Part shown: one piece after another, positions 1-64,000 of the stretch
Layout: every line of letters begins with the position of its first letter
Position numbering within the stretch: position 1 is the stretch's first letter
Assembly (NCBI GenBank): GCA_039189765.1
Contig: JBCCYL010000004.1
Coordinates: 17,348 to 81,347, forward strand
DNA length: 64,000 nucleotides
Direction: 5' to 3'
Source of the DNA: Cyanobacteria bacterium P01_F01_bin.150
GTDB lineage: Bacteria; Cyanobacteriota; Cyanobacteriia; CAKZMO01
The notes under the pieces: model-generated
Databases searched by the model: none
The model's input: only the letters and a program-made list of their open reading frames with translations
What the model was told of the DNA's origin: nothing
Translations under genes and position numbers: made by a program

Positions 1-888
1 GGGGAATTAATTGGGCTACTGCTCATAGTGGAAAACATTACGACCTACAAACAGGTTGAAGAAGAAATGAGCAAAGCATTAGCCCAGGAGAAAGAATTTA
101 ACGAACTCAAATCCCGTTTTGTGTCGATGGTGTCCCATGAGTTACGAACGCCCCTAACTATTATTCAAACATCTCTTGAGATGTTGGAACGTCGTTATCG
201 TAAAATCGCATCCCACTCTCCGCCTTCTGTAGAACCATCCGACTCAAATATCAAAAGCTATCCTGGGCATGCTTCTCAACAGTTAGTCAAATCAACTCAT
301 ATTGAATTTAATAATGGTCAACAAAAATACTTTCAAAGGATCAACAATGCTGTGTTTGCCATGACCCAGCTCCTTGAAGATGTGCTCTTACTGGGCAGGG
401 TGGAAGCTAAGAAGCTAGAGTTCAATCCCCAGTATCTTGATTGTGCACAATTGTGTTACATGATTGTAGAGGAAATGCAGGTCCAGCCCCTGGGATACCC
501 TCGAATTGTCTTTAAGGCTCAAGGAGATATTCGGCGACACTACGTTGATGCTGATTTATTAAAAATGATCCTAGGTAATTTATTGTCGAATGCCATCAAA
601 TATTCTGCGGATCATACCTTTATCTATGTTGATGTGGACTGTCGTTCTGACTCAATCGTGCTTCAAGTTGAGGATCGGGGCATTGGGATTCCTTCTGACA
701 CTCAACAGCAGCTATTTAAAGAATTTCACCGTGCAACCAATGTTGGCAGTGTTCCTGGGACAGGACTTGGGCTGTCTATCGTAAAGCAGTGCGTCGATTT
801 GCATCAGGGAAAAATTGTTGTTGAGAGTGCAGTGAATGTGGGATCTACATTTATCATCCATTTGCCATCCCATCCCCATGCTCAATAA
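1..888 (+). CDS. Sensor histidine kinase, C-terminal part (HisKA + HATPase_c), 5'-truncated by window edge
   Basis: H-box FVSMVSHELRTPL, N/G-box motifs GTGLGLSIV; reading frame open back to nt 1 (first listed codon is GTG). Confidence 0.85.
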   Translation, partial: GELIGLLLIVENITTYKQVEEEMSKALAQEKEFNELKSRFVSMVSHELRTPLTIIQTSLEMLERRYRKIASHSPPSVEPSDSNIKSYPGHASQQLVKSTHIEFNNGQQKYFQRINNAVFAMTQLLEDVLLLGRVEAKKLEFNPQYLDCAQLCYMIVEEMQVQPLGYPRIVFKAQGDIRRHYVDADLLKMILGNLLSNAIKYSADHTFIYVDVDCRSDSIVLQVEDRGIGIPSDTQQQLFKEFHRATNVGSVPGTGLGLSIVKQCVDLHQGKIVVESAVNVGSTFIIHLPSHPHAQ

Positions 889-892
889 TAAA

Positions 893-925
893 AAGGCTCG
901 CTTTCCTTTCAGAAAAACGAGCCTT
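893..925. terminator. Hairpin aaggctcg/cgagcctt between convergent HK(+) and porin(-) genes; likely bidirectional terminator
   Basis: 8-bp perfect stem seen in sequence, flanked by A/T runs. Confidence 0.5.
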
Positions 926-1001
926 CTAGTCATTAGTGTGTTTCAAATAGGGGAACCAAGCAATGTACAGTTTCCAGAGAAACTAGCCCTTAGGCTAAAT
1001 C

Positions 1002-2606
1002 CTAGAACTTAAACGTCGTTCTCAAAACGCCCACAAACGCATCATCATTGTCTGCATCTTGACCAGGAGCGGTGAGCCAAATCAAGCCAGGAGTAATAGA
1101 AATATGGTCAGTCATCTGATAACGATACATCGCTTCAATATGCAAAGGCACATCATTGGAAAATCCAGGGTCGCCTGGTACATTCAATCCGGTCAAATAA
1201 GGTGAAGCACCAACAATAATGGCCCCTAAGCTCCCCTCATCGAATAGATTCGGAAAGGCTAATGCCCCAGCGTAGGACCAAATGTCTGCTTCTCCCAAGC
1301 CAATTAGTTTGGCATCAGTAAACGTTCCCCAAGCTCGCACATCAAACCCATCGGAGATGCCAACCTTTGCCTCAACACCGTAACTGTTGCTTGAAACCGG
1401 AGTAGAATCAACTCCCAGGCTTGCTAAGTTCAAATTACCTAAGCTGGTTCCAGTCCCGCCGAAAGCAAAAGCAGACTGGCTCACATCGTAACCATGAACA
1501 TAGGTTAATCCCAAATCAATCCTGTCAGTGGGACTAACAACTAGCTGACCCATCGCAGAATAATTACCGTTAAATAGCCCTGAACCAGCCTCTGGATTTT
1601 GCGCTCCCTTGGCAATGTATCCAAGAGAGGCTTCAAACGAATCGCTGGGAGTGTAGGTAAAGCCAACACCTCGGCCACTTAGCCCTAGACGATAGATGGG
1701 GTTGCGCTCCGCAAAACGTGATAGCGCTCCGTTTGCTCCACCGCCAGCTTCCAGACCCGGGTTGAAGGTATTGGCATAGAAGTGGTGTCCACCCAAACTA
1801 GCCATAACCGTTGCTTCTAGGTCTTCAAAAACAGGGAAAACATAGTGCAATCGATCAAGCGTAAAATCGTTGCCCGTCTGGCCGTCATAAGCCAGACGAC
1901 CCTCATTGGTGCCAGTTTCATCCACAAAGGAATTGCCTACATTACCGGCTGTTAGACGGGTCAGCAACCGATCTTCACCAGTGAAACTAGTGACTAGCTG
2001 AAGGCGAATTCGATCTGTGAAGCTTACCTCAGAGTCCACATCATCACCGAAAGCGTTAGCAACGGTGAAAGCAACCTCTCCAACCAGCTTGGTGGTGGTG
2101 GAAAACTGGTTGGCTTCTACCTCAGCAACCCGCGCTTCCAGCGCATCTACCCGACCACGAAGGGTGGCGAGTTCAGCCGCAAACTCTTCCTGGAGGCGCT
2201 GAAGAACTGCTAAATCCTCACGACTTACCTTATCCGCTAGCCCAGCAGCAATTAGCTCATTGACCCGGTCCAAACAAGCATTCAAACCTGCGGCAAACTC
2301 ATAACGAGTCAGAGCACGGTTACCGCGATAGGTGCCGTTAGGATAACCTGCAATACAGCCGTAGCGTTCAACTAAGGATTGCAGGGCTTGAAATGCCCAG
2401 TCCGTTGGTTGTACGTCGGATAGCTGGGACACAGATGTTACCTGAGCCATCGCTTCCGTCTCTAAGTTAGTACCAGCTTGGTCTAAAGCATCAAAGCCTA
2501 CAAATTCTTGGGCGATCGCCTCTGAACCCAGAAACAGTGCTCCAGCCACTGCTGCGGGAGCCACTAACAAGCTCTTCAAAATAGTGTTGGACAACTCCAT
2601 CTTCAC
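1002..2606 (-). CDS. Outer-membrane porin, SLH domain + OprB-type beta-barrel (cyanobacterial carbohydrate-selective porin family)
   Basis: Signal peptide, SLH-like N-terminal segment (WAFQALQSLVERYGCIAGYP), coiled-coil, C-terminal Gly/aromatic-rich beta-strand region ending in F. Confidence 0.8.
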   Translation of the reverse strand: MKMELSNTILKSLLVAPAAVAGALFLGSEAIAQEFVGFDALDQAGTNLETEAMAQVTSVSQLSDVQPTDWAFQALQSLVERYGCIAGYPNGTYRGNRALTRYEFAAGLNACLDRVNELIAAGLADKVSREDLAVLQRLQEEFAAELATLRGRVDALEARVAEVEANQFSTTTKLVGEVAFTVANAFGDDVDSEVSFTDRIRLQLVTSFTGEDRLLTRLTAGNVGNSFVDETGTNEGRLAYDGQTGNDFTLDRLHYVFPVFEDLEATVMASLGGHHFYANTFNPGLEAGGGANGALSRFAERNPIYRLGLSGRGVGFTYTPSDSFEASLGYIAKGAQNPEAGSGLFNGNYSAMGQLVVSPTDRIDLGLTYVHGYDVSQSAFAFGGTGTSLGNLNLASLGVDSTPVSSNSYGVEAKVGISDGFDVRAWGTFTDAKLIGLGEADIWSYAGALAFPNLFDEGSLGAIIVGASPYLTGLNVPGDPGFSNDVPLHIEAMYRYQMTDHISITPGLIWLTAPGQDADNDDAFVGVLRTTFKF

Positions 2607-2967
2607 TCCTCAAAACTCCACACAAAGATATAGCGAAGCTGCTCGGAACCCCGCCATGGAAATTAAAGCCTAAGCTGGTTGGTCAAACACTTAAAGAGAG
2701 CCAAATCTAAAAGCTCAACCTATGTTGGCATCATCCAGCTCGCAAAATGCTTAATCTCTCATTATCTTTCGGTTAAGTTACAAGATAGCGGAGACAAAAA
2801 GTGTATTTTCCACTACAAAAAGAGTTTTCTCTGCCTATGCCTTGGGCAAAGATTCCGATTATGATAATGAGGCTGTGTACTGACCATACCCCAAACCTTT
2901 GAACGGGTCACAATAGGATTGGTATACAAGCGGATGTAATGGTGTTTGCGATCGCGTAAGGGATGTT

Positions 2968-3543
2968 ATGACTATCAACTCAGTGTTTGTGAAATTCGTT
3001 GCTGTATGTATGGCAATGTTGACTTGGTGCGTAGGGATGGTCGCTAGTTATGCCGCAGTTCCTGAAGATATAGATTACCTGTTGACAACAAAAGACTGCC
3101 CTATTTGCATTTTGGTTGATGCAGATTTAAAGGGTGCAGATCTAGCCGGTGCCAGCATCAGAATTTCAGATTTAAGCAGAGCAGACCTAACAAAGGCAAA
3201 CTTGGAGGACGCGGACTTGTTTTCTGCAAATATGATTGGCACTATTCTTAAAGATGCTAATTTAGCTGGGGCAAGCTTGGCAACTACCGATTTAACAGAC
3301 GCAGACCTCAGCTACACCGATCTAACAAAAGCTAACTTAGCGAATAGTCTATTACTAAATGCCAACTTGACTGGTGCAATTCTTGATGGCGTCTACTGGG
3401 CTGGGGCTAATTTAAGAGGAGCTGATTTAACCGATGCAGATCTAACAGGTGTAAACTTCAAAGGCATTGACTTAACTCAAGCAAAGCTCTGCAATACAAC
3501 CATGCCCTCTGGTGAAATCGCTAGTCGCAATTGCCCACGATAG
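2968..3543 (+). CDS. Pentapeptide-repeat protein with N-terminal signal/TM segment
   Basis: Tandem A(D/N)LxG-type pentapeptides (ADLKGADLAGASIRISDLSRADLTKANLEDADL...). Confidence 0.8.
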   Translation: MTINSVFVKFVAVCMAMLTWCVGMVASYAAVPEDIDYLLTTKDCPICILVDADLKGADLAGASIRISDLSRADLTKANLEDADLFSANMIGTILKDANLAGASLATTDLTDADLSYTDLTKANLANSLLLNANLTGAILDGVYWAGANLRGADLTDADLTGVNFKGIDLTQAKLCNTTMPSGEIASRNCPR

Positions 3544-3884
3544 TGCTAAATGTTTTATGGCATTTAGAAATTTCTGTAAAGTTATGGACAGCTAAGATTA
3601 CATCGTGTAGTATGAGAAAAGTCGAGGGTACAAACCTACGATGTTCTGGATTTTTACAGTTATGAATCAGTCGTTAGGCTTTTGTTCTGAAAGTCTTGCT
3701 ACAAGTTTTTCATAGCGTCTTGGGTAGCGGCACTTCCACAGGCTGTAATTTTGAAGATTTAAGTCATGTTTTTCGGAATTTGGCAGTTTTCAGCAGTATC
3801 TTGTTCTACAGTGTCTTTACTTGTAAAAGTTTTTCACTAAGTTAAAAGCAGCATTCTTCAAATCGTCGTTATTTATTAAGAGTA

Positions 3885-4355
3885 ATGTTTTCTCTATTTT
3901 CCTTGAACCCACTCAATGCAATCGGCTCTGCCATCCATATGGCAGATGTTCGTCGCTGGAGTCAAACTCCAGCAGCGATCGCATTGACGATGGGTTGGAC
4001 CGGAGATAGAGAAATTTGTGCATTTGGCTCTTTGCAATTCTATGGGTTGGGCCAAAGCATATTAGGTCAGAGTATGGCGTCTAGATTGTTCAGCCCAGTC
4101 GCCCAAGAGTGTCATAGATTTAGCCGGAACATTCAGGCAATTATTGATTCAAGCATCATCGCAAATGGATTCAATATTCAACCATCCATCGTTCAGAGTA
4201 GTGAACATCAGGACGAGGAAGAACTAGGCAACAAGAGCCTAGGTTTAGACTACGAATATCTGGGCAATCCAGAATTCAAATCGAATCCAAACGTGGATTC
4301 ATACTCCAGACAACTAATGAGCGGGAGGCATAGGTTTATGCCTGTACCAGGATAA
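3885..4355 (+). CDS. Hypothetical protein
   Basis: 156-aa ORF followed by strong rho-independent terminator; no recognisable motifs. Confidence 0.35.
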   Translation: MFSLFSLNPLNAIGSAIHMADVRRWSQTPAAIALTMGWTGDREICAFGSLQFYGLGQSILGQSMASRLFSPVAQECHRFSRNIQAIIDSSIIANGFNIQPSIVQSSEHQDEEELGNKSLGLDYEYLGNPEFKSNPNVDSYSRQLMSGRHRFMPVPG

Positions 4356-4382
4356 GGCAACATAACAGATTGCTCTGTTGCA

Positions 4383-4423
4383 CCCCCCGCTTCTGTCTTA
4401 AGGAGCGGGGGGTATTGTTTTAT
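4383..4423 (+). terminator. Rho-independent terminator (stem ccccccgc/gcgggggg followed by tattgttttat)
   Basis: GC-rich 8-bp stem plus T-rich tail directly after stop of 3885..4355. Confidence 0.6.
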
Positions 4424-4513
4424 AAATTGCTTTTGGAAGTCAGGTTTTAGTTGTCTTGTCGGGGCTATCCGACGATTATTTGACCGGCCGCAGAACTTTG
4501 GAGGAAATCCACC

Positions 4514-5077
4514 ATGCAATCATCCATATCGTCTCTCAAGCCATTATCATCCCAGCCAGTTCCTGCTATTTTGCAGAAAAAGGTCGTGGTTTTTTCCTGC
4601 ACCTATCTGCCCGTGGCACGAATCAACATTAAACGGGCGATCGCCCTGCTCCTGACTGGTCGAGCCGAATCCCTTGATATGGGCAACGGCAAAGGGTGGA
4701 ACGTACGGTCTCCAAATTTCGTCCTCCATGTGCCGGAATATATTCGTCTAACCACCAGCGATCCAAAACGGAAATGGAAGGTCCCCCCAGTGAACCGACG
4801 GGAAGTGTTAAGGCGAGATGCCCACACCTGCCAATACTGCGGCAGTAAGCGAAAGCTCACCCTTGACCACGTCCTTCCCCGATCTCGGGGTGGTACCCAT
4901 ACCTGGGATAACGTTGTCACTGCTTGTGAGCCGTGTAACTCGTTCAAAAGCGATCGCACCCCCAAGGAAGCGGGCATGGTGCTGAAGACAAAAGCGAAAG
5001 CTCCCATTCACCCAGCGATCGCCTTTGCTGAGGAATTCTGGAAACACCAAGACCAGAGTGCCTTATTTGAAACTTAA
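4514..5077 (+). CDS. HNH endonuclease family protein
   Basis: CQYCGSKRKLTLDHVLPRSRGG...WDNVVTACEPCNSFKSDR: HNH motif with Cys4 zinc site. Confidence 0.8.
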   Translation: MQSSISSLKPLSSQPVPAILQKKVVVFSCTYLPVARINIKRAIALLLTGRAESLDMGNGKGWNVRSPNFVLHVPEYIRLTTSDPKRKWKVPPVNRREVLRRDAHTCQYCGSKRKLTLDHVLPRSRGGTHTWDNVVTACEPCNSFKSDRTPKEAGMVLKTKAKAPIHPAIAFAEEFWKHQDQSALFET

Positions 5078-5147
5078 ATCCTGCCTAAGAGATGACCTTG
5101 TCGTCTCCTAGGCTCAGAACATTCCCCCATGAGGAGACTGCCAAACC

Positions 5148-5546
5148 ATGTTGAAGCTCAACTACACCGATCTCGGTTTGCACATGGAACATGTCACTGC
5201 GTCTGTAGACGTTATCGTTGCGCAGTATGTACTGGTTGCCATGCGGTTAGGGAAGTCTATGCACGTAGAGCAGAGTCGTGCCTCGTTTTTGATGCCCGCA
5301 GATTCGATCACTCTTACTCAACTACAGGATGTATTACAACACGGTTGTGATACACCATTTGAGGGAGAAGTGGCGATCGCCCCTGTGGACCATGCCTTTG
5401 TTGAAATCAGCATGAGCGGCACCTGGATGTCTGAAGCTTTGGATGGAGATGTCGGTATTTTCCTTACCTCTTTTGATCTTCATACAGAGTATCTTCTCCA
5501 CCAAATTTGGCAAGAGACTCAGCGTCAAACTAGTCTTTTAAGCTAG
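5148..5546 (+). CDS. Hypothetical protein
   Basis: 132-aa ORF ending just before a perfect 10-bp hairpin; no motif recognised. Confidence 0.3.
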   Translation: MLKLNYTDLGLHMEHVTASVDVIVAQYVLVAMRLGKSMHVEQSRASFLMPADSITLTQLQDVLQHGCDTPFEGEVAIAPVDHAFVEISMSGTWMSEALDGDVGIFLTSFDLHTEYLLHQIWQETQRQTSLLS

Positions 5547-5578
5547 ATAAATCATGAGATAGAGAGAAATATAGATTA

Positions 5579-5603
5579 GCTGGCAGAGCCTATCTCTGCC
5601 AGC
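5579..5603 (+). terminator. Perfect hairpin gctggcagag-cctat-ctctgccagc
   Basis: 10-bp perfect stem immediately downstream of ORF 5148..5546. Confidence 0.45.
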
Positions 5604-5833
5604 ACTATTGCTGTTGTTTTCAGATGGATGTACAGATAAAAATGTAATTCTTGTAGGGACACCTCTATATTTATCTAAGGCCAATTGTTTTTCTCTCTCT
5701 ACTGCTTATATATATTGAGCAGATTCAGGCTAATTTAGAGTGAAATAGAAATAGGGCAGTTGCCTAAACCCTTTTCAGCAAAGCATTTACGGTACTCTTC
5801 AAAAAAAAATCAAAAAAAATTGTAGTACCCCCT

Positions 5834-5863
5834 TGACAACCATGTAATACGATATGTATTATT
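5834..5863 (+). promoter_or_regulatory. Candidate sigma70-type promoter (TTGACA-N18-TATTAT) in AT-rich region upstream of the tRNA array
   Basis: cttgacaaccatgtaatacgatatgtattattaatg; flanked by a direct repeat tgtaatacga x2. Confidence 0.25.
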
Positions 5864-6330
5864 AATGTAATACGAAAGCGAGGCAAACAAAACAAGCGAC
5901 TAAACGCTAAATCGCCCAGCTCGTTCTTTGAAACGCTCGTTATTTAACACTCACTTGCTGAAAACTTACTGAAAGCATTTGAGTAAATCCCATAACCGCG
6001 TTCAACAGCATTGATGACTCAACTGAACCTTGAAAACTGAATATTTTCCATCCAATGTTTTGATTGTATTGATGAGAGCCCCTAACGAGTTGTGTTGGCT
6101 TCGCCAACTACAACTCCTTCAAAATCAGAGAAACACGAGGTGTCTCCGAGGAGAGGTGCATGAGTGGGGTGGGCGATCGCGAATTCCTGACGTTGGCGAT
6201 CGCGCCAGAACACTAGCTATCAACTAGTGTTGCTGCCTACCCATTACCTTTTCCAAGAAACACCCTGTGTTTCATTCATTCTTGGCGTAGTAGTCGGCAC
6301 AATCGAATACTACGTCGAGATTTCTTTCCT

Positions 6331-6408
6331 GGGGATGTAGCTCAGCCGGTTTAGAGCACCTGTCTGTCGAACAGGACGTCGCGGGTTCGAATCCCGTCAT
6401 CCTCGCCA
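6331..6408 (+). tRNA. tRNA-Asp (anticodon GTC), CCA encoded
   Basis: acceptor ggggatg/catcctc, G73, loop ctGTCga, T-loop ttcgaat. Confidence 0.75.
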
Positions 6409-6469
6409 TTTATGTCCCATAGAAACGTCTGAGATGATGGCATTGCCGTTATCTCAGGCGAATACTTAT

Positions 6470-6543
6470 AGTCTCGTGGACGAATAGATAAGTCGCTTTG
6501 GTTCTCAGCCAGAGAGAAGCGGGTGCAACTCCCGTCGGGACTT
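6470..6543 (+). tRNA. Degenerate tRNA-like gene (anticodon-loop CTC, Glu-type; non-canonical T-loop tgcaact)
   Basis: acceptor agtctcg/cgggact pairs, D-arm resembles the Gln(CUG) copies; T-loop lacks TTC. Confidence 0.3.
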
Positions 6544-6546
6544 TAA

Positions 6547-6621
6547 GTCCAGGTAGCCAAGTGGAAAGGCGTTGGTCTGCAAAACTAAAAATCATGGGTT
6601 CGATTCCCATCCTGGACTCCA
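6547..6621 (+). tRNA. tRNA-Cys (GCA), CCA encoded
   Basis: acceptor gtccagg/cctggac, U73, loop ctGCAaa. Confidence 0.7.
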
Positions 6622-6683
6622 AATTTTCAACTCTCAGATCCCAGGGTTCTCAAAGAACCCTGGGATCTCAAACCACAATCTGA

Positions 6684-6758
6684 CGGAGTGTAGCTCAACG
6701 GTAGAGCACTAGGCTCATAACCTAGCACGTGCGGGTTCGACTCCCGCCACTCCCACCA
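6684..6758 (+). tRNA. tRNA-Met (CAT) (elongator/initiator/Ile2 type undetermined), CCA encoded
   Basis: tagctcaacggtagagc D-arm, loop ctCATaa, T-arm gcgggttcgactcccgc. Confidence 0.7.
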
Positions 6759-6805
6759 ACTGTGATGACATACGAAGTCTGTACTCATATGTTTGCAGTT
6801 TGTTT

Positions 6806-6879
6806 GGGCGGGTAGCTCAACTGGCTAGAGCAGCGGTCTCCAAAACCGCAGGTTGCAGGTTCGACCCCTGTCCCGCTCG
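6806..6879 (+). tRNA. tRNA-Trp (CCA)
   Basis: acceptor gggcggg/cccgctc (G-U), G73, loop ctCCAaa. Confidence 0.7.
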
Positions 6880-6954
6880 TGAGACACAGCAAGTCTCTCC
6901 CTTAAGACAGTGGTGGATGTCCTCCACATCCACCGCTTTACTTCTCAAAACCTT

Positions 6955-7032
6955 GGTGCCGTAGGCAAATTTGGTAAAGCCACATGACTTTCAATCATGT
7001 GTTTGCGGGTTCGAGTCCCGTCGGCACTTCCA
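6955..7032 (+). tRNA. tRNA-Glu (TTC), CCA encoded
   Basis: acceptor ggtgccg/cggcact, anticodon arm catga-ctTTCaa-tcatg. Confidence 0.6.
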
Positions 7033-7076
7033 GTTTTTCACCCCCTCTAACTCCCCCTTGGCAAGGGGGAGGACCT

Positions 7077-7159
7077 GGGTCGGCCCGCCTATTGGAGTGA
7101 GGCAACGGTCTGTAAAGCCGCCGCGTAACGCGTTGCAGGTTCAACCCCTGCCCGACCCA
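7077..7159 (+). tRNA. tRNA-Tyr (GTA), class II with long variable arm
   Basis: acceptor gggtcgg/ccgaccc, A73, loop ctGTAaa, variable stem cgcg-taa-cgcg. Confidence 0.65.
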
Positions 7160-7249
7160 TAGCCCCGCGATCGCCACAGGATCCCCGGCTTTTCTCTCTC
7201 AATCCGGGGATCTACCGCTCAAGCGATATTTCGATTATTTCAACGACCT

Positions 7250-7340
7250 GGAGAGGTCGCCATTGGCAAAGCAAGCTGCCTGCTAAGCAGTCGTGGGTCT
7301 AAACGGTCCACTGTGGGTTCGACTCCCACCCTCTCCGCCA
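7250..7340 (+). tRNA. tRNA-Ser (GCT), class II, CCA encoded
   Basis: acceptor ggagagg/cctctcc, G73, loop ctGCTaa, long variable arm. Confidence 0.7.
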
Positions 7341-7385
7341 GAATCTTAGTTTTTTGGGGCGATCGCATAAGCAGTCCAATAGTCT

Positions 7386-7462
7386 GAGGGCGTGGTGTAA
7401 ATGGATAACACGCCAGGTTGCGAACCTGGAGAGTAGGGGTTCAAGTCCCTTCGTCCTCGCCA
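7386..7462 (+). tRNA. tRNA with anticodon GCG (Arg, unusual G34), CCA encoded
   Basis: acceptor gagggcg/cgtcctc, arm ccagg-ttGCGaa-cctgg. Confidence 0.5.
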
Positions 7463-7491
7463 AATACATAACATTTCTGTAAGTCATTCAT

Positions 7492-7576
7492 GGAGGTTGT
7501 CCGGCATGGACGAGGAAAGCGTCTTGAAAACGCCTGCGGCTACAAACCGTCAAGGGTTCGATTCCCTTAGCCTCCG
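7492..7576 (+). tRNA. tRNA-Ser (TGA), class II
   Basis: acceptor ggaggtt/agcctcc, G73, loop ctTGAaa, long variable arm. Confidence 0.6.
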
Positions 7577-7625
7577 CTTTTCCCATGTAGGGTGGGCATC
7601 GCCCACCACCACCATATCCAAATCT

Positions 7626-7697
7626 GGGGACGTAGCTGAGATGGATTAGCGTCAGGTTGAAGCCCTGAAGAGGTAGGTTCAATACCTACCGTTCCCA
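7626..7697 (+). tRNA. tRNA-Phe (GAA)
   Basis: acceptor ggggacg/cgttccc, A73, arm tcagg-ttGAAgc-cctga. Confidence 0.7.
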
Positions 7698-7759
7698 TCC
7701 TCTGTATTGGTTAAGCATTATTGCTTAAGAACAGAGGGTTAACCAATACGGAGCATTAA

Positions 7760-7835
7760 TGCCTCATAGCTCAACTGGCAGAGCGAGCGGCTGTTAACCG
7801 CGAGGTTGTAGGTTCGAGTCCTACTGGGGCAGCCA
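7760..7835 (+). tRNA. tRNA-Asn (GTT), CCA encoded
   Basis: acceptor tgcctca/tggggca, G73, loop ctGTTaa. Confidence 0.7.
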
Positions 7836-7927
7836 ATTTTACCCCCTCAATCCTAATCCGATTCCCTCCCCTTGCTTTTGGCATTAGCCTGCCCGGAGGG
7901 CATAGGGGAAGGCCAGGGTGGGGTCAT

Positions 7928-8003
7928 TGCCGAGTGGACGAATTAGCAAGTCGCCTGACTCTGAATCAGGAGGTTGTAGGTGCGAATCCTACCTCGGCAT
8001 CCA
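7928..8003 (+). tRNA. tRNA-Gln (CTG) copy 1, CCA encoded
   Basis: acceptor tgccgag/ctcggca, arm cctga-ctCTGaa-tcagg. Confidence 0.6.
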
Positions 8004-8016
8004 ACAATTAAGTTAA

Positions 8017-8089
8017 TCCCCTGTGGTGTAACTGGTAACACGTCCGATTTTGGCTCGGAAGAGTCTAGGTTCGAGACCTAGCGGGGGAG
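8017..8089 (+). tRNA. tRNA-Gln (TTG)
   Basis: acceptor tcccctg/cggggga, G73, arm tccga-ttTTGgc-tcgga. Confidence 0.55.
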
Positions 8090-8137
8090 TTGGGGAAATT
8101 TGATTATGCCTGGGTCAATCACGTTTCTCCTTTTCAT

Positions 8138-8215
8138 GCTCCTGTAGCCCAACTGGCAGAGGCGGCTGTCTTAGAAGCAGTCCATGTGTGGGTTCAAATC
8201 CCACCAGGAGTACCA
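8138..8215 (+). tRNA. Class-I Leu-like tRNA, anticodon TAG, A73, CCA encoded (paralog family member 1)
   Basis: acceptor gctcctg/caggagt, arm gctgt-ctTAGaa-gcagt, short variable arm, T-arm gtgggttcaaatcccac. Confidence 0.6.
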
Positions 8216-8268
8216 AATTTGCGTCCGGGTCCCTCCCTTTAGCAAGGAGAGGGCTAGGATGAGGTCAT

Positions 8269-8344
8269 TGCCGAGTGGACGAATTAGCAAGTCGCCTGAC
8301 TCTGAATCAGGAGGTTGTAGGTGCAAATCCTACCTCGGCATCCA
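8269..8344 (+). tRNA. tRNA-Gln (CTG) copy 2 (near-identical duplicate of 7928..8003), CCA encoded
   Basis: same sequence as copy 1 except T-loop tgcaaat; upstream gtcat flank also duplicated. Confidence 0.6.
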
Positions 8345-8404
8345 AACATTTCCTGAGGTTATCCGATCACTTTGCGCTCAGATCTCCTCCAAAAAAGATT
8401 TCAT

Positions 8405-8475
8405 TGCCTTCTGGTGTAATGGCAGCATCTTGCACTTTGAATGCGATGGTCCAGGTTCAAGTCCTGGGAGGGCAG
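8405..8475 (+). tRNA. tRNA-like gene with anticodon TTG (Gln-type), short D-arm
   Basis: acceptor tgccttc/gagggca, arm ttgca-ctTTGaa-tgcga, T-arm ccaggttcaagtcctgg. Confidence 0.45.
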
Positions 8476-8533
8476 TCGGGGGGAGCAGGATATAGCCTGG
8501 GTCAAATTTATCCTTAACCTCCTGTTTTTTCAT

Positions 8534-8611
8534 ACTCCTGTAGCCCAATTGGCAGAGGCGGCTGTCTCAGAAGCAGTCCACGTGTGGGTTCAAATCCCAC
8601 CAGGAGTACCA
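8534..8611 (+). tRNA. Class-I Leu-like tRNA, anticodon CAG, A73, CCA encoded (family member 2)
   Basis: acceptor actcctg/caggagt perfect; loop ctCAGaa; same backbone as 8138. Confidence 0.6.
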
Positions 8612-8620
8612 ATTTTTTAA

Positions 8621-8698
8621 GCTCCTGTAGCCCAACTGGTAGAGGCAACTGTCTTAAAAACAGTTCATGTGTGGGTTCGAATCCCATCAGGAGTACCA
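8621..8698 (+). tRNA. Class-I Leu-like tRNA, anticodon TAA, A73, CCA encoded (family member 3)
   Basis: anticodon stem actgt/acagt carries compensatory changes relative to gctgt/gcagt; loop ctTAAaa; no group I intron in loop. Confidence 0.6.
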
Positions 8699-8703
8699 TC
8701 TAT

Positions 8704-8778
<75 letters not shown>

Positions 8779-8782
8779 CTTT

Positions 8783-8860
8783 GCTCCTGTAGCCCAATTG
8801 GCAGAGGCGGCTGTCTCAAAAACAGTCTATGTGTGGGTTCAAATCCCACCAGGAGTACCA
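8783..8860 (+). tRNA. Class-I Leu-like tRNA, anticodon CAA, A73, CCA encoded (family member 4)
   Basis: same backbone; loop ctCAAaa. Confidence 0.6.
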
Positions 8861-8864
8861 GCAC

Positions 8865-8940
8865 ACTCCCGTGGCGGAACGGCAGACGCACCAGACCGAG
8901 GATCTGGGTTTTGTGGGTTCGAATCCCACCGGGAGTACCA
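8865..8940 (+). tRNA. Class-I Leu-like tRNA, anticodon GAG (C33), A73, CCA encoded (family member 5; different D-arm)
   Basis: acceptor actcccg/cgggagt, arm ccaga-ccGAGga-tctgg, T-arm gtgggttcgaatcccac; starts 4 nt after previous tRNA. Confidence 0.5.
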
Positions 8941-8942
8941 AT

Positions 8943-9018
8943 GGGTCGCTAGCTCAATTGGCAGAGCATCCGGCTTTTAACCGGAGGGTTCAGGGTTCGA
9001 TGCCCTGGCGACCCACCA
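8943..9018 (+). tRNA. tRNA-Lys (TTT), CCA encoded
   Basis: acceptor gggtcgc/gcgaccc, A73, arm tccgg-ctTTTaa-ccgga. Confidence 0.75.
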
Positions 9019-9036
9019 AATCGATTTTAGATTGAT

Positions 9037-9116
9037 GATTTTAGATTTTGGATTAGCACGTTCGTGCAACCTCCCAACGGGAATCACCCATCTTCCAAAA
9101 TCCAAAATCTAAAATC
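9037..9116. repeat. Long inverted repeat: 18-bp arms gattttagattttggatt / aatccaaaatctaaaatc around a 44-nt loop containing mini-hairpin gcacgttcgtgc
   Basis: Perfect reverse-complement arms seen in sequence, inside the tRNA array between tRNA-Lys genes. Confidence 0.7.
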
Positions 9117-9128
9117 CAAAATTCAATC

Positions 9129-9200
9129 GGGCTGTTAGCTAAGTGGTAAAGCAGCCGCCTCTTAAGCGGAAGAGCATGGGTTCAACTCCCATACAGCCCA
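9129..9200 (+). tRNA. tRNA-Lys (CTT)
   Basis: acceptor gggctgt/acagccc, A73, loop ctCTTaa (4-bp anticodon stem + mismatch). Confidence 0.55.
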
Positions 9201-9201
9201 T

Positions 9202-9280
9202 TGCGGGGATGGAGCAACAGTTTGGCTCGACGGTCTCATAAGCCGTAAATCGGTGAGTGCAATTCTCACCCCCGCGTCCA
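9202..9280 (+). tRNA. Second tRNA with anticodon CAT (Met/initiator-like/Ile2 undetermined), CCA encoded
   Basis: gcggggatggagca 5' end resembles initiator tRNA, arm acggt-ctCATaa-gccgt, non-canonical T-loop tgcaatt. Confidence 0.5.
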
Positions 9281-9283
9281 ACT

Positions 9284-9357
9284 GCGAATGTGATGTAACG
9301 GTAGCATGTGAGGCTTCCAACCTCTTCGTGCAGGTTCAAATCCTGTCATTCGCTCCA
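9284..9357 (+). tRNA. tRNA-Gly (TCC), CCA encoded
   Basis: acceptor gcgaatg/cattcgc, U73, loop ctTCCaa. Confidence 0.65.
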
Positions 9358-9361
9358 AATT

Positions 9362-9436
<75 letters not shown>

Positions 9437-9438
9437 GC

Positions 9439-9510
9439 GCGGATGTGGTGTAAGTGGAAACATCAAAGACTGCCAAGCTTTAGTTGCGAGTTCGACCCTC
9501 GTCATCCGCT
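9439..9510 (+). tRNA. tRNA-Gly (GCC)
   Basis: acceptor gcggatg/catccgc, U73, loop ctGCCaa. Confidence 0.6.
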
Positions 9511-9606
9511 TTGTTAGCTTTAGAAGCTAGTATCCTAGCCAAGACGCCAGATGCAATGCAAATTCCGCCTTCTGCCTTTTGCTTTCTACCCTCTGCCTTG
9601 CTTCAA

Positions 9607-9707
9607 AGTCCCGTAGCTCAACGGTGGAGCACTTGTCTTACAAACAAGGGGTTGTGGGTATTCCCTATCGGGAACGCTTGCGCGAACAAATCCCACCGGG
9701 ACCACCA
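9607..9707 (+). tRNA. tRNA-Val (TAC) carrying a 27-nt insertion in the T-loop (approx 9660..9686), CCA encoded
   Basis: acceptor agtcccg/cgggacc (A1-C72 mismatch), arm cttgt-ctTACaa-acaag, T-stem gtggg/cccac separated by 33 nt instead of 7. Confidence 0.5.
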
Positions 9708-9710
9708 TTT

Positions 9711-9787
9711 GGGAGTGTAGCTCAATGGACTAGAGCACCGATCTTCTAAATCGGCTGTTGTAGGTTCGAATCCTACCACTCCTGCCA
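9711..9787 (+). tRNA. tRNA-Arg (TCT), CCA encoded
   Basis: acceptor gggagtg/cactcct, arm ccgat-ctTCTaa-atcgg, canonical T-arm. Confidence 0.7.
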
Positions 9788-9813
9788 TCTCGCACAAAAC
9801 ATATAGCCAACAT

Positions 9814-9886
9814 GGGCCTGTAGCTTAACTGGGAAAGCGTCTGTCTTGCAAACAGAAAGATGTCGGTTCGATTCCGACCAGTGTCC
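9814..9886 (+). tRNA. Degenerate Ala-like tRNA (TGC) with two acceptor-stem mismatches, probable pseudogene
   Basis: arm tctgt-ctTGCaa-acaga and T-arm gtcggttcgattccgac fine, but acceptor gggcctg vs cagtgtc does not pair fully. Confidence 0.35.
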
Positions 9887-9946
9887 ACTTGCCGGAGGGG
9901 CGATCGCACCCCACCCAATCGCCCTCTGGCTCTTCATCATACTTGT

Positions 9947-10045
9947 GGGAGTGTCGCCTAATGGATTGGGCACCAGTCTTCGAAACTGGTCTGTGTGGGT
10001 AACTCCTAACGGAGACGCTTGCGCGAACGATTCCTACCACTCCTG
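9947..10045 (+). tRNA. tRNA with anticodon TCG (Arg) carrying the same 27-nt T-loop insertion (approx 10001..10027); same acceptor as Arg(TCT)
   Basis: acceptor gggagtg/cactcct, arm ccagt-ctTCGaa-actgg, T-stem gtggg/cctac separated by 33 nt. Confidence 0.5.
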
Positions 10046-10053
10046 TCAAATTC

Positions 10054-10125
10054 GGGACCATAGCTCAACTGGAAGAGCACCTGCCTTGCAAGCGGGAGGT
10101 AGGGGTTCGATTCCCCTTGGCTCCA
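10054..10125 (+). tRNA. tRNA-Ala (TGC) with G3-U70
   Basis: acceptor gggacca/tggctcc (G3-U70, one A-C mismatch), A73, arm cctgc-ctTGCaa-gcggg. Confidence 0.65.
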
Positions 10126-10127
10126 CT

Positions 10128-10203
10128 GTGACGGAAACCGAAGTGTTCGAGGTGCTGGTCTGTGAAACCAGTTTTAGCGAGTTAGAGTCTCGTCCGTCAC
10201 CCC
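10128..10203 (+). tRNA. Degenerate His-like tRNA (GTG) with G-1/C73 but no canonical D- or T-loop; probable pseudogene
   Basis: 8-bp acceptor g-tgacgga/tccgtca-c, arm ctggt-ctGTGaa-accag, D-region cgaa-gtg-ttcg lacks GG, T-loop ttagagt. Confidence 0.35.
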
Positions 10204-10223
10204 AAGTTCTCTCACTCCATATA

Positions 10224-10338
10224 TGGAAGGTGCCGCCAATGGTTGGCAATCGGTCTCGAAATCCGAGGGATAGCATCGCTATCGGGGTTTCTCCTATCAG
10301 AGACGCTTACGCGAACAATTCCTCCACCTTCCGCTCCA
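10224..10338 (+). tRNA. tRNA-Ser (CGA), class II, carrying the 27-nt T-loop insertion (approx 10289..10315)
   Basis: acceptor (t)ggaaggt/accttcc, G73, loop ctCGAaa, long variable arm, then insertion ttctcctatcagagacgcttacgcgaa. Confidence 0.45.
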
Positions 10339-10345
10339 AAAACAT

Positions 10346-10423
10346 GTTGGCCGAATCCAAAGTGGACGCGGAACTGGTTTGTGACACCAGTTGTAGCGGG
10401 TTCAAGTCCCGTCGGTCAACCCA
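10346..10423 (+). tRNA. tRNA-His (GTG) with encoded G-1 and C73, CCA encoded
   Basis: g-ttggccg/cggtcaa-c, D-loop aaagtggacgc, arm ctggt-ttGTGac-accag, T-arm gcgggttcaagtcccgt. Confidence 0.7.
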
Positions 10424-10427
10424 TTTC

Positions 10428-10542
10428 TGGAAGGTGCCGCTAATGGTTGGCAATCGGTTTGGAACACCGAGGGATGGCATGCTGCTATCGAGGTTTCTCC
10501 TATCGGAGACGCTGACGCGAACGATTCCTCCTCCTTCCGCCA
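10428..10542 (+). tRNA. tRNA-Ser (GGA), class II, carrying the 27-nt T-loop insertion (approx 10495..10521), CCA encoded
   Basis: perfect anticodon stem tcggt-ttGGAac-accga, G73, insertion ttctcctatcggagacgctgacgcgaa; paralog of 10224..10338. Confidence 0.5.
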
Positions 10543-10846
10543 GTATTAATTGCATTACCAACATTCTTCCAAAACTATGAATACCTCAGCCCCAGGCACG
10601 AAGCAAGACAATGCCACTCGACTAAACCAACCGATGTTTAGCAAGCAAGCTGCCCGAAATTATAGAGTGCTATTGCCAGCACTACCTCGATATTTTGGTC
10701 GTCTTCTTCAAAATGATGATCCCATTAACCCAGTTTCTGAAAAAGACTATTACATGGTTCGTCGATTCATGTAATACCCGTACATTGGCTAGCTTTGTTT
10801 AGCGATCGCCCCATCATAAATAAAGCTAGTCATTCATCCACCAGAG

Positions 10847-10923
10847 GCCGAAAAGCGAGGCACCGTGCTGATAACGCGGCGATAGCAGGGGCAGTACCTG
10901 CCTGGTGGACTTTGGAGATTTGG
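10847..10923 (+). promoter_or_regulatory. Candidate structured leader: 8-bp stem ccaccagg/cctggtgg enclosing about 60 nt, upstream of NADAR gene
   Basis: Inverted repeat seen in sequence; no riboswitch class recognised. Confidence 0.2.
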
Positions 10924-10982
10924 TCGTGTTGAAACTATAACGGACAAATAACGATCGCCCATTAGTTTATTGGAGGACACCC

Positions 10983-11435
10983 ATGACCATTTACTTTTAT
11001 AGCAACCGTGAAAAGCCCTATGGATGCTTTTCAAACTTTTCAAGTCATGGATTTGAATTAGATGGTCAGTGGTGGCCAACAAGTGAGCACTATTTTCAAG
11101 CCCAGAAGTTTATTGAAACGGCACCGTATTGGGCCAAGAAAATCCAAGAGGCTAAAGCTCCTAAAATTGCTGCCACGATGGGGCGCGATCGCCGCTACCC
11201 TCTCCGCACTGATTGGGAAGACGTAAAGGACGACATTATGAGTAATGCCGTTCTTCAAAAATTCACTACCCATGAGGATATTCGCTCCATCCTCTTATCC
11301 ACCAGAGATAAGCACATAGTCGAAAATGCGCCCGGAGACTACTACTGGGGCTGTGGTAAAGACGGCAGCGGCAAAAACAAGCTGGGCCAGATTTTAGTGG
11401 CCGTTCGTGCCCAGCTTAGAGAACAATCACCGTAA
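10983..11435 (+). CDS. NADAR / YbiA (DUF1768) family protein
   Basis: YGCFSNFSSHGFELDGQWWPTSEHYFQAQKF matches the YbiA/NADAR N-glycosidase signature. Confidence 0.7.
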   Translation: MTIYFYSNREKPYGCFSNFSSHGFELDGQWWPTSEHYFQAQKFIETAPYWAKKIQEAKAPKIAATMGRDRRYPLRTDWEDVKDDIMSNAVLQKFTTHEDIRSILLSTRDKHIVENAPGDYYWGCGKDGSGKNKLGQILVAVRAQLREQSP

Positions 11436-11448
11436 TTCTAAATACGCC

Positions 11449-12204
11449 ATGAGTGAACATCGGCTCGACGAAATATTAATTGAGCGCCCCCGCAGCGGGT
11501 GGCGCAAGAAAACGTCTCGCAATACAAAATTCTGGAGACAGCTTACGGAGGAAGCTAGCACCGATGGGTTATTAAGACCGTATCGAATTAAGACTCGCGA
11601 TCGCACCAAGTATCTCTCTGATAATCTAGGACCGCTACGAGGTTTTTTACAATCCAGGGTGGGCCAGCAGTGGGATGAGGTGTACAGCGAACTATCTCAG
11701 CGGCTCGATCGCAATACCGTATCGGGGCAACATGTGATTCAACACCTTTGGCTGGAGGTCTATCGTTATGTCGAAATTATCGATGGCGTAGTCTACTCCA
11801 AAGCTGGGGCAGATGGCTGGTATGGTAGCCGGGAATTGGGGCGATGGCGTAGAGATTTTTATGTTCATCCTCAAACGGGAGTGCTGTGTGTTGTCAATCG
11901 CAAGCCCCGCCGAGCCAAACCTAAGCCTGACAAGGATGTGATTAAAATCAACGATCGCTACCACTATCGCAAAATTAATGGGATTTGGTACGAAATTGAA
12001 CTCCAGGATATTCCCCGCTTTCGATCGGTGCGGGATGTGGTGCTGAAGGTAACGGTGAGTCCTACTATGAGCGATCGCACCCGACATCTTATTTGCCACA
12101 CTTATTGGCAATTTGGAAAAGACCAATATGCAGCCCGTAAGCGTCAATGTAATAAAAAGGAGTTGAAGCATATCTCCAAACAAATCAACACTCAACAATC
12201 TTAA
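11449..12204 (+). CDS. Hypothetical basic protein (start taken at second in-frame ATG, 14 nt after NADAR stop)
   Basis: 252-aa ORF, Arg/Lys-rich, no motif recognised; longer ORF 11407.. overlaps NADAR. Confidence 0.5.
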   Translation: MSEHRLDEILIERPRSGWRKKTSRNTKFWRQLTEEASTDGLLRPYRIKTRDRTKYLSDNLGPLRGFLQSRVGQQWDEVYSELSQRLDRNTVSGQHVIQHLWLEVYRYVEIIDGVVYSKAGADGWYGSRELGRWRRDFYVHPQTGVLCVVNRKPRRAKPKPDKDVIKINDRYHYRKINGIWYEIELQDIPRFRSVRDVVLKVTVSPTMSDRTRHLICHTYWQFGKDQYAARKRQCNKKELKHISKQINTQQS

Positions 12205-12606
12205 TGATATGTACTTGTACTCGCTAAAAATTCAAGGGGAGGTGGCCGAAAATGGAAAGGCACCGTAAAAACGTTGGAAAACGGTTCCCAAAAGGACAGC
12301 CGGGTTTGTCAAAGTAGGGTTTATAGCTGCATTGTGGCGTTCCCCGAAAACCGCAAACGAGCAGCGGGTTGCAGAGGCACTGAACGGAATCACCATCCAA
12401 GATGGGGGCAGTTCCCATTTGCCTACGGGTAGTAAGGAAGCGCGTTTCCTGAAAGCTGCTGACGGCTGCATGCGAGTTCGCTTCCCGTCCTCTCCATTTA
12501 TCTAAACGTTATGGTGTGTGCATCGCGCACACCATAGCCCCAACACTCTTGGGAGAGTTATGGCGTTGGGGCGTTGGGGCGTTGGAAGGTTTCGAGTTTT
12601 GAATTA

Positions 12607-12660
12607 GGTTTTCTGCCTTCTGCTTTTATTTCTGCCTTCTGTCTTCTGCCTTCTGCCTTT
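12607..12660. repeat. STRR-like imperfect tandem heptamer repeat (ctgcctt)n, preceded by 8-mer repeat ggcgttgg x3 (12560..12585)
   Basis: ttctgccttctgcttttatttctgccttctgtcttctgccttctgccttt; similar CT-rich motif at 9567..9604. Confidence 0.6.
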
Positions 12661-12800
12661 CTTATCATTTGACACGTGCTATCCAGATGATTGCTATGGA
12701 TACGGTGTGATTGTGCTTTCCTTTGACAAGATTTAACAGCTATTGGTGTGCTCCGCATCTCAATGGTCTGCCTTAAAATTTGGGCCATACTCCAAAAATA

Positions 12801-13985
12801 TTAGCCGAAAACATCAGCCGGATCAGCGATCAGGACTTTGCGAACGGCGATCGCCCCCGACACCAGGCACATAATCACCGTGGCAATAAAAATATTGAGC
12901 GCCCGTTCGGTGGTCATTTGCAGCAGTAGTCCAGTAGCCTCCGCTGCTGAATCATACAATAGATAGCTAACGATAACGCTGGGAATAAAACCAATTAGGG
13001 CCAGAACCATCGCCTCTTGGATCACAATCATTAGCAAATGGCCGTTAGTATAGCCGATGGCCTTAAGCGTGGCGTATTCGGCCCAGTGATCCGCCACATC
13101 GGTGTAGAGAATTTGATAGACCAGAATAATCCCCACCACAAAACTCATGGAGGTAAGCAGGCTAAAGACAAAGCCAATATTGGTGTTCTCTTCCCAATAG
13201 ATTCGCTCTCGCAGGGCAAATTCATCCTTGGAGAAAATGGCCACATCGTCGGGGAGGCGATCGCGCAGTACGTCCACCAGGCCACTGACATCACTTCCCG
13301 GTGCCACCGTCAATAATCCAATATCCACCGTACTCAGCGTACGACTATCTTTTTCAGGCCCCAAGCGAGCAAAATAGCGAATAAAATTCTGATCGCTCAT
13401 TACGATATTGCCGTTACCAGCTGCAAAATCAGTGCCCAGGCTGAAGTTGCCAACGACATTAATTTGTTGCTCCATTAGCTCGGTGGTAATCCCTGCCTCG
13501 GTGGGACCGACTTCGGAACGCGATCGCCCATCGATCACCGTGGTCCAAGGCAGTTTAAGCGTATCCGTCTGGTTTACAATACCTGGCAGTGGCAGGACCG
13601 GATCATCTGGATTAAAGGCAATTACCCGTAGAGGAATCACCTTTTTACTATCAGGATTTTTCCAGTTGCCCACTGCAATATAGATGGGATAGGCATCCTC
13701 TACCCCATCAAATGCCTGGGCTTGATAAAGGCGACGCCGGGCGAATTGCTCCGGCACAAACATATTTTCCTTGATTTTATTAATCACCACAATATCGCCA
13801 TTTAGCCGCTGGAGCAGTTGAATTTGGCTATCGTATAGGGCATTTTTAAACCCCAGGAAAATAAACATCAGCAATGCGGCAAAGGCAACTCCTCCAATCG
13901 CTGTCAGCAGGTGACGCTTGTCGTGGGTCAGGTTAAACCACGGCAGTACTGTGTAACGAGGCGGCAGTCGTAAAGGCAAGGGCAT
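12801..13985 (-). CDS. ABC exporter permease, DevC/FtsX-like family (second of two tandem paralogs)
   Basis: N-terminal TM then large periplasmic domain and C-terminal FtsX-like 3-TM bundle; start set at ATG overlapping upstream stop (TAATG). Confidence 0.8.
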   Translation of the reverse strand: MPLPLRLPPRYTVLPWFNLTHDKRHLLTAIGGVAFAALLMFIFLGFKNALYDSQIQLLQRLNGDIVVINKIKENMFVPEQFARRRLYQAQAFDGVEDAYPIYIAVGNWKNPDSKKVIPLRVIAFNPDDPVLPLPGIVNQTDTLKLPWTTVIDGRSRSEVGPTEAGITTELMEQQINVVGNFSLGTDFAAGNGNIVMSDQNFIRYFARLGPEKDSRTLSTVDIGLLTVAPGSDVSGLVDVLRDRLPDDVAIFSKDEFALRERIYWEENTNIGFVFSLLTSMSFVVGIILVYQILYTDVADHWAEYATLKAIGYTNGHLLMIVIQEAMVLALIGFIPSVIVSYLLYDSAAEATGLLLQMTTERALNIFIATVIMCLVSGAIAVRKVLIADPADVFG

Positions 13986-15205
13986 TAGGAAAACACCTCC
14001 GCTGGATCTGCATTCACCGCTTTTTGCACCGACACTAACCCGGAAAGACAACACATCATTACCGTTAAAATAAGCACAAAGACAGCTCGCTGCAAAGTCA
14101 TCCCCACGGGCAAGGTGCCAGCAGTGGCTTTTATGGTCAAGTCATATAGTCCCATGGCCAGGGCAAACCCTGGAATATAGCCCAATATCGCCAGAATCAG
14201 GGCCTCTTGTAATACGATGCCAAATAGAAACCAGCGGCCATACCCCATGGCTTTGAGGGTGGAGTATTCGATCATATGGTTAGAAATATCAGTGTAGAGC
14301 ACCTGATAGACAATCACTACCCCCACAATCACGGCGACACCGACCCCTAAACTAAAAATAAATCCGATGGAGGTGTTGGTCAGCCAATAGACACGTTCCC
14401 GTTCCGTAAGCTGTGCTTGGGTCATGACCGCCACATCTTCTGGCAGAATTTTGTCTAGCATATCTACCATTTGCTGCGGGTCTACTCCCTCTTCGATTTG
14501 AATTAGGCCAAAATCAATGGTACTCAGCGGTCGGGGATCAAAATAGCGACGGTAGTTCTGGTCACTCATAATTACGGTTCCGTCTGCCGCAAATCCTCCC
14601 CCCAAGCTGTATTGACCGACAATCTCCACACTGCGTCGATCCAGCTCTGTTTGGATACCGATATCCTGGGGGCCAAATTCGGGACGAGACTGGCGATCAA
14701 ACGCCACCGTATCAGGTTGCTGGAGGCGTCTGAGAGTCTCTGGGTCACTTAATTCTGGTAGTTTAAAGACCGGGTCATTCAGATTAAAGCCATAGCTAAA
14801 CATCGCTCGGTTAACGCGAGTTTCAGGGTTTTTCCACTGAACGTAGCCCACATATAAGGGCATGACCCGTTTGACCCCTTTAATGCCAGCGGCTTGATAG
14901 ATGCGTTCAATGGGGAACGGTTCGGAAGTGGTGATTTCTAAGGTCTTAGGGGAGTATAAAAAAATATCCGCGTTCATCTGCTCATAAATCTGACTAGCAG
15001 TGAGGGATAACGCACCCATAAATCCCAAATTCATAAAAACCAGCAGAACCGCAAACACCACCCCTGCGATCGCTGCCACCAGCCGAGTTTTCTCGTGTAC
15101 TAAATTTAACCACGCCAATGGTGTTTTCATTGGCCCAGTGAGTCCCCATGAGACCTTTTGTCGTCCCATCAAAGGAACCTTTAGACGCCCTAGCTTAATG
15201 TTCAC
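13985..15205 (-). CDS. devC: ABC exporter permease, DevC/FtsX-like family
   Basis: Same architecture as neighbour; conserved WLNLVHEK/THDK N-terminal motif of DevC proteins. Confidence 0.8.
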   Translation of the reverse strand: MNIKLGRLKVPLMGRQKVSWGLTGPMKTPLAWLNLVHEKTRLVAAIAGVVFAVLLVFMNLGFMGALSLTASQIYEQMNADIFLYSPKTLEITTSEPFPIERIYQAAGIKGVKRVMPLYVGYVQWKNPETRVNRAMFSYGFNLNDPVFKLPELSDPETLRRLQQPDTVAFDRQSRPEFGPQDIGIQTELDRRSVEIVGQYSLGGGFAADGTVIMSDQNYRRYFDPRPLSTIDFGLIQIEEGVDPQQMVDMLDKILPEDVAVMTQAQLTERERVYWLTNTSIGFIFSLGVGVAVIVGVVIVYQVLYTDISNHMIEYSTLKAMGYGRWFLFGIVLQEALILAILGYIPGFALAMGLYDLTIKATAGTLPVGMTLQRAVFVLILTVMMCCLSGLVSVQKAVNADPAEVFS

Positions 15206-15206
15206 G

Positions 15207-16406
15207 TCAGTCCCCTGCTACATCAATGCGCACGTCCACCTGCAAATTGGTTAGGGCTTCCACTTTCTCACTGTCATCTAGCTGAACCCCTACCTCTACG
15301 ACTCGCGCATCCGCATTTGCCGCAGGGTCATCATCCAACACATCATTTTTAAATATCTGCCAGCCAATTTCGGTAACCTTGCCCGTCAGGGTTTCTTCAA
15401 AGGCTCCGTTGCGGCTATTAATTTCCGCCGCTTGACCGATTTCCACCAGATTCACGTCGGTTTCATACACTTCAGCGATAACCACCATTTGCCGAGTGTT
15501 ACCCAAATCCAGAATGCCATCGTTAGCGATCGCCTCCCCCGCCTCGGTCAGAACGTTTAGAACTCGGCCATTTTTTGGAGCACGAATCACCGTCCGCTCC
15601 AATCGAGCTTCAGCCAGCTCTAAATTACGCTCAGCCGAATCCACCGCCACTTGAACTTGAGCACGACTCAAGTCCGCTTGGGCCGATCGCAACTGATTAT
15701 TGGCCAGCGCCAAATCCGTGGCGCGGGCTTCTTCTAGCTGAATCAGAGTTGCTTTTGCGTTGTTTAACTCTTCTTCAATCCGACGGGTGGTGGTCGCCTG
15801 TGAGTCAAACTGCTGTTCAGCGATCGCTCCCTCTGCAAACAAACCCTCAAATCGGTCCAAGTCCTCCTGGGCCAGCTCTAGTTCCGCTTCCAATCGACGA
15901 ATGGTCGCCCTCTGGGCATCCATTTCTGAAGCTTTGGGTCGATCGGCCTGCTGAATGCGCGCCTCGGCTTCCTGAATTTGCGATTGGCCATAAGCTGTTT
16001 CCGCGCTCAGACTTTGTCGGGCCTCCGCTAACTGAGACACTGCATAATTCCGCTCCGCTTTACGCTCTCCGTGACTTTCAAGATAGGCAAGAACTTCATT
16101 TTCAATAACCTCCTGCCCCTCTTTAACCTCCAAGCGACTAATCCGTTCACCCACAGGACCGCTGATACGCACCACTTCACCTTGGGGTTCAATTCGCCCC
16201 AGAGCGACTACAGACGTCCGCTGGAGTCGGGAAGGAGGATCGCTATCCCCCGCTTGAATCTCAGAGGAACTGTCGGAGCGGGCGAGGGTAGCAGAGCGGG
16301 TCTGATGATACTGAAACGCTCCCATTGCCAGCAACGCCAACGCGATGGCACCACCAATCCACACCGTGGCACCCATTCGTCGTTGTGTTACTTCAGGTTT
16401 GACCAT
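15207..16406 (-). CDS. devB: HlyD-family membrane-fusion protein, DevB-like
   Basis: N-terminal TM, long coiled-coil (AEARIQQADRPKASEMDAQRATIRRLEAELELAQEDLDRFE), beta-barrel C-terminus. Confidence 0.8.
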   Translation of the reverse strand: MVKPEVTQRRMGATVWIGGAIALALLAMGAFQYHQTRSATLARSDSSSEIQAGDSDPPSRLQRTSVVALGRIEPQGEVVRISGPVGERISRLEVKEGQEVIENEVLAYLESHGERKAERNYAVSQLAEARQSLSAETAYGQSQIQEAEARIQQADRPKASEMDAQRATIRRLEAELELAQEDLDRFEGLFAEGAIAEQQFDSQATTTRRIEEELNNAKATLIQLEEARATDLALANNQLRSAQADLSRAQVQVAVDSAERNLELAEARLERTVIRAPKNGRVLNVLTEAGEAIANDGILDLGNTRQMVVIAEVYETDVNLVEIGQAAEINSRNGAFEETLTGKVTEIGWQIFKNDVLDDDPAANADARVVEVGVQLDDSEKVEALTNLQVDVRIDVAGD

Positions 16407-16964
16407 TAGTTTATGCCTATTGCTTTGTCAGTGCGGAGATCTACGTCAAGTAGAGCAGCCAACATCTTTAGGATAAAGCGACTATCGACTTCAAGCTGGA
16501 TTATCCACACAACAGATTGCAATGATAATTATTTGACAGGACTCGCTCCCTTACCTCCCCCATTCAGGTGATATGGCCGTAGACACTTTTATTGGGAGGG
16601 AGAGTTTTTTGGGGGATGCGAACGTGTCCACACACAGACTCCTACACCAATTGTGAGCATGGTTACAATTGCTCTACTCAATCATGCTCTACGACTTTAG
16701 GGGGATGGGTCGTATGGCATTGCTGATATACTCTAAGGTGAGGTGGTGAAAAACAACAGTACTGCTGTTTTGCCAAAGCCATATACGCCTTACACAGTTG
16801 TCGGCATGTGTTGGCACATGTTGGTATAGGACTTTCTCTCAAAAACTAAGCTGCTAAGGCTAAGTGCTCATCGTTTACTTAAGCTCATAGCGACTAGGGT
16901 CGTAAGTTCCATTGCATTGAAATGTCACCATTAAGATAGATTATGCTGCGGGGAGGCATACGCG

Positions 16965-18080
16965 TTGACCCAATCATCGAACCAAAGAATTGCCATTTCT
17001 TTAACAACCTTAATATTGATTCCACTTGTCGTTTTACTGCTAGTGGTGCTGTGGCAACTGCGCAGTCTTATTGTGCTTTTAATGATATCGGTTGTCCTTG
17101 CTGCGGCGATCGCTCCCATTGTCGAATGGGCCGAAAAATGGCGAATTCCACGATGGCTTAGCGTGATTATCATATACCTGAGCATTATTGGTGGCGTGAT
17201 TGGGATAGCTGTACTGATTGGTCCTACAGTGTTTGAACAATTGCAGCTATTGTTCCGTCAGATTCCCCTTGCGCTAAAAACATTAGTGACCGCCATTGAA
17301 GAGTGGATGGTGATGCAAAACGATGACCAGTCAGATCTCATTAACCAGGCGTTTAATCAATTTCTGGATGTTCAGGGATTAGTGAGCTGGGGAATTCGCT
17401 CAACTCAAAAGGTTGTGGTTCAGTCCGTTGGGGTGACAACCGATATTGTTGGAGGCGTCCTCAGCCTAATCTTGGCGCTATTTATATCGGGCTACATGCT
17501 GTCTGACAGTCGGACCCTGATTCGCAGTCTAACCTGTCTGTTTCCACAGCCTTGGGACGATCGGCTAATGGCTCAGGTCACGCCCATCAGCAATCGCATC
17601 GGTAGCTATGTTCGAGGCCGCATTTTAGTTTCGGCTATCCTAAGTATGGCAATTGCCACCAGCCTTAGCATTCTTGGCCTTTCGGATTTTGCTTTGGGAC
17701 TGGGTGCGATCGCTGGAGTAACGAATCTTATTCCGTTTATTGGTCCGTTTTTAGGAGCCATCCCTGCCCTGGTGGTCGCTCTATCTCAAGGCTGGTGGAT
17801 GGTGCTATGGGTTTTGCTGTTGTTTATTGTTGTTCAGAACATCGAGACCTATATCTTAGATCCGCTACTTGTTGGATCGTCCGTGGGAGTCCATCCCCTT
17901 TATCAGCTATTGGCAGTAATCGGAGGGACTCAGCTCTTGGGGATACTTGGAGCAGTCATTGTTCCCCCTTGGATTGCAGGAGCTGCGGTCCTGTTGGATA
18001 ATCTCTATCTACAGCCCAAACTAATTGCGGATAAACGATTAGTCCTAAAGAATCTTGAACCATTTCCGCCCATACAGTAG
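16965..18080 (+). CDS. AI-2E family transporter (PerM/UPF0118)
   Basis: 8 predicted TM segments; conserved FIPFIGPFLGAIPALVVAL motif. Confidence 0.75.
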   Translation: MTQSSNQRIAISLTTLILIPLVVLLLVVLWQLRSLIVLLMISVVLAAAIAPIVEWAEKWRIPRWLSVIIIYLSIIGGVIGIAVLIGPTVFEQLQLLFRQIPLALKTLVTAIEEWMVMQNDDQSDLINQAFNQFLDVQGLVSWGIRSTQKVVVQSVGVTTDIVGGVLSLILALFISGYMLSDSRTLIRSLTCLFPQPWDDRLMAQVTPISNRIGSYVRGRILVSAILSMAIATSLSILGLSDFALGLGAIAGVTNLIPFIGPFLGAIPALVVALSQGWWMVLWVLLLFIVVQNIETYILDPLLVGSSVGVHPLYQLLAVIGGTQLLGILGAVIVPPWIAGAAVLLDNLYLQPKLIADKRLVLKNLEPFPPIQ

Positions 18081-18094
18081 TAATAGTGCAGTAG

Positions 18095-18409
18095 CTAAAT
18101 GCGCCCCATCATCATGGTTAAGAGGCCCTGCTGACCCAGTAGTAGCTCTCGCAGTAGAGTAACAATGCCGACGCATAGGATGGGCGTAATATCAATCCCC
18201 CCCATGGAAGGCACCACTTTACGCAGCGGCATCAAAAAAGGTTCCGTTGGCCATGCCACCAAGTTAAATGGCAATTTATTTAAGTCCACTTGAGGATACC
18301 AAGTCAACACAATTCTTAAAATAAAGAGCAGAGTCATTAACGCTAGGAATAATCCAATGCTCCAAGAGGCAGCAGTATAGATCGACATGGCATTCTTAAT
18401 TAACAGCAT
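18095..18409 (-). CDS. YggT family membrane protein (Ycf19-like)
   Basis: ILRIVLTWYPQVDLNKLPF motif typical of YggT. Confidence 0.7.
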   Translation of the reverse strand: MLLIKNAMSIYTAASWSIGLFLALMTLLFILRIVLTWYPQVDLNKLPFNLVAWPTEPFLMPLRKVVPSMGGIDITPILCVGIVTLLRELLLGQQGLLTMMMGRI

Positions 18410-18832
18410 TTAAGTGCCTTTTATAATATCGTTTTGTTTTCGGGCTTCTCAAGGGTAAGGTGGAACGATAAGATATATTGATGAAGATTTAACATTGTCA
18501 ATCTTAGGGTTCAGATAGTTATGACGCCATCGTTAGCGAATTTTTTCTATAGCCTACTTGCAGGTGCACTTATTGTTGTAATTCCAGTTACCATCGCTCT
18601 AATCTTCATTAGCCAAGCTGATAAAATCCGTCGTTAGGCTTCTAGCTGCTAAAGATTTAATCTGCCCATGCAGTTCAGTAAACAGCATTTGTTTAGAGCC
18701 GCAATCTAAGCGTGCAGGGTATAGATAAAATATGATCTATGCCCTGTTTCTATTGGTGCAACGCCATCGAATTATCCTTAAGCAGGAATGTGACGCTACC
18801 ATAGTTAAGAGACAGCCAAAAGAGGATAAGAC

Positions 18833-19720
18833 ATGATTAATTTTGGGGGCGGAATTCCGTTTTTCCTGGGTATATTTTTGGTGTTGTGCGGTGTAGCGCT
18901 GTATGCACTGCGTTCATATCGTCCCCAGCTTGCTCGGGATCACGATATTTTCTTTGCTGCAATCTCTTCGATTAGCGGTTTTATCCTTATGTTTCAAGGA
19001 TGGCAGCTAAACCCTATTCTACAGTTGGGGCAGGTGGCAATCGCTGGCTCTGCTGTTTTCTTTGCCATCGAAAACATTCGGCTTCGTGGTATCACCACAG
19101 AGCAAGCCAAACGAAATACACCCATCGTCGATGATGATCGGCCTGTTAGCCGAGATTATGACTATGAAGACGATTATGGAGCAAGGGATTCCCGTTCCCG
19201 AGGGGACTATGCTGAGTTTTATTCACGGGATGATCGAGATCGGTCCCGTCGAATCGCATCTGGACGTTCTAGGCGGATAGAACGGGATGAGTGGAGAGGC
19301 GATTATGAGGACGCGCCTCGCCGCATGGCTCCCCGTCGTGATTGGCGTGAAGATGAACGAAGATATGATTATGAAGATCGGCCCCGTAGACGGTTGCCAC
19401 GTTCCCCCCGTCGGGAGTCGGAGCCTGCTATTGTTGATGCAACTTGGGACGAAGCACCTCGTTCCCCCAACGGTCCACGGCAGGATTCATATCGAGCCAT
19501 TCCGCCTAGTCGAGAGTCTGGCCCAAATCTTAGAAGAGCAGATGGTTACGGCGATCGCTATCCTAGCCAAAATTCCGCTTCGTCATCTCCTACCAACAAG
19601 TCCTATGACGATGAACCGCCAGTCATTAATGTGAGCTACGCTAATTATCGGCCCACTGATTCCAATTCGGATGCGGACGATGGCGAAGAAGATAACAGCG
19701 GCTACCAAGATTTCTACTAA
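18833..19720 (+). CDS. Ycf66-like N-terminal membrane domain fused to RD/DY-rich low-complexity tail
   Basis: N-terminal about 90 aa with two TMs (FFLGIFLVLCGVALYALRS...) then Arg-Asp repeats. Confidence 0.55.
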   Translation: MINFGGGIPFFLGIFLVLCGVALYALRSYRPQLARDHDIFFAAISSISGFILMFQGWQLNPILQLGQVAIAGSAVFFAIENIRLRGITTEQAKRNTPIVDDDRPVSRDYDYEDDYGARDSRSRGDYAEFYSRDDRDRSRRIASGRSRRIERDEWRGDYEDAPRRMAPRRDWREDERRYDYEDRPRRRLPRSPRRESEPAIVDATWDEAPRSPNGPRQDSYRAIPPSRESGPNLRRADGYGDRYPSQNSASSSPTNKSYDDEPPVINVSYANYRPTDSNSDADDGEEDNSGYQDFY

Positions 19721-19738
19721 CGTCATTTATTGCAACCT

Positions 19739-20092
19739 ATGCCTTTAATTCGAGTTCAAGCCTCCTCATCTGCGGTTGAGAAAGAAGATATTACGACATT
19801 ACTACAGTCTTTATCGTCAACCTTAGCTCAACAACTGGGAAAGCCGGAATCCTATGTCATGACCTCGTTCCAATCCGACGTGGCGATGACGTTTGCAGGA
19901 ACACCAGATCCATCATGCTTAATCGAGATTAAGAGCGTTGGCACCATGGGAGGCAGCAAAACAAAAGCAATGAGCCAGACGTTTTGCCAAATGGTTGAAG
20001 AGTCCTTGGGCATTCCTAAAAATAGGACCTATATTGATTTTGTTGATTCGCCAGGGGCGATGTGGGGCTGGAATGGGGCAACCTTTGGCTAA
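19739..20092 (+). CDS. Tautomerase/MIF-like small protein (start at Met-Pro)
   Basis: MPLIRVQA N-terminus with Pro1 after Met; size about 117 aa; weak. Confidence 0.35.
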   Translation: MPLIRVQASSSAVEKEDITTLLQSLSSTLAQQLGKPESYVMTSFQSDVAMTFAGTPDPSCLIEIKSVGTMGGSKTKAMSQTFCQMVEESLGIPKNRTYIDFVDSPGAMWGWNGATFG

Positions 20093-20192
20093 GGCGGGCC
20101 ATTAGGCGCAACAAAATTAGCAGCAGTTTGAACACGAGACTTCAACACTGCCCGTCTAAAGTTAATACCCGCTGAGGCAGACATAACAGACG

Positions 20193-20861
20193 ATGAAAGA
20201 GGCCATTCTTTTTGACTTAGACGGTACGTTAACAAATACGGATACCGTCCATTATGAGACGTGGCAGGATCTTTTGCGGGACTACAGTCTTGAGATTGAT
20301 CCGATCTACTACGATAAGCATTTTAGCGGTCGGATGAATAAAGATATTCTCCGAGACATATTGCCTCAATTATCTGAGGCGGAGGCGGTTGCATTGGGCG
20401 ATCGCAAAGAAGCTGAATTTCGCCGACGGGCCGAAACCTCCCTTGTTCCTCTCGCTGGCCTGCTCTTCTTACTTGATTGGTGCGATCGCAACCACATCGG
20501 GAAAGCCGTCGTGACCAACGCTCCCGTGGCAAATGCAGAGTTTATGCTGCGGGTCCTGAAGCTTCACGATCGCTTTCCAATATTGATTATTGGGGAACAG
20601 GTAGAGTTTGGCAAGCCGCACCCCATGCCCTATCAAGTGGGATTAGAAAAATTAGGGGTAGATGCTTCAAGGGCGATCGCGTTTGAAGATTCACCTACAG
20701 GTATCAAATCCTCCGTAGGAGCAGGGTTGTATACGGTTGGACTTGATTCAACCCATCCAGCTCAAAAGCTCTATGCGATGGGAGCAAGCATGGTCGTTTC
20801 CGACTTTACCGATGCTGAGCTGATGAGCTTTCTGCAAACAGAATTCGGCCATCAACTTTAA
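20193..20861 (+). CDS. HAD-superfamily hydrolase (beta-phosphoglucomutase-like, subfamily IA)
   Basis: Motif I FDLDGTL, motif III K, motif IV EDSPTG. Confidence 0.8.
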   Translation: MKEAILFDLDGTLTNTDTVHYETWQDLLRDYSLEIDPIYYDKHFSGRMNKDILRDILPQLSEAEAVALGDRKEAEFRRRAETSLVPLAGLLFLLDWCDRNHIGKAVVTNAPVANAEFMLRVLKLHDRFPILIIGEQVEFGKPHPMPYQVGLEKLGVDASRAIAFEDSPTGIKSSVGAGLYTVGLDSTHPAQKLYAMGASMVVSDFTDAELMSFLQTEFGHQL

Positions 20862-20949
20862 CGGTAGTGTAGGCACTCCGCGCCACACTACCGTTTTTGG
20901 GTTCGTCTTAAAACGAAACCTTGCTATTCAATATTTTGGGAAGGTTAGT

Positions 20950-22359
20950 CTAAGCGTTAGCAACAGTTGGGCGATCGCTCTGCATTCGCTCATCTTCCAT
21001 ATCTTTTTGAACCTGTTCCGATAATGAAGGAATGCCATCATCCCCTGTAATTAATCTCACTCCACGCTTGCGAGTGAAATAATTCCAAGCCCATTGAGTC
21101 ATGACTAATAGCTTATTATCGAACTCAATTAAGTAATAGATATGGATAAAAATCCAGATAAACCATGCGGGAAAGCCAGAGAACTTGGCAAATCCTAAGT
21201 TTGCAACAGCCGCGTTGCGACCAATCACTGCCATGCTGCCATAGTCCTTAAACCGAAAAGGCACAACAGTTTGGCTTCTCAATCGCTTATTAATAACGCC
21301 ACCAATATACTCACCCTGCTGCATCGCCACAGATGCAGTTCCAGGTAAGGGGCTATCATCTTGGTGAGCGTAGTGCGCCAAATCGCCAAGGACATAGATG
21401 TTTGAATATCCTGGAACACTCATATCTTCCTCTACCATGACTCGACCAGCCCTATCAAGCTCTGCACCAGTCTTATCAGCAATGACCTTGCCCAATGGAG
21501 ACGCCTGCATACCCGCAGCCCACAGCACGGTACCAGAAAGGATTTGCTCCATCTGATCACCAGACTTGAGGGTTACAACATCACCATCAATGCCCGTGAC
21601 CAATGTTTTAGTCCGCACTGTAACCCCTAATTTCTCAAGAGAGTCTTGGGCCTTCACAGATAGTTCCGAAGGATAAGGCGGCAGCACCCGCTCCATGCCT
21701 TCGAGCAGTAAAACTGCTGTTTGGGTTGTATCAATATTGCGAAAATCTTCTTTCAAAGTGCCATAGGCCAACTCTGCCAAGGCACCCGCTAACTCCACTC
21801 CAGTTGGCCCACCGCCGACGACAACAAACGTTTGAAGCGCTTTGCGGCGAGCTGGATCAGATTCCTTCTCTGCGGCTTCAAACGCCAGAAAAATCCGACG
21901 CCGAACTTCAAGCGCATCCTCGATCGTCTTGATTCCGGGCGCAATATCAGCCCACTCATCCTTGCCAAAATAGTGATGTTTCACCCCTGTGGCAATAATA
22001 AGGCTGTCGTAGTCAACAACTTCACCGTTTTTAAGGGCAACCTGCTGATTGTCAGGATCGAAAGCAATAACTTCACCCATAAGAACCTGAACATTCTTTT
22101 GGCCCCTTAGAACAGCCCTTAAGGGAGAGGAAATATCTCCAGCGGAGAGACCGCCTGTCGCTACCTGATAAAGCAAAGGCTGAAAAAGATGAAAGTTTCG
22201 CTTATCAATTAATGTGACCTTAATATTGTCATACCCAAGAGACTTTGCTGCATAGAGACCACCAAAGCCGCCACCAACGATGACAACATGGTGAGCTTGC
22301 TTCGCTTTTTCATTCTGACCGTTAGATGATGATTGCTTTGGCGATAAGACAGCTGTCAT
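20950..22359 (-). CDS. Type II NADH dehydrogenase (NDH-2)
   Basis: Two GxGxxG dinucleotide folds (VVIVGGGFGGLYAA; VVVGGGPTGVELAG). Confidence 0.85.
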   Translation of the reverse strand: MTAVLSPKQSSSNGQNEKAKQAHHVVIVGGGFGGLYAAKSLGYDNIKVTLIDKRNFHLFQPLLYQVATGGLSAGDISSPLRAVLRGQKNVQVLMGEVIAFDPDNQQVALKNGEVVDYDSLIIATGVKHHYFGKDEWADIAPGIKTIEDALEVRRRIFLAFEAAEKESDPARRKALQTFVVVGGGPTGVELAGALAELAYGTLKEDFRNIDTTQTAVLLLEGMERVLPPYPSELSVKAQDSLEKLGVTVRTKTLVTGIDGDVVTLKSGDQMEQILSGTVLWAAGMQASPLGKVIADKTGAELDRAGRVMVEEDMSVPGYSNIYVLGDLAHYAHQDDSPLPGTASVAMQQGEYIGGVINKRLRSQTVVPFRFKDYGSMAVIGRNAAVANLGFAKFSGFPAWFIWIFIHIYYLIEFDNKLLVMTQWAWNYFTRKRGVRLITGDDGIPSLSEQVQKDMEDERMQSDRPTVANA

Positions 22360-22931
22360 AAGTCTTAATTTATATTTATAAGAATTACAATTTATACTAT
22401 TTGATAATGCAAAAATACACTACCCTAATCTGGGGTCTTCACAGAACTTTTTTGCCCAAGTGTCTTCTTTGTACTGTGGTTTCACATAGACAGCTTGTTT
22501 AACATCTTTCACTCTATAGATGTACGGCTTTACCCACAATCGCCCATAAACCGTAAACTATTCTAGTTTTTTCCGGATTCGTCATTTATTGTTTTTGCAA
22601 ACAACCTGTAAGCATAGGTGGGGCTATCCATGTGCCATTTGAGCCACTATTGTCATGGTTTGCAGAAATTAGAGACGCTCATCATTCCTATTTGACAATC
22701 CATCCCCATTTAGATCTTCAGAAGCAACATTTCCAAATCAGTGATTCCGCCCCAAAGCTGAAGTGCCTCCGATTTGGGGGAATACACAGCATATACCCTA
22801 CCACAAGCTAATTCCTTTAAATCGGTTGAGATGTATTTTAGGTGAACTTACGATAAGCCGATATGAAGGAAATGTAGAGTCTAGTATGCAATCCTGACTT
22901 GTTTTGTCCACAAGCGTAAAACACCTTAATT

Positions 22932-23498
22932 GTGAATGTGATTTGGTCTTTTATTCTATCCCTTGTGGATATTGTGGTGATGAATCAGAGTATTGCTCCG
23001 CACATCGTTTTTCTAAGTTGGCTGTTTAAAGGAAAAGCCAATACGGTGGAACGCGGATTCACCCTAATTGAGTTACTGGTCGTAATTGTTATTGGCGGGA
23101 TTTTATCGGCGATCGCCTTACCTACATTTTTAAGTCAGGCCAATAAAGCCAAAGAATCTGAAGCGCGAGTATATGTCGGTAGCGTCAACAGAGCCCAACA
23201 GACCTACTTTATGGAACAAACGGCATTTTCAAACGATATTGACAAGTTAGGTTTGGGAATATCAAAGACAACAGAAAACTATACCTATGCAACTGTATTA
23301 GATACGGATAGTGGCGATGACGTTGCCTACACCACAGCGACGCAGCAACCGACCACCAAACAGGCACTGCGGGCCTTTTCTGGTCAAGCCTGGAATGGAG
23401 TCAGTGGCAGTGGCCTTCTGTCTTTTGCCATTGTCTGTGAGAGCAAACCTGGTGGGAGTCCACCAACCATCGCAAGTCATCAGTGCCCTAGCCCCTAA
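22932..23498 (+). CDS. Type IV pilin-like protein (prepilin with N-methylation motif)
   Basis: G/FTLIELLVVIVIGGILSAIALP class III signal peptide. Confidence 0.7.
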   Translation: MNVIWSFILSLVDIVVMNQSIAPHIVFLSWLFKGKANTVERGFTLIELLVVIVIGGILSAIALPTFLSQANKAKESEARVYVGSVNRAQQTYFMEQTAFSNDIDKLGLGISKTTENYTYATVLDTDSGDDVAYTTATQQPTTKQALRAFSGQAWNGVSGSGLLSFAIVCESKPGGSPPTIASHQCPSP

Positions 23499-23571
23499 AG
23501 AACTCAAAATATAGGCGAAAAGGGGATCAACTTTAAGCGGGTAGTGGGGGCGATCCGCACCCACACTACAG

Positions 23572-25926
23572 CTATCCTTTAGCTACCGACTCAAGGGCTT
23601 GTTCCATCAAAATAATTTGGGAGCTTTGAATTTCCTCCCCTTCAGCAGGCTGGCGCTGTTGATATTGGCCATCCGCTTGCAGTTCCCAAGCCTGGCGGTT
23701 ATCCTTAAGCATCAGGTCCATCACTTCGTATAACTTCTGAGCGATCGCCGTTTCTTCAATCGGAGTTACGGCTTCAACCCGTCGATCCAAGTTACGGGGC
23801 ATCCAGTCCGCACTGCCAATAAAGCATTCAGGCTGATCATTATTTTGGAACCAAAAAATCCGAGAGTGCTCTAAATAGCGCCCAATAATACTGACCACAC
23901 GAATATTTTCACTGACATTGGGTAGACCAGGTCGCAAGCAACAAATCCCTCGGATAATCAAATCAATTTGGACCCCTGCTTGAGATGCTTCGTAAAGCTT
24001 GGCAATCAATTTTTGATCGACAAGAGAGTTCATCTTGGCGACAATCCGGCCCGGCTGGCCTGCTTTTGTCGCATCAATTTCCCTCTGAATTAAACGATTC
24101 ATACGATGCCGTAGGCTAACTGGAGCAACCAAAAGCCTGCGATATTCTCGCTGTTTGGAATACCCAGTCAAAGTATTAAACAGATCCGTTAGATCTGCAC
24201 CCAGTTCTTTGCGACAGCTTAATAGAGCAACATCAGTGTAAAGTTTTGCTGTTTTGGGATTATAGTTTCCAGTGCCAATATGGACATAGCGACGGATGCC
24301 ATCCTCTTCCCGACGAACGACTAGAACAACCTTTGTGTGGGTTTTTAGACCCACTAATCCGTAAACCACATGAACCCCAGCCTTTTCTAATTTTCTAGCC
24401 CAAATAATATTATTTTCTTCATCAAATCGGGCTTTCAATTCAACCAAGGCGACCACTTGTTTGCCATTTTCCGCTGCGGCAATCAGAGCTTTAATAATAG
24501 GAGAATCACCTGAGGTTCGATACAACGTCATTTTAATGGCCAGGACTTTGGAATCATGAGCCGCTTGGGTAATAAATCGCTGGACAGTGGCCGAAAACGA
24601 ATGATATGGATGATGCACCATCAAATCCCGCTGCCGAATAAGGGAGAATATATCCTCCCTCTCTTCCCCATCCCGTAAGGCACCTGGTAAGTCGCTGATA
24701 TCAAGCATTTGAAATCTGGGGGGAACAATGGGCGTCCAGGGAGTATCCTTTAGCTTTGCCAAGGGGATTCTTAAAAAAGACATCATGTCTTTGAGATTAA
24801 GCAGACCTGGTAGTTCGTAAACATCACTATTTCGGAGACCCAATTCTTTCATTAACGTTGAACGAACCAAGGCAGGGGCAGAAGTTTGAATTTCCATGCG
24901 AACAACAGAGCCTCCCAAGCGTCTTTTACGTAGCTCCTGCTCAATCGCCAACATCAGGTCATCGGCTTCATCTTCCTCCACTTCTAAATCGGAATTGCGA
25001 GTGATGCGAAAAACACAATATTCTAAAATTCTCATTCCAGGAAAGAGAAATTCTAAGTGGTGGGCAATTACTTCTTCTACCGGTACGCCCACCCATAGGG
25101 GATTAACCACATCATTACCGTCTTTAGAGACCAGATTAGACACTGGCTCAGAGACTGGCTCAGAGACCGGCTCAGAGACTGGCTCGGAGGGCTGTTCAAT
25201 CGATTGAATAGACTGAAGATGCTCTGGTAGCTGAATAAAACGAGGAGATGGAATTTTGACCCGCGCAAAACGTTCGATATCGTTCGCTGGGTCACGCATA
25301 ACCACTGCCAGATTAAAGCTGAGATTAGAAATGTAGGGGAAAGGATGACCTGGATCAACGGCCAAGGGGGTCAAGACAGGAAATACTTCATCTTCAAAAT
25401 ACGTCTGCAGATATTGCTTTTGTTCTGGCCTAAGATCCGCGTAGTTAAGAATATGAACACCATGCTTCTTGAGTTCTGCTCTCAACACATCTTCGCAGTG
25501 TTGGTGCTGATGAGTAACCATTGGACGCAGCTGTTTACTAATAGCGTCCAATTGGGCTTGGGGGGTGCGTCCGTCAGGTGTGAGTTTTGAGACAGCAGCC
25601 TCGACTTGCTGCTTAAGACCAGCAACGCGAACCATAAAGAATTCATCGAGATTGGAACTAAAAATCCCCATAAATTTGAGGCGTTCCAGCAAAGGGGTTC
25701 TAGAATCAATTGCTTCCGCTAACACTCGACGATTGAATTCCAGCCAACTTAACTCTCGATTGAAATAGTAATTGGACTGAAGTAGTTGCTCTGGGGGACT
25801 GGGGATGGCCTTATCGCTTAAATTAGATGTTTTTGGGGCTGCTCGTTTTGCTGTGCGCTTAGCTGGGTTAGATTTGGTTGAACGTCGAGGCATGGGACAA
25901 TCCGTAGTAACTAGCAACTCGGTCAT
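23572..25926 (-). CDS. ppk: Polyphosphate kinase 1
   Basis: Full-length PPK1 with conserved H-site and two PLD-like HKD regions; contains in-frame (SEPV)4 repeat. Confidence 0.9.
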   Translation of the reverse strand: MTELLVTTDCPMPRRSTKSNPAKRTAKRAAPKTSNLSDKAIPSPPEQLLQSNYYFNRELSWLEFNRRVLAEAIDSRTPLLERLKFMGIFSSNLDEFFMVRVAGLKQQVEAAVSKLTPDGRTPQAQLDAISKQLRPMVTHQHQHCEDVLRAELKKHGVHILNYADLRPEQKQYLQTYFEDEVFPVLTPLAVDPGHPFPYISNLSFNLAVVMRDPANDIERFARVKIPSPRFIQLPEHLQSIQSIEQPSEPVSEPVSEPVSEPVSNLVSKDGNDVVNPLWVGVPVEEVIAHHLEFLFPGMRILEYCVFRITRNSDLEVEEDEADDLMLAIEQELRKRRLGGSVVRMEIQTSAPALVRSTLMKELGLRNSDVYELPGLLNLKDMMSFLRIPLAKLKDTPWTPIVPPRFQMLDISDLPGALRDGEEREDIFSLIRQRDLMVHHPYHSFSATVQRFITQAAHDSKVLAIKMTLYRTSGDSPIIKALIAAAENGKQVVALVELKARFDEENNIIWARKLEKAGVHVVYGLVGLKTHTKVVLVVRREEDGIRRYVHIGTGNYNPKTAKLYTDVALLSCRKELGADLTDLFNTLTGYSKQREYRRLLVAPVSLRHRMNRLIQREIDATKAGQPGRIVAKMNSLVDQKLIAKLYEASQAGVQIDLIIRGICCLRPGLPNVSENIRVVSIIGRYLEHSRIFWFQNNDQPECFIGSADWMPRNLDRRVEAVTPIEETAIAQKLYEVMDLMLKDNRQAWELQADGQYQQRQPAEGEEIQSSQIILMEQALESVAKG
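25139..25189. repeat. 12-nt tandem repeat gagac(t/c)ggctca x4 inside ppk (encodes SEPV repeat)
   Basis: seen in sequence. Confidence 0.8.
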
Positions 25927-26014
25927 TTATGGCAGAGTGCAACGTCATTATAGAGGCAGTATTTCTTTTGCCCCACAATATGCCTCATACACACCACAGA
26001 ATTATCATAATTTT

Positions 26015-26095
26015 GGAGTTTCGTTTCAAGACGAAACAAAATTAACGATAGAGGGAGCGCGACGCGCTTCTACTCCCCGCCTAAAGTTGATACTC
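26015..26095. repeat. Dispersed composite palindromic repeat copy (gtttcgtttcaagacgaaac module + gcgcgacgcgc palindrome)
   Basis: family recurs at least 10 times in window. Confidence 0.6.
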
Positions 26096-26113
26096 TAATT
26101 TTGCAAGGCATCA

Positions 26114-26530
26114 ATGGCATTTTTATATCGACGAAAAATTTACTTTAAAGATACGGATGCCGCAGGGGTGGTTTACTTTGCCAATGTTTTGTCCATGTGT
26201 CATGAAGCATATGAGGCTTCTTTACAAGCATCAGGGATTAATTTGCGGACCTTTTTTGGCGATCGCCATCGAGCTATTCCGATTGTGCATGGAAGTGTAG
26301 ATTTTTTCCAGCCGATGTTTTGTGGCGAGACATACACTATCGATATGGTCCCCACATTGGTCAAGCCCAGCGAGTTTTCAATTACGTATCAGGTCTATTC
26401 TCACCTTGAACTAAACGAGCAAGCAAGTGCCAAAGCTTGTAGTCGCCACGTATGTATCGATCCTTCGACACGAAGGCGACTGCCGTTAGATAACGACATG
26501 ATGTCTTGGTTGACCCAATATAACTCATAG
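26114..26530 (+). CDS. 4HBT-fold acyl-CoA thioesterase (YbgC-like; possibly DHNA-CoA thioesterase)
   Basis: YFKDTDAAGVVYFANVLSMCHEA hotdog-fold N-terminus. Confidence 0.65.
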   Translation: MAFLYRRKIYFKDTDAAGVVYFANVLSMCHEAYEASLQASGINLRTFFGDRHRAIPIVHGSVDFFQPMFCGETYTIDMVPTLVKPSEFSITYQVYSHLELNEQASAKACSRHVCIDPSTRRRLPLDNDMMSWLTQYNS

Positions 26531-26565
26531 CCCACAGGGAATAGCCCACAGTCCACATTCATAGG

Positions 26566-26650
26566 CCAGGGTTCCAACGTAAGGCAAAACAATTTTGTGG
26601 GAAATGGGAACACGATGCGTCCCCATTTCCCACCTTAAGTGCCCACAGCT
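26566..26650. repeat. Dispersed palindromic repeat copy (gtgggaaatggg...ccccatttcccac + cttaag)
   Basis: related to copies at 38205..38365. Confidence 0.5.
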
Positions 26651-27002
26651 CACAGGGATAGAAAATACGGAAAAACCCTGGCACGATGGCCAGGGTTAGA
26701 ATGCTGTCAAGATACAAGGATTAAACAGACAAAGTAGACATAAGAAGGTCCGAAATAAGGTGGACCGATAAATATAAGTTGTTCCGTATAACGCTTAGCG
26801 ATGTGCTAACCATCAACCTATAAATAATCTACCGTTCCGCTAGTGAAGGGCGAATAAATTGGTCGTAAAGCTTTTGCAAAGAAACTTTTTAATAGCCAAA
26901 AGCATTGATGTGAGTGAGTTTAAGGGATCTGAGTTTTCACCGAGAGCGCCTTATTGCATCCCAGAATTTACGGACTGGAGCATTGTTTACACATCTTTAT
27001 CC

Positions 27003-27938
27003 TTAACTTGATAGTTCCGCGACAATCGTACGATAGGCATCATTATCCAAGCCTTTGCCCTGATCTGCAGTGGCTGGATCGATTTGCTCATTGAGATCTT
27101 CGATACGGCTACGGGTAGAGGGATGAGTACTCAAAAATTGAGGCGGAGCACCAGAACTTAATAGTTTTTCCATAAAGGCGGGCATGGCCGAGGGGGCATA
27201 GCCTGCTTTGGTGATGTTGTCGAGTCCGTATGTGTCGGCTTCCCTTTCATCGGAACGACTGTGGGGACGGGCAACACCAAGTTCCACCGCAATATTAACC
27301 AATACGCTATCTTCTACCCCTGCTGCCGACATGAGACCTTGAGCGATCGCAGCCTCTCTCAACTGCTTCACTGAATGGCGACCCACAACATGACCAATTT
27401 CATGACCAATGACGCTTGCTAATTGGGCTTCATTATCCGCTGCTTTCATCAGTCCAGTGGTTACATAAATATACCCACCCATCGCAGCAAAGGCATTAAT
27501 CGCATCGTCTTCAACCACCTGGAAGACATAGTCGATATTGGGACGCTGGCTGTGGGGCACTAGGCCATTTCCAATATCTTCCACATATTCAATAATCTCG
27601 TCATTATCGTCATACAGCGTAAATTGTCCACCGGGTCCAACCAACTCATCATTAATTTGAGACCCGAGAGACATTTCCTGACGGTCAGACATATTCGAAA
27701 GCTGAATAATTTGCGCCCCTCGAAACAACAGTTCAATCAAGGAAATCGCTGGGGTTGATTGGGCGGTGCCGACGACTAACCCCAAAGCCACTAAGCTTGA
27801 GATAAGGCCGTATACCCAACGGCGATGGCGCTGCCGAAAGAATGTAAAGAGCTGATTAACCATTGTTCTACTAATGAGTAAGCGTCTATAAATGACATTT
27901 GTTATTAGCCAAAAGTCTGATGGTATGGCAGTCGTCAC
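27003..27938 (-). CDS. M48-family zinc metallopeptidase
   Basis: HEIGHVVGRH zinc-binding motif; N-terminal signal/TM (true start may be the internal Met about 25 codons in). Confidence 0.75.
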   Translation of the reverse strand: MTTAIPSDFWLITNVIYRRLLISRTMVNQLFTFFRQRHRRWVYGLISSLVALGLVVGTAQSTPAISLIELLFRGAQIIQLSNMSDRQEMSLGSQINDELVGPGGQFTLYDDNDEIIEYVEDIGNGLVPHSQRPNIDYVFQVVEDDAINAFAAMGGYIYVTTGLMKAADNEAQLASVIGHEIGHVVGRHSVKQLREAAIAQGLMSAAGVEDSVLVNIAVELGVARPHSRSDEREADTYGLDNITKAGYAPSAMPAFMEKLLSSGAPPQFLSTHPSTRSRIEDLNEQIDPATADQGKGLDNDAYRTIVAELSS

Positions 27939-28284
27939 TTTAATGGAGACATTAGTGGTGATTGCTTCACTAAGCTAAGCAACCATAATAAATATTTATG
28001 TCTTAACCAGAGCGTCTACGACTTAAATGTGGGGGAGGTAGGCCCATTGTAAAACCTTCTTTGGAGGAGATGATCGGAGGGATAGCCAATGCAATGAGCT
28101 GGCACAGGGGTATAGATGGTATGTCTAATGTTGGCTGATTTATGCTGGTCTTAACCTATTCTTATTATTTTTCTGTAACTATCTAAACAGCTTGGGTTTC
28201 GCCCTAATACGAAATAAAAGCAACGGTAGTGGGGGCACAAAGCGCCTCCACTACCCAATATCAACTTGAAAGCTCAGATCCGAA

Positions 28285-30261
28285 ATGAAACAGGAGAAGA
28301 TGCCAAAACCATCACCAGAGGCCGCAGCCTGGTCGAACGGCAAACTAATCGCTGTAGTATTAGCATGCTTAAGTGTAGGAGTTATGGGTGTGGCAGCCAT
28401 TCGAGAGGTGACGACGTTTATGGAGAACGCTCCAGTGCTGTTAACCGATCCATTTTTGCAACGCCCGACAGAAACCTCTGTAAACATTGTCTGGTTTACC
28501 GAATTTCCTGGCGTTGAGCATCGAGTGGACTATGGAGAAACTTTATCCTTTAGTGTAGAAGCGACAACAACTCAACTAAGCCGCACCCGTGAAGATGAGC
28601 AGTCTTATATTGGGACGCAACTCGGCGATGGCAGTATCTACAGTCAACCGACATTACGGCCGATTTGGCGGCATGAAGTAGTTATCCCCAATCTCCAAGA
28701 CCATGTTCAGGGTAATAAACAAGATAATGTGCAAGGCGGTGAGCTTAGCCAGGGGCAAAACATTCCTTATCGGGTCACAAGCCTCACCAGAGCCGGACGT
28801 AGGGCAAGCAGTGATATTTTTGCACTTCAGGCGTTGCCACAGATAGGCCAACCGCTCAACATTTTATTAACGTCAGATCATCAGTTAAAGGCAATGACCC
28901 CTGCAAATACACAGGCCGTTGTCGAAACAGTCGGGCGGGTTGATGCAGTACTCATGGCAGGGGATTTAGTAAACATATCCGATCGCGCCTCGGAATGGTT
29001 TGATGACAGTCGGGGAAAAGCTTTTTTCCCCGCACTACAGGGGAGAGCAGGCCCAAAGATTGAGCAAGACGAAGACTCAGCTACTTTTGCCGGTGGAGCA
29101 TTGATCCAGTCTGCTCCAATTTTTACCGCGATTGGCAACCATGAGGTGATGGGGCGGTGGTCAATGACTGATGATTTAAACACTCAGTTTAACGATCCGG
29201 TGCCGAGGGCGATCGCCCAGCAAAATTATCAATCCCAAGCAGATCGCCTTAATCCGGCGAACGATAGTGCTGTTGCCAATAATTGGATGACCAACCAGTC
29301 ATTTAATACGATTACCTACGATGAAATCTTTTCGTTACCTAAAAACGACCAGGGGCATTCCAAATACTACGCCGTTACCTTAGGGAATGTGCGTCTGGTA
29401 GTGCTTTACATCACCAATATTTGGCGTCCCCCAAGCTTACATGCCAGCACCAAAGGTCGCTATCGTGAGGCAGATAACGTTCTCCACGATCAGAGTCGTT
29501 GGGGCTACGGCCAGCATATTTTCGAGCCGATTGGCCCTGGTAGCAAGCAATATGAGTGGCTAGTGCGGGAGGTGCGATCGCCTTCGTTTACAAATGCTAA
29601 ATACAAACTGGTGATGTTTCATCATCCGCCACACTCCCTTGGTGACAACATCGTTCCTGCTTACACAGACCCGGTCCAAATGATTGACCGTTTTGAAGAT
29701 GGCACCATCAAAGCAGTACGCTACGAATATCCTAAACATCAGGATTATTTGATGCAACATGTGGTGCCATTACTCGAATCCGCTGGCGTAGATTTGACGT
29801 TTTTTGGTCATTCCCACGTGTGGAACCGTTTTGTTGGACCGACCGGCATACATTTTCTGGAAAGTTCCAATGTGGGCAATACCTACGGAGCGTTTTGGCG
29901 TAATCGAGCGAACGTGGAACTAGATGGCAGTGAGAAAACGGGCAGTGAGAAAACGGGCAGTGAGAAAACGGGCAGTGAAAAAAACGCCAATGCACTCAGT
30001 GGCCAAGAACGCCGTCATCTTCCCATTGGTTACAGTGAGGACTATGTTCCTTGGGACGATCCCAACGGATTAGAACCTGTGATGCCTAATATTGCCCCAC
30101 TGGTAGATGACTTGGGGCAACCCCAACCTTTTATTGCCAGCAATGACATCACGGTATTCAGTATCTTAAACACTGGTACAGGCTTGGTGAGTAGCTATAG
30201 ATTTGACACTCGAACACCGGAGCAACCTGCAATTAAGTTTGACGAGTTTTCTCTGGATTAA
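28285..30261 (+). CDS. Secreted calcineurin-like metallophosphoesterase (purple-acid-phosphatase-like) with (GSEKT)4 repeat
   Basis: GDLVN, GNHE, and GHSH phosphoesterase motifs; N-terminal TM. Confidence 0.7.
   Translation: MKQEKMPKPSPEAAAWSNGKLIAVVLACLSVGVMGVAAIREVTTFMENAPVLLTDPFLQRPTETSVNIVWFTEFPGVEHRVDYGETLSFSVEATTTQLSRTREDEQSYIGTQLGDGSIYSQPTLRPIWRHEVVIPNLQDHVQGNKQDNVQGGELSQGQNIPYRVTSLTRAGRRASSDIFALQALPQIGQPLNILLTSDHQLKAMTPANTQAVVETVGRVDAVLMAGDLVNISDRASEWFDDSRGKAFFPALQGRAGPKIEQDEDSATFAGGALIQSAPIFTAIGNHEVMGRWSMTDDLNTQFNDPVPRAIAQQNYQSQADRLNPANDSAVANNWMTNQSFNTITYDEIFSLPKNDQGHSKYYAVTLGNVRLVVLYITNIWRPPSLHASTKGRYREADNVLHDQSRWGYGQHIFEPIGPGSKQYEWLVREVRSPSFTNAKYKLVMFHHPPHSLGDNIVPAYTDPVQMIDRFEDGTIKAVRYEYPKHQDYLMQHVVPLLESAGVDLTFFGHSHVWNRFVGPTGIHFLESSNVGNTYGAFWRNRANVELDGSEKTGSEKTGSEKTGSEKNANALSGQERRHLPIGYSEDYVPWDDPNGLEPVMPNIAPLVDDLGQPQPFIASNDITVFSILNTGTGLVSSYRFDTRTPEQPAIKFDEFSLD
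29926..29986. repeat. 15-nt tandem repeat ggcagtgagaaaacg x4 inside phosphoesterase gene
   Basis: seen in sequence. Confidence 0.8.
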
Positions 30262-30276
30262 GATGTATTCGCGATG

Positions 30277-31221
30277 CTACGGAGCAGCCTCACGCAGCGC
30301 ATCAATGTCCTCTCGCTCCAGCGACCAGCCCAAAGCTCCAGCATTTTGCTTCGCTTGTTCAGCATTTTTTGCCCCTGGAATGGGAACAACGTTGCCCTGG
30401 GACATCAGCCAGTTTAGGGCAACCTGGGCCGGGGTGCGGCTATGGGCTTGGGCGATCACGTCCAACCTATCCAGTAATGGGGCCAGCCGCTCTAACCCAC
30501 TACTGCTAAAGCGCGGGTCAATACTACGAGCGCCTTTGGGTTTTACGGCAGAATCCGGAGAATACTTCCCCGTCAGCAGACCTTGAGCTAAAGGACTATA
30601 GGCCAAAATAACAATGCCCAACTCTTTGGCTGCGGCCAACACACCATTTTGCTCAATCTTCCGCTCCAGCAGTGAATACTGCACCTGATTAACTGCCAGG
30701 GGCACGCCTCGTTTGGCCAATAGCTCATGGGCCTTTTTCATTTGGCCTGTGGAATAGTTACTGACCCCAACGGCTTGAATCCGGCCTTGCGCCACTTCAT
30801 CAGCCAGCGCGTTCATCAGAGTGGTTTGACCCATAAAAAAATCGAAGGGCCAGTGGATCTGATACAGCGCCACGCTGGGCACCTGAAGACGCTTTAGGCT
30901 GTCACTCAATGCACTGCTGACTGCATCCGCAGTAAAGCGCCAGGGGAGGGGAAAATATTTGGTGGCAATCATTACCGGCTGCGACGTCTGTTTCAAAAAG
31001 CGACCAATAAGCCGCTCAGATTGTCCAAATCCATAAATTTCTGCCGTGTCAAACAGGGTTACGCCTGCCTCCAAAGCAGTATTAAACGCCTGCTGGAGCT
31101 GCTCGTCGTTATAGTCTTTGCCATAGCTCCAGAAGAAGCTGTCTCCCCAAGCCCAAGTACCGATGCCAAGCGCAGGCACCATCGGCCCATCATTGATCAG
31201 TTGAACCGTTTGTCCTGCCAT
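30277..31221 (-). CDS. Aldo/keto reductase
   Basis: GIGTWAWGD, AKR catalytic tetrad context, PIPG motif. Confidence 0.85.
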   Translation of the reverse strand: MAGQTVQLINDGPMVPALGIGTWAWGDSFFWSYGKDYNDEQLQQAFNTALEAGVTLFDTAEIYGFGQSERLIGRFLKQTSQPVMIATKYFPLPWRFTADAVSSALSDSLKRLQVPSVALYQIHWPFDFFMGQTTLMNALADEVAQGRIQAVGVSNYSTGQMKKAHELLAKRGVPLAVNQVQYSLLERKIEQNGVLAAAKELGIVILAYSPLAQGLLTGKYSPDSAVKPKGARSIDPRFSSSGLERLAPLLDRLDVIAQAHSRTPAQVALNWLMSQGNVVPIPGAKNAEQAKQNAGALGWSLEREDIDALREAAP

Positions 31222-31520
31222 ATTGAATCCCCTAGGTTTCTACTGCTTCTTTTAAGGGGGTGTTGTGGGGTGCTCCGCGCCCCACAACACCATCAAATCC
31301 TTCCCAGCTTAGATAATAGGCTATTAGTCTAACGAATTATGGCTGGGCCAACTGAAGCGATCGCCTCCCTTTTATCCCCGCAACACCGCTATCGGCCTAA
31401 GTAAGACTGAAAAAATAACGATAAAAATGCCCCTGCTTTAACAGCAAGAGCATTACTAATTATGCCACTCTAAATGAAAACTACTCTACGAAAATCATCC
31501 TAGTAAAAGGCTTTAGTTAG

Positions 31521-31994
31521 TTAGCCAAGATTGACTTTTACAACCTTATTCTTTTCTTCTTCTGCTTTTGGAAGCGTTAAAGTTAGGATGCCGTTTTGAT
31601 AATCAGCAGTAACATTTTGGTGGTTAATTCGACCCGGCGTTGCCAGTACTCGCTGGAACGTTCCGTAGCGAAATTCACTGCGGAGGCTGTCATTTCCTTC
31701 GCTGTTGTGCGTTATCTTTCGCTCACCACTAATGGCTACTGAGTCAGCAGTAACTTGGATATCCAATTCATCCTTATTGATACCAGGAAGTTCTAGCCTC
31801 AATTGATAGCCCTCTTCCATTTCTTCAATCTCTGCTGCGGGGGTATAGCCGGAAAAAGTTTTCCAGGCTTGAGACGGAGAAAAAACATCATCAAATAAAC
31901 GATTCATTTCTCGATGTAGGACATCAATTTCACGAGCAGGATTCCAACGAACAATTGTCATAATGTTTATCTCCTTAAATAGATCAATCAACAA
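31521..31994 (-). CDS. Hsp20/alpha-crystallin small heat-shock protein (likely true start at internal Met 31961)
   Basis: alpha-crystallin domain, C-terminal I-x-I-like VKV motif. Confidence 0.85.
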   Translation of the reverse strand: MLIDLFKEINIMTIVRWNPAREIDVLHREMNRLFDDVFSPSQAWKTFSGYTPAAEIEEMEEGYQLRLELPGINKDELDIQVTADSVAISGERKITHNSEGNDSLRSEFRYGTFQRVLATPGRINHQNVTADYQNGILTLTLPKAEEEKNKVVKVNLG

Positions 31995-32464
31995 ATGTTG
32001 TTAACTGTTCAAGGACTGTTTATGTCCTCTGTGTGCTTACAGTATTTATAATAGGATAAGCTCTCTAATTGCTATGTTCGGTTCTCTGGAAAGCTTAATA
32101 GGTGATTCCTTTACAAGCTAATTACAAGTTCATCAAACTAGCTTATAACTTAAGCCGGGAAAGATTGAACGAGTTTCTGGGACGCGGAGCGCCCCAGAAA
32201 CTCGCCTTAAAATACAAGCCATCAAACCGTCTATTGGAAATCTCTTTTACCCTGATTTGGCATTGAACGGGGATGGTTATTAAGCAGGCTCACGTCATGA
32301 TTGAGGTATAGAAGCAAAATAGCTGGTTGACTGACAAAACTATCTAGAATCCTCATCCTGCCTTGGGTCAGGAAAGCTTGCCCCTACCTTGCCCAAATCC
32401 CCTGTAGTGGCGCAGTTTCTGCGCCTAATATTCAAAATTGAGCATTTATTTAAATTCCCATTCC

Positions 32465-33484
32465 TTAGCGTTGGGAATCCTTGACAGGCCTTTCCTTCAT
32501 AAGCTTTCCAAGGGTTTTCTTGCCCTGGACCACCTGATTAATTTGCTCCAATGAATATCCATCCATAATCAACTCCCGCACATCACATCCGATGCGACTA
32601 CTAATCGCACCAATCGATGCACCCTTCATTGATTCCGACGAAGAGGGGGATGGAACAGAGGCATTCACGGACTGTATCGCCTTTTGATAGAGGGCTTGCA
32701 ATAATCCAATATTGGCAACCCGCCACGGCAGGAGATTCACTACAGCACGTTGACTGTCTTTGGCGAACACCACAAACTTGCCTTTGGCATCACAAGCTAA
32801 TGTGTGGATAGATTGTAAGGGAATTTGAGTTTTATCAAAGGTGAGGCCCGCTTGACTAAACGCGACATCTCCAAACATTAAAGGCTCTCCAGATTGAAAC
32901 TGTTGCCAAGTTTTGTCCCACAGCTCTTGGGTGACGATGGTTTCTAAGTCAGAACCGAGCTGTCGAATCCGCTTCAACCCAGTTAGATGGACCTTCTGTC
33001 CCGACTGTAGAATCAAGTTATAGCGCCAGGAGAGAGGCGGACGGTGTCGCCGACCATAGTGGGGCACCTGCCGAATTTCTGCGATCAGACTGAAGGGAAT
33101 GATATCTCTCTTAATACCTCGATGATAGATTAATCCACTGTCATATACCTCGACTTTGAGACTCGCTTCCCACCAGGCATAAATGCCGCTGAAGCATGCG
33201 ATCGCCCCTAATAATGCAGCAATCGTAACGCCTATGGCACTGGGATTGACCGCTATGGAAAATCCTGCCAAACAGAAGAGTCCGATCGCCATCCCTCGCA
33301 TAAGTCCCACACTAGCTGCTGCCGCCGGAAACGTGGAGCGGTAGTCCCCTAAGACAGAGTGGTTGATTTGATTCGCTGTTTCCATCTTCAGTTCAATACT
33401 TATAGATAAAAAAGGCCAAACATCATAGACGGTCACGGTGGCTCCGCCTATTTTCCTGAGTATGTCACACCATGTTTGCGGCAT
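32465..33484 (-). CDS. Hypothetical membrane protein
   Basis: two TM helices near N-terminus; no motif recognised. Confidence 0.4.
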   Translation of the reverse strand: MPQTWCDILRKIGGATVTVYDVWPFLSISIELKMETANQINHSVLGDYRSTFPAAAASVGLMRGMAIGLFCLAGFSIAVNPSAIGVTIAALLGAIACFSGIYAWWEASLKVEVYDSGLIYHRGIKRDIIPFSLIAEIRQVPHYGRRHRPPLSWRYNLILQSGQKVHLTGLKRIRQLGSDLETIVTQELWDKTWQQFQSGEPLMFGDVAFSQAGLTFDKTQIPLQSIHTLACDAKGKFVVFAKDSQRAVVNLLPWRVANIGLLQALYQKAIQSVNASVPSPSSSESMKGASIGAISSRIGCDVRELIMDGYSLEQINQVVQGKKTLGKLMKERPVKDSQR

Positions 33485-33530
33485 TTTAAGTGAGGACTAA
33501 TTTTTAATAAAATCCAGCATCAATCGGTCA

Positions 33531-34862
33531 GTGACCTGCAAAAATCAGTCACAAGACACTGAACAATGGTCTATGGCCAAAACACTCAAAATGGGACTGA
33601 TCATTTGGGCTGCTTTGATAGGGGGGCTGCTGCTTTTGGCTGGCCTTGCCGTCTCCGCTTACTTTCTGGCGGACCCCAATCGGACGTTCTATCAGAAACG
33701 ATTCTATGCCATTGTCAGCCAACCCCAGTTACCGGATACTGGCGACTCAATTATTTTAGAAGGCTGGCATGAAACCAAGCGCGATCGCCGTAATCCTGTT
33801 TATTCCAAAGGTAGCGAAGCGGTCAATGGATTGTTTTTTATTAACTTGAACCAGCCCCAACTGACCCATTGGGTCGAATCTGTTCCATCTAGGCCCTTTG
33901 ACCAGAACAATACCTCTCAAATTATTGGGCAAGGACACCGTCCTAAGCAGATGACTCTTTTGCCAGACGGCACCTACACCCTGCAATCCTATCCCGATGC
34001 CCTACAGCAACGATTGAACCAAGGCGATATCATCACCATTGCGTTAGCTGCGGACGGTCAGGCGTTGGCCTATACGAAGAGCGATCGCCATGCTCCCATT
34101 GTGATTGACCCACTGGATGGGTCCCCTGGGCAGGAAATTTTGGCCGATTTTCCAGACATGATCCAGACCCTGATCTGGAGCCATGACGGTCAGTCTTTAA
34201 TTCTATCCAGTTGTGACGTGACCACCCATGGGGGACAGGAGCCAGGAACGCTAGCCTCTTTATATCGCGTCAATGCTGACGGTACCGGACTACAGCAATT
34301 GACGCTGGAATCTGAGCCAGCCACTTGTCATCAGCACAGCGGTATCGTCAATGACCTGATCAGCCTCCCAGACGGTAACCTAATCTATGTTTATGGCGAT
34401 ACGGGCAGCCATCACCATTGGCAACCGCAAGCGATCGTTCTCCTGAACCCTAAAACGGGCGAACGCCAGCAGCTAGAGTCCATTCAAACGGGCTTTGCCC
34501 ATCTCAAACTGCTGCAGGATCAGCATACTATTGCCTATTTGCATCAAGGGGCACTCTATCGTCGTCCTCTCACCGACTCTGGAACGACCGACTCTGGGAC
34601 TGCTGAACTGATTTTTGCCCATCCAGATGGAAGGATTATCGACTTTGTTGAATCGCCAGACGCGCAACAATTTGCCTATAAAGTGGTCTTTGATCATGAG
34701 TCAATTTTTGTACATCCCAGTGATACCTGGAGTCCCGGTATGGGTGGAGTTTCCTTTTTCAATGCTGAAGTATGGGTTGTGAATGCCAATGGAACCGCTT
34801 CACGACCACTGATCGATCAACATATCAACCCTAAGTTGATCGACTGGTATGGCGGTATCTAA
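33531..34862 (+). CDS. Hypothetical secreted/membrane-anchored protein, probable beta-propeller (TolB-like) fold
   Basis: N-terminal TM; repeated D-G-(S/T) propeller-like segments. Confidence 0.4.
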   Translation: MTCKNQSQDTEQWSMAKTLKMGLIIWAALIGGLLLLAGLAVSAYFLADPNRTFYQKRFYAIVSQPQLPDTGDSIILEGWHETKRDRRNPVYSKGSEAVNGLFFINLNQPQLTHWVESVPSRPFDQNNTSQIIGQGHRPKQMTLLPDGTYTLQSYPDALQQRLNQGDIITIALAADGQALAYTKSDRHAPIVIDPLDGSPGQEILADFPDMIQTLIWSHDGQSLILSSCDVTTHGGQEPGTLASLYRVNADGTGLQQLTLESEPATCHQHSGIVNDLISLPDGNLIYVYGDTGSHHHWQPQAIVLLNPKTGERQQLESIQTGFAHLKLLQDQHTIAYLHQGALYRRPLTDSGTTDSGTAELIFAHPDGRIIDFVESPDAQQFAYKVVFDHESIFVHPSDTWSPGMGGVSFFNAEVWVVNANGTASRPLIDQHINPKLIDWYGGI

Positions 34863-34959
34863 TCGCGTTAAGTACAGTTGTTGTGTGGGGTGCGAACACA
34901 CAACAACAAAACATCACACAACTAATGCTGCCTACCGGACATCCCCATCGCAAGGGTCT

Positions 34960-36459
34960 TTAAACAAAATCAGCCCGATTGATTTGATTGGCCCTGACGC
35001 CTTTAAGGACCGCCAGATCATCATTACCGTCACTGATCATCAGATTTTTCCCTTTTTGGGTGAACGTCACATCTTGGAAACCCAATCGTTTGGGCAGGGA
35101 TAATTTATCTTGGCCATTCTTGAAATCCTGAACCAGGTCAAATCCCGGCCCTTTACTTAGAACGAACACATCGTTGCCTTTCCCCCCCTTGACCTTGTCT
35201 TTGTTTTTGCCACCTATTAAGCGATCGTTGCCGTTGCCGCCGACCAGATTATCGTTACCCGTGCCCGCCTTGAGCAGATCATCGCCATTGCCACCTTTAA
35301 GTCGATCGTTATCTCCACCTCCAATGAGAACGTCATCGTTATCCAGACCAAAAAGCTTATCTTTTCCCTTTTTGCCAATGATCCGGTTTTTGCCTGCATC
35401 TCCAATTAGGCGATCGCCCTTCTTCGTTCCCACAATTTTGGCTTGAAAAGAGGGTGGCACAACAGGCTCCTGGTTATTGCCAGGATTGGTAGGAGGCGGG
35501 GAAACAGGTGTCTCGGTATTGTTGCCAGGATTGTTAGAGGGCGGTGGGTTGCTCGTACTGCCATAGCCGAAGGTACTGGTTGTTCGTTCATCAACACGAC
35601 CACTTGCAGAGTTATCTTTATCGACGCTGGAGGTGGCCAGTTGACCGCTACTGTTGTAGGTCAGGAGGGTGGTGGTGCGTTCATCTGTAGTGTCATCACC
35701 ATTATTGTCTCGATTGTTGATGACGGACGTCACTCGGCCATCTGTATAGCTGAATGTAAGACTGTTACGAAAAATCGCGTTCGTGCCCTGACTAATCGTG
35801 TTGACAACAGAGGTGAGTTGACCACTGGTGTTGTAGCTAAATGCGATATTTGCAGTAGATTCAACAAAGCCATCATTATTATTATCAAATTCTCGCTCAA
35901 TGCTGGTTAATTGGTTGCCGTTAAAAACAGAGGTTTCTACCAACCTAGAGGTTGAGTCGATCACGCCATCTGCATTGGAATCAGTCTCAGTAACCATTGT
36001 CACCGTGTTGCCGCCATTGGTGTAGGTCAAAATAGAGGTGTTTTGACAGTCAATTTGGCCATCAAAATTGGTATCCAAGGTGGTAATAACTGAAGTGGGG
36101 GCATTCCCGCCATTGCCGTAGATGGAGCTGGATATAGAGCGAACGTTCGTTTGGCCATCCCCAGTCGTGTCAATATCCAGGGTGAAACCATCTAATTCAT
36201 CGCTGCTGTTGTAGGAATTACTAATCTCGATATTGTTTTCGACCGTGCCATTGGCTCCGTTATCAATCTCTAAAGATTGAGAGAGGTTGTTGCCCCCAGC
36301 ATCATAGGCATAGGTGCCGCTCGTTCGTCGCTCAATAGATCCATCTGCACCCAAATCTTCATCTATTGTTGCAGTCGTGTAGCTTGTCTGAATGGCAGAA
36401 ACTTGACCCGGCAAATTAAACGGATCAAGCGTCCTGTAATCAATTTCAGGAATGGCCAT
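34960..36459 (-). CDS. Calcium-binding protein with RTX (hemolysin-type) nonapeptide repeats
   Basis: GGDNDRLKGGNGDDLLKAGTGNDNLVGGNGNDRLIGG repeats at C-terminus; Thr/Ser/Asn-rich repetitive N-terminal region. Confidence 0.7.
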   Translation of the reverse strand: MAIPEIDYRTLDPFNLPGQVSAIQTSYTTATIDEDLGADGSIERRTSGTYAYDAGGNNLSQSLEIDNGANGTVENNIEISNSYNSSDELDGFTLDIDTTGDGQTNVRSISSSIYGNGGNAPTSVITTLDTNFDGQIDCQNTSILTYTNGGNTVTMVTETDSNADGVIDSTSRLVETSVFNGNQLTSIEREFDNNNDGFVESTANIAFSYNTSGQLTSVVNTISQGTNAIFRNSLTFSYTDGRVTSVINNRDNNGDDTTDERTTTLLTYNSSGQLATSSVDKDNSASGRVDERTTSTFGYGSTSNPPPSNNPGNNTETPVSPPPTNPGNNQEPVVPPSFQAKIVGTKKGDRLIGDAGKNRIIGKKGKDKLFGLDNDDVLIGGGDNDRLKGGNGDDLLKAGTGNDNLVGGNGNDRLIGGKNKDKVKGGKGNDVFVLSKGPGFDLVQDFKNGQDKLSLPKRLGFQDVTFTQKGKNLMISDGNDDLAVLKGVRANQINRADFV

Positions 36460-36689
36460 GGGGATTCTCCTTCAGTACGTGATGATTGAAATAATGGGGT
36501 ATCCAATTTGAGGATCGATACCCGTAATCACACGAAAGAGTATAAGGAGTGACAGAATAGCACCCGAAGAATTAACCTAAAGTATTAATTTTCTATGGAG
36601 GAATTTTGTTACAATCCCTTTGTAACGCAAATTGCATTACGACTTTTAAAGTAGCAGCGAACAATGATCTTTGAGACAAAGGAACTACG

Positions 36690-38189
36690 CTACGTCGCTC
36701 CTGAAAACGCAGCCCCAATCGCATCGACTACTCGTTTAACGTGAATGATATCCATCTCAATTTCTATTTCTGGTGATGCGGCAGGAATGATAGCCCTCGT
36801 AAATCCTAGCTTGAGTGCTTCTCTGAGTCGCCGCTCCATTTGGGATACAGCCCGGACTTGACCTCCCAAACCCACCTCTCCAATTAGGACGGTGCCCGAG
36901 TCGACAACGCGATCGCGAAAACTTGCCGCTACCGCCACTGCAACGCCCAAATCAGCAGCAGGTTCTCCCACATTTAGCCCTCCAGATGAGGCAACATAGG
37001 CATCTAACTTAGACAGGGGAATCCCCACCCGCTTTTCCAACACGGCTAAAATTTGCAGCAATCGATTATATTCAATACCTGTGGTTGAGCGACGTGGGGA
37101 CGCATAGCTGGTGGGACTGACTAAGGCCTGTAGCTCTACCAGCAGAGGACGGGTTCCTTCACAGGCCACAATAGTAGCAATCCCAGGCACCTGTTCGTCT
37201 TGATTGCCCATAAACAGCTCGGAAGGATTTAACACCTCGGTCAGCCCCTGGTCTGCCATCTCGAACACTCCCAATTCTTGGGTTGCCCCAAAGCGATTTT
37301 TCACCGAGCGCAACAGGCGATGGCTGGCAAAGCGATCGCCTTCAAAATACAGCACCGTATCCACCAAGTGTTCCAAAACTTTGGGGCCTGCGATCGCGCC
37401 CTCTTTTGTGACATGGCCCACAATCAACAGAGTAATATTGTCCCGTTTAGCAATATGCATTAAAGCCGAGGTGCATTCTCGAACTTGGGACACTGAACCA
37501 GGGGCAGAATTTAAAGCTGAAAAGTAAAGGGCTTGGATGCTATCAATAATAGCAACTTCAGGATGTAACGAATTGAGTTCCGCAAGCACTGTCTCCAAAT
37601 TTGTTTCCGGCAACACGTAAAAGTCCTGTTCAGCTACAGCAGCGTTTTTTTTAGGTTTAGGTTTAGCTTCATTTTTAGGGTTAGCTAATGTTGAGCTAGA
37701 TTGGGTTACCCCTAGCCGCTGGGCACGGAGCTTAACCTGCTGCCCCGATTCTTCGGCACAGACGTAAAGAACAGTGTGCGATCGCCCTAGCTGATTAGCC
37801 ACTTGTAGCAACAGCGTTGATTTCCCAATGCCCGGATCGCCACCGACTAAGACTAACGAGCCTGGAACCATCCCTCCGCCAAGGACCCGATCTAGCTCTC
37901 CATAGCCAGAAGAGAGGCGTGTAAAGGTGTGGTCAGTAATTTGGGGCAATGTTAATGACACCAGCGGCTTGGGTTTCGCAGAAGAAGAGGCTGTCCGCCC
38001 AGACTGCACCAATGCGGTTCTTGCTTCCCCGATTGCCCCGGCAGATCGCAAGGATGACTTAGATGGGGTTTCTGGAATGGCTTCCTCCACCATCGAATTC
38101 CAGCTACCGCAAGCAGGACATTTGCCAAAATATTGGTGAGAATCGGCACCACATTCCTGACATACATACCGAGAACGAGCTTTAGGCAT
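36690..38189 (-). CDS. radA: DNA repair protein RadA (Sms)
   Basis: N-terminal C4 zinc finger, Walker A GDPGIGKSTLLLQ, KNRFG motif, Lon-like C-terminus. Confidence 0.9.
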   Translation of the reverse strand: MPKARSRYVCQECGADSHQYFGKCPACGSWNSMVEEAIPETPSKSSLRSAGAIGEARTALVQSGRTASSSAKPKPLVSLTLPQITDHTFTRLSSGYGELDRVLGGGMVPGSLVLVGGDPGIGKSTLLLQVANQLGRSHTVLYVCAEESGQQVKLRAQRLGVTQSSSTLANPKNEAKPKPKKNAAVAEQDFYVLPETNLETVLAELNSLHPEVAIIDSIQALYFSALNSAPGSVSQVRECTSALMHIAKRDNITLLIVGHVTKEGAIAGPKVLEHLVDTVLYFEGDRFASHRLLRSVKNRFGATQELGVFEMADQGLTEVLNPSELFMGNQDEQVPGIATIVACEGTRPLLVELQALVSPTSYASPRRSTTGIEYNRLLQILAVLEKRVGIPLSKLDAYVASSGGLNVGEPAADLGVAVAVAASFRDRVVDSGTVLIGEVGLGGQVRAVSQMERRLREALKLGFTRAIIPAASPEIEIEMDIIHVKRVVDAIGAAFSGAT

Positions 38190-38204
38190 GATTAATTTAA
38201 ACCT

Positions 38205-38365
38205 AACCTTTTACGCAGGGATATCAACGTAAGGAGGGAAATAGGGGCGCGACGCGCCCCCATTTCCCACAAACTTGTTCCGCCTTAAGTTGGAACCCAT
38301 ACTAGAGTACCAACTTAAGGTGGGAAATGGACGCGACGCGCCCATTTCCCACAAACTTGTTCCAC
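38205..38365. repeat. Two tandem copies of dispersed palindromic repeat (gggaaat-ggggcgcgacgcgcccc-atttccc ... cttaagttgg)
   Basis: seen in sequence. Confidence 0.6.
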
Positions 38366-38385
38366 AACTCAATCAGGCTGCTGGC

Positions 38386-38943
38386 TTAATCCTTATAGTC
38401 AATGGTGAATGATATCTCTGGTTTAGCAACAGGGGAATTAATAAATGTAGGTAGTTGAGGGTCTGAGGACTTAGCCTCCTCATGCTGCTCAGAACATCTA
38501 TTTTTAGGCGATAGAACCTGTGTGGATGCATGCTTCCTCGAGGGTGAAGCCGCGACCTTTCTTTGTCCCGGAGTCCTATGGGAAGCCGTGGGAGAAATCT
38601 TAGGGGAAGCCGTAGGAGAAATCTTAGGGGAAATCGAGCGATCGCGCTTTCCAATTAGGTTGGGCAGGGATGGTGAAACGGCTCTTTGGGGTTTAGAGCA
38701 TTTCTCTCGGCTGTCATCTATTGTTCTGCCACGCGTTGTCGTTTGAGCCTCAGGCATAGAAGGCAATAGATTATTAGCCATCTTTTCATCCGCATCAATC
38801 ACCTGCACCTGGGGCAAATCAAGGCCCTTGGACAATGCCCTGGGTTTCTGGCGATTAGATGCGAACGCCAAGATAGCACCGCCCAGAGCGACGATAGGAA
38901 AGGGTAAATCAACCAAAGGAAGCCAGCTAATCACCATTATCAT
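38386..38943 (-). CDS. Hypothetical membrane protein containing 24-nt tandem repeat (ISPKISPTAS)2
   Basis: N-terminal TM; repeat at 38588..38635. Confidence 0.3.
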   Translation of the reverse strand: MIMVISWLPLVDLPFPIVALGGAILAFASNRQKPRALSKGLDLPQVQVIDADEKMANNLLPSMPEAQTTTRGRTIDDSREKCSKPQRAVSPSLPNLIGKRDRSISPKISPTASPKISPTASHRTPGQRKVAASPSRKHASTQVLSPKNRCSEQHEEAKSSDPQLPTFINSPVAKPEISFTIDYKD

Positions 38944-39148
38944 GCATGGGTTATCGACAAAGCACAGCCATCATCATGTTAGTTAAGATATGATTTCCCT
39001 TCACTGGGCGAAGGGAAATCATATTTATGTTCAAATAGTGTCCACTGGCTATATGACCGGATCGTATCATTCTTAACACAAAAAAACACATAGATTTGGG
39101 CGTAAAATAAGTTGCCGTATGAGCCCAACTTAAACCGAGGAGTTACCC

Positions 39149-39871
39149 GTGTCCTTTCGTGCAATCGCCTTTCCTGATCTGTCTAAAGCAACTGCCACCA
39201 ATACATCTGCTACCAATGCATCTGACCGCCTTCAGCTAGTGTTACTCCATGGGTGGGGGGCAAACGCCCAAGATGTGGCGGCAATGGCTCCCTATCTCCT
39301 GAAAGAAGTAGATTCCTCTCGGCTGCAAATGCTGTTTCCAGACGGGACCTATCCCCATATGGTTCAAGGGAGCATGGGGATGCCAGGGGGCCGTATGTGG
39401 TACGACCTCCCGGCTGACTACACCTTTGGATCCTCGATTGATGCATCTCAAGATAAAGCGCCACCAGAAGACTTACTAAAAAGCCGCAATCTATTGCTAG
39501 AGTGGCTGCAAAGCCTTGAGAGCCAAACCGGTATTCCCCTATCTCGTACGATCCTTGCCGGGTTTTCCCAAGGGGGAGCCATGACCTTAGATGTTGGTAC
39601 GCGGTTACCTTTGGCAGGGTTAATGGTTCTAAGCGGCTATCTTCATGAAAATTTAAGCAATCGTCCATCCTCCCTGCCTCCCATACTGATGGTTCATGGT
39701 CGTCAGGATCCAGTTGTGCCAGTCACTGCGGCTCATCAATCTCGGGATCGGCTTATTCAGCTACAAGCAGCGCTTGAGTATCATGAACTAGATATGGGAC
39801 ATGACATTCCGTTAACAGTTCTCGAACTTATGCAAACTTTTGTAGGCCGTATCCTTGTTTCCTTGGGATAG
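39149..39871 (+). CDS. Alpha/beta-hydrolase, phospholipase/carboxylesterase family
   Basis: LVLLHGWGAN, nucleophile elbow GFSQGG, catalytic D and H near C-terminus. Confidence 0.75.
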   Translation: MSFRAIAFPDLSKATATNTSATNASDRLQLVLLHGWGANAQDVAAMAPYLLKEVDSSRLQMLFPDGTYPHMVQGSMGMPGGRMWYDLPADYTFGSSIDASQDKAPPEDLLKSRNLLLEWLQSLESQTGIPLSRTILAGFSQGGAMTLDVGTRLPLAGLMVLSGYLHENLSNRPSSLPPILMVHGRQDPVVPVTAAHQSRDRLIQLQAALEYHELDMGHDIPLTVLELMQTFVGRILVSLG

Positions 39872-40038
39872 ATAGAAAGGAAATGTTCTAATAGATGTAG
39901 GACATCAGTGGCATCAGTAATAACAACGAGGCTATCATATGCCTAGTAGCATTTTTTACTTCATCTTGTGGAGTATTTAATTCTTGACATAAGCGTTATT
40001 CGACCTGAATACACCCTGAGCGGAAATGGGAGGCTGAT

Positions 40039-40251
40039 ATGACGACACTGACATTTTCTAACAAAGATGTAGCAACAGTAACTGAGAACGACATCGCCGA
40101 TCTGGCGAAGCGCCTGGAACAGGATGATTATGCGAATCCGTTTGATGGGCTTAGTGATTGGCACTTTCTTCGGGCGATCGCATTTCAACGGCCAGATATG
40201 GTTGAACCTTATATCTATTTGCTTGAAATGGAAAACTATGATGAGTCTTAA
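40039..40251 (+). CDS. Small hypothetical protein
   Basis: 70-aa ORF, acidic; weak. Confidence 0.25.
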   Translation: MTTLTFSNKDVATVTENDIADLAKRLEQDDYANPFDGLSDWHFLRAIAFQRPDMVEPYIYLLEMENYDES

Positions 40252-40371
40252 TGCACTCTCTGGCTACTGTTGAAAAATTATATTCGCTGTGATGGATAGC
40301 GATCGCGTAACTCATTTTACGAACTAGAGTCGTCGTAGAATATGAGATGCTCTAATCGGGTTAGATAACTC

Positions 40372-41625
40372 ATGGTTCTAGGCGACTCTGTTCACGGCAA
40401 GCACATCCTCATTGGCATTAGCGGCGGTGTAGCCGCGTATAAGGTCTGTGAAGTGGTTTCCACCCTGGCAAAGGCCGGTGCAGACGTTCAGGTTATTGTT
40501 ACAAATGAAGCCCAGCGGTTTGTTTCTCCTCTAACCTTTGCTGCCTTGTCTCGTCACCCTGTCTATACCGATCAGGACTTTTGGTCTGCCCAACACCCTC
40601 GTCCCCTTCATATTTCCTTGGGAGAGTGGGCCGATGTTTTTCTTCTCGCTCCCCTCACGGCCCATTCCTTGGCTCAGCTTGCCTATGGACTAGCAGACAA
40701 CTTAATGATGAATACGGTGTTGGCTTCCACTTGTCCGTTGCTACTGGCTCCGGCAATGAATACGGATATGTGGCAGCAAGAGACAGTACAACATAATTGG
40801 CAACAGGTCCAATCCCTGCGGCGTTGTCACACAGTGGGACCAAGACAGGGGCGTTTGGCATGCGATCGCGTTGGGACGGGTCGGATGGCTGAACCGTCTC
40901 AACTTATTACCCATCTCCAATCGCTACTGCAAACCCACGGAAACTCTGATTTGATCGGACAGACAATCTTGGTTAGCGGTGGTAGTACCCGTGAACATCT
41001 GGACACGGTAAGATTTATCGGCAATCCTTCCACTGGAAAAATGGGTATCGCCCTCGCGCTAGCAGCTCATCATCGGGGAGCTGAAGTGATTTTTGTTCAT
41101 GGCCCAATCGATAAAGCACTATTGGCTGATTTATCAGGCTTAGAAAAGTTACGTTCCATCTCTGTCCTTAGCGCCTCAGAAATGCATAAAGCCATGCTCC
41201 AGGAATTTTCGGATGCGAGCTGGACACTTATGGCAGCGGCTGTTGCGGATGTAAAACCGACTGATTATCATCCTAAAAAACTGCCGAAAGCTAAACTTCC
41301 TGATGCTATTGCGTTGAGTCTAGTTCCCGATATTATTGCGGACCTGGGGAAACAAAAGCAGCCCCATCAAAAGCTGGTGGGATTTGCCGCCCAAACCGAT
41401 GATATCGTTCCGCCTGCTCGGAGCAAGTTAACGCGGAAAAAATTAGATGCAATTGTTGCTAATCCCATTGATCATGCTGGCAGCGGTTTTGGTAGCGATC
41501 AAAACCAAGGTGTTTTTCTGGATTGCCACGATCGACAGCGGCCTATTCCCCTCTGTACAAAGCTAGAGTTAGCTCATTATCTGCTCGATTTTATTAAAGA
41601 AATGGACGCAACTGTTAATGATTAA
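40372..41625 (+). CDS. coaBC: Bifunctional phosphopantothenoylcysteine decarboxylase / phosphopantothenate-cysteine ligase
   Basis: N-terminal flavoprotein domain ILIGISGGVAAYK and C-terminal CoaB ligase domain. Confidence 0.9.
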   Translation: MVLGDSVHGKHILIGISGGVAAYKVCEVVSTLAKAGADVQVIVTNEAQRFVSPLTFAALSRHPVYTDQDFWSAQHPRPLHISLGEWADVFLLAPLTAHSLAQLAYGLADNLMMNTVLASTCPLLLAPAMNTDMWQQETVQHNWQQVQSLRRCHTVGPRQGRLACDRVGTGRMAEPSQLITHLQSLLQTHGNSDLIGQTILVSGGSTREHLDTVRFIGNPSTGKMGIALALAAHHRGAEVIFVHGPIDKALLADLSGLEKLRSISVLSASEMHKAMLQEFSDASWTLMAAAVADVKPTDYHPKKLPKAKLPDAIALSLVPDIIADLGKQKQPHQKLVGFAAQTDDIVPPARSKLTRKKLDAIVANPIDHAGSGFGSDQNQGVFLDCHDRQRPIPLCTKLELAHYLLDFIKEMDATVND

Positions 41626-41636
41626 GAGTGTAATGA

Positions 41637-42002
41637 TTAATGGTGTTTCGTCTTAAATATAGCCGCTTCTAAAAGCTCTGACCGCCAGAGATTTGCCCGA
41701 CACAGTTCTACACAATACTGATTGATCAAAGCTTGCTGTTGGTGGTTTCTCAGATGGCCAAAGGTGTCGTAGTAGGCGATCGCATTGGCAATATCAGAAG
41801 AATCGCGTGGATTAATACCATGCTTTTCTAAGTGTAAGCGGTATAGTTTTTTCAACTGATATAGAGCAAGGCTCTTAACTAAGACCTTGGCTTCAGACTC
41901 TGATAGCCCTAACGCCATTACCGTACGCCACTCTAAGCAGCTTAACCCATCACAGAATGGAAAATTAGATGATGGTATCGGACCTTCAGAAGCAGAGTAC
42001 AT
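41637..42002 (-). CDS. Hypothetical protein
   Basis: 121-aa ORF; no motif recognised. Confidence 0.35.
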   Translation of the reverse strand: MYSASEGPIPSSNFPFCDGLSCLEWRTVMALGLSESEAKVLVKSLALYQLKKLYRLHLEKHGINPRDSSDIANAIAYYDTFGHLRNHQQQALINQYCVELCRANLWRSELLEAAIFKTKHH

Positions 42003-42205
42003 ATCTAGAAAATGGGTAAGGCAACCCTGACCCTATATTGTGCCCATATACAAACCAGCCTTTGATGTTGATTCAAGCAATATTAGACCTATTGCGGAAA
42101 AAACGACTTGATACAGCCATTGTTATACCAGCTAAGAGATTGTTTTCCCCGCGTACGGGGAAAAACAGAATTCATGGCTTAACCAGGAGTGTCTATGGTT
42201 GGGCG

Positions 42206-42976
42206 TTAGCTCTGGATGTATGAGTTCATCGCCGACTGGACGGAAGACAGGGCCTCCGTCAATTGACGAACCGCAGCCGCCATGGCAACTTGGCTATTGA
42301 GTTTGTTAATCGCAGAACCCACTCCTATACCGGATGCGCCAGACGCGATCGCCATCGGAGCAGTCACGCTGGACAGTCCAGACGCGCAGAGAACAGGGAC
42401 ATCTACTACCCGTGAGATTTCATACGCTGCCGCCAACGTTGGTGCAGCTTTTTCAATCAACCCCAACGTCCCTCCATGGCTAGGTTTGCTACTAGTACCG
42501 CCCTCTGTTTGAATAATGTCAGCTCCAGCCTGTACCAACTGCTCTGCCAAATGGGCCTGCTGATCCAGCTCTAAAATATGAGGAACAGTGACAGAAAGAG
42601 TAACCTGAGGAAGAAGTCTACGTGTTCTCTGAGTTAACTCTAGAACCTCCGCTGCCTCAAAGCGACGCCCTTGAGCATAAAAAACGTCAAAGTTTCCAAT
42701 TTCAATCAAGTCAGCTCCTGCTTGTACCGAAGCAACAAATGCTTCAGGGTCTACCGCAGAGACGCAAATCGGCAATTCAGTTAAAGGACGTACCGCGCGA
42801 ACCAGCTCGGCAGAAGCCGCAATATCCACGAACGTTGCCCCCCCTTGGTCTGCGGCTTTAACAACCGCGATTACATGGTCAACGTCAAAATTGCTTAGAC
42901 CACTGATAATTTTCAAGGCACGCTTCTGAGAAAACGCGGTCTGGAGCGTTGAAGGAATAGTCATAGATTTTCTCAC
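42206..42976 (-). CDS. Ycf23 / DUF561 TIM-barrel protein
   Basis: ALKIISGLSNFD motif typical of Ycf23. Confidence 0.55.
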   Translation of the reverse strand: MRKSMTIPSTLQTAFSQKRALKIISGLSNFDVDHVIAVVKAADQGGATFVDIAASAELVRAVRPLTELPICVSAVDPEAFVASVQAGADLIEIGNFDVFYAQGRRFEAAEVLELTQRTRRLLPQVTLSVTVPHILELDQQAHLAEQLVQAGADIIQTEGGTSSKPSHGGTLGLIEKAAPTLAAAYEISRVVDVPVLCASGLSSVTAPMAIASGASGIGVGSAINKLNSQVAMAAAVRQLTEALSSVQSAMNSYIQS

Positions 42977-43525
42977 ATGAAAAAGTAACGTTATGCATCA
43001 TTGGGGCTCAACGTCATGTACGAAGCGTCCCCGCTTGCCGTCAATCTAAGCGGAACCATACGTCATGAGCAGAGTATGAGTAAAAATACCGCAATCCCCA
43101 AAATGCCTAGCAGTGAAGAGTTTAAGTTGTCTTGGCCATTCTGCCATGAAGCAGAACGCAATGACCATGATTGTAAGGAATATCTGCTTTGAACGGAAAA
43201 TATCACGGACTATTACGACAATCTAGGCACCACATACCTCACCCCTTACAATATCAGCGCAACCAACAGGATGCCGTCTTGACAATAATCTTAAGACTTA
43301 CCAAAGTTGTCAATTTGCATTAGGAGCGGAGTTTCCAAATCTCCGCGCTTTGTAATTTCATCAAATCTTTACTTTGATTAAGATTTAAACTAAATTGTTC
43401 CTCCATGATAGATTCCTTAGGATTTGTGAGTAATTAAAGATGATTGTTGAATAGTTAATCGCCTATTGTTGTCACCATTTGTTATGTCGAACACTAGATT
43501 ATTTTGTTAAGAACTGTTCTTTGAA

Positions 43526-43600
43526 GGGTTTCGTTTTAAGGCGAAACAAAAATGACGGTGGTGTGAGCGCAACGCGCCCACACGATTTGTTTAGAGTTTA
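43526..43600. repeat. Dispersed composite palindromic repeat copy (ggtttcgttttaaggcgaaac + ggtggtgtgagcgcaacgcgcccacac)
   Basis: near-identical to copy at 57617..57695. Confidence 0.6.
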
Positions 43601-43746
43601 TCCCCTCATTGAAATAGGAAGATCGAAATTTAATGTCTCTTTCACCCTGTTTACATGATCAGGGTTCCCTACGTTCACCTTTGATTTTGATAAAGTTCGT
43701 TTAATACCGAAAAGGGTTAGTAGCAGTGTAGAGTGTTGTGTTTCCA

Positions 43747-43784
43747 CTCTTTACGTCGATAGCTATTGTTATCGACGTAAAGAG
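43747..43784. repeat. Perfect 15-bp hairpin ctctttacgtcgata-gctattgt-tatcgacgtaaagag
   Basis: seen in sequence, 260 bp upstream of 44042 gene. Confidence 0.7.
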
Positions 43785-44041
43785 CAATCAGCTTTTGCTG
43801 TAAATGTGGCCGTGAAAAATAGGGTAAAGCGAGGGAGCTTAAGCAAATCTGCCTTGTTTTCAGATGATAAAGGCTAATATTGTCTCATTTTTATAAAATT
43901 TGTGTGAGAAATATTTCCGGACTTTGTAACGTTCTAAATGATGCTGGGTACTCTATGTTCTGGGTCATTGGCTCTCCCTATTCTTTCAATGTTGGGATTA
44001 CCCATTTATATTTATCCATTTGGTAACTACGAGGTAAGTTC

Positions 44042-46873
44042 ATGCGATCGCCACTTTTGATAAAACTCATGCTAATGCCATTAGGGATATTGCCCGTTCT
44101 TCTGTTAGGCACGGGAGTCGCTAATGCATTGCCTGCGCTAGAAACATCTACGGTCGTTCCTCCAGCAGAAAATCAGGGACAAGCATCAACTCTCTCATCA
44201 GATGCTGTGCATCCATCGGGCAATCATGTGGCACAGTCAGATGGTTCGGGCGCTGCGGACTCGGTGGTAGAAGAGCATGAGGTGACTGATGCCCATGGCC
44301 CTGAGTTTGCAGATGCTCACGCAACAGCGGCGGACCTGCGGATTGAGCCTCGGTTTAATGTCGGGCACACGACCAGTGGTGGTTGGATGAATGGGTTAAG
44401 CCGCATTAGTGGCTGGATTCCTTTGCGACAGCAGGTGGGAGAAGATGTAACGTTTATTGAGCCTCGTATAGTCCTAGATAATGAAGGCCACTGGGGCGGG
44501 AATTTCCTTCTCGGTCATCGGGAATATGATGAAGATGGCAATCGCCTCTGGGCTGGCTATGCCTCAATTGACATCCGGGAAGCGGAAGAAGGGACCTGTG
44601 ATCAGCTTGGGCTGGGCATGGAAACCCTCGGTGATAAATGGGACGTTCACCTCAACGGCTACATACCGATTGGCTCTTGCCGTCGGAATTTGGAGGAAAG
44701 CTTTTTCACCACCGGAGACGGCATTAGCTCGTCAGCGACTTTTGAAGGTAACCAGTTAATTCTTTCAGAAACTCAGGGGTCCATTCGTTCTTTTACCGAC
44801 CAAATTGCGGTCGGTGGTTTCGATTTAGGGACCACCGTTGAACTCGCGGAGTGGGATGATGGCGATGGTGATTTACGGGCACTCGCCGGAATTTATCATT
44901 TGGGGGCCGAAGGCATTGATGACGCCTTTGGTTGGAGGCTTGGCTTAGAAGCCCGCCCCACTGAACAAATTGTCCTGGGCGTGGTTTACCAGGAAGATGA
45001 GATGTTTGGCACTAACGTGATGGCGTCCATCACTTTTAGTTTCCCCCGTGTTCGTCCTAAGGGTGATGTTTTGGATGAATTTGAAGAAGATTATGAAGTG
45101 GTAGAGCGATTGGGAGAACCCATCCGTCGAAACCACACTATTGTTATGAACACCATCAGCGGTCAAGAGTCCGATCTGACCGTGGTTAGCGAACCGCTAT
45201 TTAATCCTCAAAATGGTACGGATGAGAATCCCAGTGCCTACCGCTTCATTCACGTTGATTTAGGCGCAGCCAGCAATGGCGATGGGACAGCGGAAAGCCC
45301 CTACAACAATATTGATGACGCCTTGGCCAATGCGAGCCGTAACTCGGGAACCGCGAACGGGAATCCAGAAACGGCTGAAAACCAAATCGTTTATGTTGAT
45401 GCAAGCAGCAACACCGACATAGACGCGTTTGAAATTCCAGCAGGGGTCCGCGTATTATCTCAAGCACCCACCCAACTGCTAAACGGAAGTAATGATTCTT
45501 TCTCGACCTTCCCTGTTGTGGAAGGTCGCTTACCTTTCTCTCCAGAAAATAATTTCAATACGGGAACAGATATAGAAACAGGCATTGTTGTCACTCTTCC
45601 AGGATCTGGAGATGGTGATTTTCCCATTTTGGATTCAGGGGCCGATGATCTGATTGTGATGAATAGCAATACCGTATTGTCCGGTTTCATCATTAACAAT
45701 GCTGCCAGCGATGCTATTTTTGCTGATGGAGCTGAAAATATAGAAATTCGCGATTCCTTTATCAACAATGTAGGTGAGCGAGGAATTTCGCTCAATAATG
45801 TGGTCGGCAGCGTGATTCTGTTTGACAACAGTCTGACGAACATTGGCGATGAAGGGATTGCCATCTTCAATGACACCCCCCCCAGCACAGTAGAGGTGAC
45901 AGCCCGTCGCCAAACCATTGATAATGCTCGAGTTGGTATTGCTCTGGGGACGAGCGGAGGATCAGCTATAACTGGAAATTCCACTCAAATTGTTGATATT
46001 GAAGACAGCGAAATTACCAATAGTATCGAGCAAGGATTGCTGATGACGACCAGCGAGGTGGGGAATCAGGAAGTCAACTTTAGGGCAGTGGATGGTCAGG
46101 CGACGATTACCGGTAGTGGCCAAGAAGGTATCCGAATTGAAGCAATTACTTCAGGTTCACAAGAAGTCACCATTGAAGGGGCCACGATTGCGAACAACGG
46201 TAGTGACGGCACCCACGCCGGTATTGAGGTCATTGGGGGCATTCTCGACGACATCGAAACTGATAATAATACCGCCGCTCAAGAAGTGTTTATCTTTGAC
46301 AGTGCGATTGCCAATAATACGGGAGCGGGTATTAGCATCGAAGGAAATGGTGAAGCCGCTCAGGAATTTGGCATTAGTCGTAATACTATTACTAACAACT
46401 TAGGCGGGGGCATTGTCTCTACAACTAACAACTCGGTATTCCAAGAGTTTGTGAGGGATGATGATAATTTAACAAATGGTATATTCAGTAACACGATTAC
46501 GGGGAATACTGGGCAAGGTATTGATTTGAATGCGAATGACTCCAGTACATTACTAGCCGATATTTCCGCAAATACACTTTCGAATACGGCCACTACAGAT
46601 GGAAATCCAGAGCTGGACTTTACTGCCAATAGCAATTCAGTTGACGCCTGTGCCTTTATCTTCCAAAACAATGCTGGGTCAAGCTCCATTGTGCTTGATA
46701 GCAACAGTAGTGGAAACGTCAGTGCATTTTTTGAAGTGGTGGACTTGAATGATGCGTTAGGGGTTCTAAGTAGTAATACCACTCTCTCTGGTACAGTAAC
46801 CCTATTACCGGACAGTTCAGCCTTTGCTGATAATGTAGGAGCAACAGATAGTTGCTTCACCGATGAAGATTAA
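44042..46873 (+). CDS. Large secreted protein with right-handed parallel beta-helix repeats
   Basis: signal peptide; repeated NxxGxGIxL-type beta-helix coils (GFIINNAASDAIFADGAENIEIRDSFINNVGERGISLNN). Confidence 0.6.
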   Translation: MRSPLLIKLMLMPLGILPVLLLGTGVANALPALETSTVVPPAENQGQASTLSSDAVHPSGNHVAQSDGSGAADSVVEEHEVTDAHGPEFADAHATAADLRIEPRFNVGHTTSGGWMNGLSRISGWIPLRQQVGEDVTFIEPRIVLDNEGHWGGNFLLGHREYDEDGNRLWAGYASIDIREAEEGTCDQLGLGMETLGDKWDVHLNGYIPIGSCRRNLEESFFTTGDGISSSATFEGNQLILSETQGSIRSFTDQIAVGGFDLGTTVELAEWDDGDGDLRALAGIYHLGAEGIDDAFGWRLGLEARPTEQIVLGVVYQEDEMFGTNVMASITFSFPRVRPKGDVLDEFEEDYEVVERLGEPIRRNHTIVMNTISGQESDLTVVSEPLFNPQNGTDENPSAYRFIHVDLGAASNGDGTAESPYNNIDDALANASRNSGTANGNPETAENQIVYVDASSNTDIDAFEIPAGVRVLSQAPTQLLNGSNDSFSTFPVVEGRLPFSPENNFNTGTDIETGIVVTLPGSGDGDFPILDSGADDLIVMNSNTVLSGFIINNAASDAIFADGAENIEIRDSFINNVGERGISLNNVVGSVILFDNSLTNIGDEGIAIFNDTPPSTVEVTARRQTIDNARVGIALGTSGGSAITGNSTQIVDIEDSEITNSIEQGLLMTTSEVGNQEVNFRAVDGQATITGSGQEGIRIEAITSGSQEVTIEGATIANNGSDGTHAGIEVIGGILDDIETDNNTAAQEVFIFDSAIANNTGAGISIEGNGEAAQEFGISRNTITNNLGGGIVSTTNNSVFQEFVRDDDNLTNGIFSNTITGNTGQGIDLNANDSSTLLADISANTLSNTATTDGNPELDFTANSNSVDACAFIFQNNAGSSSIVLDSNSSGNVSAFFEVVDLNDALGVLSSNTTLSGTVTLLPDSSAFADNVGATDSCFTDED

Positions 46874-47228
46874 TGATCACTAAATCATTTAAAACCTTCA
46901 ATAAGGGATAGCCTGAATTATTCACCAGGATTCAGGAAATAGGATAGGCAAAGGACGCTAGGACATGCCCATCGCGTATATTGAAAAGATGGGCACACGT
47001 TATTTTGTCCATTCTACGCAATCTAATACAAGTTTTGTGCGGTGTACAGCGTATGCCGCACATTTTTTAGTGTTTCGTATGGTTCGGTTTTCTCATCCTG
47101 TTTTTTAACTTGTCTGACTTCTAAACTGAAACTATATACTCCTCCGCGTTGCGCGGGGGATACACCTCCAAATACTAGCCGTTGGCAATATAGATTATAT
47201 TTTAGGCTCATCAACAAGGAGTAACCGC

Positions 47229-49409
47229 ATGGGAGGATCAACCCGACAATCAGGGGAACAGCTAGCGCGGTGGCAGTGGGCTGTCTTAGCGTTGCCAATT
47301 GTGAGTATTGTCGGCTTTGTTATGGTTGCGGCAGGAGTGCAGATTCATGCTTGGGGTATAAGCTGGATTTGGGCCATTATGACCCTTATTTTTGTGGGAT
47401 GGCGATGGCTGGCGGTGAAGTGGACTCAACCCTTGCTTCAACAACTCAGCGGTGCAATTGTTGATCTACAGACTGAGCTAGATACGACATTGGCAGATCG
47501 CTCAGAGCTAGAGTTAGATGCCGAGATTATCAAACAGGCTGACATCGCTATTAGAAAAATTTTGGACAATTCCCAAGATGATGGACCGATTTGGGAAGAT
47601 TGGCCGACTTTCTGGCAACGGTGTCAGGAAGTGGTGAGTGCGATCGCCCATCTCTATCACCCTGACGTCAAATATCCTCTGCTCAATATCCATATTCCCC
47701 AAGCCTATGGCTTAATCCGAGGCACGGTGGATGATATGGACCTATGGATGCAAAAATTATCCCCGATTTTAAATCAGGTATCTGTGGGACAAGCCTATCG
47801 CGCTTATGAGGTGTACCGGAAAATAGAACCATCGGCTCGTAAACTAGGTAAAGTATGGAGCTGGGCACGATGGCTCTGGAATCCGGCAGCGGCAGCGGCC
47901 CAGACGATGAGCCAGCCTTACAATAATCAGGCAACCCAGCAACTATTGGTGAATTTGAGCCAGTCCCTGCGAGAGGTCGCCTTGCATACGTTAGGCCAGC
48001 AGGCGATCGCTCTCTACAGTGGCAAATCCCCCAATCCTCCAGGGACGTTGAATTTATCCAACAACGTCCCTGAAACTCTCCGTCCTTTGAACGACATATC
48101 CAATGAACCGCTAATCGCTACCCCATCTACAGGTTCATCTACAGGTTCATATACAGGTTCATCTAAAAGTTCATCATCTTCTACATCGGTTCAAACTGTC
48201 CCCTCTAAGTCGGTTCGTCAAGTAACTTCTTCTCAAACGTCTAACACTCCTAGCCCGTCAATCGTAAAGCCGCTGCCCCATACCCAAACCATCCAGACCA
48301 TCTTAGACCAGGCCAATCCAGCGGAGCAGGTCAACCAAGACCCGGTAAAAGTTTTGCTGGTGGGGCGAACAGGGGCAGGAAAAAGTAGTGTGATCAACAC
48401 GCTGTTTCAGGCGGAGACCGCCACTGTTGATGTATTGCCCAGTACCGACCAAATCCATGCTTATCAATGGCCTTCTGAGCATAACGCAGCAAGCTTACAG
48501 CCCTCTGAAGAGGCCCAATTAATTCTTTGGGATAGCCCAGGATATGAACAAACGGATCAGACTGCATTCCGAGAACAGGTTCTGAACCAGGCCCAAGCAG
48601 CAGATGTGATCATCCTGGTTACTCCTGTAATGGACCCTGCCTTGCAGATGGATGTGGATTTTTTGACGGACCTTAAACGAGAGGCTCCAGATTTACCCGT
48701 TTTTGTAGTAGTGACTCAAATCGATCGAGTGCGTCCAGTGCGGGAGTGGAATCCTCCCTATGACTGGCAACAGGGAACGAGGGCAAAGGAGCAGACAATT
48801 CGTGATGCGATCGCCTATCGCCAGAGCATTCTTGACGCTGTTTGTGATCAGGTTTTGCCCCTTGTCACGCTGGAAGTAGGATTGGATGGACATATTAAAC
48901 GACTACCATGGAACGACGAAATTCTTGTAGAAAGAGTGATAAACGCGATCGCTCCCGCTAAACAGCTACGCCTTGCTCGGTTTCTTAAAAATCAAGAATT
49001 ACAAGCCCATGCTGCTGCTAAGATTATCCACAGTTATACTATTCAGATGACGACAGCCCAAGGAATTGCGTCGTTTTTAAAGAGTCCAGTTCTGAAATTT
49101 ATGTCTACCCTGACGACCGGGTCTCCAGACTTAGCCTATCTTTTAGAAGAGCAGATTCCAGTGGAGCAACTTCCCCTTGTTACTGGCAAACTCCAAATGG
49201 CCTACGATTTACACAATGCCTTGAGCACTGAGGCAGATGCAGCATTTAACTTGTTGTCGCTGTGGCCACTGCTGCTGGATTGTGCAGGAAGTCCTCGCGA
49301 AAATGCAGCGCTGTTTGGCCATGTGTTAGTAGAACACTTTATTCAACAGACATCAACGGAAACACTGCATCATCGATTTTATAAGCAGATTGACCAGCTA
49401 TCCAACTAA
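47229..49409 (+). CDS. Membrane-anchored GTP-binding protein
   Basis: N-terminal TMs; G1 GRTGAGKSS, G3 DSPG, G4 TQID; internal STGS repeat. Confidence 0.6.
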   Translation: MGGSTRQSGEQLARWQWAVLALPIVSIVGFVMVAAGVQIHAWGISWIWAIMTLIFVGWRWLAVKWTQPLLQQLSGAIVDLQTELDTTLADRSELELDAEIIKQADIAIRKILDNSQDDGPIWEDWPTFWQRCQEVVSAIAHLYHPDVKYPLLNIHIPQAYGLIRGTVDDMDLWMQKLSPILNQVSVGQAYRAYEVYRKIEPSARKLGKVWSWARWLWNPAAAAAQTMSQPYNNQATQQLLVNLSQSLREVALHTLGQQAIALYSGKSPNPPGTLNLSNNVPETLRPLNDISNEPLIATPSTGSSTGSYTGSSKSSSSSTSVQTVPSKSVRQVTSSQTSNTPSPSIVKPLPHTQTIQTILDQANPAEQVNQDPVKVLLVGRTGAGKSSVINTLFQAETATVDVLPSTDQIHAYQWPSEHNAASLQPSEEAQLILWDSPGYEQTDQTAFREQVLNQAQAADVIILVTPVMDPALQMDVDFLTDLKREAPDLPVFVVVTQIDRVRPVREWNPPYDWQQGTRAKEQTIRDAIAYRQSILDAVCDQVLPLVTLEVGLDGHIKRLPWNDEILVERVINAIAPAKQLRLARFLKNQELQAHAAAKIIHSYTIQMTTAQGIASFLKSPVLKFMSTLTTGSPDLAYLLEEQIPVEQLPLVTGKLQMAYDLHNALSTEADAAFNLLSLWPLLLDCAGSPRENAALFGHVLVEHFIQQTSTETLHHRFYKQIDQLSN
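48128..48175. repeat. 12-nt tandem repeat acaggttcatct x3-4 inside GTPase gene
   Basis: seen in sequence. Confidence 0.75.
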
Positions 49410-49411
49410 AG

Positions 49412-49891
49412 TTAATATCCATCTTGCAAGGCTGGTAAAAGAATAGAGGTGCAGTGGGCATTGATAATGTGCTGGAGCGCTGCTTCAACGGTTTTAAATA
49501 CTGGGATTAAGTGCATTTCCGCCATGGCCTGAACATAAAATCGGCCTCGATTCAAATCACGGCATTCAGCATCAGAAATAATACTTCCCTCTATCTCATG
49601 CCCTTTTTCCACATCGCTTAAGACGAGCACTAGAGGCCGTTTCTCTGATATGCAGTACGCTGCCTCTGCTAAACTTGCCACACCACGAGTTTGGCCATTA
49701 ATTACAAACAAGAGAATACTGGCCTCTTCCTTAGCCTGTTGTTCGATATACTCGCATTCTTCTGTCCACTCCCCCACGCCTAGCTGAGGGTTAAAGTACG
49801 ATAGTCCTGCTGCCTCTAAAGCTGGGATAGCGATATCCTGACGCCAGGTCGTTGTTCCACAAGCTCCACCTAGAAAAACGTTTGACTTCAT
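49412..49891 (-). CDS. Nucleoside 2-deoxyribosyltransferase-like (Rossmann-like) protein
   Basis: N-terminal VFLGGACGTTTW; weak family-level resemblance only. Confidence 0.4.
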   Translation of the reverse strand: MKSNVFLGGACGTTTWRQDIAIPALEAAGLSYFNPQLGVGEWTEECEYIEQQAKEEASILLFVINGQTRGVASLAEAAYCISEKRPLVLVLSDVEKGHEIEGSIISDAECRDLNRGRFYVQAMAEMHLIPVFKTVEAALQHIINAHCTSILLPALQDGY

Positions 49892-50077
49892 AATGCTATT
49901 TTCTGATGCTAAGTTAGCAGTGACTACTTACATATGGTTACGAACAAACATCCGTTCAATAACAGCGCGATCGCCTATTTCCAGAATCTCATCGTTTTAT
50001 GCATCCGCATATTTGCCCAACGCTCCTTAATATTTTACGACCATATACTGGCTTAATTCGTTCCCCAGTAACTTTAT

Positions 50078-51103
50078 TTAAACCATAGTTAAAACATTAG
50101 GATTGCGTAAGTCCTGCAACGTACGGCACCCAGAACAAAATAGTGTCGTCGTTATTTCCGCTACTAAAAAGTTCATCAGTTCTTGTACCGCATCGTCTGA
50201 ATCGGCGGCAGCTTGTAAAAAGGGAAGGGCTAATCCAGCCATATCAGCTCCTAAGGCAATTGTTTTTGCCACATCCAATCCATTTCGGATGCCGCCGGAG
50301 GCAATTAGTGGAATGTGAGGCGCGACGGTTCGAATGGTCTGAATACATTCAGTGGTAGGGATGCCCCAATTCCCAAAGGTTTGGCCCAAACGTCGCTGCA
50401 ACTTATCTTTGGCCCGTTCTCCCTCTACCTGAGCCCAGGACGTGCCCCCTGCACCTGCTACGTCAATGGCGCTCACTCCAGCATTAATCAATTTTTGGGC
50501 CATGACCGCAGATATCCCATTCCCCACTTCTTTGGCAATCACAGGTACCGATAGGGCATTACAAAGATGCTCGATCTTAGCGAATAGACCACTAAAATTT
50601 TTATCTCCATTACTTTGGACACATTCTTGCAGCGGATTGATATGGAGAATTAACGCATCTGCTTGTAGGGAATCCACTGCTCGCAGACATTCATCCAGAC
50701 CGTAAGAATAATTGAGCTGTACGGCTCCAATATTGGCTAGCAGTAGGATATCTGGAGCAAGCGATCGCACCGCAAATGTATCTGTCACTTCTGGTTTTTC
50801 AATTGCCACCCGCTGGGACCCCACTCCCATGGCAATGCCATATTCCTGCGCGACCGTCGCCAGTCGCTGGTTAATATGTTTGGCCTGTTGAGTTCCCCCT
50901 GTCATAGAGGAAATAAGTAGGGGCGATCGCAGTGCTTTACCCAGAAAAGATGTGGAGATATCTATATCAGTCCAATCCAACTCTGGCAAACAACAGTGGG
51001 TAAAACGATACCTTTCTAATCCAGTCGAGTTCGTATGAAACTGTACGTCATCTTCCAGGCAAACACGTATATGGTCAGCTTTACGAGCTTGGGTATTACT
51101 CAT
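50078..51103 (-). CDS. fni: Type 2 isopentenyl-diphosphate delta-isomerase (FMN-dependent)
   Basis: [14 protein letters not shown]-terminus and FMN-binding TIM-barrel motifs. Confidence 0.85.
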
Positions 51104-51251
51104 GGGATATTAATCTAAGCAAACATCTGGGTAAACATCTAATTCCTGAATCACAATCCATAATTTGTGGACCGGAACCCAAGGCTCTTAAAACTCTGAG
51201 TTCCATCACTAGCTTCTTTGGCGACCTCCCAATCATGGCTTAGCTGAATGT

Positions 51252-51815
51252 CTAACGGGGGCGAGTAATTAGCTCGACAGCATCACGGTCATCGATGCTT
51301 TGTAAATAAACTTTTACCTGCTCCTCTGTCGCTGTGGGCAGACGTTTTCCTGTGAAATCAGGATGGATAGGGAGATCTCGATGGCCTCGATCCACCAGCA
51401 CTGCAAGGCGGATTATGCTTGGACGACCGTAATCTGTGACGGCATTAAGAGCAGCCCTAACGGTTCGGCCTTTATAGATGACATCATCGACTAAGATGAC
51501 GACACGCCCAGATAAATCAAAAGGAATTTGAGTCTTAGCAGGTGTCCTCAACTTTATTTGATCCAAGTCATCTCGATAAAACGTGATGTCCAATGCTCCT
51601 AAAGGTACCTGAACCTGTTCCAAGACCTCAATTTGACGAGCTAATAACTGGGCTAACGGCACTCCACGGGTGTAAATACCCAACAAAATCAGATTAGAGA
51701 GATCGGTGGTTTGTTCAACAATTTCAGAGGCCAATCGAGTTACTGTACGTCGAATTTCTTCGGCAGAGAGGATTTCAACAATTTCAGAAGCCATATTTAG
51801 AAACCATAGGATCAA
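51252..51815 (-). CDS. pyrR: Bifunctional pyr operon regulator / uracil phosphoribosyltransferase PyrR (true start probably Met 51794)
   Basis: PRPP-binding motif [18 protein letters not shown]. Confidence 0.85.
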
Positions 51816-52324
51816 GGTCAGTATTCACATCAGCTAAGTTGATGTGAACACTCTACTTTACGAGTTCAATCATTGGGTCCGATCACATAAATTTTCAATA
51901 AAGCCTAGGGAAAACACTGGCATCCCTTTTGTAGAAATGCCACAGTTTGATCATTCAAGACATCCACCTACTTGGATGTTATGGGTATCTTAATCTAGCA
52001 GGCATTTTTAAGAGATTTCCAACGGATGTCTCTTGTTTTTCGTCATAGCGTAAATAACGGAAAATGGGGTAAAAGATCTACCGAAACTTCATAAATTTGC
52101 TGAACGTATTCCACTGATGTTCCCGCTTAATTAAAGTATCTATCCAGCCATTAGATTGCATCACGTAAATCCTTAACGTTTTTGAGCGTCAAAAGACAGC
52201 AGTCTTTGACTTCAATCAAAATTATCAAAGAGTCGCTCAGAGCATCCATCAGAGTGTCCTTTGATGAGCGCAGGTCCGCTCCCGTATTCTTCCCAGTCTC
52301 TGAGAATACGGTATGTTTATTCGC

Positions 52325-52400
52325 TTTTAAAGGTTTCGTTTTAGAGCGAAGCGCTACTAATGCTAGTGGGCGTATAGAGCGCCTCTACGCCTTTAATTCC
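52325..52400. repeat. Dispersed composite palindromic repeat copy (ggtttcgttttagagcgaagcgc...)
   Basis: family member upstream of invertase gene. Confidence 0.5.
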
Positions 52401-52501
52401 CATTTTTTACCTGATGGGCAGCCAAGTTGCCCATCAGGTTTGAGATTTAAATCACATCATTGTGATTTCAGCCATAAACCACCATATGTCACCCGACCAC
52501 T

Positions 52502-53923
52502 ATGAATATATCGATTGATGCTACCCAAATCCCCTATTCCGTTGATTGGATTAGAGAAGCTCAGGATTTATTGAATGCCTCTATTGTGGAGTACCAGGGG
52601 AAACCCATTGGTACTGTTGCAGCCCGGGATCAAGGGGTGGAAGCATTAAATTATGACCAATGTTTTATTCGTGATTTTATCTCTTCAGCTCTTTTTTTTC
52701 TAACTGATGGTCGGACTGATATTGTGCGACATTTCCTGGTGGAAACGTTAGCGCTACAAAATAGCGATAAACAGATGGATCGGTTTAATGCCGGGCAGGG
52801 GTTGATGCCCGCTAGCTTCAAGGTGGAATCATGGGAAGAGGATCAATACCTTACGGCGGATTTTGGAGAGCATGCCATTGGTCGGGTGACGCCAGTGGAT
52901 TCTAGTTTTTGGTGGTTATGGCTGTTGAGAGCCTATGTAAAAACAACCGGGGATATCGCTTTAGCTCATCGGCCTGAATTTCAAGAAGGGATCATGCGCA
53001 TTCTCAAGCTTTGTTTGGCCGATCGCTTTGACATGTACCCAACGTTATTAGTGCCGGATGGATCCTTTATGATTGACCGTCGCATGGGAGTATCGGGACA
53101 TCCGTTGGAGATTCAAGCCCTATTCTATAGTGCATTACGTGCTGCTCGTGAACTGCTGACGCCGGGTTGTAAACGTCGAGATGTGATGATGCACGTGATT
53201 CATCAACGTCTCAGTACCCTCAATTTTCACATTCGGGAATATTATTGGCTTGACCTCAAACGCCTGAACGATATCTATCGCTATCGTGGTGAGGAATTTG
53301 GCGCTACAGCAGTCAATAAATTCAATATCTATGCGGACTCTATTCCTTTATGGCTAACAGAGTGGATGCCTGAAAAAGGCGGATATTTAGCTGGAAACTT
53401 GGGGCCAGCCCAAATGGATTTTCGCTTTTTTACGTTGGGTAATCTGCTGGCCATTATGGGATCTTTAGCCAGTCCCAAAGAATCCCAATCGATTATGGAT
53501 TTAATTGAGCAGCGATGGACGGATTTGGTGGGGTACATGCCCATGAAGATTTGTTTTCCCGCAGTGGAAGGTGAAGAGTGGAAAATTCTTACAGGGTGTG
53601 ATCCCAAAAATGTTCCCTGGTCCTACCATAATGGCGGCAACTGGCCCGTGTTGCTATGGCCGTTAACCGCAGTGGCAATCAAAACAGGGCGAAGAGAGCT
53701 GGCAGAGAGGGCGATCGCCATTGCTGAAAAGCGATTGAGCCGAGACGAATGGCCTGAATACTATGATGGCCGTAATGGCCGCCTAGTGGGTAAAGCCTCC
53801 CGTAAATATCAGACTTGGACAATTACTGGCTTACTTTTATCTAAAGCCCTTCTAAATAACCCCGAGCATTTGTCCCTGTTTTGCTTTGATGAAGATCCAG
53901 CTCTATCATCTTGGACTTACTGA
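52502..53923 (+). CDS. Alkaline/neutral invertase (GH100)
   Basis: Full-length match in character to cyanobacterial/plant neutral invertases ([13 protein letters not shown], (alpha/alpha)6 barrel). Confidence 0.85.
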
Positions 53924-54066
53924 CAGTGACCCTGCATTTAAACTCGAAGCGATCGCACTAACTCATTTAGGTTAATGCGATCGCTCTTTTTTATGCTTTA
54001 CTGATCTAACGAGAAACTGGGACGCGCTGTGCCTTAGTTTTCTGTCTTAAATTCCCTCCATACAGA

Positions 54067-55452
54067 CTAGCGACCAATGCCCACGTATTGGAAGCCTAAA
54101 TCTGTCAGTAGCTGCTGGTCGAGGAAATTACGACCGTCAATCATAATTGGGGTATTCATTTTAGACGCCATCTTGGCAAAATCTAGCTCTCGGAACTGTT
54201 TCCAATCGGTTACCAACACCAAGGCATCACATCCCTCTGCCAGCATTTCGGCATCAGTCTCAACAAGCACGTTGGATAAACCATTTCGTAATCCAGACTG
54301 AGACACAATTGGGTCATAGGCCTTAACCCGTGCTCCCAAGCGGCTGAGTTGCTCAATTAAATCGAGTGCTGGCGCATCACGCATGTCATCAGTATCAGGC
54401 TTAAACGTTAAACCCAGGAGACCGACAGTTTTACCTTTCAATATCTTCAGCACTTGCTGTAGCTTTTCAAGGGTCATTAGACGCTGACGCTTATTCACGT
54501 CTACGGCTGCTTTCAACAATTGCGCTTCATAACCATAGTCATCCGCCGTGTGAATCAGAGCTGCAACATCTTTTGGGAAACATGATCCACCCCAGCCAAT
54601 GCCCGCTTGCAAGAATTTACCACCAATTCGAGAGTCCAAACCAATGCCATTTGCGACCTGAGTAACATCAGCTCCAACGCGATCGCAAATATTAGCAATC
54701 TCATTGATAAAGCTAATTTTGGTTGCCAAGAAGGTGTTTGCTGCATACTTGACCATCTCTGCTGAACTCAAGTCTGTTACAACCACAGGTACGGTAGGCA
54801 AGGACTTATCCTCTGCATACTCACGGGATACGATGGGTGCATACAGTTCCTTCATCATGGAAATAGCGCGATCGCTATCACTGCCCAAAACGATACGATC
54901 AGGGTTAAAGGTGTCATAGACAGCAGACCCTTCTCTCAAAAACTCAGGGTTACTGACAACATCAAAGTCTGCCGTAATTTCAGGCTCAGTTACGGTGCCT
55001 CCGCCACTGGGGACCAACGCTTTCTTTCGCTCAGCTACGCCATCCAGTACGATCATTCGCACCCAGTCTCCTGAGCCAATAGGCACAGTAGACTTATTAA
55101 CGATGACTTTATAGCCACCATTTAGATGAGTTCCAATCCCTTTTGCCACAGCTTCAACATAGCGAGTATCACTCTCACCAGTTGGTAGGGGAGGCGTTCC
55201 TACCGCAATATACAGGACATCTCCGTGGGCAACTCCTGCGGCTAAGTCAGAGGTGAATTTAATACGACCAGATTGAATAGAACTCTGCATCAATTCAGAT
55301 AGACCTGGCTCGAAAATGGGAGATTGCCCAGACTGCATCAATTTAACTTTTTCTTCATTATTGTCAACACAGATGACATCGTGACCAATGTTGGCAAGAC
55401 ATACACCGGTAACAAGACCAACATATCCAGTTCCTATTACACAAACTTGCAT
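54067..55452 (-). CDS. ugd: UDP-glucose 6-dehydrogenase
   Basis: MQVCVIGTGYVGLVTG NAD fold, catalytic GGSCFPKD. Confidence 0.9.
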   Translation of the reverse strand: MQVCVIGTGYVGLVTGVCLANIGHDVICVDNNEEKVKLMQSGQSPIFEPGLSELMQSSIQSGRIKFTSDLAAGVAHGDVLYIAVGTPPLPTGESDTRYVEAVAKGIGTHLNGGYKVIVNKSTVPIGSGDWVRMIVLDGVAERKKALVPSGGGTVTEPEITADFDVVSNPEFLREGSAVYDTFNPDRIVLGSDSDRAISMMKELYAPIVSREYAEDKSLPTVPVVVTDLSSAEMVKYAANTFLATKISFINEIANICDRVGADVTQVANGIGLDSRIGGKFLQAGIGWGGSCFPKDVAALIHTADDYGYEAQLLKAAVDVNKRQRLMTLEKLQQVLKILKGKTVGLLGLTFKPDTDDMRDAPALDLIEQLSRLGARVKAYDPIVSQSGLRNGLSNVLVETDAEMLAEGCDALVLVTDWKQFRELDFAKMASKMNTPIMIDGRNFLDQQLLTDLGFQYVGIGR

Positions 55453-55687
55453 CGGACAACTCCTTATTTATCAATGAACGATTAGTGTGCTTTCGAATTA
55501 ATCCTAATGACGGATGGCCAGCTTTAGCCGGTTAATGTGGGCATGAAACATTTCAAGTAGACATTTCTGACTGTCCCAAAGCGGCACCTATACAGGCATG
55601 AGTTAGGACAGAAGAGAGGAGGATATTTTCAATATCTAGTCATTGATTCCGGCGAACTATAGTGCCCCCTCTAGCTATATCGATGAA

Positions 55688-56656
55688 TTAAACAGCTACT
55701 GATTCCGCCTGTTTCTCTACGCGATTACGAAAGTCCTCAATCATCAGCTCAAGCCCTTTTTCAAGAGGGATAGTGGGTTCCCACCCTAAATATGTTTTTG
55801 CCTTAGTGATATCAGGCTTCCGGCGTAAGGGGTCGTCCTGAGGAAGAGGCTGGAACTGAATATTCGCATTTGGATTGATTCGCTTCTGAATTTCTTCTGC
55901 CAGCTGTAATATGGTGTACTCTCCTGGATTACCCAAGTTAACAGGCCCTATATAGTCTCCGTTCATCAGCCGCATTAAGCCTTCAACCAAGTCGGAAACA
56001 TAACAAAAACTGCGGGTTTGAGAGCCATCTCCATAGACTGTCAACGGGTTACCTTGCAGAGCTTGTACCACAAAGTTGCTTACAACACGGCCATCGTTTT
56101 CCAGCATCCGGGGGCCATAGGTGTTAAATATTCGAGCAACTCGGATATCCACATCATTCTGGCGATGATAGTCAAATGCCAAAGTTTCGGCAACTCGCTT
56201 ACCTTCGTCATAACAGCTACGAATACCAATAGTATTTACATTGCCTCTATATTCTTCTGGCTGGGGGTGTACATCAGGATCCCCATACACCTCAGACGTG
56301 GAGGCTAATAAGAAGCGAGCTTTTACCCGCTTAGCCAAGCCCAACATATGTAACGTTCCCATCACGTTTGTTTTAATGGTTTTAACCGGATTGTATTGGT
56401 AATGAACCGGCGATGCAGGACAAGCCAAATGATAAATTTGATCTACTTCTAACCGAATCGGTTCAGTGATATCATGACGAATCATTTCAAAGTAAGGATG
56501 GTTAATCCACTTCAAAATGTTCTGCTTGCGCCCAGTGTAGAAATTATCTAAACAAACAACGTCATGGCCATCGTTCATCAGCCGATCAATTAAGTGGGAA
56601 CCAATAAATCCAGCTCCACCCGTGACTAAAATTCTCATAGTTTTTTGATTTATCAC
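55688..56656 (-). CDS. uxs: UDP-glucuronate decarboxylase (UDP-xylose synthase)
   Basis: [16 protein letters not shown], YxxxK SDR motif, high similarity in character to UXS family. Confidence 0.9.
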
Positions 56657-57084
56657 TAGAAATGCGATTGGTCATAGATAGTTCGTCTATATCTTAATTT
56701 TCTATTAAGATATAAGTATTGCACCCAAGCTAAGTTATTCCCGATTGAATTGTCCAAGGGGCAATAGGACAATTTCACTCAACATTCATACGGCTAGGCG
56801 CAACATGAATTACGGTTGAACGATAATTTAGCGAAAGATTGCCTAAAAGTGAAACATACAGGTTGGCATGGTAAGCATCAAATATCTTCGATCAGTATGC
56901 CCACGTAACTTTTTTTTCTATCGTATCGCCCAGATTAAGCTAGAATTCATGCAGGAGCTTATGAAAAATGTAAGCTCCGATGAAATGATTGACTCTCCAG
57001 TAAAGCGGAGACTTTACGATAATATGTGAATTGTGAACTACACTCTGTGTTCTGCGGAGTGTTGATCGGTAAAATACGGAGAGT

Positions 57085-57468
57085 ATGATGAATATTAAGT
57101 CTTTGCGCCACAAGCTAGGAATGATCTTGGCTGTCGCCCTTCTAGTAGTGTCCAGTGTATTTGTTGCTTCTTCACCAACTTTAGCGGAAACGATTCAGGT
57201 TAAGATGGGTTCAGATACTAGTCAGCTAGTGTTTGATCCAAACGACATTACTGCTAGTCCTGGTGACACTATTGAGTTTGTCGTAAACCAGATGGCTCCT
57301 CACAATATTGTGTTTGACTCTGACGCTTTGAAAGCAAGCAACGACCAGCTAATGTTTGCGCCTGGAGATAAGTCTACTGTGACTGTCCCCGATGCACCTG
57401 GAACCTACAATTTCTACTGTACTCCTCACCGTGGTGCAGGAATGGTTGGGAAGTTGACCGTTCAGTAG
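57085..57468 (+). CDS. petE: Plastocyanin precursor
   Basis: Signal peptide; type-1 copper ligands H..C.PH..M (YCTPHRGAGMVGK). Confidence 0.9.
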   Translation: MMNIKSLRHKLGMILAVALLVVSSVFVASSPTLAETIQVKMGSDTSQLVFDPNDITASPGDTIEFVVNQMAPHNIVFDSDALKASNDQLMFAPGDKSTVTVPDAPGTYNFYCTPHRGAGMVGKLTVQ

Positions 57469-57616
57469 ATAGCCTTAGTGTTTCATGGAATGTTCAGTGT
57501 GTTCTTGTACCTGCCACTCTGGGTCGCTATCGGTTTCAGAATTTGTTGGTTAATGAGATGCACTTTTTGATATTTTTGAGGTCCGGGGAAGCTTTAGATT
57601 GCTTCCCTTTTTTTAT

Positions 57617-57695
57617 TGGGGTTTCGTTTTAAGGCGAAACAAAATTAATGGTGGTGTGGGCGCGTTGCACCCACACCACCCGGCCTAAAAGTTGA
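57617..57695. repeat. Dispersed composite palindromic repeat copy downstream of petE
   Basis: ggtttcgttttaaggcgaaac + ggtggtgtgggcgcgttgcacccacaccacc. Confidence 0.6.
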
Positions 57696-57736
57696 TGCCT
57701 TTTATTCGACTGTTTAGCCTTTGTTGCACCTTGCGT

Positions 57737-59704
57737 TTAAGGTGGATAATCTTCATCATGCGAGTTCTTCAAGTAGGTGTAATGTTGCAGCGATCGCCCA
57801 TAGGTCTGTAGCAGTAGCTGAGCCTCGTCTAACGTAATGGACTCATCCTGCAACGCCTGCTCTGTGCGACGGCGTAAGTTTTCTAGAAGCGCATCTATAT
57901 CATAAGCAACTGCATTAAGGACTTGCCCAATCGTTTTGCCTTTAATGACTTGGTCAACCTGATACCCCTTGGCAGTGAGACATATTTGAACAATGTGAGT
58001 CTCTCCAAACAGGTTATGGAAACTGCCCATAATTTCCTGGTATGTTCCTCCCAAAAATAAGCCCAAGAAATAGGGACGATCTGGTTCCAAAGGGTGGAGG
58101 TTTAACAAGGGCTGTCTTTCGTTGCGATAGGGAAAATGACTAATCTTGCCATCACTATCGCAGGTTAAATCAGCTAGCGTTGCCTGGCAACTTGGATATT
58201 CGTTTAAGCGATGAATAGGCATAATGGGGAATAATTGACCGATAGCCCAAGAGTCAGGTATGGAACGAAATACAGAAAGGTTAATGTAGTAAATGGACGC
58301 CATAATCGAGTCTAACTCCATGATATCGTCCGACACATACTCCGCTTGACGAGCTTCTTGACGAACAATATTAAGAATACGATGACAGGCTACCCAGTAA
58401 ATTTGCTCAACGGTGGCTCGATCCGACATGCTCAGGTAACCCAGCTTGAAGAGGCTCAACGCCTCTTCTTTACATTGAATAGCGTCGTGATAAGCTTCCT
58501 GATAATTTTGAGAGGTGATCGATTCATACGCCTCCCACATATTACGTAAAACCAACGGCAGAGACTGAGCTTGTATAGCTGTTGGGGGCGTGAGATTGAC
58601 GCTAGTGTTTGGTGTATTAGTATCACTGCTGCCCAATACATCAAATATCAGAACGGACTGATGAGAAGCGATCGCTCGTCCGCTTTCACTAATGAGAGTG
58701 GGAACAGACACCTGACGTGCTTCACAGGCATCTTTTACCGCGGCCACCACATCATTGGCATAATTTTGCATGTTGTAGTTTTTAGACGCAGGACCATCAG
58801 TTTTGGAGCCGTCATAATCCACTGCCAGTCCTCCACCCACATCTAAAAACTGCATATTTGCCCCTGATTGCACCAGCTCCACATAAATCTGGCTGGCTTC
58901 CCGGAGCGCGTCTTTGAGCACGCTAATAGAGGAAATTTGAGACCCAATGTGAAAGTGAAGCAGTTGAAGGCAGTCTAAATGATGATGCGATCGCAGCGTT
59001 TCCACTACCGTCATAATTTCGGGAATCGTTAGACCAAATTTGGCACGATCGCCCGTCGTTTGTGCCCAACGGCCACTTCCTTTTATGCTCAGCTTGACCC
59101 TCACTCCTAAAATAGGGCGAATGTTCAGACGGTGACTGACGTTTAAGGCTAGATAGAGTTCCGAGGGGCGCTCCAATACAATAATAGGTCGATGGCACAG
59201 TCGCTGAGCTAATAAGGCGGCTTCAATATACGGTTCATCTTTATATCCATTGCAAATCAACAGGGAGTTGGGAGTGTTTAAGGTTGCCAAGGCAATCATT
59301 AGTTCTGGTTTAGACCCCGCTTCCAGCCCCAATTGATGAGTCATGCCAAAGCGCACCACATCTTCAACTAAATGACGTTGTTGGTTGCATTTAATTGGAA
59401 ATACGCCTTGGTAAGCACCTGGATAGTCGTACCGGGCTATCGCCTTTGCAAAACAGGCATTCAAACGCTCAATACGATCCGCTAATATATCGGGAAACCG
59501 GATAATCAGCGGTAGTTCTAACTGCCGTTGCTTGAGCGATTCTACTAGCTGAAACAAATCTAAGGTTCCACCGCGATCGCCCTTCGGTGAGACGGTAACA
59601 TGCCCAGCGGCATTGATCGAAAAATAAGGTTCTCCCCAGCCATGGAGATTGTATAGTTGCTCACTATCTTCAATTTTCCAGGCATCGACTGACTTCTTGA
59701 TCAT
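57737..59704 (-). CDS. speA: Biosynthetic arginine decarboxylase
   Basis: Full-length SpeA-type PLP fold-III decarboxylase. Confidence 0.9.
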   Translation of the reverse strand: MIKKSVDAWKIEDSEQLYNLHGWGEPYFSINAAGHVTVSPKGDRGGTLDLFQLVESLKQRQLELPLIIRFPDILADRIERLNACFAKAIARYDYPGAYQGVFPIKCNQQRHLVEDVVRFGMTHQLGLEAGSKPELMIALATLNTPNSLLICNGYKDEPYIEAALLAQRLCHRPIIVLERPSELYLALNVSHRLNIRPILGVRVKLSIKGSGRWAQTTGDRAKFGLTIPEIMTVVETLRSHHHLDCLQLLHFHIGSQISSISVLKDALREASQIYVELVQSGANMQFLDVGGGLAVDYDGSKTDGPASKNYNMQNYANDVVAAVKDACEARQVSVPTLISESGRAIASHQSVLIFDVLGSSDTNTPNTSVNLTPPTAIQAQSLPLVLRNMWEAYESITSQNYQEAYHDAIQCKEEALSLFKLGYLSMSDRATVEQIYWVACHRILNIVRQEARQAEYVSDDIMELDSIMASIYYINLSVFRSIPDSWAIGQLFPIMPIHRLNEYPSCQATLADLTCDSDGKISHFPYRNERQPLLNLHPLEPDRPYFLGLFLGGTYQEIMGSFHNLFGETHIVQICLTAKGYQVDQVIKGKTIGQVLNAVAYDIDALLENLRRRTEQALQDESITLDEAQLLLQTYGRSLQHYTYLKNSHDEDYPP

Positions 59705-59814
59705 TCTGTTTACCTTTTTCTAAAGAGGCATCATTATGTGCGCCTTTTTCTGAAGAGGAGACCTTTTGCGGAGCCAATATCGGCAAATAATTTTCTGTTA
59801 CTGGTACAGATATC

Positions 59815-59870
59815 GCTTGAGCAGAACCGGCTTGAGCAGAACCGGCCTGAGCAGAACCGGCCTGAGAAGT
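59815..59870. repeat. 15-nt tandem repeat c(t/c)tgagcagaaccgg x3 upstream of speA start
   Basis: seen in sequence; creates spurious ORFs on both strands. Confidence 0.75.
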
Positions 59871-59917
59871 CCATTCTTGACTTACCATTGCTTAATCCTA
59901 TTCATATCCAACTTGGG

Positions 59918-59992
59918 TATCAACTTTAGACGGGTGTTGTAGCGACGCGCCCACAACACCGTTCATTTTATTTCGCCTTAAAATGAAACCCT
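59918..59992. repeat. Dispersed composite palindromic repeat copy (reverse orientation)
   Basis: gacgggtgttgtagcgacgcgcccacaacaccgttc + tttcgccttaaaatgaaac. Confidence 0.6.
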
Positions 59993-60219
59993 CCAACGGT
60001 CTTCCTTTTTAAGGGAAATTTAGGGGGTTCTCTTGCTTTGGGCATACATTATCTTTAGGGGAGAATGACATTGCTGTTCTGCATTTATGCCTTTAAATAG
60101 CTCAGCGCATTAAAACATAAAAAGCGTTATTCCTTAAATCACTTGTCATACCGCTATAATCATCCTCATCTGAGCCTCTAACAAGTTGTTAGAAATGGAA
60201 GAAGTTTGAATAAAATCGC

Positions 60220-60549
60220 ATGAATGCATTATCAATTCCCACCTGGGTGATTCATATCTCCAGTGTTATTGAATGGACTGTTGCCATCTGGGTGATATGG
60301 ACCTACGCTGAATCCATTCATAATCCTGCATGGCGTGCCCTTTCCCTTGGAATGCTTCCCGCACTGGTCAGTGCGATGTGTGCTTGTACGTGGCACTTCT
60401 TCGATAACCCTAATTCTTTAGACTGGCTAGTGACGTTACAAGCCGCTACGACTCTACTAGGAAATTTTACCCTCTGTCTTGCGGGTTGGTGGATCTGGCG
60501 CTCTGTCACCATAAGCCCAGAGGGTATCAATGAGGATTCAACAAGGTGA
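60220..60549 (+). CDS. Conserved small membrane protein (Ycf49/DUF2499-like)
   Basis: 3 TM; overlaps next gene by 4 nt (ATGA). Confidence 0.45.
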   Translation: MNALSIPTWVIHISSVIEWTVAIWVIWTYAESIHNPAWRALSLGMLPALVSAMCACTWHFFDNPNSLDWLVTLQAATTLLGNFTLCLAGWWIWRSVTISPEGINEDSTR

Positions 60550-60851
60550 TGATGTTATTAGACACTTTACTATCGAAAGAAACACTTTTTGGCCTGTCGC
60601 TATTTCCCTATATTGGCTTCTTATGGTTTCTTACTCGTACCCCTGAGACTCCGCGTCTAGCTCTGATTGGCTTTTACGGCACTTTGGTATTTGTCGCGGT
60701 TACCATTCCAGCCGGAATTTATGCTGAACGCGTTTATAATGACGTGCTGGCAAATGTTGATGCCATTCACGGTGGAGCTGAATTCTTTCTAACGCTGTCC
60801 AATATCTTGGTCGTTGTAGGTTTTTACAAGGCAGTAAGATCAAAACGGTAA
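60546..60851 (+). CDS. Conserved small membrane protein (DUF3593-like), translationally coupled to previous
   Basis: 3 TM; gene pair arrangement. Confidence 0.45.
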   Translation: MMMLLDTLLSKETLFGLSLFPYIGFLWFLTRTPETPRLALIGFYGTLVFVAVTIPAGIYAERVYNDVLANVDAIHGGAEFFLTLSNILVVVGFYKAVRSKR

Positions 60852-61062
60852 AATAGTTAACCCTTCCAGCACTATCCGGAACTAGCATTAAGAAATAATA
60901 CCGGAAACGAATTTTGAACAAAATCGTCTCGTTTCATGCAATAAGGTATTAACCCAACCTTCACTCATCTCTTTTTTTTGATTTAGGAATAGATATCCCT
61001 GAATATATATCTAGAGATATCTATTCAGGGATATCATCGCCACTCATACAGATGTATTCATC

Positions 61063-63351
61063 ATGATTTGCTGCCTTAATGCACACTGCCAGAAGCCTCT
61101 CAATTCCGATGGTGATAAGACTTGTCGGAGCTGTGGGGCACCATTGGTTAATGCATTGCGCAATCGATATCGCCCTGTTCGGCTGATTGGCCAAGGAGGC
61201 TTTGGCCGCACCTATTTGGCACAAGATAAAGACCGTCTGAATGCAAAATGTGTAATCAAACAATTTTCGCCTCAGGTTCGGACATCCAATGCGATGAACA
61301 AAGCTGTCAGCTTGTTTAATCAGGAGGCAATGCGTTTATATGAATTGGGGGAGCATCCCCAGATTCCAGCTCTGCTGGCATATTTTGAGCAGGACGGCTA
61401 TCTCTATCTGGTTCAACAGTACGTAGCAGGACAGAGCCTGGCTCAGGAACTTGTCCGACAGGGACCTTTAACAGAAGGCCAAATTCGCGCTATCCTAGCA
61501 GATTTATTGCCTGTTCTCCAATTTGTGCATGGGCACCAGGTGATTCACCGCGATATTACTCCCATGAACATTTTGCGTCGTAAAACGGATGGGCGAATGG
61601 TTTTGATTGACTTTGGGGTCGCCAAACAACTTAGTGTAGAAATGCCAGCTCAGCAGGGTACCAGAATTGGAACTGAGGGGTATTCCCCAATTGAACAATT
61701 TCGGGGTGGCCGAGCCTATCCGGCCAGTGACTTATATAGTGTGGGGGCAACCTGTTTACATCTATTGACAAATACTCGGCCTGATTATTTATATGATCCC
61801 TTAAATGGAGAGTGGATTTGGCAAGCTCAACTAGCGGAACAAAAGCGATCGCTCACCCCTGGATTAACCGCTATTTTGGACAAAATGCTTAAGGATCTGG
61901 TGAATGAGCGATATCAATCGGCCAATGAAGTTTTAGATTCTTTAGAACGCTTAGCTCCTGTCAAAACTTCATCGATACCAAAGGGGACTACAAATCAACC
62001 AGGTTCTTGGTCAGAGTCTGAAAGTAATACGGGAAACAGTCAAGGAGCAAATGCTAGCGACCACCAAGGAACAGTGGTATCTCCCTCAGGGGAACGAATC
62101 TTTTATCCAATGCGATTGCCATCTAGAGCACCAATATCGAAACCACCCGACCCATCATCTTCAATACATAACTCTTCACCCCAGAGTCGCACACCTTTGA
62201 CACCCAGTCGGCCACCTAGTGGACCACTCAGTCGCCCTCCCCTGCCGCCAAGTCGGCCACCCAGCGGACCAGGGCTATCAGGGCAACGTTCCGGTGGCCC
62301 CCCGAGATTCAAAACCTCCTCCTCCCCGAATCGCTCCCTCCGATCTTCTCCCCGTCGTTCAACTCCGCCCCCTCCCCCCTCCCGCCCTCCTTATGCAGCA
62401 TCAGCTCCCCCAATGGCGGCAGCGTCTGTCCCTTTGCGACAGGATGGTATTTCCTCTACTTCAAAACAATGTTTGTGCCTATATACGTTGAATGCTCATG
62501 CCTCATGGATAACGGCTGTCACCACCAGCCCGGCACTATCTATTTTTGCAAGTAGCGGCTTGGATGATGTCGTCAAAGTTTGGAATTTTCGAACCGGTGA
62601 GTTGATGTTTACCCTGAAAGGCCATACAGGGGGCATCAATACAGCATCCTTTTCTCCCAACGGTAAATTATTGCTTAGCGGCAGTGACGATTACAGCATC
62701 AAAATGTGGGATGCAGCTTCAGGTAAGCTACTCCGCACATTAGTTGGGCACAGCCGAGATGTGACAAGCGTAGTGGTCAGTGCTGATGGCAAATATGTTC
62801 TCAGTGGTGGGGCCGATCGGGCTATTCGGATTTGGGATATTGGGTCTGGAAACTTACTTAAAGTTCCGTTTGGTGTGGCCAGTATTGTACGGTCCGTTGC
62901 GGTTAGTAATGATGGTCAGGTATTTGTCAGCGGTGGCCTTGATCGTAAAATCAAGCTGTGGGGCATGAAAAGCGCGACATTAGCGAGAGAATGGACGGCT
63001 CATCGGGCTGCTGTCACAGCAGTGGCCGTGAGTGCAAACAATCAGATGATCGTTAGTGCAGGCAAGGATAGAATGATCAAGCTATGGGACTTGCAAACAG
63101 GTAAGCTAATTCGAGATTTTAAGGGACATAAGCAAGAGGTAAATGCGATCGCTCTTACTCCAAATAATCAACATCTAATTAGCGGCAGCCGTGATGCGTC
63201 CATTCGGATCTGGGATACGTCCAATGGTAAGACAATTGATGTTATCACCGACCATTCCGCTAGCGTGAACGCGATCGCAATTCATAAACAGGGTAAGCAC
63301 TTTATCAGTGGCAGCTCCGACCTTACCATTCGGGTGTGGCAGTTTCGTTAA
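61063..63351 (+). CDS. Ser/Thr protein kinase with N-terminal zinc ribbon, Pro-rich linker and C-terminal 7x WD40 repeats
   Basis: C-x2-C...C-x2-C; kinase subdomains (HRDITPMNIL, DFG, GTEGYSPIE); WD repeats. Confidence 0.85.
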   Translation: MICCLNAHCQKPLNSDGDKTCRSCGAPLVNALRNRYRPVRLIGQGGFGRTYLAQDKDRLNAKCVIKQFSPQVRTSNAMNKAVSLFNQEAMRLYELGEHPQIPALLAYFEQDGYLYLVQQYVAGQSLAQELVRQGPLTEGQIRAILADLLPVLQFVHGHQVIHRDITPMNILRRKTDGRMVLIDFGVAKQLSVEMPAQQGTRIGTEGYSPIEQFRGGRAYPASDLYSVGATCLHLLTNTRPDYLYDPLNGEWIWQAQLAEQKRSLTPGLTAILDKMLKDLVNERYQSANEVLDSLERLAPVKTSSIPKGTTNQPGSWSESESNTGNSQGANASDHQGTVVSPSGERIFYPMRLPSRAPISKPPDPSSSIHNSSPQSRTPLTPSRPPSGPLSRPPLPPSRPPSGPGLSGQRSGGPPRFKTSSSPNRSLRSSPRRSTPPPPPSRPPYAASAPPMAAASVPLRQDGISSTSKQCLCLYTLNAHASWITAVTTSPALSIFASSGLDDVVKVWNFRTGELMFTLKGHTGGINTASFSPNGKLLLSGSDDYSIKMWDAASGKLLRTLVGHSRDVTSVVVSADGKYVLSGGADRAIRIWDIGSGNLLKVPFGVASIVRSVAVSNDGQVFVSGGLDRKIKLWGMKSATLAREWTAHRAAVTAVAVSANNQMIVSAGKDRMIKLWDLQTGKLIRDFKGHKQEVNAIALTPNNQHLISGSRDASIRIWDTSNGKTIDVITDHSASVNAIAIHKQGKHFISGSSDLTIRVWQFR

Positions 63352-63454
63352 AATGTTGTCAATGTGCATGTCGTCAATGTGCAATTCGGCCCAAGCCAAT
63401 GAGGTAACTTTTAGATTATCCTTTGGATAGGAGGAGAGGTTGGGAGCAATTTCC

Positions 63455-64000
63455 ATGGGTAAAGGCTTAAAAGCAGTAATTTTTAACTTTAATGGTGTCA
63501 TCATCAACGATGAAGCTTTACATCAGGCGCTGCTAGAAAAAGTGTTGCTTGAGGAGAATATTCAACTCAGATTTGGCGAATATCGGGAGGTGGGTCTTGG
63601 GAAAAGCGATCGCGCCTGCTTTGATAATTTCCTGACAAGCCGAGGACGAGCGTTTACAGATGCAACCTTAGATCTTCTGGTTCAACGCAAGTCTCAGTAC
63701 TATCAAAATGAGATCACTACCCTAACTCCCCTCCCAATCTACTCAGGTGTCGAAGATATTATCTTTCGGTTTAGAGCGTTACAGCTTCCGCTGGCTATTG
63801 TCAGTGAGGCAGGGCGGCGTGAAATTCAAATTGTGTTAGACCGTTCGGGACTAGCAACCCATTTCTCAGTCATTGTGGATGGAGAGGACATTCCCCTCAA
63901 CAAACCGGACCCAACGGGGTTATTAATGGCAATGGAACAGCTTAATAGGTCCTTTCCGACTCTAGGGCTAGAACCATCAAATTGTTTGGTTATTGAAGAT
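63455..64000 (+). CDS. HAD-superfamily hydrolase (beta-phosphoglucomutase-like), 3'-truncated by window edge
   Basis: VIFNFNGVIINDE (motif I DxD-like) ... open to end of window. Confidence 0.55.
   Translation, partial: MGKGLKAVIFNFNGVIINDEALHQALLEKVLLEENIQLRFGEYREVGLGKSDRACFDNFLTSRGRAFTDATLDLLVQRKSQYYQNEITTLTPLPIYSGVEDIIFRFRALQLPLAIVSEAGRREIQIVLDRSGLATHFSVIVDGEDIPLNKPDPTGLLMAMEQLNRSFPTLGLEPSNCLVIED

Follow-up and report, generated by a model that had tools for sequence, protein, structure and literature searches.

Small dispersed repeats of cyanobacteria (SDR1-8) were reportedly described in Nostoc punctiforme and its relatives by Elhai in 2008, and are said to occur in many dispersed copies, to nest, to be embedded in heptamer repeats and to be associated with HIP1. 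Papers citing Elhai 2008 confirm the SDR class, a 21-nt SDR5 and the precise insertion of SDR5 into HIP1, and one of them states that no SDR-like repeats were found outside Nostocaceae. The other closely related system is the "L-array" of tRNA genes on the delta plasmid of Nostoc/Anabaena PCC 7120; other cyanobacterial arrays likewise have an HNH endonuclease gene upstream (PMC8421152). Here, we describe an array in which four tRNA genes carry inserts in their T-loops, and we consider it likely that these inserts are copies of a cyanobacterial family of very small dispersed repeats. The T-loop niche for such a repeat is apparently unreported: our literature search found no report of T-loop insertion of such repeats and no match to the sequence of the element, and interrupted T-loops are unmentioned in PMC8421152 and in the survey of Tran et al. 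2016.

In the window, which is the whole 64-kb stretch of DNA that we analysed, tRNA genes are crowded into 4.2 kb (Table 1). They number at least 36, namely 31 called by ARAGORN, a tRNA-His gene at 10128 and the four interrupted genes. Judged from its sequence, this array is related to the L-array of PCC 7120. Like the L-arrays (PMC8421152), to which it is similar in sequence, it is densely packed with at least 20 tRNA genes and shares its gene order with the PCC 7120 trn operon. It is also preceded by a gene for an HNH endonuclease, HNH domains being found in the ORF at 4514-5077 when the ten ORFs beside the array were scanned. BLAST also found similar arrays on cyanobacterial plasmids. In contrast to the window's array, that of PCC 7120 is free of T-loop inserts; it is the only one to have been examined by experiment, with chloramphenicol or tetracycline as inducer. 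In the window's array, the interrupted gene is the sole representative of each of Val-TAC, Arg-TCG, Ser-CGA and Ser-GGA. The Arg-Ala block of the array is duplicated, as is a His-Ser block, and the element is present in both Ser copies of the latter; therefore, the four copies in the window amount to about three insertion events.

Table 1. Coordinates of the tRNA gene array, selected tRNA genes and element copies in the window
Feature	Position	Strand	Details
tRNA gene array	6331..10542	+	ARAGORN, Rfam, BLAST to cyanobacterial plasmid arrays
tRNA-Val(TAC)	9607..9707	+	T-stem 9654-9658 / 9692-9696; T-loop 9659-9691 (33 nt); CCA encoded
Element copy 1 (Val)	9660..9686	+	ATTCCC-TATC-GGGAA-CGC-TTGC-GCG-AA; 33.6 bits
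tRNA-Arg(TCT), insert-free paralogue	9711..9787	+	Acceptor stem identical to that of Arg-TCG; T-loop TTCGAAT
tRNA-Arg(TCG)	9947..10045	+	T-stem 9995-9999 / 10033-10037; T-loop 10000-10032
Element copy 2 (Arg)	10001..10027	+	AACTCC-TAAC-GGAG-A-CGC-TTGC-GCG-AA; 31.9 bits
His-Ser block tandem duplication	10128..10545	+	10128-10345 vs 10347-10545, 74% identical (global alignment)
tRNA-Ser(CGA)-like, partly degenerate	10225..10333	+	T-stem 10283-10287 / 10321-10325; read from sequence
Element copy 3 (Ser-CGA)	10290..10315	+	TCTCC-TATC-AGAGA-CGC-TTAC-GCG-AA; 33.2 bits
tRNA-Ser(GGA)	10429..10542	+	T-stem 10489-10493 / 10527-10531; CCA encoded
Element copy 4 (Ser-GGA)	10496..10521	+	TCTCC-TATC-GGAGA-CGC-TGAC-GCG-AA; 35.8 bits

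As the original prediction had described, the T-loops of the four genes are 33 nt long, each with a homologous 26-27-nt block of two hairpins; Rfam alignments, motif counting and ARAGORN calls after excision all bear this out. The Rfam tRNA model matched end-to-end on 9607-9704 for tRNA-Val(TAC) (49.2 bits) and on 9947-10045 for tRNA-Arg(TCG) (37.4 bits), in both cases with 32 nt replacing 6 T-loop positions. The best Rfam match of the Ser-CGA-like gene was a weak one to the tRNA-Sec model (23.7 bits), and, as we read its sequence, both the anticodon stem (T-T) and hairpin 1 (C-A) contain a mismatch. An alternative cloverleaf that places the extra bases in the variable arm was sought and rejected, since Rfam puts them in the T-loop, and over the inserts Rfam at permissive thresholds returned only tRNA-type matches. 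The Arg-TCT paralogue shares its acceptor stem with Arg-TCG but has an uninterrupted, normal T-loop, also as predicted. ARAGORN called none of the four genes in the unmodified sequence. After excision in silico, it called tRNA-Val(tac) and tRNA-Arg(tcg) with many different cuts and tRNA-Ser(gga) solely with a 26-nt cut that joins TT to CGATT, and made no call for Ser-CGA with any excision tried.

A covariance model of the element scores all four inserts at 32-36 bits. Run over the whole window with filters off, this model found no copy outside the array, its next best site reaching 10.5 bits. The pattern CCTANCNGNNACGCTNNCGCGAAC has exactly four matches in the 64 kb (at 9664, 10005, 10293 and 10499, all on the + strand), whereas dinucleotide shuffles give an expectation of 0.01 and never reach four. 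Each insert, when folded alone, forms the two mini-hairpins that had been proposed. Compared with the Val-TAC genes of Kovacikia, PCC 7120 and N. flagelliforme, which lack an insert, copy 1 sits between T54 (9659) and C56 (9687) and replaces T55; copy 3 directly follows T54 and T55 (10288-10289). Within the 64-kb window the copies are confined to four T-loops, so that in the source organism they may have come in together with the array or multiplied inside it alone, instead of being dispersed genome-wide.

A motif search in other cyanobacterial genomes, as originally suggested, found the element at many sites. A pattern scan of one genome per species detected it at at least 120 loci, nearly all cyanobacterial, with one copy in a tRNA gene among the matches listed. 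The taxa bearing it include Nostocales, Leptolyngbya, Oscillatoria, Chamaesiphon, Pleurocapsa, Spirulina and Trichodesmium, a range well beyond Nostocaceae. It is also present on 42 plasmid records, mostly of Nostocales and mostly in unannotated stretches, and in five copies on IMG/VR contigs, none of them in a tRNA. Copies lie within AAAACTC heptamer arrays at four loci and adjoin GCGATCGC (HIP1) at another. They often sit in the hairpin loop of another copy of the element, at five loci as cccT[...]Cggg, and nested copies also occur inside a tRNA-Tyr and a tRNA-His gene. Copies of this element are thus spread over many cyanobacterial genomes, and it does not constitute a new class. Separately, the element recurs at one non-tRNA site (four loci and others), for which no Rfam family was found at the gathering threshold.

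The consensus of the element is (T/A)TCTCC-loop-GGAGA-CGC-N-GCG-AAC, a non-coding unit of ~23-27 nt with a hairpin 1 of 3-6 bp (TCTCC/GGAGA or CCC/GGG types), a second hairpin of 3 bp (CGC-N-GCG) and an AAC or TAC end. MAFFT mis-registered the 5' half of the inserts where the loop length differed, so a model-based alignment was used for pair counting. The predicted stem covariation is clear in hairpin 1: both sides vary in all five pairs (69 cells), which was reached by 0 of 500 shuffles, and shifted-register controls scored far lower. At stem position 3, 108 copies have T-A and 11 have C-G. Mismatches in hairpin 1 have no strand bias (7 G-T versus 9 A-C, with CCC-type stems mis-registered in the model-fitted alignment), and thus any role of the hairpin could be at the level of either DNA or RNA. 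A subfamily confined to T-loops and defined by the 4-nt hairpin 2 loop of all window copies was considered and rejected, as the metagenomic T-loop copies mostly have a 3-nt loop.

These properties make the small dispersed repeat (Elhai 2008) the best-matching class by description. Both are non-coding, fall at about 21-27 nt, occur in dispersed contexts and have a hairpin with compensatory changes; placement by nesting, in heptamer repeats and at HIP1 is reportedly also an SDR trait. What sets the element apart is its insertion into T-loops, always at one position, which it shows in dozens of tRNA genes belonging to accessory arrays. A further parallel comes from the STRR (short tandemly repeated repetitive) sequences, tandem heptamers that Vioque reportedly found in 1997 in helix P12 of the RNase P RNA gene of heterocystous cyanobacteria. 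Both are cyanobacterial repeat DNA in the loop of a structured-RNA gene, and the STRR offers a precedent for tolerance, whereas the element consists of two hairpins and sits at the elbow of a tRNA.

T-loop inserts recur in related arrays. They were verified by ARAGORN in 7 of 15 arrays chosen by BLAST, and a metagenome scan yielded 92 distinct insert-bearing T-arms of 19 amino-acid specificities. In 36 arrays, most of which were selected for carrying an insert, 76 insert-bearing genes (recognised by ARAGORN after excision) stand against 674 normal ones, that is, about 1 in 10 recognisable genes is interrupted. Altogether ~100 tRNA genes have 18-59 nt inserted at one shared position. In Nostoc sp. 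PCC 7524, the array on plasmid pNOS7524.01 has interrupted Val, Met, Glu-TTC, Tyr and Leu-CAA genes.

Taken in its own orientation, the element is preceded by T(T) and followed by C, usually within a hairpin loop. This TTC-triplet site is seen at T54-T55-C56, in the hairpin loop of the element itself and for antisense copies. The T-arm DNA, GGG-TTCRANT-CCC, is that very target, and the element therefore lands after T54/T55 and before C56. Antisense copies occur in the T-loops of tRNA genes at three loci, where the target is the palindromic TTCGAA, and in the variable region of a tRNA-Arg(ACG) gene; at a further locus, removal of 24 nt from an anticodon loop restores tRNA-Phe(GAA), the element lying antisense beside the complement of GAA. 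A TTC-in-loop target common to sense and antisense copies points to insertion at the DNA level. Filled and empty alleles can be paired: the PCC 7524 Val gene reads GCGGG-T[ACCCTTCGGGAACGCTTGCGCGAA]CAATT-CCTGC, and the N. flagelliforme Val gene, nearly identical in its remainder, reads GCGGG-TTCAATC-CCTGC. The closest relative of the window's Val gene is the empty Val of Kovacikia, and in each of two separate lineages tRNA-Leu(TAG) exists both with and without the insert. Where exactly the junction lies is ambiguous: the usual reading is T-A...A-C, with T55 seemingly replaced rather than kept. Complementary flanks (stem of at least 4 bp) are modestly enriched at non-tRNA copies, 34% versus 24%, so hairpin-loop flanks were rejected as a universal target and are better seen as a preference than as a rule.

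Could the insert have had a single origin, in one tRNA of an array, and then been passed on without transposition, through gene conversion or recombination among near-identical neighbouring T-arms? Inserts are more alike within arrays than between them (edit distance 6.6 versus 8.0; 0 of 2000 permutations), block duplication explains the two Ser copies, and the window's copies are confined to T-loops. Such an origin leaves unexplained, however, the non-tRNA copies among the at least 120 loci, in heptamer repeats and nested, and the antisense copies in anticodon and variable loops, and we regard it as extremely improbable.

The original prediction also raised the possibility of a mini-intron. 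In the form considered here, the block would be cut from the array transcript by a putative endonuclease and the halves joined by the RNA ligase RtcB into a working tRNA. Several observations fit this: the insert-bearing genes retain cloverleaves; uninterrupted Val-TAC, Arg-TCG, Ser-CGA and Ser-GGA genes are missing from the window's array, just as Val, Tyr, Glu-TTC and Leu-CAA exist solely in interrupted form in that of PCC 7524; a 26-nt cut in the two Ser genes of the window gives the canonical loops TTCAATT and TTCGATT; and rtcB is linked to and co-regulated with cyanobacterial L-arrays (PMC8421152). For the majority of copies, however, which start with T-A, no cut regains a loop that begins with TTC, the closest 7-nt loop being TACRANT with A at position 55. 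The ten ORFs nearest the array include no RtcB. Non-canonical tRNA introns of Archaea, which have a bulge-helix-bulge, can lie in the T-loop. They resemble the block in being short, inside a tRNA gene and outside the anticodon loop, whereas the block has a bacterial host and a dispersed-repeat sequence that also occurs antisense. The predicted folds at the junctions contain no bulge-helix-bulge (no 4-bp helix flanked by 3-nt bulges), but a T-stem with two independent hairpins or a competing helix. A group I intron was also rejected, the block being 26-27 nt in the T-loop, far below the self-splicing core of at least ~200 nt in the anticodon loop, and matching no such intron in Rfam. Together with the location of the element mostly outside genes and its antisense copies in tRNA genes, which an RNA-level intron would not predict, these results make the mini-intron very unlikely.

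Antisense copies are equally unpredicted by the second reading offered at the outset, a purpose-built extra arm, here taken as one selected and kept in the mature tRNA, e.g. as an escape from T-loop-cleaving toxins or elbow-binding factors in translational stress. The identical position in ~100 tRNA genes of 19 specificities and the strong covariation of hairpin 1 within T-loops would agree with it, as would the T-loop bases 3' of the insert, which still read R-A-N-T/C in the copies recovered by an unconstrained model search. In our reading of the alignments, the stems of filled orthologues stay paired, with compensatory T-stem changes. Orthologue identity is 0.816 for insert-bearing and 0.842 for insert-free genes, just 2.6 percentage points more divergence, in a test that is biased in including only ARAGORN-recognised genes and in which array pairs are not independent. 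On the other hand, the same element is a dispersed repeat elsewhere, close relatives alternate between filled and empty alleles, and nested inserts and the composite inserts of 55-59 nt seen in arrays resemble accumulation rather than design. The minimum-energy fold predicted for tRNA-Ser(GGA) is a cloverleaf with the two mini-hairpins, whereas in the folds predicted for Val and Arg a competing helix is favoured, leaving the T-stem unpaired; Ser-CGA is decaying, and the experimentally studied PCC 7120 array functions insert-free. We therefore judge a selected extra arm distinctly unlikely.

Taken together, of the three readings first proposed, a mobile element comes closest, whereas its supposed specificity for T-loops does not stand, as the element lies mostly outside tRNA genes. 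We propose that such a small dispersed repeat inserts at the DNA level, possibly into transiently single-stranded hairpin DNA, with a mobilising factor supplied in trans; an HUH-type single-strand transposase would be a candidate, which is a guess. The element resembles HUH/Y1 elements (IS200/IS605 derivatives and REP/REPIN-RAYT; REPINs, PMC3116915) in its hairpins near the ends, an apparently fixed short target, an orientation that follows the target strand, the lack of coding capacity and, where filled and empty alleles are compared, no evident duplication of the target. Two hairpins and a TT|C target on either strand are seen, with the exact junction ambiguous; the element is much smaller than the hairpin elements moved by HUH/Y1 enzymes, and the likeness serves as a lead only. 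None of the ten ORFs beside the array is a Y1/RAYT transposase, and the analysis yielded no other mobilising factor. A MITE was considered and rejected, because the termini of the element, (T/A)TCTCC... and ...GCGAAC, do not form inverted repeats and no target duplication appears when filled and empty alleles are compared.

Copies of the repeat would pile up in accessory, normally silent tRNA arrays, presumably because the array genes are redundant, so that an insertion meets little selection. Block duplication, and perhaps copying over short distances, may also spread them within an array. The block is probably present in array transcripts, which would turn the T-loop into a three-way junction and would be expected to impair or alter steps that depend on the elbow, such as recognition by RNase P, CCA addition and ribosome contacts. 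The bodies of the interrupted tRNA genes are largely intact, and hence the insertions are recent or tolerated; intact cloverleaves with slightly higher divergence fit "tolerated or functional" and "recent" equally. It is possible, if unlikely, that the interrupted genes still yield working tRNAs, with the module tolerated at the elbow (positions 55/56) or excised and religated, e.g. by RtcB.

Few parts of a tRNA vary as little as the T-loop, and ~100 natural, otherwise intact tRNA genes with an insert of such size offer a ready-made test of how much the elbow tolerates. Interrupted genes escape standard tRNA finders, as ARAGORN did not call any of those in the window, and the arrays are consequently annotated with gaps or "pseudogenes". 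If the block were excised and the halves religated, it would be the first T-loop intervening sequence in a bacterial tRNA. A target common to both strands, together with the likeness of the T-arm to the element's own hairpin, narrows the mechanisms by which ~25-nt repeats move, and the strict "TTC in hairpin loop" target may offer the first experimental handle on the movement of so small an element.

Four tRNA genes of the dense array in the window, Val-TAC, Arg-TCG, Ser-CGA and Ser-GGA, carry a two-hairpin element of 26-27 nt within the T-loop. The original prediction of a homologous insert at four sites was borne out: the 64 kb contain exactly four matches to the shared motif, where chance would give 0.01, and an unfiltered scan of the whole window with the element covariance model scored 32-36 bits at these sites alone and at most 10.5 bits anywhere else. 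The Rfam tRNA model aligned end to end on the Val and Arg genes, with 32 nt at six T-loop positions, which confirmed the proposed location inside the T-loop. After excision of the block, ARAGORN called Val(tac), Arg(tcg) and Ser(gga); Ser(cga) was not called even with the block excised, and this gene has stem mismatches when read by eye. Arg-TCT is indeed an insert-free paralogue, with an acceptor stem identical to that of Arg-TCG and a normal T-loop. Both Ser genes lie within a tandemly duplicated His-Ser block whose duplication carried the inserts along, so both Ser inserts probably descend from one event by inheritance. Inserts are more similar within one array than between arrays. The covariance model found no element elsewhere in the 64-kb window, making local spread, or arrival of the element with the array, plausible.

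Each block taken alone is predicted to fold into the two mini-hairpins originally described. The stem covariation also held, strongly for hairpin 1: both partners of each of its five pairs varied, none of 500 shuffles reached the score, and shifted-register controls fell far below it. Hairpin 1 stems of T-loop copies include TCTCC/GGAGA, CGCC/GGCG, TTCC/GGAA, CTCCC/GGGAG and GCGCC/GGCGC, and hairpin 2 in the wider family reads CGC/GCG, GGC/GCC, GCC/GGC or a GCAAGC module. Wobble-type mismatches in hairpin 1 showed no strand bias; thus, the hairpins could matter as DNA or RNA.

The window array matches the L-arrays described in the literature, accessory arrays that are normally silent until translational stress induces them, and for which an upstream HNH endonuclease gene is a reported feature (PMC8421152). 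BLAST against plasmids identified related arrays on cyanobacterial plasmids, including those of Nostoc PCC 7524, Calothrix, Tolypothrix and Kovacikia and the PCC 7120 delta plasmid. The downstream NADAR protein was matched on one 5.6-kb contig only, from a public sequencing run. ARAGORN called no tRNA-Ile in the array. The conserved cloverleaf-like RNA directly 3' of the last tRNA, called by neither ARAGORN nor Rfam, has an 8-bp closing stem, three hairpins and non-canonical D- and T-like loops; its middle hairpin loop (7 nt, CUGAUAA) would present a GAU (Ile) anticodon, and compensatory changes were found at four pairs among five arrays compared. The tRNA-Leu genes measure just 76-78 nt and so lack the usual long variable arm. 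Several inter-tRNA spacers contain long perfect hairpins (e.g. gatcccagggttc...gaaccctgggatc). The ORF crossing the Ala, Arg, His and Ser tRNA genes is almost certainly spurious.

Features of the window and of other sequence stretches compared with it (L-numbers, distinct from L-arrays)
Feature	Location	Positions	Strand	Remark
Dense tRNA array	window	6331-10542		ARAGORN: 31 genes, gaps at the four interrupted sites
Interrupted Val-TAC, Arg-TCG, Ser-CGA, Ser-GGA	window	from 9607, 9947, 10225, 10429		
HNH endonuclease gene	window	4514-5077	+	upstream of array
NADAR-domain gene	window	10983-11435	+	downstream of array
His(GTG)-like tRNA gene	window	10128-10201	+	missed by ARAGORN; Rfam 44.9 bits
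Tyr(GTA)-like tRNA gene	window	gap 7033-7249	+	missed by ARAGORN; long variable arm; partial Rfam match 7087-7151
ORF, 244 codons, TTG start	window	9846-10580	+	
Spacer hairpins	window	6409-6469, 6622-6683, 6881-6954, 9019-9128		in 9019-9128, AAAATCC/AAAATCT-type short tandem repeats flank a hairpin on both sides
Cloverleaf-like RNA, ~70 nt	window	10840-10912	+	
Cloverleaf-like RNA	L001; L003; L004; L005	4402-4475; ~4243-4315; ~4408-4480; ~4359-4430		
CTA-anticodon tRNA genes	L001; L133	1991-2062; ~2660-2780		
Larger interruption	L001; L002; L004	2320-2740; 4233-4585, 4673-5094; 2882-3236		
Larger interruption	L182; L201; L211			
Gly-GCC gene with two copies	L186	within 6700-6900	-	

The insert is not peculiar to the window, since the search of other cyanobacteria found it as well. 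The PCC 7524 array has an orthologous Val-TAC with a related insert and at least four further interrupted T-loops, one of them with a nested insert, tACCCT[ACCCTTCGGGAACGCTCCGCGAA]CGGGAAGCAAGCtac. Among 15 arrays picked by BLAST similarity alone, inserts were verified in seven (ARAGORN after excision), and in an eighth, Kovacikia, an insert can be made out by eye; the array of PCC 7120, which has been studied experimentally, lacks T-loop inserts. Scanning metagenomes for the T-loop form yielded 85 matches; of the 80 loci, about 45 were tRNA arrays. With a general scanner, 92 distinct interrupted T-arms were detected; they represent 19 amino-acid specificities, and a single array holds as many as 10. 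Across 36 arrays in total, 76 genes were interrupted and 674 normal, a fraction inflated by the selection of metagenomic arrays for at least one insert. The position is constant in all these sense-strand T-loop copies, 3' of T54/N55 and 5' of C56. In two compared stretches there are tRNA genes whose CTA anticodon would decode the amber stop codon, and that of L133 has a T-loop insert too. Array tRNA genes also show a second, larger type of interruption, of roughly 100-420 nt around the anticodon region, with recurring ends (...CAGCTTTTT(C/T)NACTTAC... on one side, AAAGCTTACATAC on the other) that together form a long imperfect hairpin; this larger insert is possibly a further mobile element or an intron.

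Close filled and empty pairs (genes with and without the insert) differ as T-T-C versus T-[24 nt]-C, most clearly between the Val genes of PCC 7524 and N. flagelliforme. Val-TAC and Leu-TAG each occur filled and empty in separate lineages, which implies that the insert was gained repeatedly or lost precisely. The target rule holds for antisense copies too when these are read in the element's own orientation: three lie in T-loops, where TTCGAA is palindromic, another occupies the variable region of an Arg-ACG gene, and one is in a Phe-GAA anticodon loop, where 24 nt adjoin the GAA complement and excision restores tRNA-Phe. Use of the target on either strand, whatever the transcription, argues for insertion at the DNA level. 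The T-arm (a GC-rich stem, then TTC) resembles hairpin 1 of the element (ccc-TTC-ggg), which explains both nesting and T-loop hits. Flank complementarity of non-tRNA copies was only modestly enriched, and hairpin context is therefore a preference rather than a rule. A Gly-GCC gene bears a T-loop insert and a second, reverse-oriented copy in the anticodon stem-loop, showing that one tRNA gene can be struck repeatedly.

A scan for the element without tRNA context, using one genome per species, returned at least 120 loci, almost all cyanobacterial and from several orders, with one tRNA-gene copy among the matches listed. Further copies are found within AAAACTC heptamer arrays, adjacent to GCGATCGC (HIP1) and in intergenic DNA, as well as in IMG/VR contigs and 42 plasmid records, in the latter mostly at unannotated positions; nested copies sit inside another copy's hairpin loop, reading cccT[...]Cggg. 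Of the readings originally offered, the tiny T-loop-targeting mobile element comes nearest, but restriction to T-loops does not hold, most listed copies being outside tRNA genes. One recurrent non-tRNA site, ...gcagacgggT[TTTCTCC...GCGAA]CGACTccgctcaaccctca, holds the element in eight metagenome contigs (L149, L150, L164, L199, L202, L206, L214 and L215) that lack a nearby tRNA and match no Rfam family at the gathering threshold. Small dispersed repeats (SDR) of cyanobacteria are said to nest and to be embedded in heptamers. The element fits the SDR of Elhai et al. 2008, a class that citing papers describe. The class of the element is thus already known. Interrupted T-loops go unmentioned in two papers on these arrays (PMC8421152; Tran et al. 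2016), and full-text literature searches for T-loop interruption or the element sequence returned nothing; recurrent, position-exact occupation of the tRNA T-loop appears unreported in the array papers and full texts searched.

Most interrupted genes keep full cloverleaves, two of the four in the window encode a correctly placed CCA, and interrupted genes are the sole carriers of their anticodons within their arrays. Read by eye, the alignment of filled Leu-TAG orthologues has compensatory changes in the T-stem, and divergence is only slightly faster with the insert (identity 0.816 versus 0.842 for uninterrupted genes; 28 of 42 array pairs have the lower identity for interrupted genes), in a biased test with non-independent array pairs. 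Together, these data suggest that interrupted genes are not simply dead. Damage is suggested by other features: the insert turns the T-loop into a three-way junction, the predicted Val and Arg folds favour a competing helix that leaves the T-stem unpaired, Ser-CGA is decaying to judge from its sequence, composite inserts reach 48-59 nt, and in most copies no cut restores the TTC loop start. That interrupted tRNAs function with the insert, or that the block is removed at the RNA level, is a minority possibility; we favour the interpretation that the insertions, many of them recent, are tolerated in redundant genes.

Follow-up and report, generated by a model that had tools for sequence, protein, structure and literature searches.

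Why should the gaps between genes in one stretch of a cyanobacterial genome be occupied again and again by the same kind of palindrome? An initial annotation of the 64-kb window (the whole stretch of DNA analysed here, 64,000 nucleotides) had listed repeats at ten positions and described them as built from two modules, A and B. A covariance model trained on 52 copies and run unfiltered detects 14 copies in the window, all between positions 20,096 and 59,991 (Table 1). The element is present at all ten listed positions, and three copies (20096-20170, 23522-23587 and 28194-28274) were absent from the list. The model gives 18-26 bits to the copies at 31243, 32140 and 52331, each of which is divergent or degenerate; the first two have flank motifs in common and therefore form a separate subfamily.

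Both modules are real, but they are not separate entities, being parts of a single unit of about 80 bp. The module-A motif GTTTCG-N8-CGAAAC occurs exactly three times in the window against none expected from shuffles, while the module-A 19-mer as first written has no match in it even at three mismatches, because the real unit has one more T. The window holds 20 long near-perfect hairpins, where shuffles give 0-3, and eight of the 20 are module B. The initial annotation had itself raised the prospect that the palindromes are chance by-products of the over-representation of HIP1 (GCGATCGC). That motif is indeed abundant, with 71 sites in the window against 0.8 expected, but it lies outside the element, whose consensus contains no HIP1 site. 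Chance palindromes are further contradicted by the conserved 80-bp architecture, the duplications and the occurrence of the element in other genomes, and we give this reading no credence.

Table 1. Copies of the repeat element and related hairpins in the 64-kb window. Scores are from the covariance model; genes next to the copy at 20847 are named by Pfam assignment.
Feature	Position	Strand	Score (bits)	Location	Target duplication	Other features
MITE copy, new	20096..20170	+	32.6	fills MIF-HAD intergenic gap	GCTAAGGC/GCTGAGGC, 7/8	left half divergent
MITE copy	20847..20921	-	58.7	between convergent HAD and NDH-2 genes		
5'-truncated MITE copy, new	23522..23587	-	40.8	between pilin-like gene and ppk; overlaps ppk 3' end by 16 nt		right TIR GGGGATCAACTTTAAGCGG matches IS TIR consensus
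Complete MITE copy	26016..26095	+	76.9	between divergent ppk and thioesterase genes	TAATTTTG/TAATTTTG, 8/8 provided that the element starts at GAGTTTCG	loop GAC
MITE copy, GTGGGAAATGGG subfamily	26569..26648	+	57.3			
MITE copy, new	28194..28274	+	68.2	ends 10 nt upstream of ATG at 28285		left end and hairpin intact; right end rearranged, with inverted TATCAACTT motif
Divergent relative	31243..31322	ambiguous	17.7			perfect 12-bp hairpin 31259-31291, TTTTAAGG on one side
Divergent relative	32140..32220	unassigned (.)	26.2			hairpin 32170-32204, 15 pairs and 1 mismatch
Complete MITE copy, second subfamily	38219..38298	-	79.8			loop GTC
5'-truncated copy	38305..38370	-	37.5	tandem, 6 nt from copy 38219		TIR match GAGTACCAACTTAAGGTGG
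Complete MITE copy	43526..43605	+	80.1	between divergent genes	TCTTTGAA/TCATTGAA, 7/8	loop AAC
Degenerate copy	52331..52401	+	22			module A recognisable; hairpin and right end decayed
Best-preserved copy	57619..57700	+	90.5	in T-tract of plastocyanin-gene terminator hairpin (57585-57608)	TTTTATT	loop GTT
Complete copy	59915..59991	-	76.8	upstream of arginine decarboxylase gene	CCGTTGGA/AAGTTGGA, 6/8	loop GTC; TIR GGGTATCAACTTTAGACGG
Possible solo module-B-like hairpin, family membership uncertain	12505..12538	+	17.4 (weak partial match, model positions 29-62 only)	between convergent genes		TATGGTGTGTGC...GCACACCATA

The anatomy and the insertion history of the unit indicate that the repeats are very probably copies of one non-autonomous DNA transposon of about 80 bp (a MITE). 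The unit is 77-82 bp long in 43 of 50 complete copies, which lies within the size range of MITEs (below some 300 bp), and contains no ORF. Its left end, GGGTTTCGTTTTAAGGCGAAAC, corresponds to module A, folds on itself and holds the left TIR. A short A-rich spacer then leads to the central GC-rich hairpin that is module B, with a 14-bp stem and a 3-nt loop, and the right TIR CCGCCTAAAGTTGATACCC (...CCTAAAGTTGATACCC) closes the unit. The TIRs are best preserved in the second-subfamily copy at 38219 (GGGTTCCAACTTAAGGCGG and GGATATCAACGTAAGGAGG), where the two ends match each other at about 16 of 19 positions and each has 2-3 mismatches to the IS TIR consensus. When the left end is compared with the reverse-complemented right end in the SIO2G6 type (GGGTTTCGTTTTAAGGCG and GGGTATCAACTTTAGGCGG), 13 of 18 positions match. 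This modest identity of left and right TIR, just 13/18, is characteristic of the main subfamily and counts against the MITE reading.

Target duplications provide a further mark of transposition. Of 50 complete copies, 16 have identical 8-nt flanks on the two sides and another 14 have flanks that differ at one position, so that 30 of 50 show the duplication with one mismatch or none; other duplication lengths yield almost no such matches (one or two perfect ones, at 5 and 9 nt). Duplications around the window copies score 6-8 of 8. These results show that insertion duplicates 8 bp of target DNA. In addition, seven MITE ends in the window have at most three mismatches to the IS TIR consensus, against 0.02 expected.

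Empty sites are found in related genomes. The MIF-HAD gap, which holds copy 20096 in the window, is 19-20 nt long in three relatives (L180, L181 and L182), and the HAD-NDH2 gap, which holds copy 20847, measures 2 nt in L180, where the C-terminus of HAD is different. On the syntenic contig of the relative with these short gaps (19 nt for MIF-HAD, 2 nt for HAD-NDH2) the HAD protein is 80% identical to that of the window and the covariance model finds no MITE. The two sites occupied in the window are empty in the relative. Duplications and empty sites together point to a MITE rather than to REP, a palindrome produced by chance from HIP1, or an RNA-coding gene.

The REP comparison deserves attention, since the initial annotation had called the family REP-like. 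REP/REPIN-type palindromes are spread by RAYT, an IS200/IS605-like tyrosine transposase, through recognition of a single-stranded hairpin, and the present element resembles them in consisting of short, GC-rich, extragenic palindromes that occur in many copies and both orientations, the stem showing compensatory change. However, REPs have neither TIRs nor target duplications and carry GTAG or CGTC tags (PMC3116915, PMC3733652), whereas our element has clear 8-bp duplications and TIRs, and its hairpin and consensus lack a conserved GTAG or CGTC tag. The IS with matching ends, described below, also encodes a different kind of protein. A REP/REPIN origin is accordingly extremely unlikely. The interpretation as a MITE-like, lineage-specific dispersed element in the initial annotation proved right, given the TIRs, the 8-bp duplications, the unoccupied sites in a relative and an autonomous IS that shares the termini.

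The window copies are old: they share 61% pairwise identity, their duplications are decayed, and they fall into several subfamilies. The metagenome-assembled genome "Cyanothece sp. SIO2G6" carries about 60 copies across 309 kb of loci. About 50 copies in this genome are younger than those in the window and are bounded by a target duplication of exactly 8 bp; copies there are 88% alike. A blastn search of a plasmid collection with the MITE consensus returned nothing relevant.

The copies lie between genes, as first claimed. All 14 midpoints in the window are intergenic in a stretch with a coding fraction of 0.80 (chance about 1e-10), and 58 of 59 copies overall are intergenic, without orientation bias; two window copies extend 15-16 nt into the 3' end of a gene. 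Within the 40-kb stretch that holds them, the family makes up about 14% of the intergenic DNA. The further claim that copies often lie downstream of convergent genes is overstated, as the window gaps comprise about four convergent, five divergent and four co-directional ones. Among the 48 copies that could be classified, fewest lie in convergent gaps (6/48), and 18/48 lie between divergent genes.

This placement bears directly on whether the repeats are host-selected terminators or insulators whose spread and conservation reflect such a function. Read in antisense, the hairpin runs into a U-rich stretch. At copy 20847 such a hairpin comes immediately behind the HAD gene (on the plus strand, the hairpin and then GTTTTTGG), and two of the 14 window copies pass a hairpin-plus-T-tract scan, among them copy 26569 on its antisense strand at site 26633-26597 (-). 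But the remaining 12 fail the scan, the passing ones do so in antisense only, and no T-tract is present in sense. Of the 32 gene 3' ends that face a copy, the sense strand is read by 17 and the antisense strand by 15, without bias, so that orientation to neighbouring genes is random; this, the preponderance of divergent over convergent gaps and the absence of the element from the same sites in related genomes make termination or insulation a very unlikely reason for its existence. Single copies may nevertheless act as incidental terminators, for example those at 20847 and 57619. The latter has terminator-like calls on both strands, and its antisense strand looks like a terminator serving the arginine decarboxylase gene. 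Effects on host genes would be by-products of MITE insertion, such as an occasional terminator-like hairpin or the new HAD C-terminus and stop codon, where the right end of copy 20847 provides the last four HAD codons (GHQL) and the stop.

In the central palindrome of the MITE, 12 of the 14 stem pairs have changed on both sides, which none of 500 shuffles reaches. The loops fall into two reverse-complementary classes in a ratio of about 1:1 (21 GAA/AAA versus 18 TTC/TTT), and when loop orientation is set against three unlinked markers, all four combinations occur. Inverse loop pairs are found in the window as well, namely GTT/AAC (copies 57619 and 43526), GTC/GAC and GGA/TCC. The variation ascribed to module B reflects subfamilies, compensatory changes and frequent loop flips.

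Covariation of this strength could suggest that the copies are genes for a small structured RNA family, the stem being maintained by selection on RNA structure, and predicted folds are stable (the DNA fold of copy 38219 has -21.7 kcal/mol, z = -5.0). Against this, Rfam gives no match to the element between 20 and 60 kb at E up to 0.5 and only tRNAs at the gathering threshold, the loops occur in both orientations, no promoter association is seen, and the copies bear target duplications and TIRs. Moreover, single-sided changes of the G-T type (about 25) and of the A-C type (about 16) are comparable in number, which argues against RNA because A·C pairs are not tolerated in a one-strand RNA. We therefore consider an RNA family exceedingly improbable.

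The flipped loops of the MITE are better accommodated by template switching. The signature described for this process combines an inverted loop with compensatory change (PMC8794818). During replication, one arm of the palindrome would be copied from the other, with inversion of the loop, and we infer from the sequences that such switching fits the roughly 1:1 flipped loops and the self-complementary variation best. Part of the covariation could come from gene conversion between copies, or from master copies whose DNA or RNA structure is under selection. Parvovirus flip/flop arises at molecule ends through hairpin-primed replication; the MITE palindrome is internal, unlike the parvovirus terminal repeats. 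Both parvovirus flip/flop and template-switch quasi-palindromes (PMC8794818) resemble our case in combining loop inversion with multi-base compensation that keeps the stem perfect, and in the similar frequency of the loop orientations. The pattern here spans paralogous mobile copies, with the process deduced from it, whereas that in PMC8794818 follows a species phylogeny. As a speculation, the palindrome might also be a flexible hinge, allowing the two termini to come together despite the shortness of the element.

A candidate source of the mobilising activity comes from elements with the same boundaries. The MITE termini (GGGTAYCAACKTAAGGCGGGAC) and the 8-bp duplication also bound a 1.75-kb cyanobacterial IS, copies of which are 1741-1752 bp long with ends GGGTATCAACGTAAGGCGGGAC / GGGTATCAACTTAAGCCGGGAC and one ORF. 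Metagenomes, Acaryochloris and a JGI genome contain this IS, with matching TIRs and 8-bp duplications. Acaryochloris carries identical copies on its chromosome and a plasmid, the chromosomal one flanked by the duplication AATTGATC. Another copy interrupts an IS3 rve gene, and excising it together with one duplication (GCAGCATG) restores a 280-aa ORF. A clean duplication is absent at the Acaryochloris plasmid copy and at two copies in metagenome contigs (L109 and L130), where we attribute its loss to chimeric assembly across a high-copy repeat; the evidence for IS duplications accordingly rests on genome-quality contigs and not on metagenome contigs.

The 1.75-kb IS is likely the parent of the MITE, and its protein would mobilise the MITE in trans through recognition of the ends that the two have in common. 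For the window and SIO2G6 genomes we can only infer such mobilisation, because tblastn searches with DUF6399 proteins, the family encoded by the IS, found neither an autonomous IS nor a DUF6399 gene in the window or the fetched SIO2G6 loci. A search of the same sequences for autonomous copies, as TIRs in inverted orientation at a distance of 0.12-4 kb, gave nine pairs, and all nine are two separate MITEs. At two loci where the left end runs into other sequence (L018 and L040), one copy is truncated and the other adjoins further repeats.

The IS protein (534 aa) combines a winged-helix (HTH) N-terminus with a DUF6399 C-terminus (Pfam E = 9e-51). It bears no transposase annotation in databases, where DUF6399 is filed as a domain of unknown function. 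Residues D143, D197 and E449 are invariant. In an AlphaFold model (pLDDT 79) the strands run in the RNase-H-like order b1-b2-b3-a1-b4-a2, and the two aspartates follow immediately on b1 and b4; the predicted active-site loops are of low confidence. Eight of 51 members match Pfam DDE_Tnp_ISL3 below threshold (best 17.6 bits against a curated cut-off of 23), and this weak similarity covers the region after the second candidate aspartate. NCBIfam, its ISL3 transposase model included, gives no match, and hhalign against a neighbouring ISKra4 transposase gives nothing. In the PDB, sequence and profile searches match only the N-terminal winged helix, and Foldseek finds no significant match (the best include IS621, Mos1 and MMTV integrase, E 0.26-1.4). 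We propose, tentatively, that the protein is a DDE-type transposase.

ISL3-family elements (ISfinder) have 8-bp duplications, ends starting with GG, a single long ORF and a size of 1.3-2.3 kb. The partner IS resembles them in its 8-bp duplications (AATTGATC, GCAGCATG), its GG-initiated ends (GGGTATCAAC...), its one long ORF and its size, and differs in the sub-cut-off Pfam match, the DUF6399 C-terminus and a long helical insertion; we do not assign it to ISL3.

The element is thus a fresh example of a MITE, a kind common in cyanobacteria, which are especially rich in them (PMC10969869, PMC11602168). Bacterial MITEs such as Correia of Neisseria and the cyanobacterial Nezha, Anabaena and Microcystis MITEs are likewise small, non-coding and multi-copy (PMC10969869, PMC11602168), and share with the 80-bp element TIRs and target duplications, intergenic location, folding into hairpins and occasional fusion to gene ends. 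Our element differs in having, as far as the literature searched shows, its own sequence, termini and 8-bp duplication, and in being very short, with a discrete central GC hairpin in place of a long-TIR fold. In that literature, we found no mention of the MITE terminal sequences or of "DUF6399".

These observations have several consequences. Masking the family would lead to fewer false calls of sRNAs, terminators and conserved motifs. The family also accounts for breaks in assembly, the Logan contig of the same strain ending inside a copy. In evolutionary terms, a housekeeping gene owes its present C-terminus and stop codon to one copy, and another has hit the T-tract of a terminator. Through the shared ends, DUF6399, with its hundreds of cyanobacterial members now labelled hypothetical, is tied to a transposase function that can be tested. 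A wider proposal, which we hold tentatively and find somewhat easier to doubt than to adopt, is that DUF6399 proteins are the transposases of a widespread cyanobacterial IS family not recognised as such by annotation resources (ISL3-like at most), the parent of a superfamily of 80-140-bp MITEs with ends GGGTAYCAACKTAAGGCGGGAC, in whose 80-bp members the central palindrome flips by template switching until loop orientation is random. If this is true, the frequency of template switching could be read genome-wide from a natural source, and the palindrome may be required as a hinge for moving so short an element. Dozens of paralogous perfect 14-bp palindromes with a flip:flop ratio of about 1:1 constitute a handy data set on bacterial template switching.

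The repeat finding is real: the sequences described in the initial annotation are present at every position it listed, and modules A and B both exist. Alignment of the copies in one orientation shows, however, that they are parts of a single unit of about 80 bp rather than separate modules, with A forming the left end, B the central GC-rich hairpin (14-bp stem, 3-nt loop) and ...CCTAAAGTTGATACCC a conserved right end. Module A, written as GTTTCG-N8-CGAAAC, occurs three times in the window and never in shuffles, while near-perfect hairpins of at least 12 pairs number 20, eight of them module B, against 0-3 in shuffled sequence. The host is a HIP1-rich cyanobacterium, with 71 sites for HIP1 (GCGATCGC) in the window against 0.8 expected; a protein match at 100% identity assigns it to the MAG "Cyanobacteria bacterium P01_F01_bin.150". 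A covariance model from 52 copies, run with filters off, finds 14 copies in the window, all within 20.1-60.0 kb, where they account for some 14% of intergenic sequence. The claim that copies always lie between genes holds for the midpoints of all 14 (chance probability about 1e-10), and the ORFs on either side are unremarkable housekeeping genes.

Repeat copies and other features of the window, with the 8-nt duplications (left / right) of three copies
Feature	Position	Duplication	Remark
MITE copy	20096	GCTAAGGC / GCTGAGGC	absent from initial list
MITE copy	23522		absent from initial list
MITE copy	26016	TAATTTTG / TAATTTTG	
MITE copy	28194		absent from initial list
MITE copy	31243		divergent; own flank motifs in common with 32140
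MITE copy	32140		divergent; own flank motifs in common with 31243
MITE copy	43526	TCTTTGAA / TCATTGAA	
MITE copy	52331		divergent
Inverted MITE pair	23522-26095		brackets ppk (23572-25926)
Inverted MITE pair	57619-59991		brackets arginine decarboxylase gene (57737-59704)
Terminator hairpin with MITE insertion site	57585-57619		plastocyanin-like gene; GGGGAAGC...GCTTCCCT TTTTTTATT
tRNA array	6331-10423 (+)		31 genes in about 4.1 kb
Palindrome	60992-61035		44 nt, near-perfect, 20 pairs (GATATCCCTGAATATATATCTAGAGATATCTATTCAGGGATATC)
Hairpin	38988-39024		perfect, 15-bp stem, intergenic
Hairpin	43747-43784		perfect, 15-bp stem, intergenic

The repeat family is a transposon. Its ends are imperfect inverted repeats, and the 8 nt on either side are identical in 16 of 50 complete copies and differ by one mismatch in another 14; such matches all but vanish when the duplication is taken as 5, 6, 7, 9, 10 or 11 nt long (perfect in only 1-2 copies, at 5 and 9 nt). 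In window copies, 6-8 of the 8 duplicated bases still agree. In a relative with 80% identity in the HAD protein, the gene order ycf66-MIF-HAD-NDH2-pilin is conserved and the covariance model finds no MITE copies in the syntenic contig. The MIF-HAD and HAD-NDH2 gaps there, of 19 and 2 nt, are empty sites for the 75-bp copies 20096 and 20847 of the window. Copy 20847 also provides the window's HAD gene with its final four codons and its stop. We also note that in a second relative (contig L181, 3190-3300) another hairpin occupies the HAD-NDH2 gap (GAGTGGATGCCTTTGCACCCACTCC, then TTTTC). It is module B-like and terminator-like, and may be either a solo remnant or a terminator that arose independently.

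A scan with GGTTTCRTTTYAAGRCGAAAY across one genome per species returned 55 loci, of which 50 come from the MAG "Cyanothece sp. SIO2G6", two from a Leptolyngbyaceae MAG and three are matches by chance, unrelated to the family. Copies in SIO2G6 are young: their mean pairwise identity is 88%, versus 61% for the window copies. Their consensus is GGGTTTCGTTTTAAGGCGAAAC-AAAGATAA-CGGTCGTGTGGGCGC-TTC-GCGCCCACACGACCG-CCTAAAGTTGATACCC. One of them (JAAHGY010000155, minus strand, element start near 346-366) breaks off within the hairpin, beyond which lie tandem copies, about 100 bp each, of another repeat (…CCCAGGACGGGAGAGGGACTTCAATCCGG…); this arrangement suggests that one element inserted into another or that the palindrome was a site of rearrangement.

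The best-preserved ends, those of window copy 38219, suggested the terminal inverted repeat GGGTWYCAACKTWAGGMGG, with which metagenomes were scanned. Among the matches listed, GGGTAYCAACKTAAGGCGGGAC is common to several MITE families of 80-140 bp; there is also a sister 80-bp family with a central hairpin of the same kind, and a longer element forms the break point of many contigs. Complete copies of this longer element are 1750-1752 bp long, with inverted ends and one ORF. Acaryochloris sp. "Moss Beach" carries identical 1752-bp copies on chromosome and plasmid, the chromosomal one flanked by AATTGATC; elsewhere an IS3 rve gene is interrupted by the element, whose excision together with one GCAGCATG copy restores a 280-aa ORF. 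These cases are evidence, from genome-quality sequence, that the 1.75-kb insertion sequence (IS) is mobile. The IS thus has both its ends and the 8-bp duplication in common with the MITE. On metagenome contig Ga0172365_10033419, an ISKra4-family transposase gene (565-1671; NCBIfam, E = 1e-67) directly adjoins the IS in an IS-rich region.

The IS ORF is a hit to Pfam DUF6399 (E = 9e-51), with an HTH at the N-terminus. It matches no NCBIfam transposase model and, in a PDB sequence search, nothing outside the winged helix; the literature searched makes no mention of DUF6399. Its 567 homologues, whose names point to cyanobacteria, carry the annotations hypothetical, DUF6399 or DNA-binding; they typically lie on contigs of about 1.75 kb, as with collapsed repeats. 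Three residues are invariant in 51 of 51 diverse members: D143 (GADETFF), D197 (LVSDGA) and E449 (SSAVEGRNGY). In the AlphaFold model (pLDDT 79) the winged helix is followed by b1-b2-b3-a1-b4-a2, with the two aspartates immediately after b1 and b4, and then by a long helical insertion and the DUF6399 part. The invariant D/D/E and the modelled strand order make a DDE transposase the probable identity of this protein. Foldseek gives no significant match (weak top matches include IS621, Mos1 and MMTV integrase), and DDE_Tnp_ISL3 matches eight of the 51 members below threshold. The protein is at most a possible distant relative of ISL3 transposases, with family membership not established. Neither the window nor the SIO2G6 loci that were retrieved contain a copy of the gene.

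The central helix shows both-sided changes at 12 of 14 pairs, with 95% of cells paired; none of 500 shuffles matches this covariation, and pairing in slid controls is 30-50%. Within the main subfamily, module A lacks covariation. Each 3-nt loop is found both as a given sequence and as its reverse complement: GTT/AAC, GTC/GAC and GGA/TCC in the window, GAA/TTC in the sister family among the metagenome matches listed, and GAA or AAA (n=21) versus TTC or TTT (n=18) in SIO2G6, a ratio compatible with 1:1 (binomial p = 0.75). All four combinations of loop class with each of three independent markers are present. Single-sided stem changes yield G·T-type and A·C-type mismatches about equally often, a result that speaks against selection acting on a transcript of one particular strand. 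Replication template switching in palindromes has been described as leaving a characteristic combination of inverted loop and multi-base compensatory changes (PMC8794818), and we infer that the variable perfect palindrome reflects such switching on top of subfamily divergence. In the copy alignment (L001-L055, hairpin columns 49-51 and 55-57), single-sided changes are mostly transitions within the GCGC motifs beside the loop, giving GTGC or GCAC on either arm, a pattern that would be expected if methylated cytosines of these motifs were deaminated.

A role as terminators or insulators had been proposed, with copies often downstream of convergent genes. A simple terminator scan is passed by two copies only, on the antisense strand only. 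Of the gaps occupied across 59 copies, 24 lie between co-directional genes, 18 between divergent and just six between convergent ones. Where the 3' end of a gene faces a copy, it reads the sense strand in 17 cases and the antisense strand in 15, and no Rfam family matches the element. From these results, the element is best seen as selfish DNA tolerated between genes (58 of 59 copies are intergenic), with incidental effects on some neighbours. The two MITE-bracketed genes look like composite transposons, yet this is probably coincidence because of the copy density. Copy 57619 sits in the T-tract of the plastocyanin-like gene's terminator hairpin, and this T-tract is itself the duplicated target; a Logan contig from an independent assembly of the same strain (SRR22824305_488899) ends inside the counterpart of this copy, showing that these repeats break short-read assemblies.

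Most anticodon families are represented in the dense one-strand tRNA array, and several genes are duplicated (Gln x4, Leu x5). The array has no MITE copy within or nearby and may be an acquired island; tRNA gene clusters of this kind have been reported in some cyanobacteria. The 44-nt palindrome, which is unrelated to the MITE, lies just upstream of a Ser/Thr kinase/WD40 gene at 61063, and the two 15-bp hairpins are of unrelated sequence and do not belong to the family.

MITEs of this kind are common in cyanobacteria (PMC10969869; PMC11602168), and the present family is new to the literature that could be searched. Two points add to its value: common ends tie it to an IS encoding a protein that so far has no name but DUF6399, and the loop of its central palindrome shows a flip/flop pattern.
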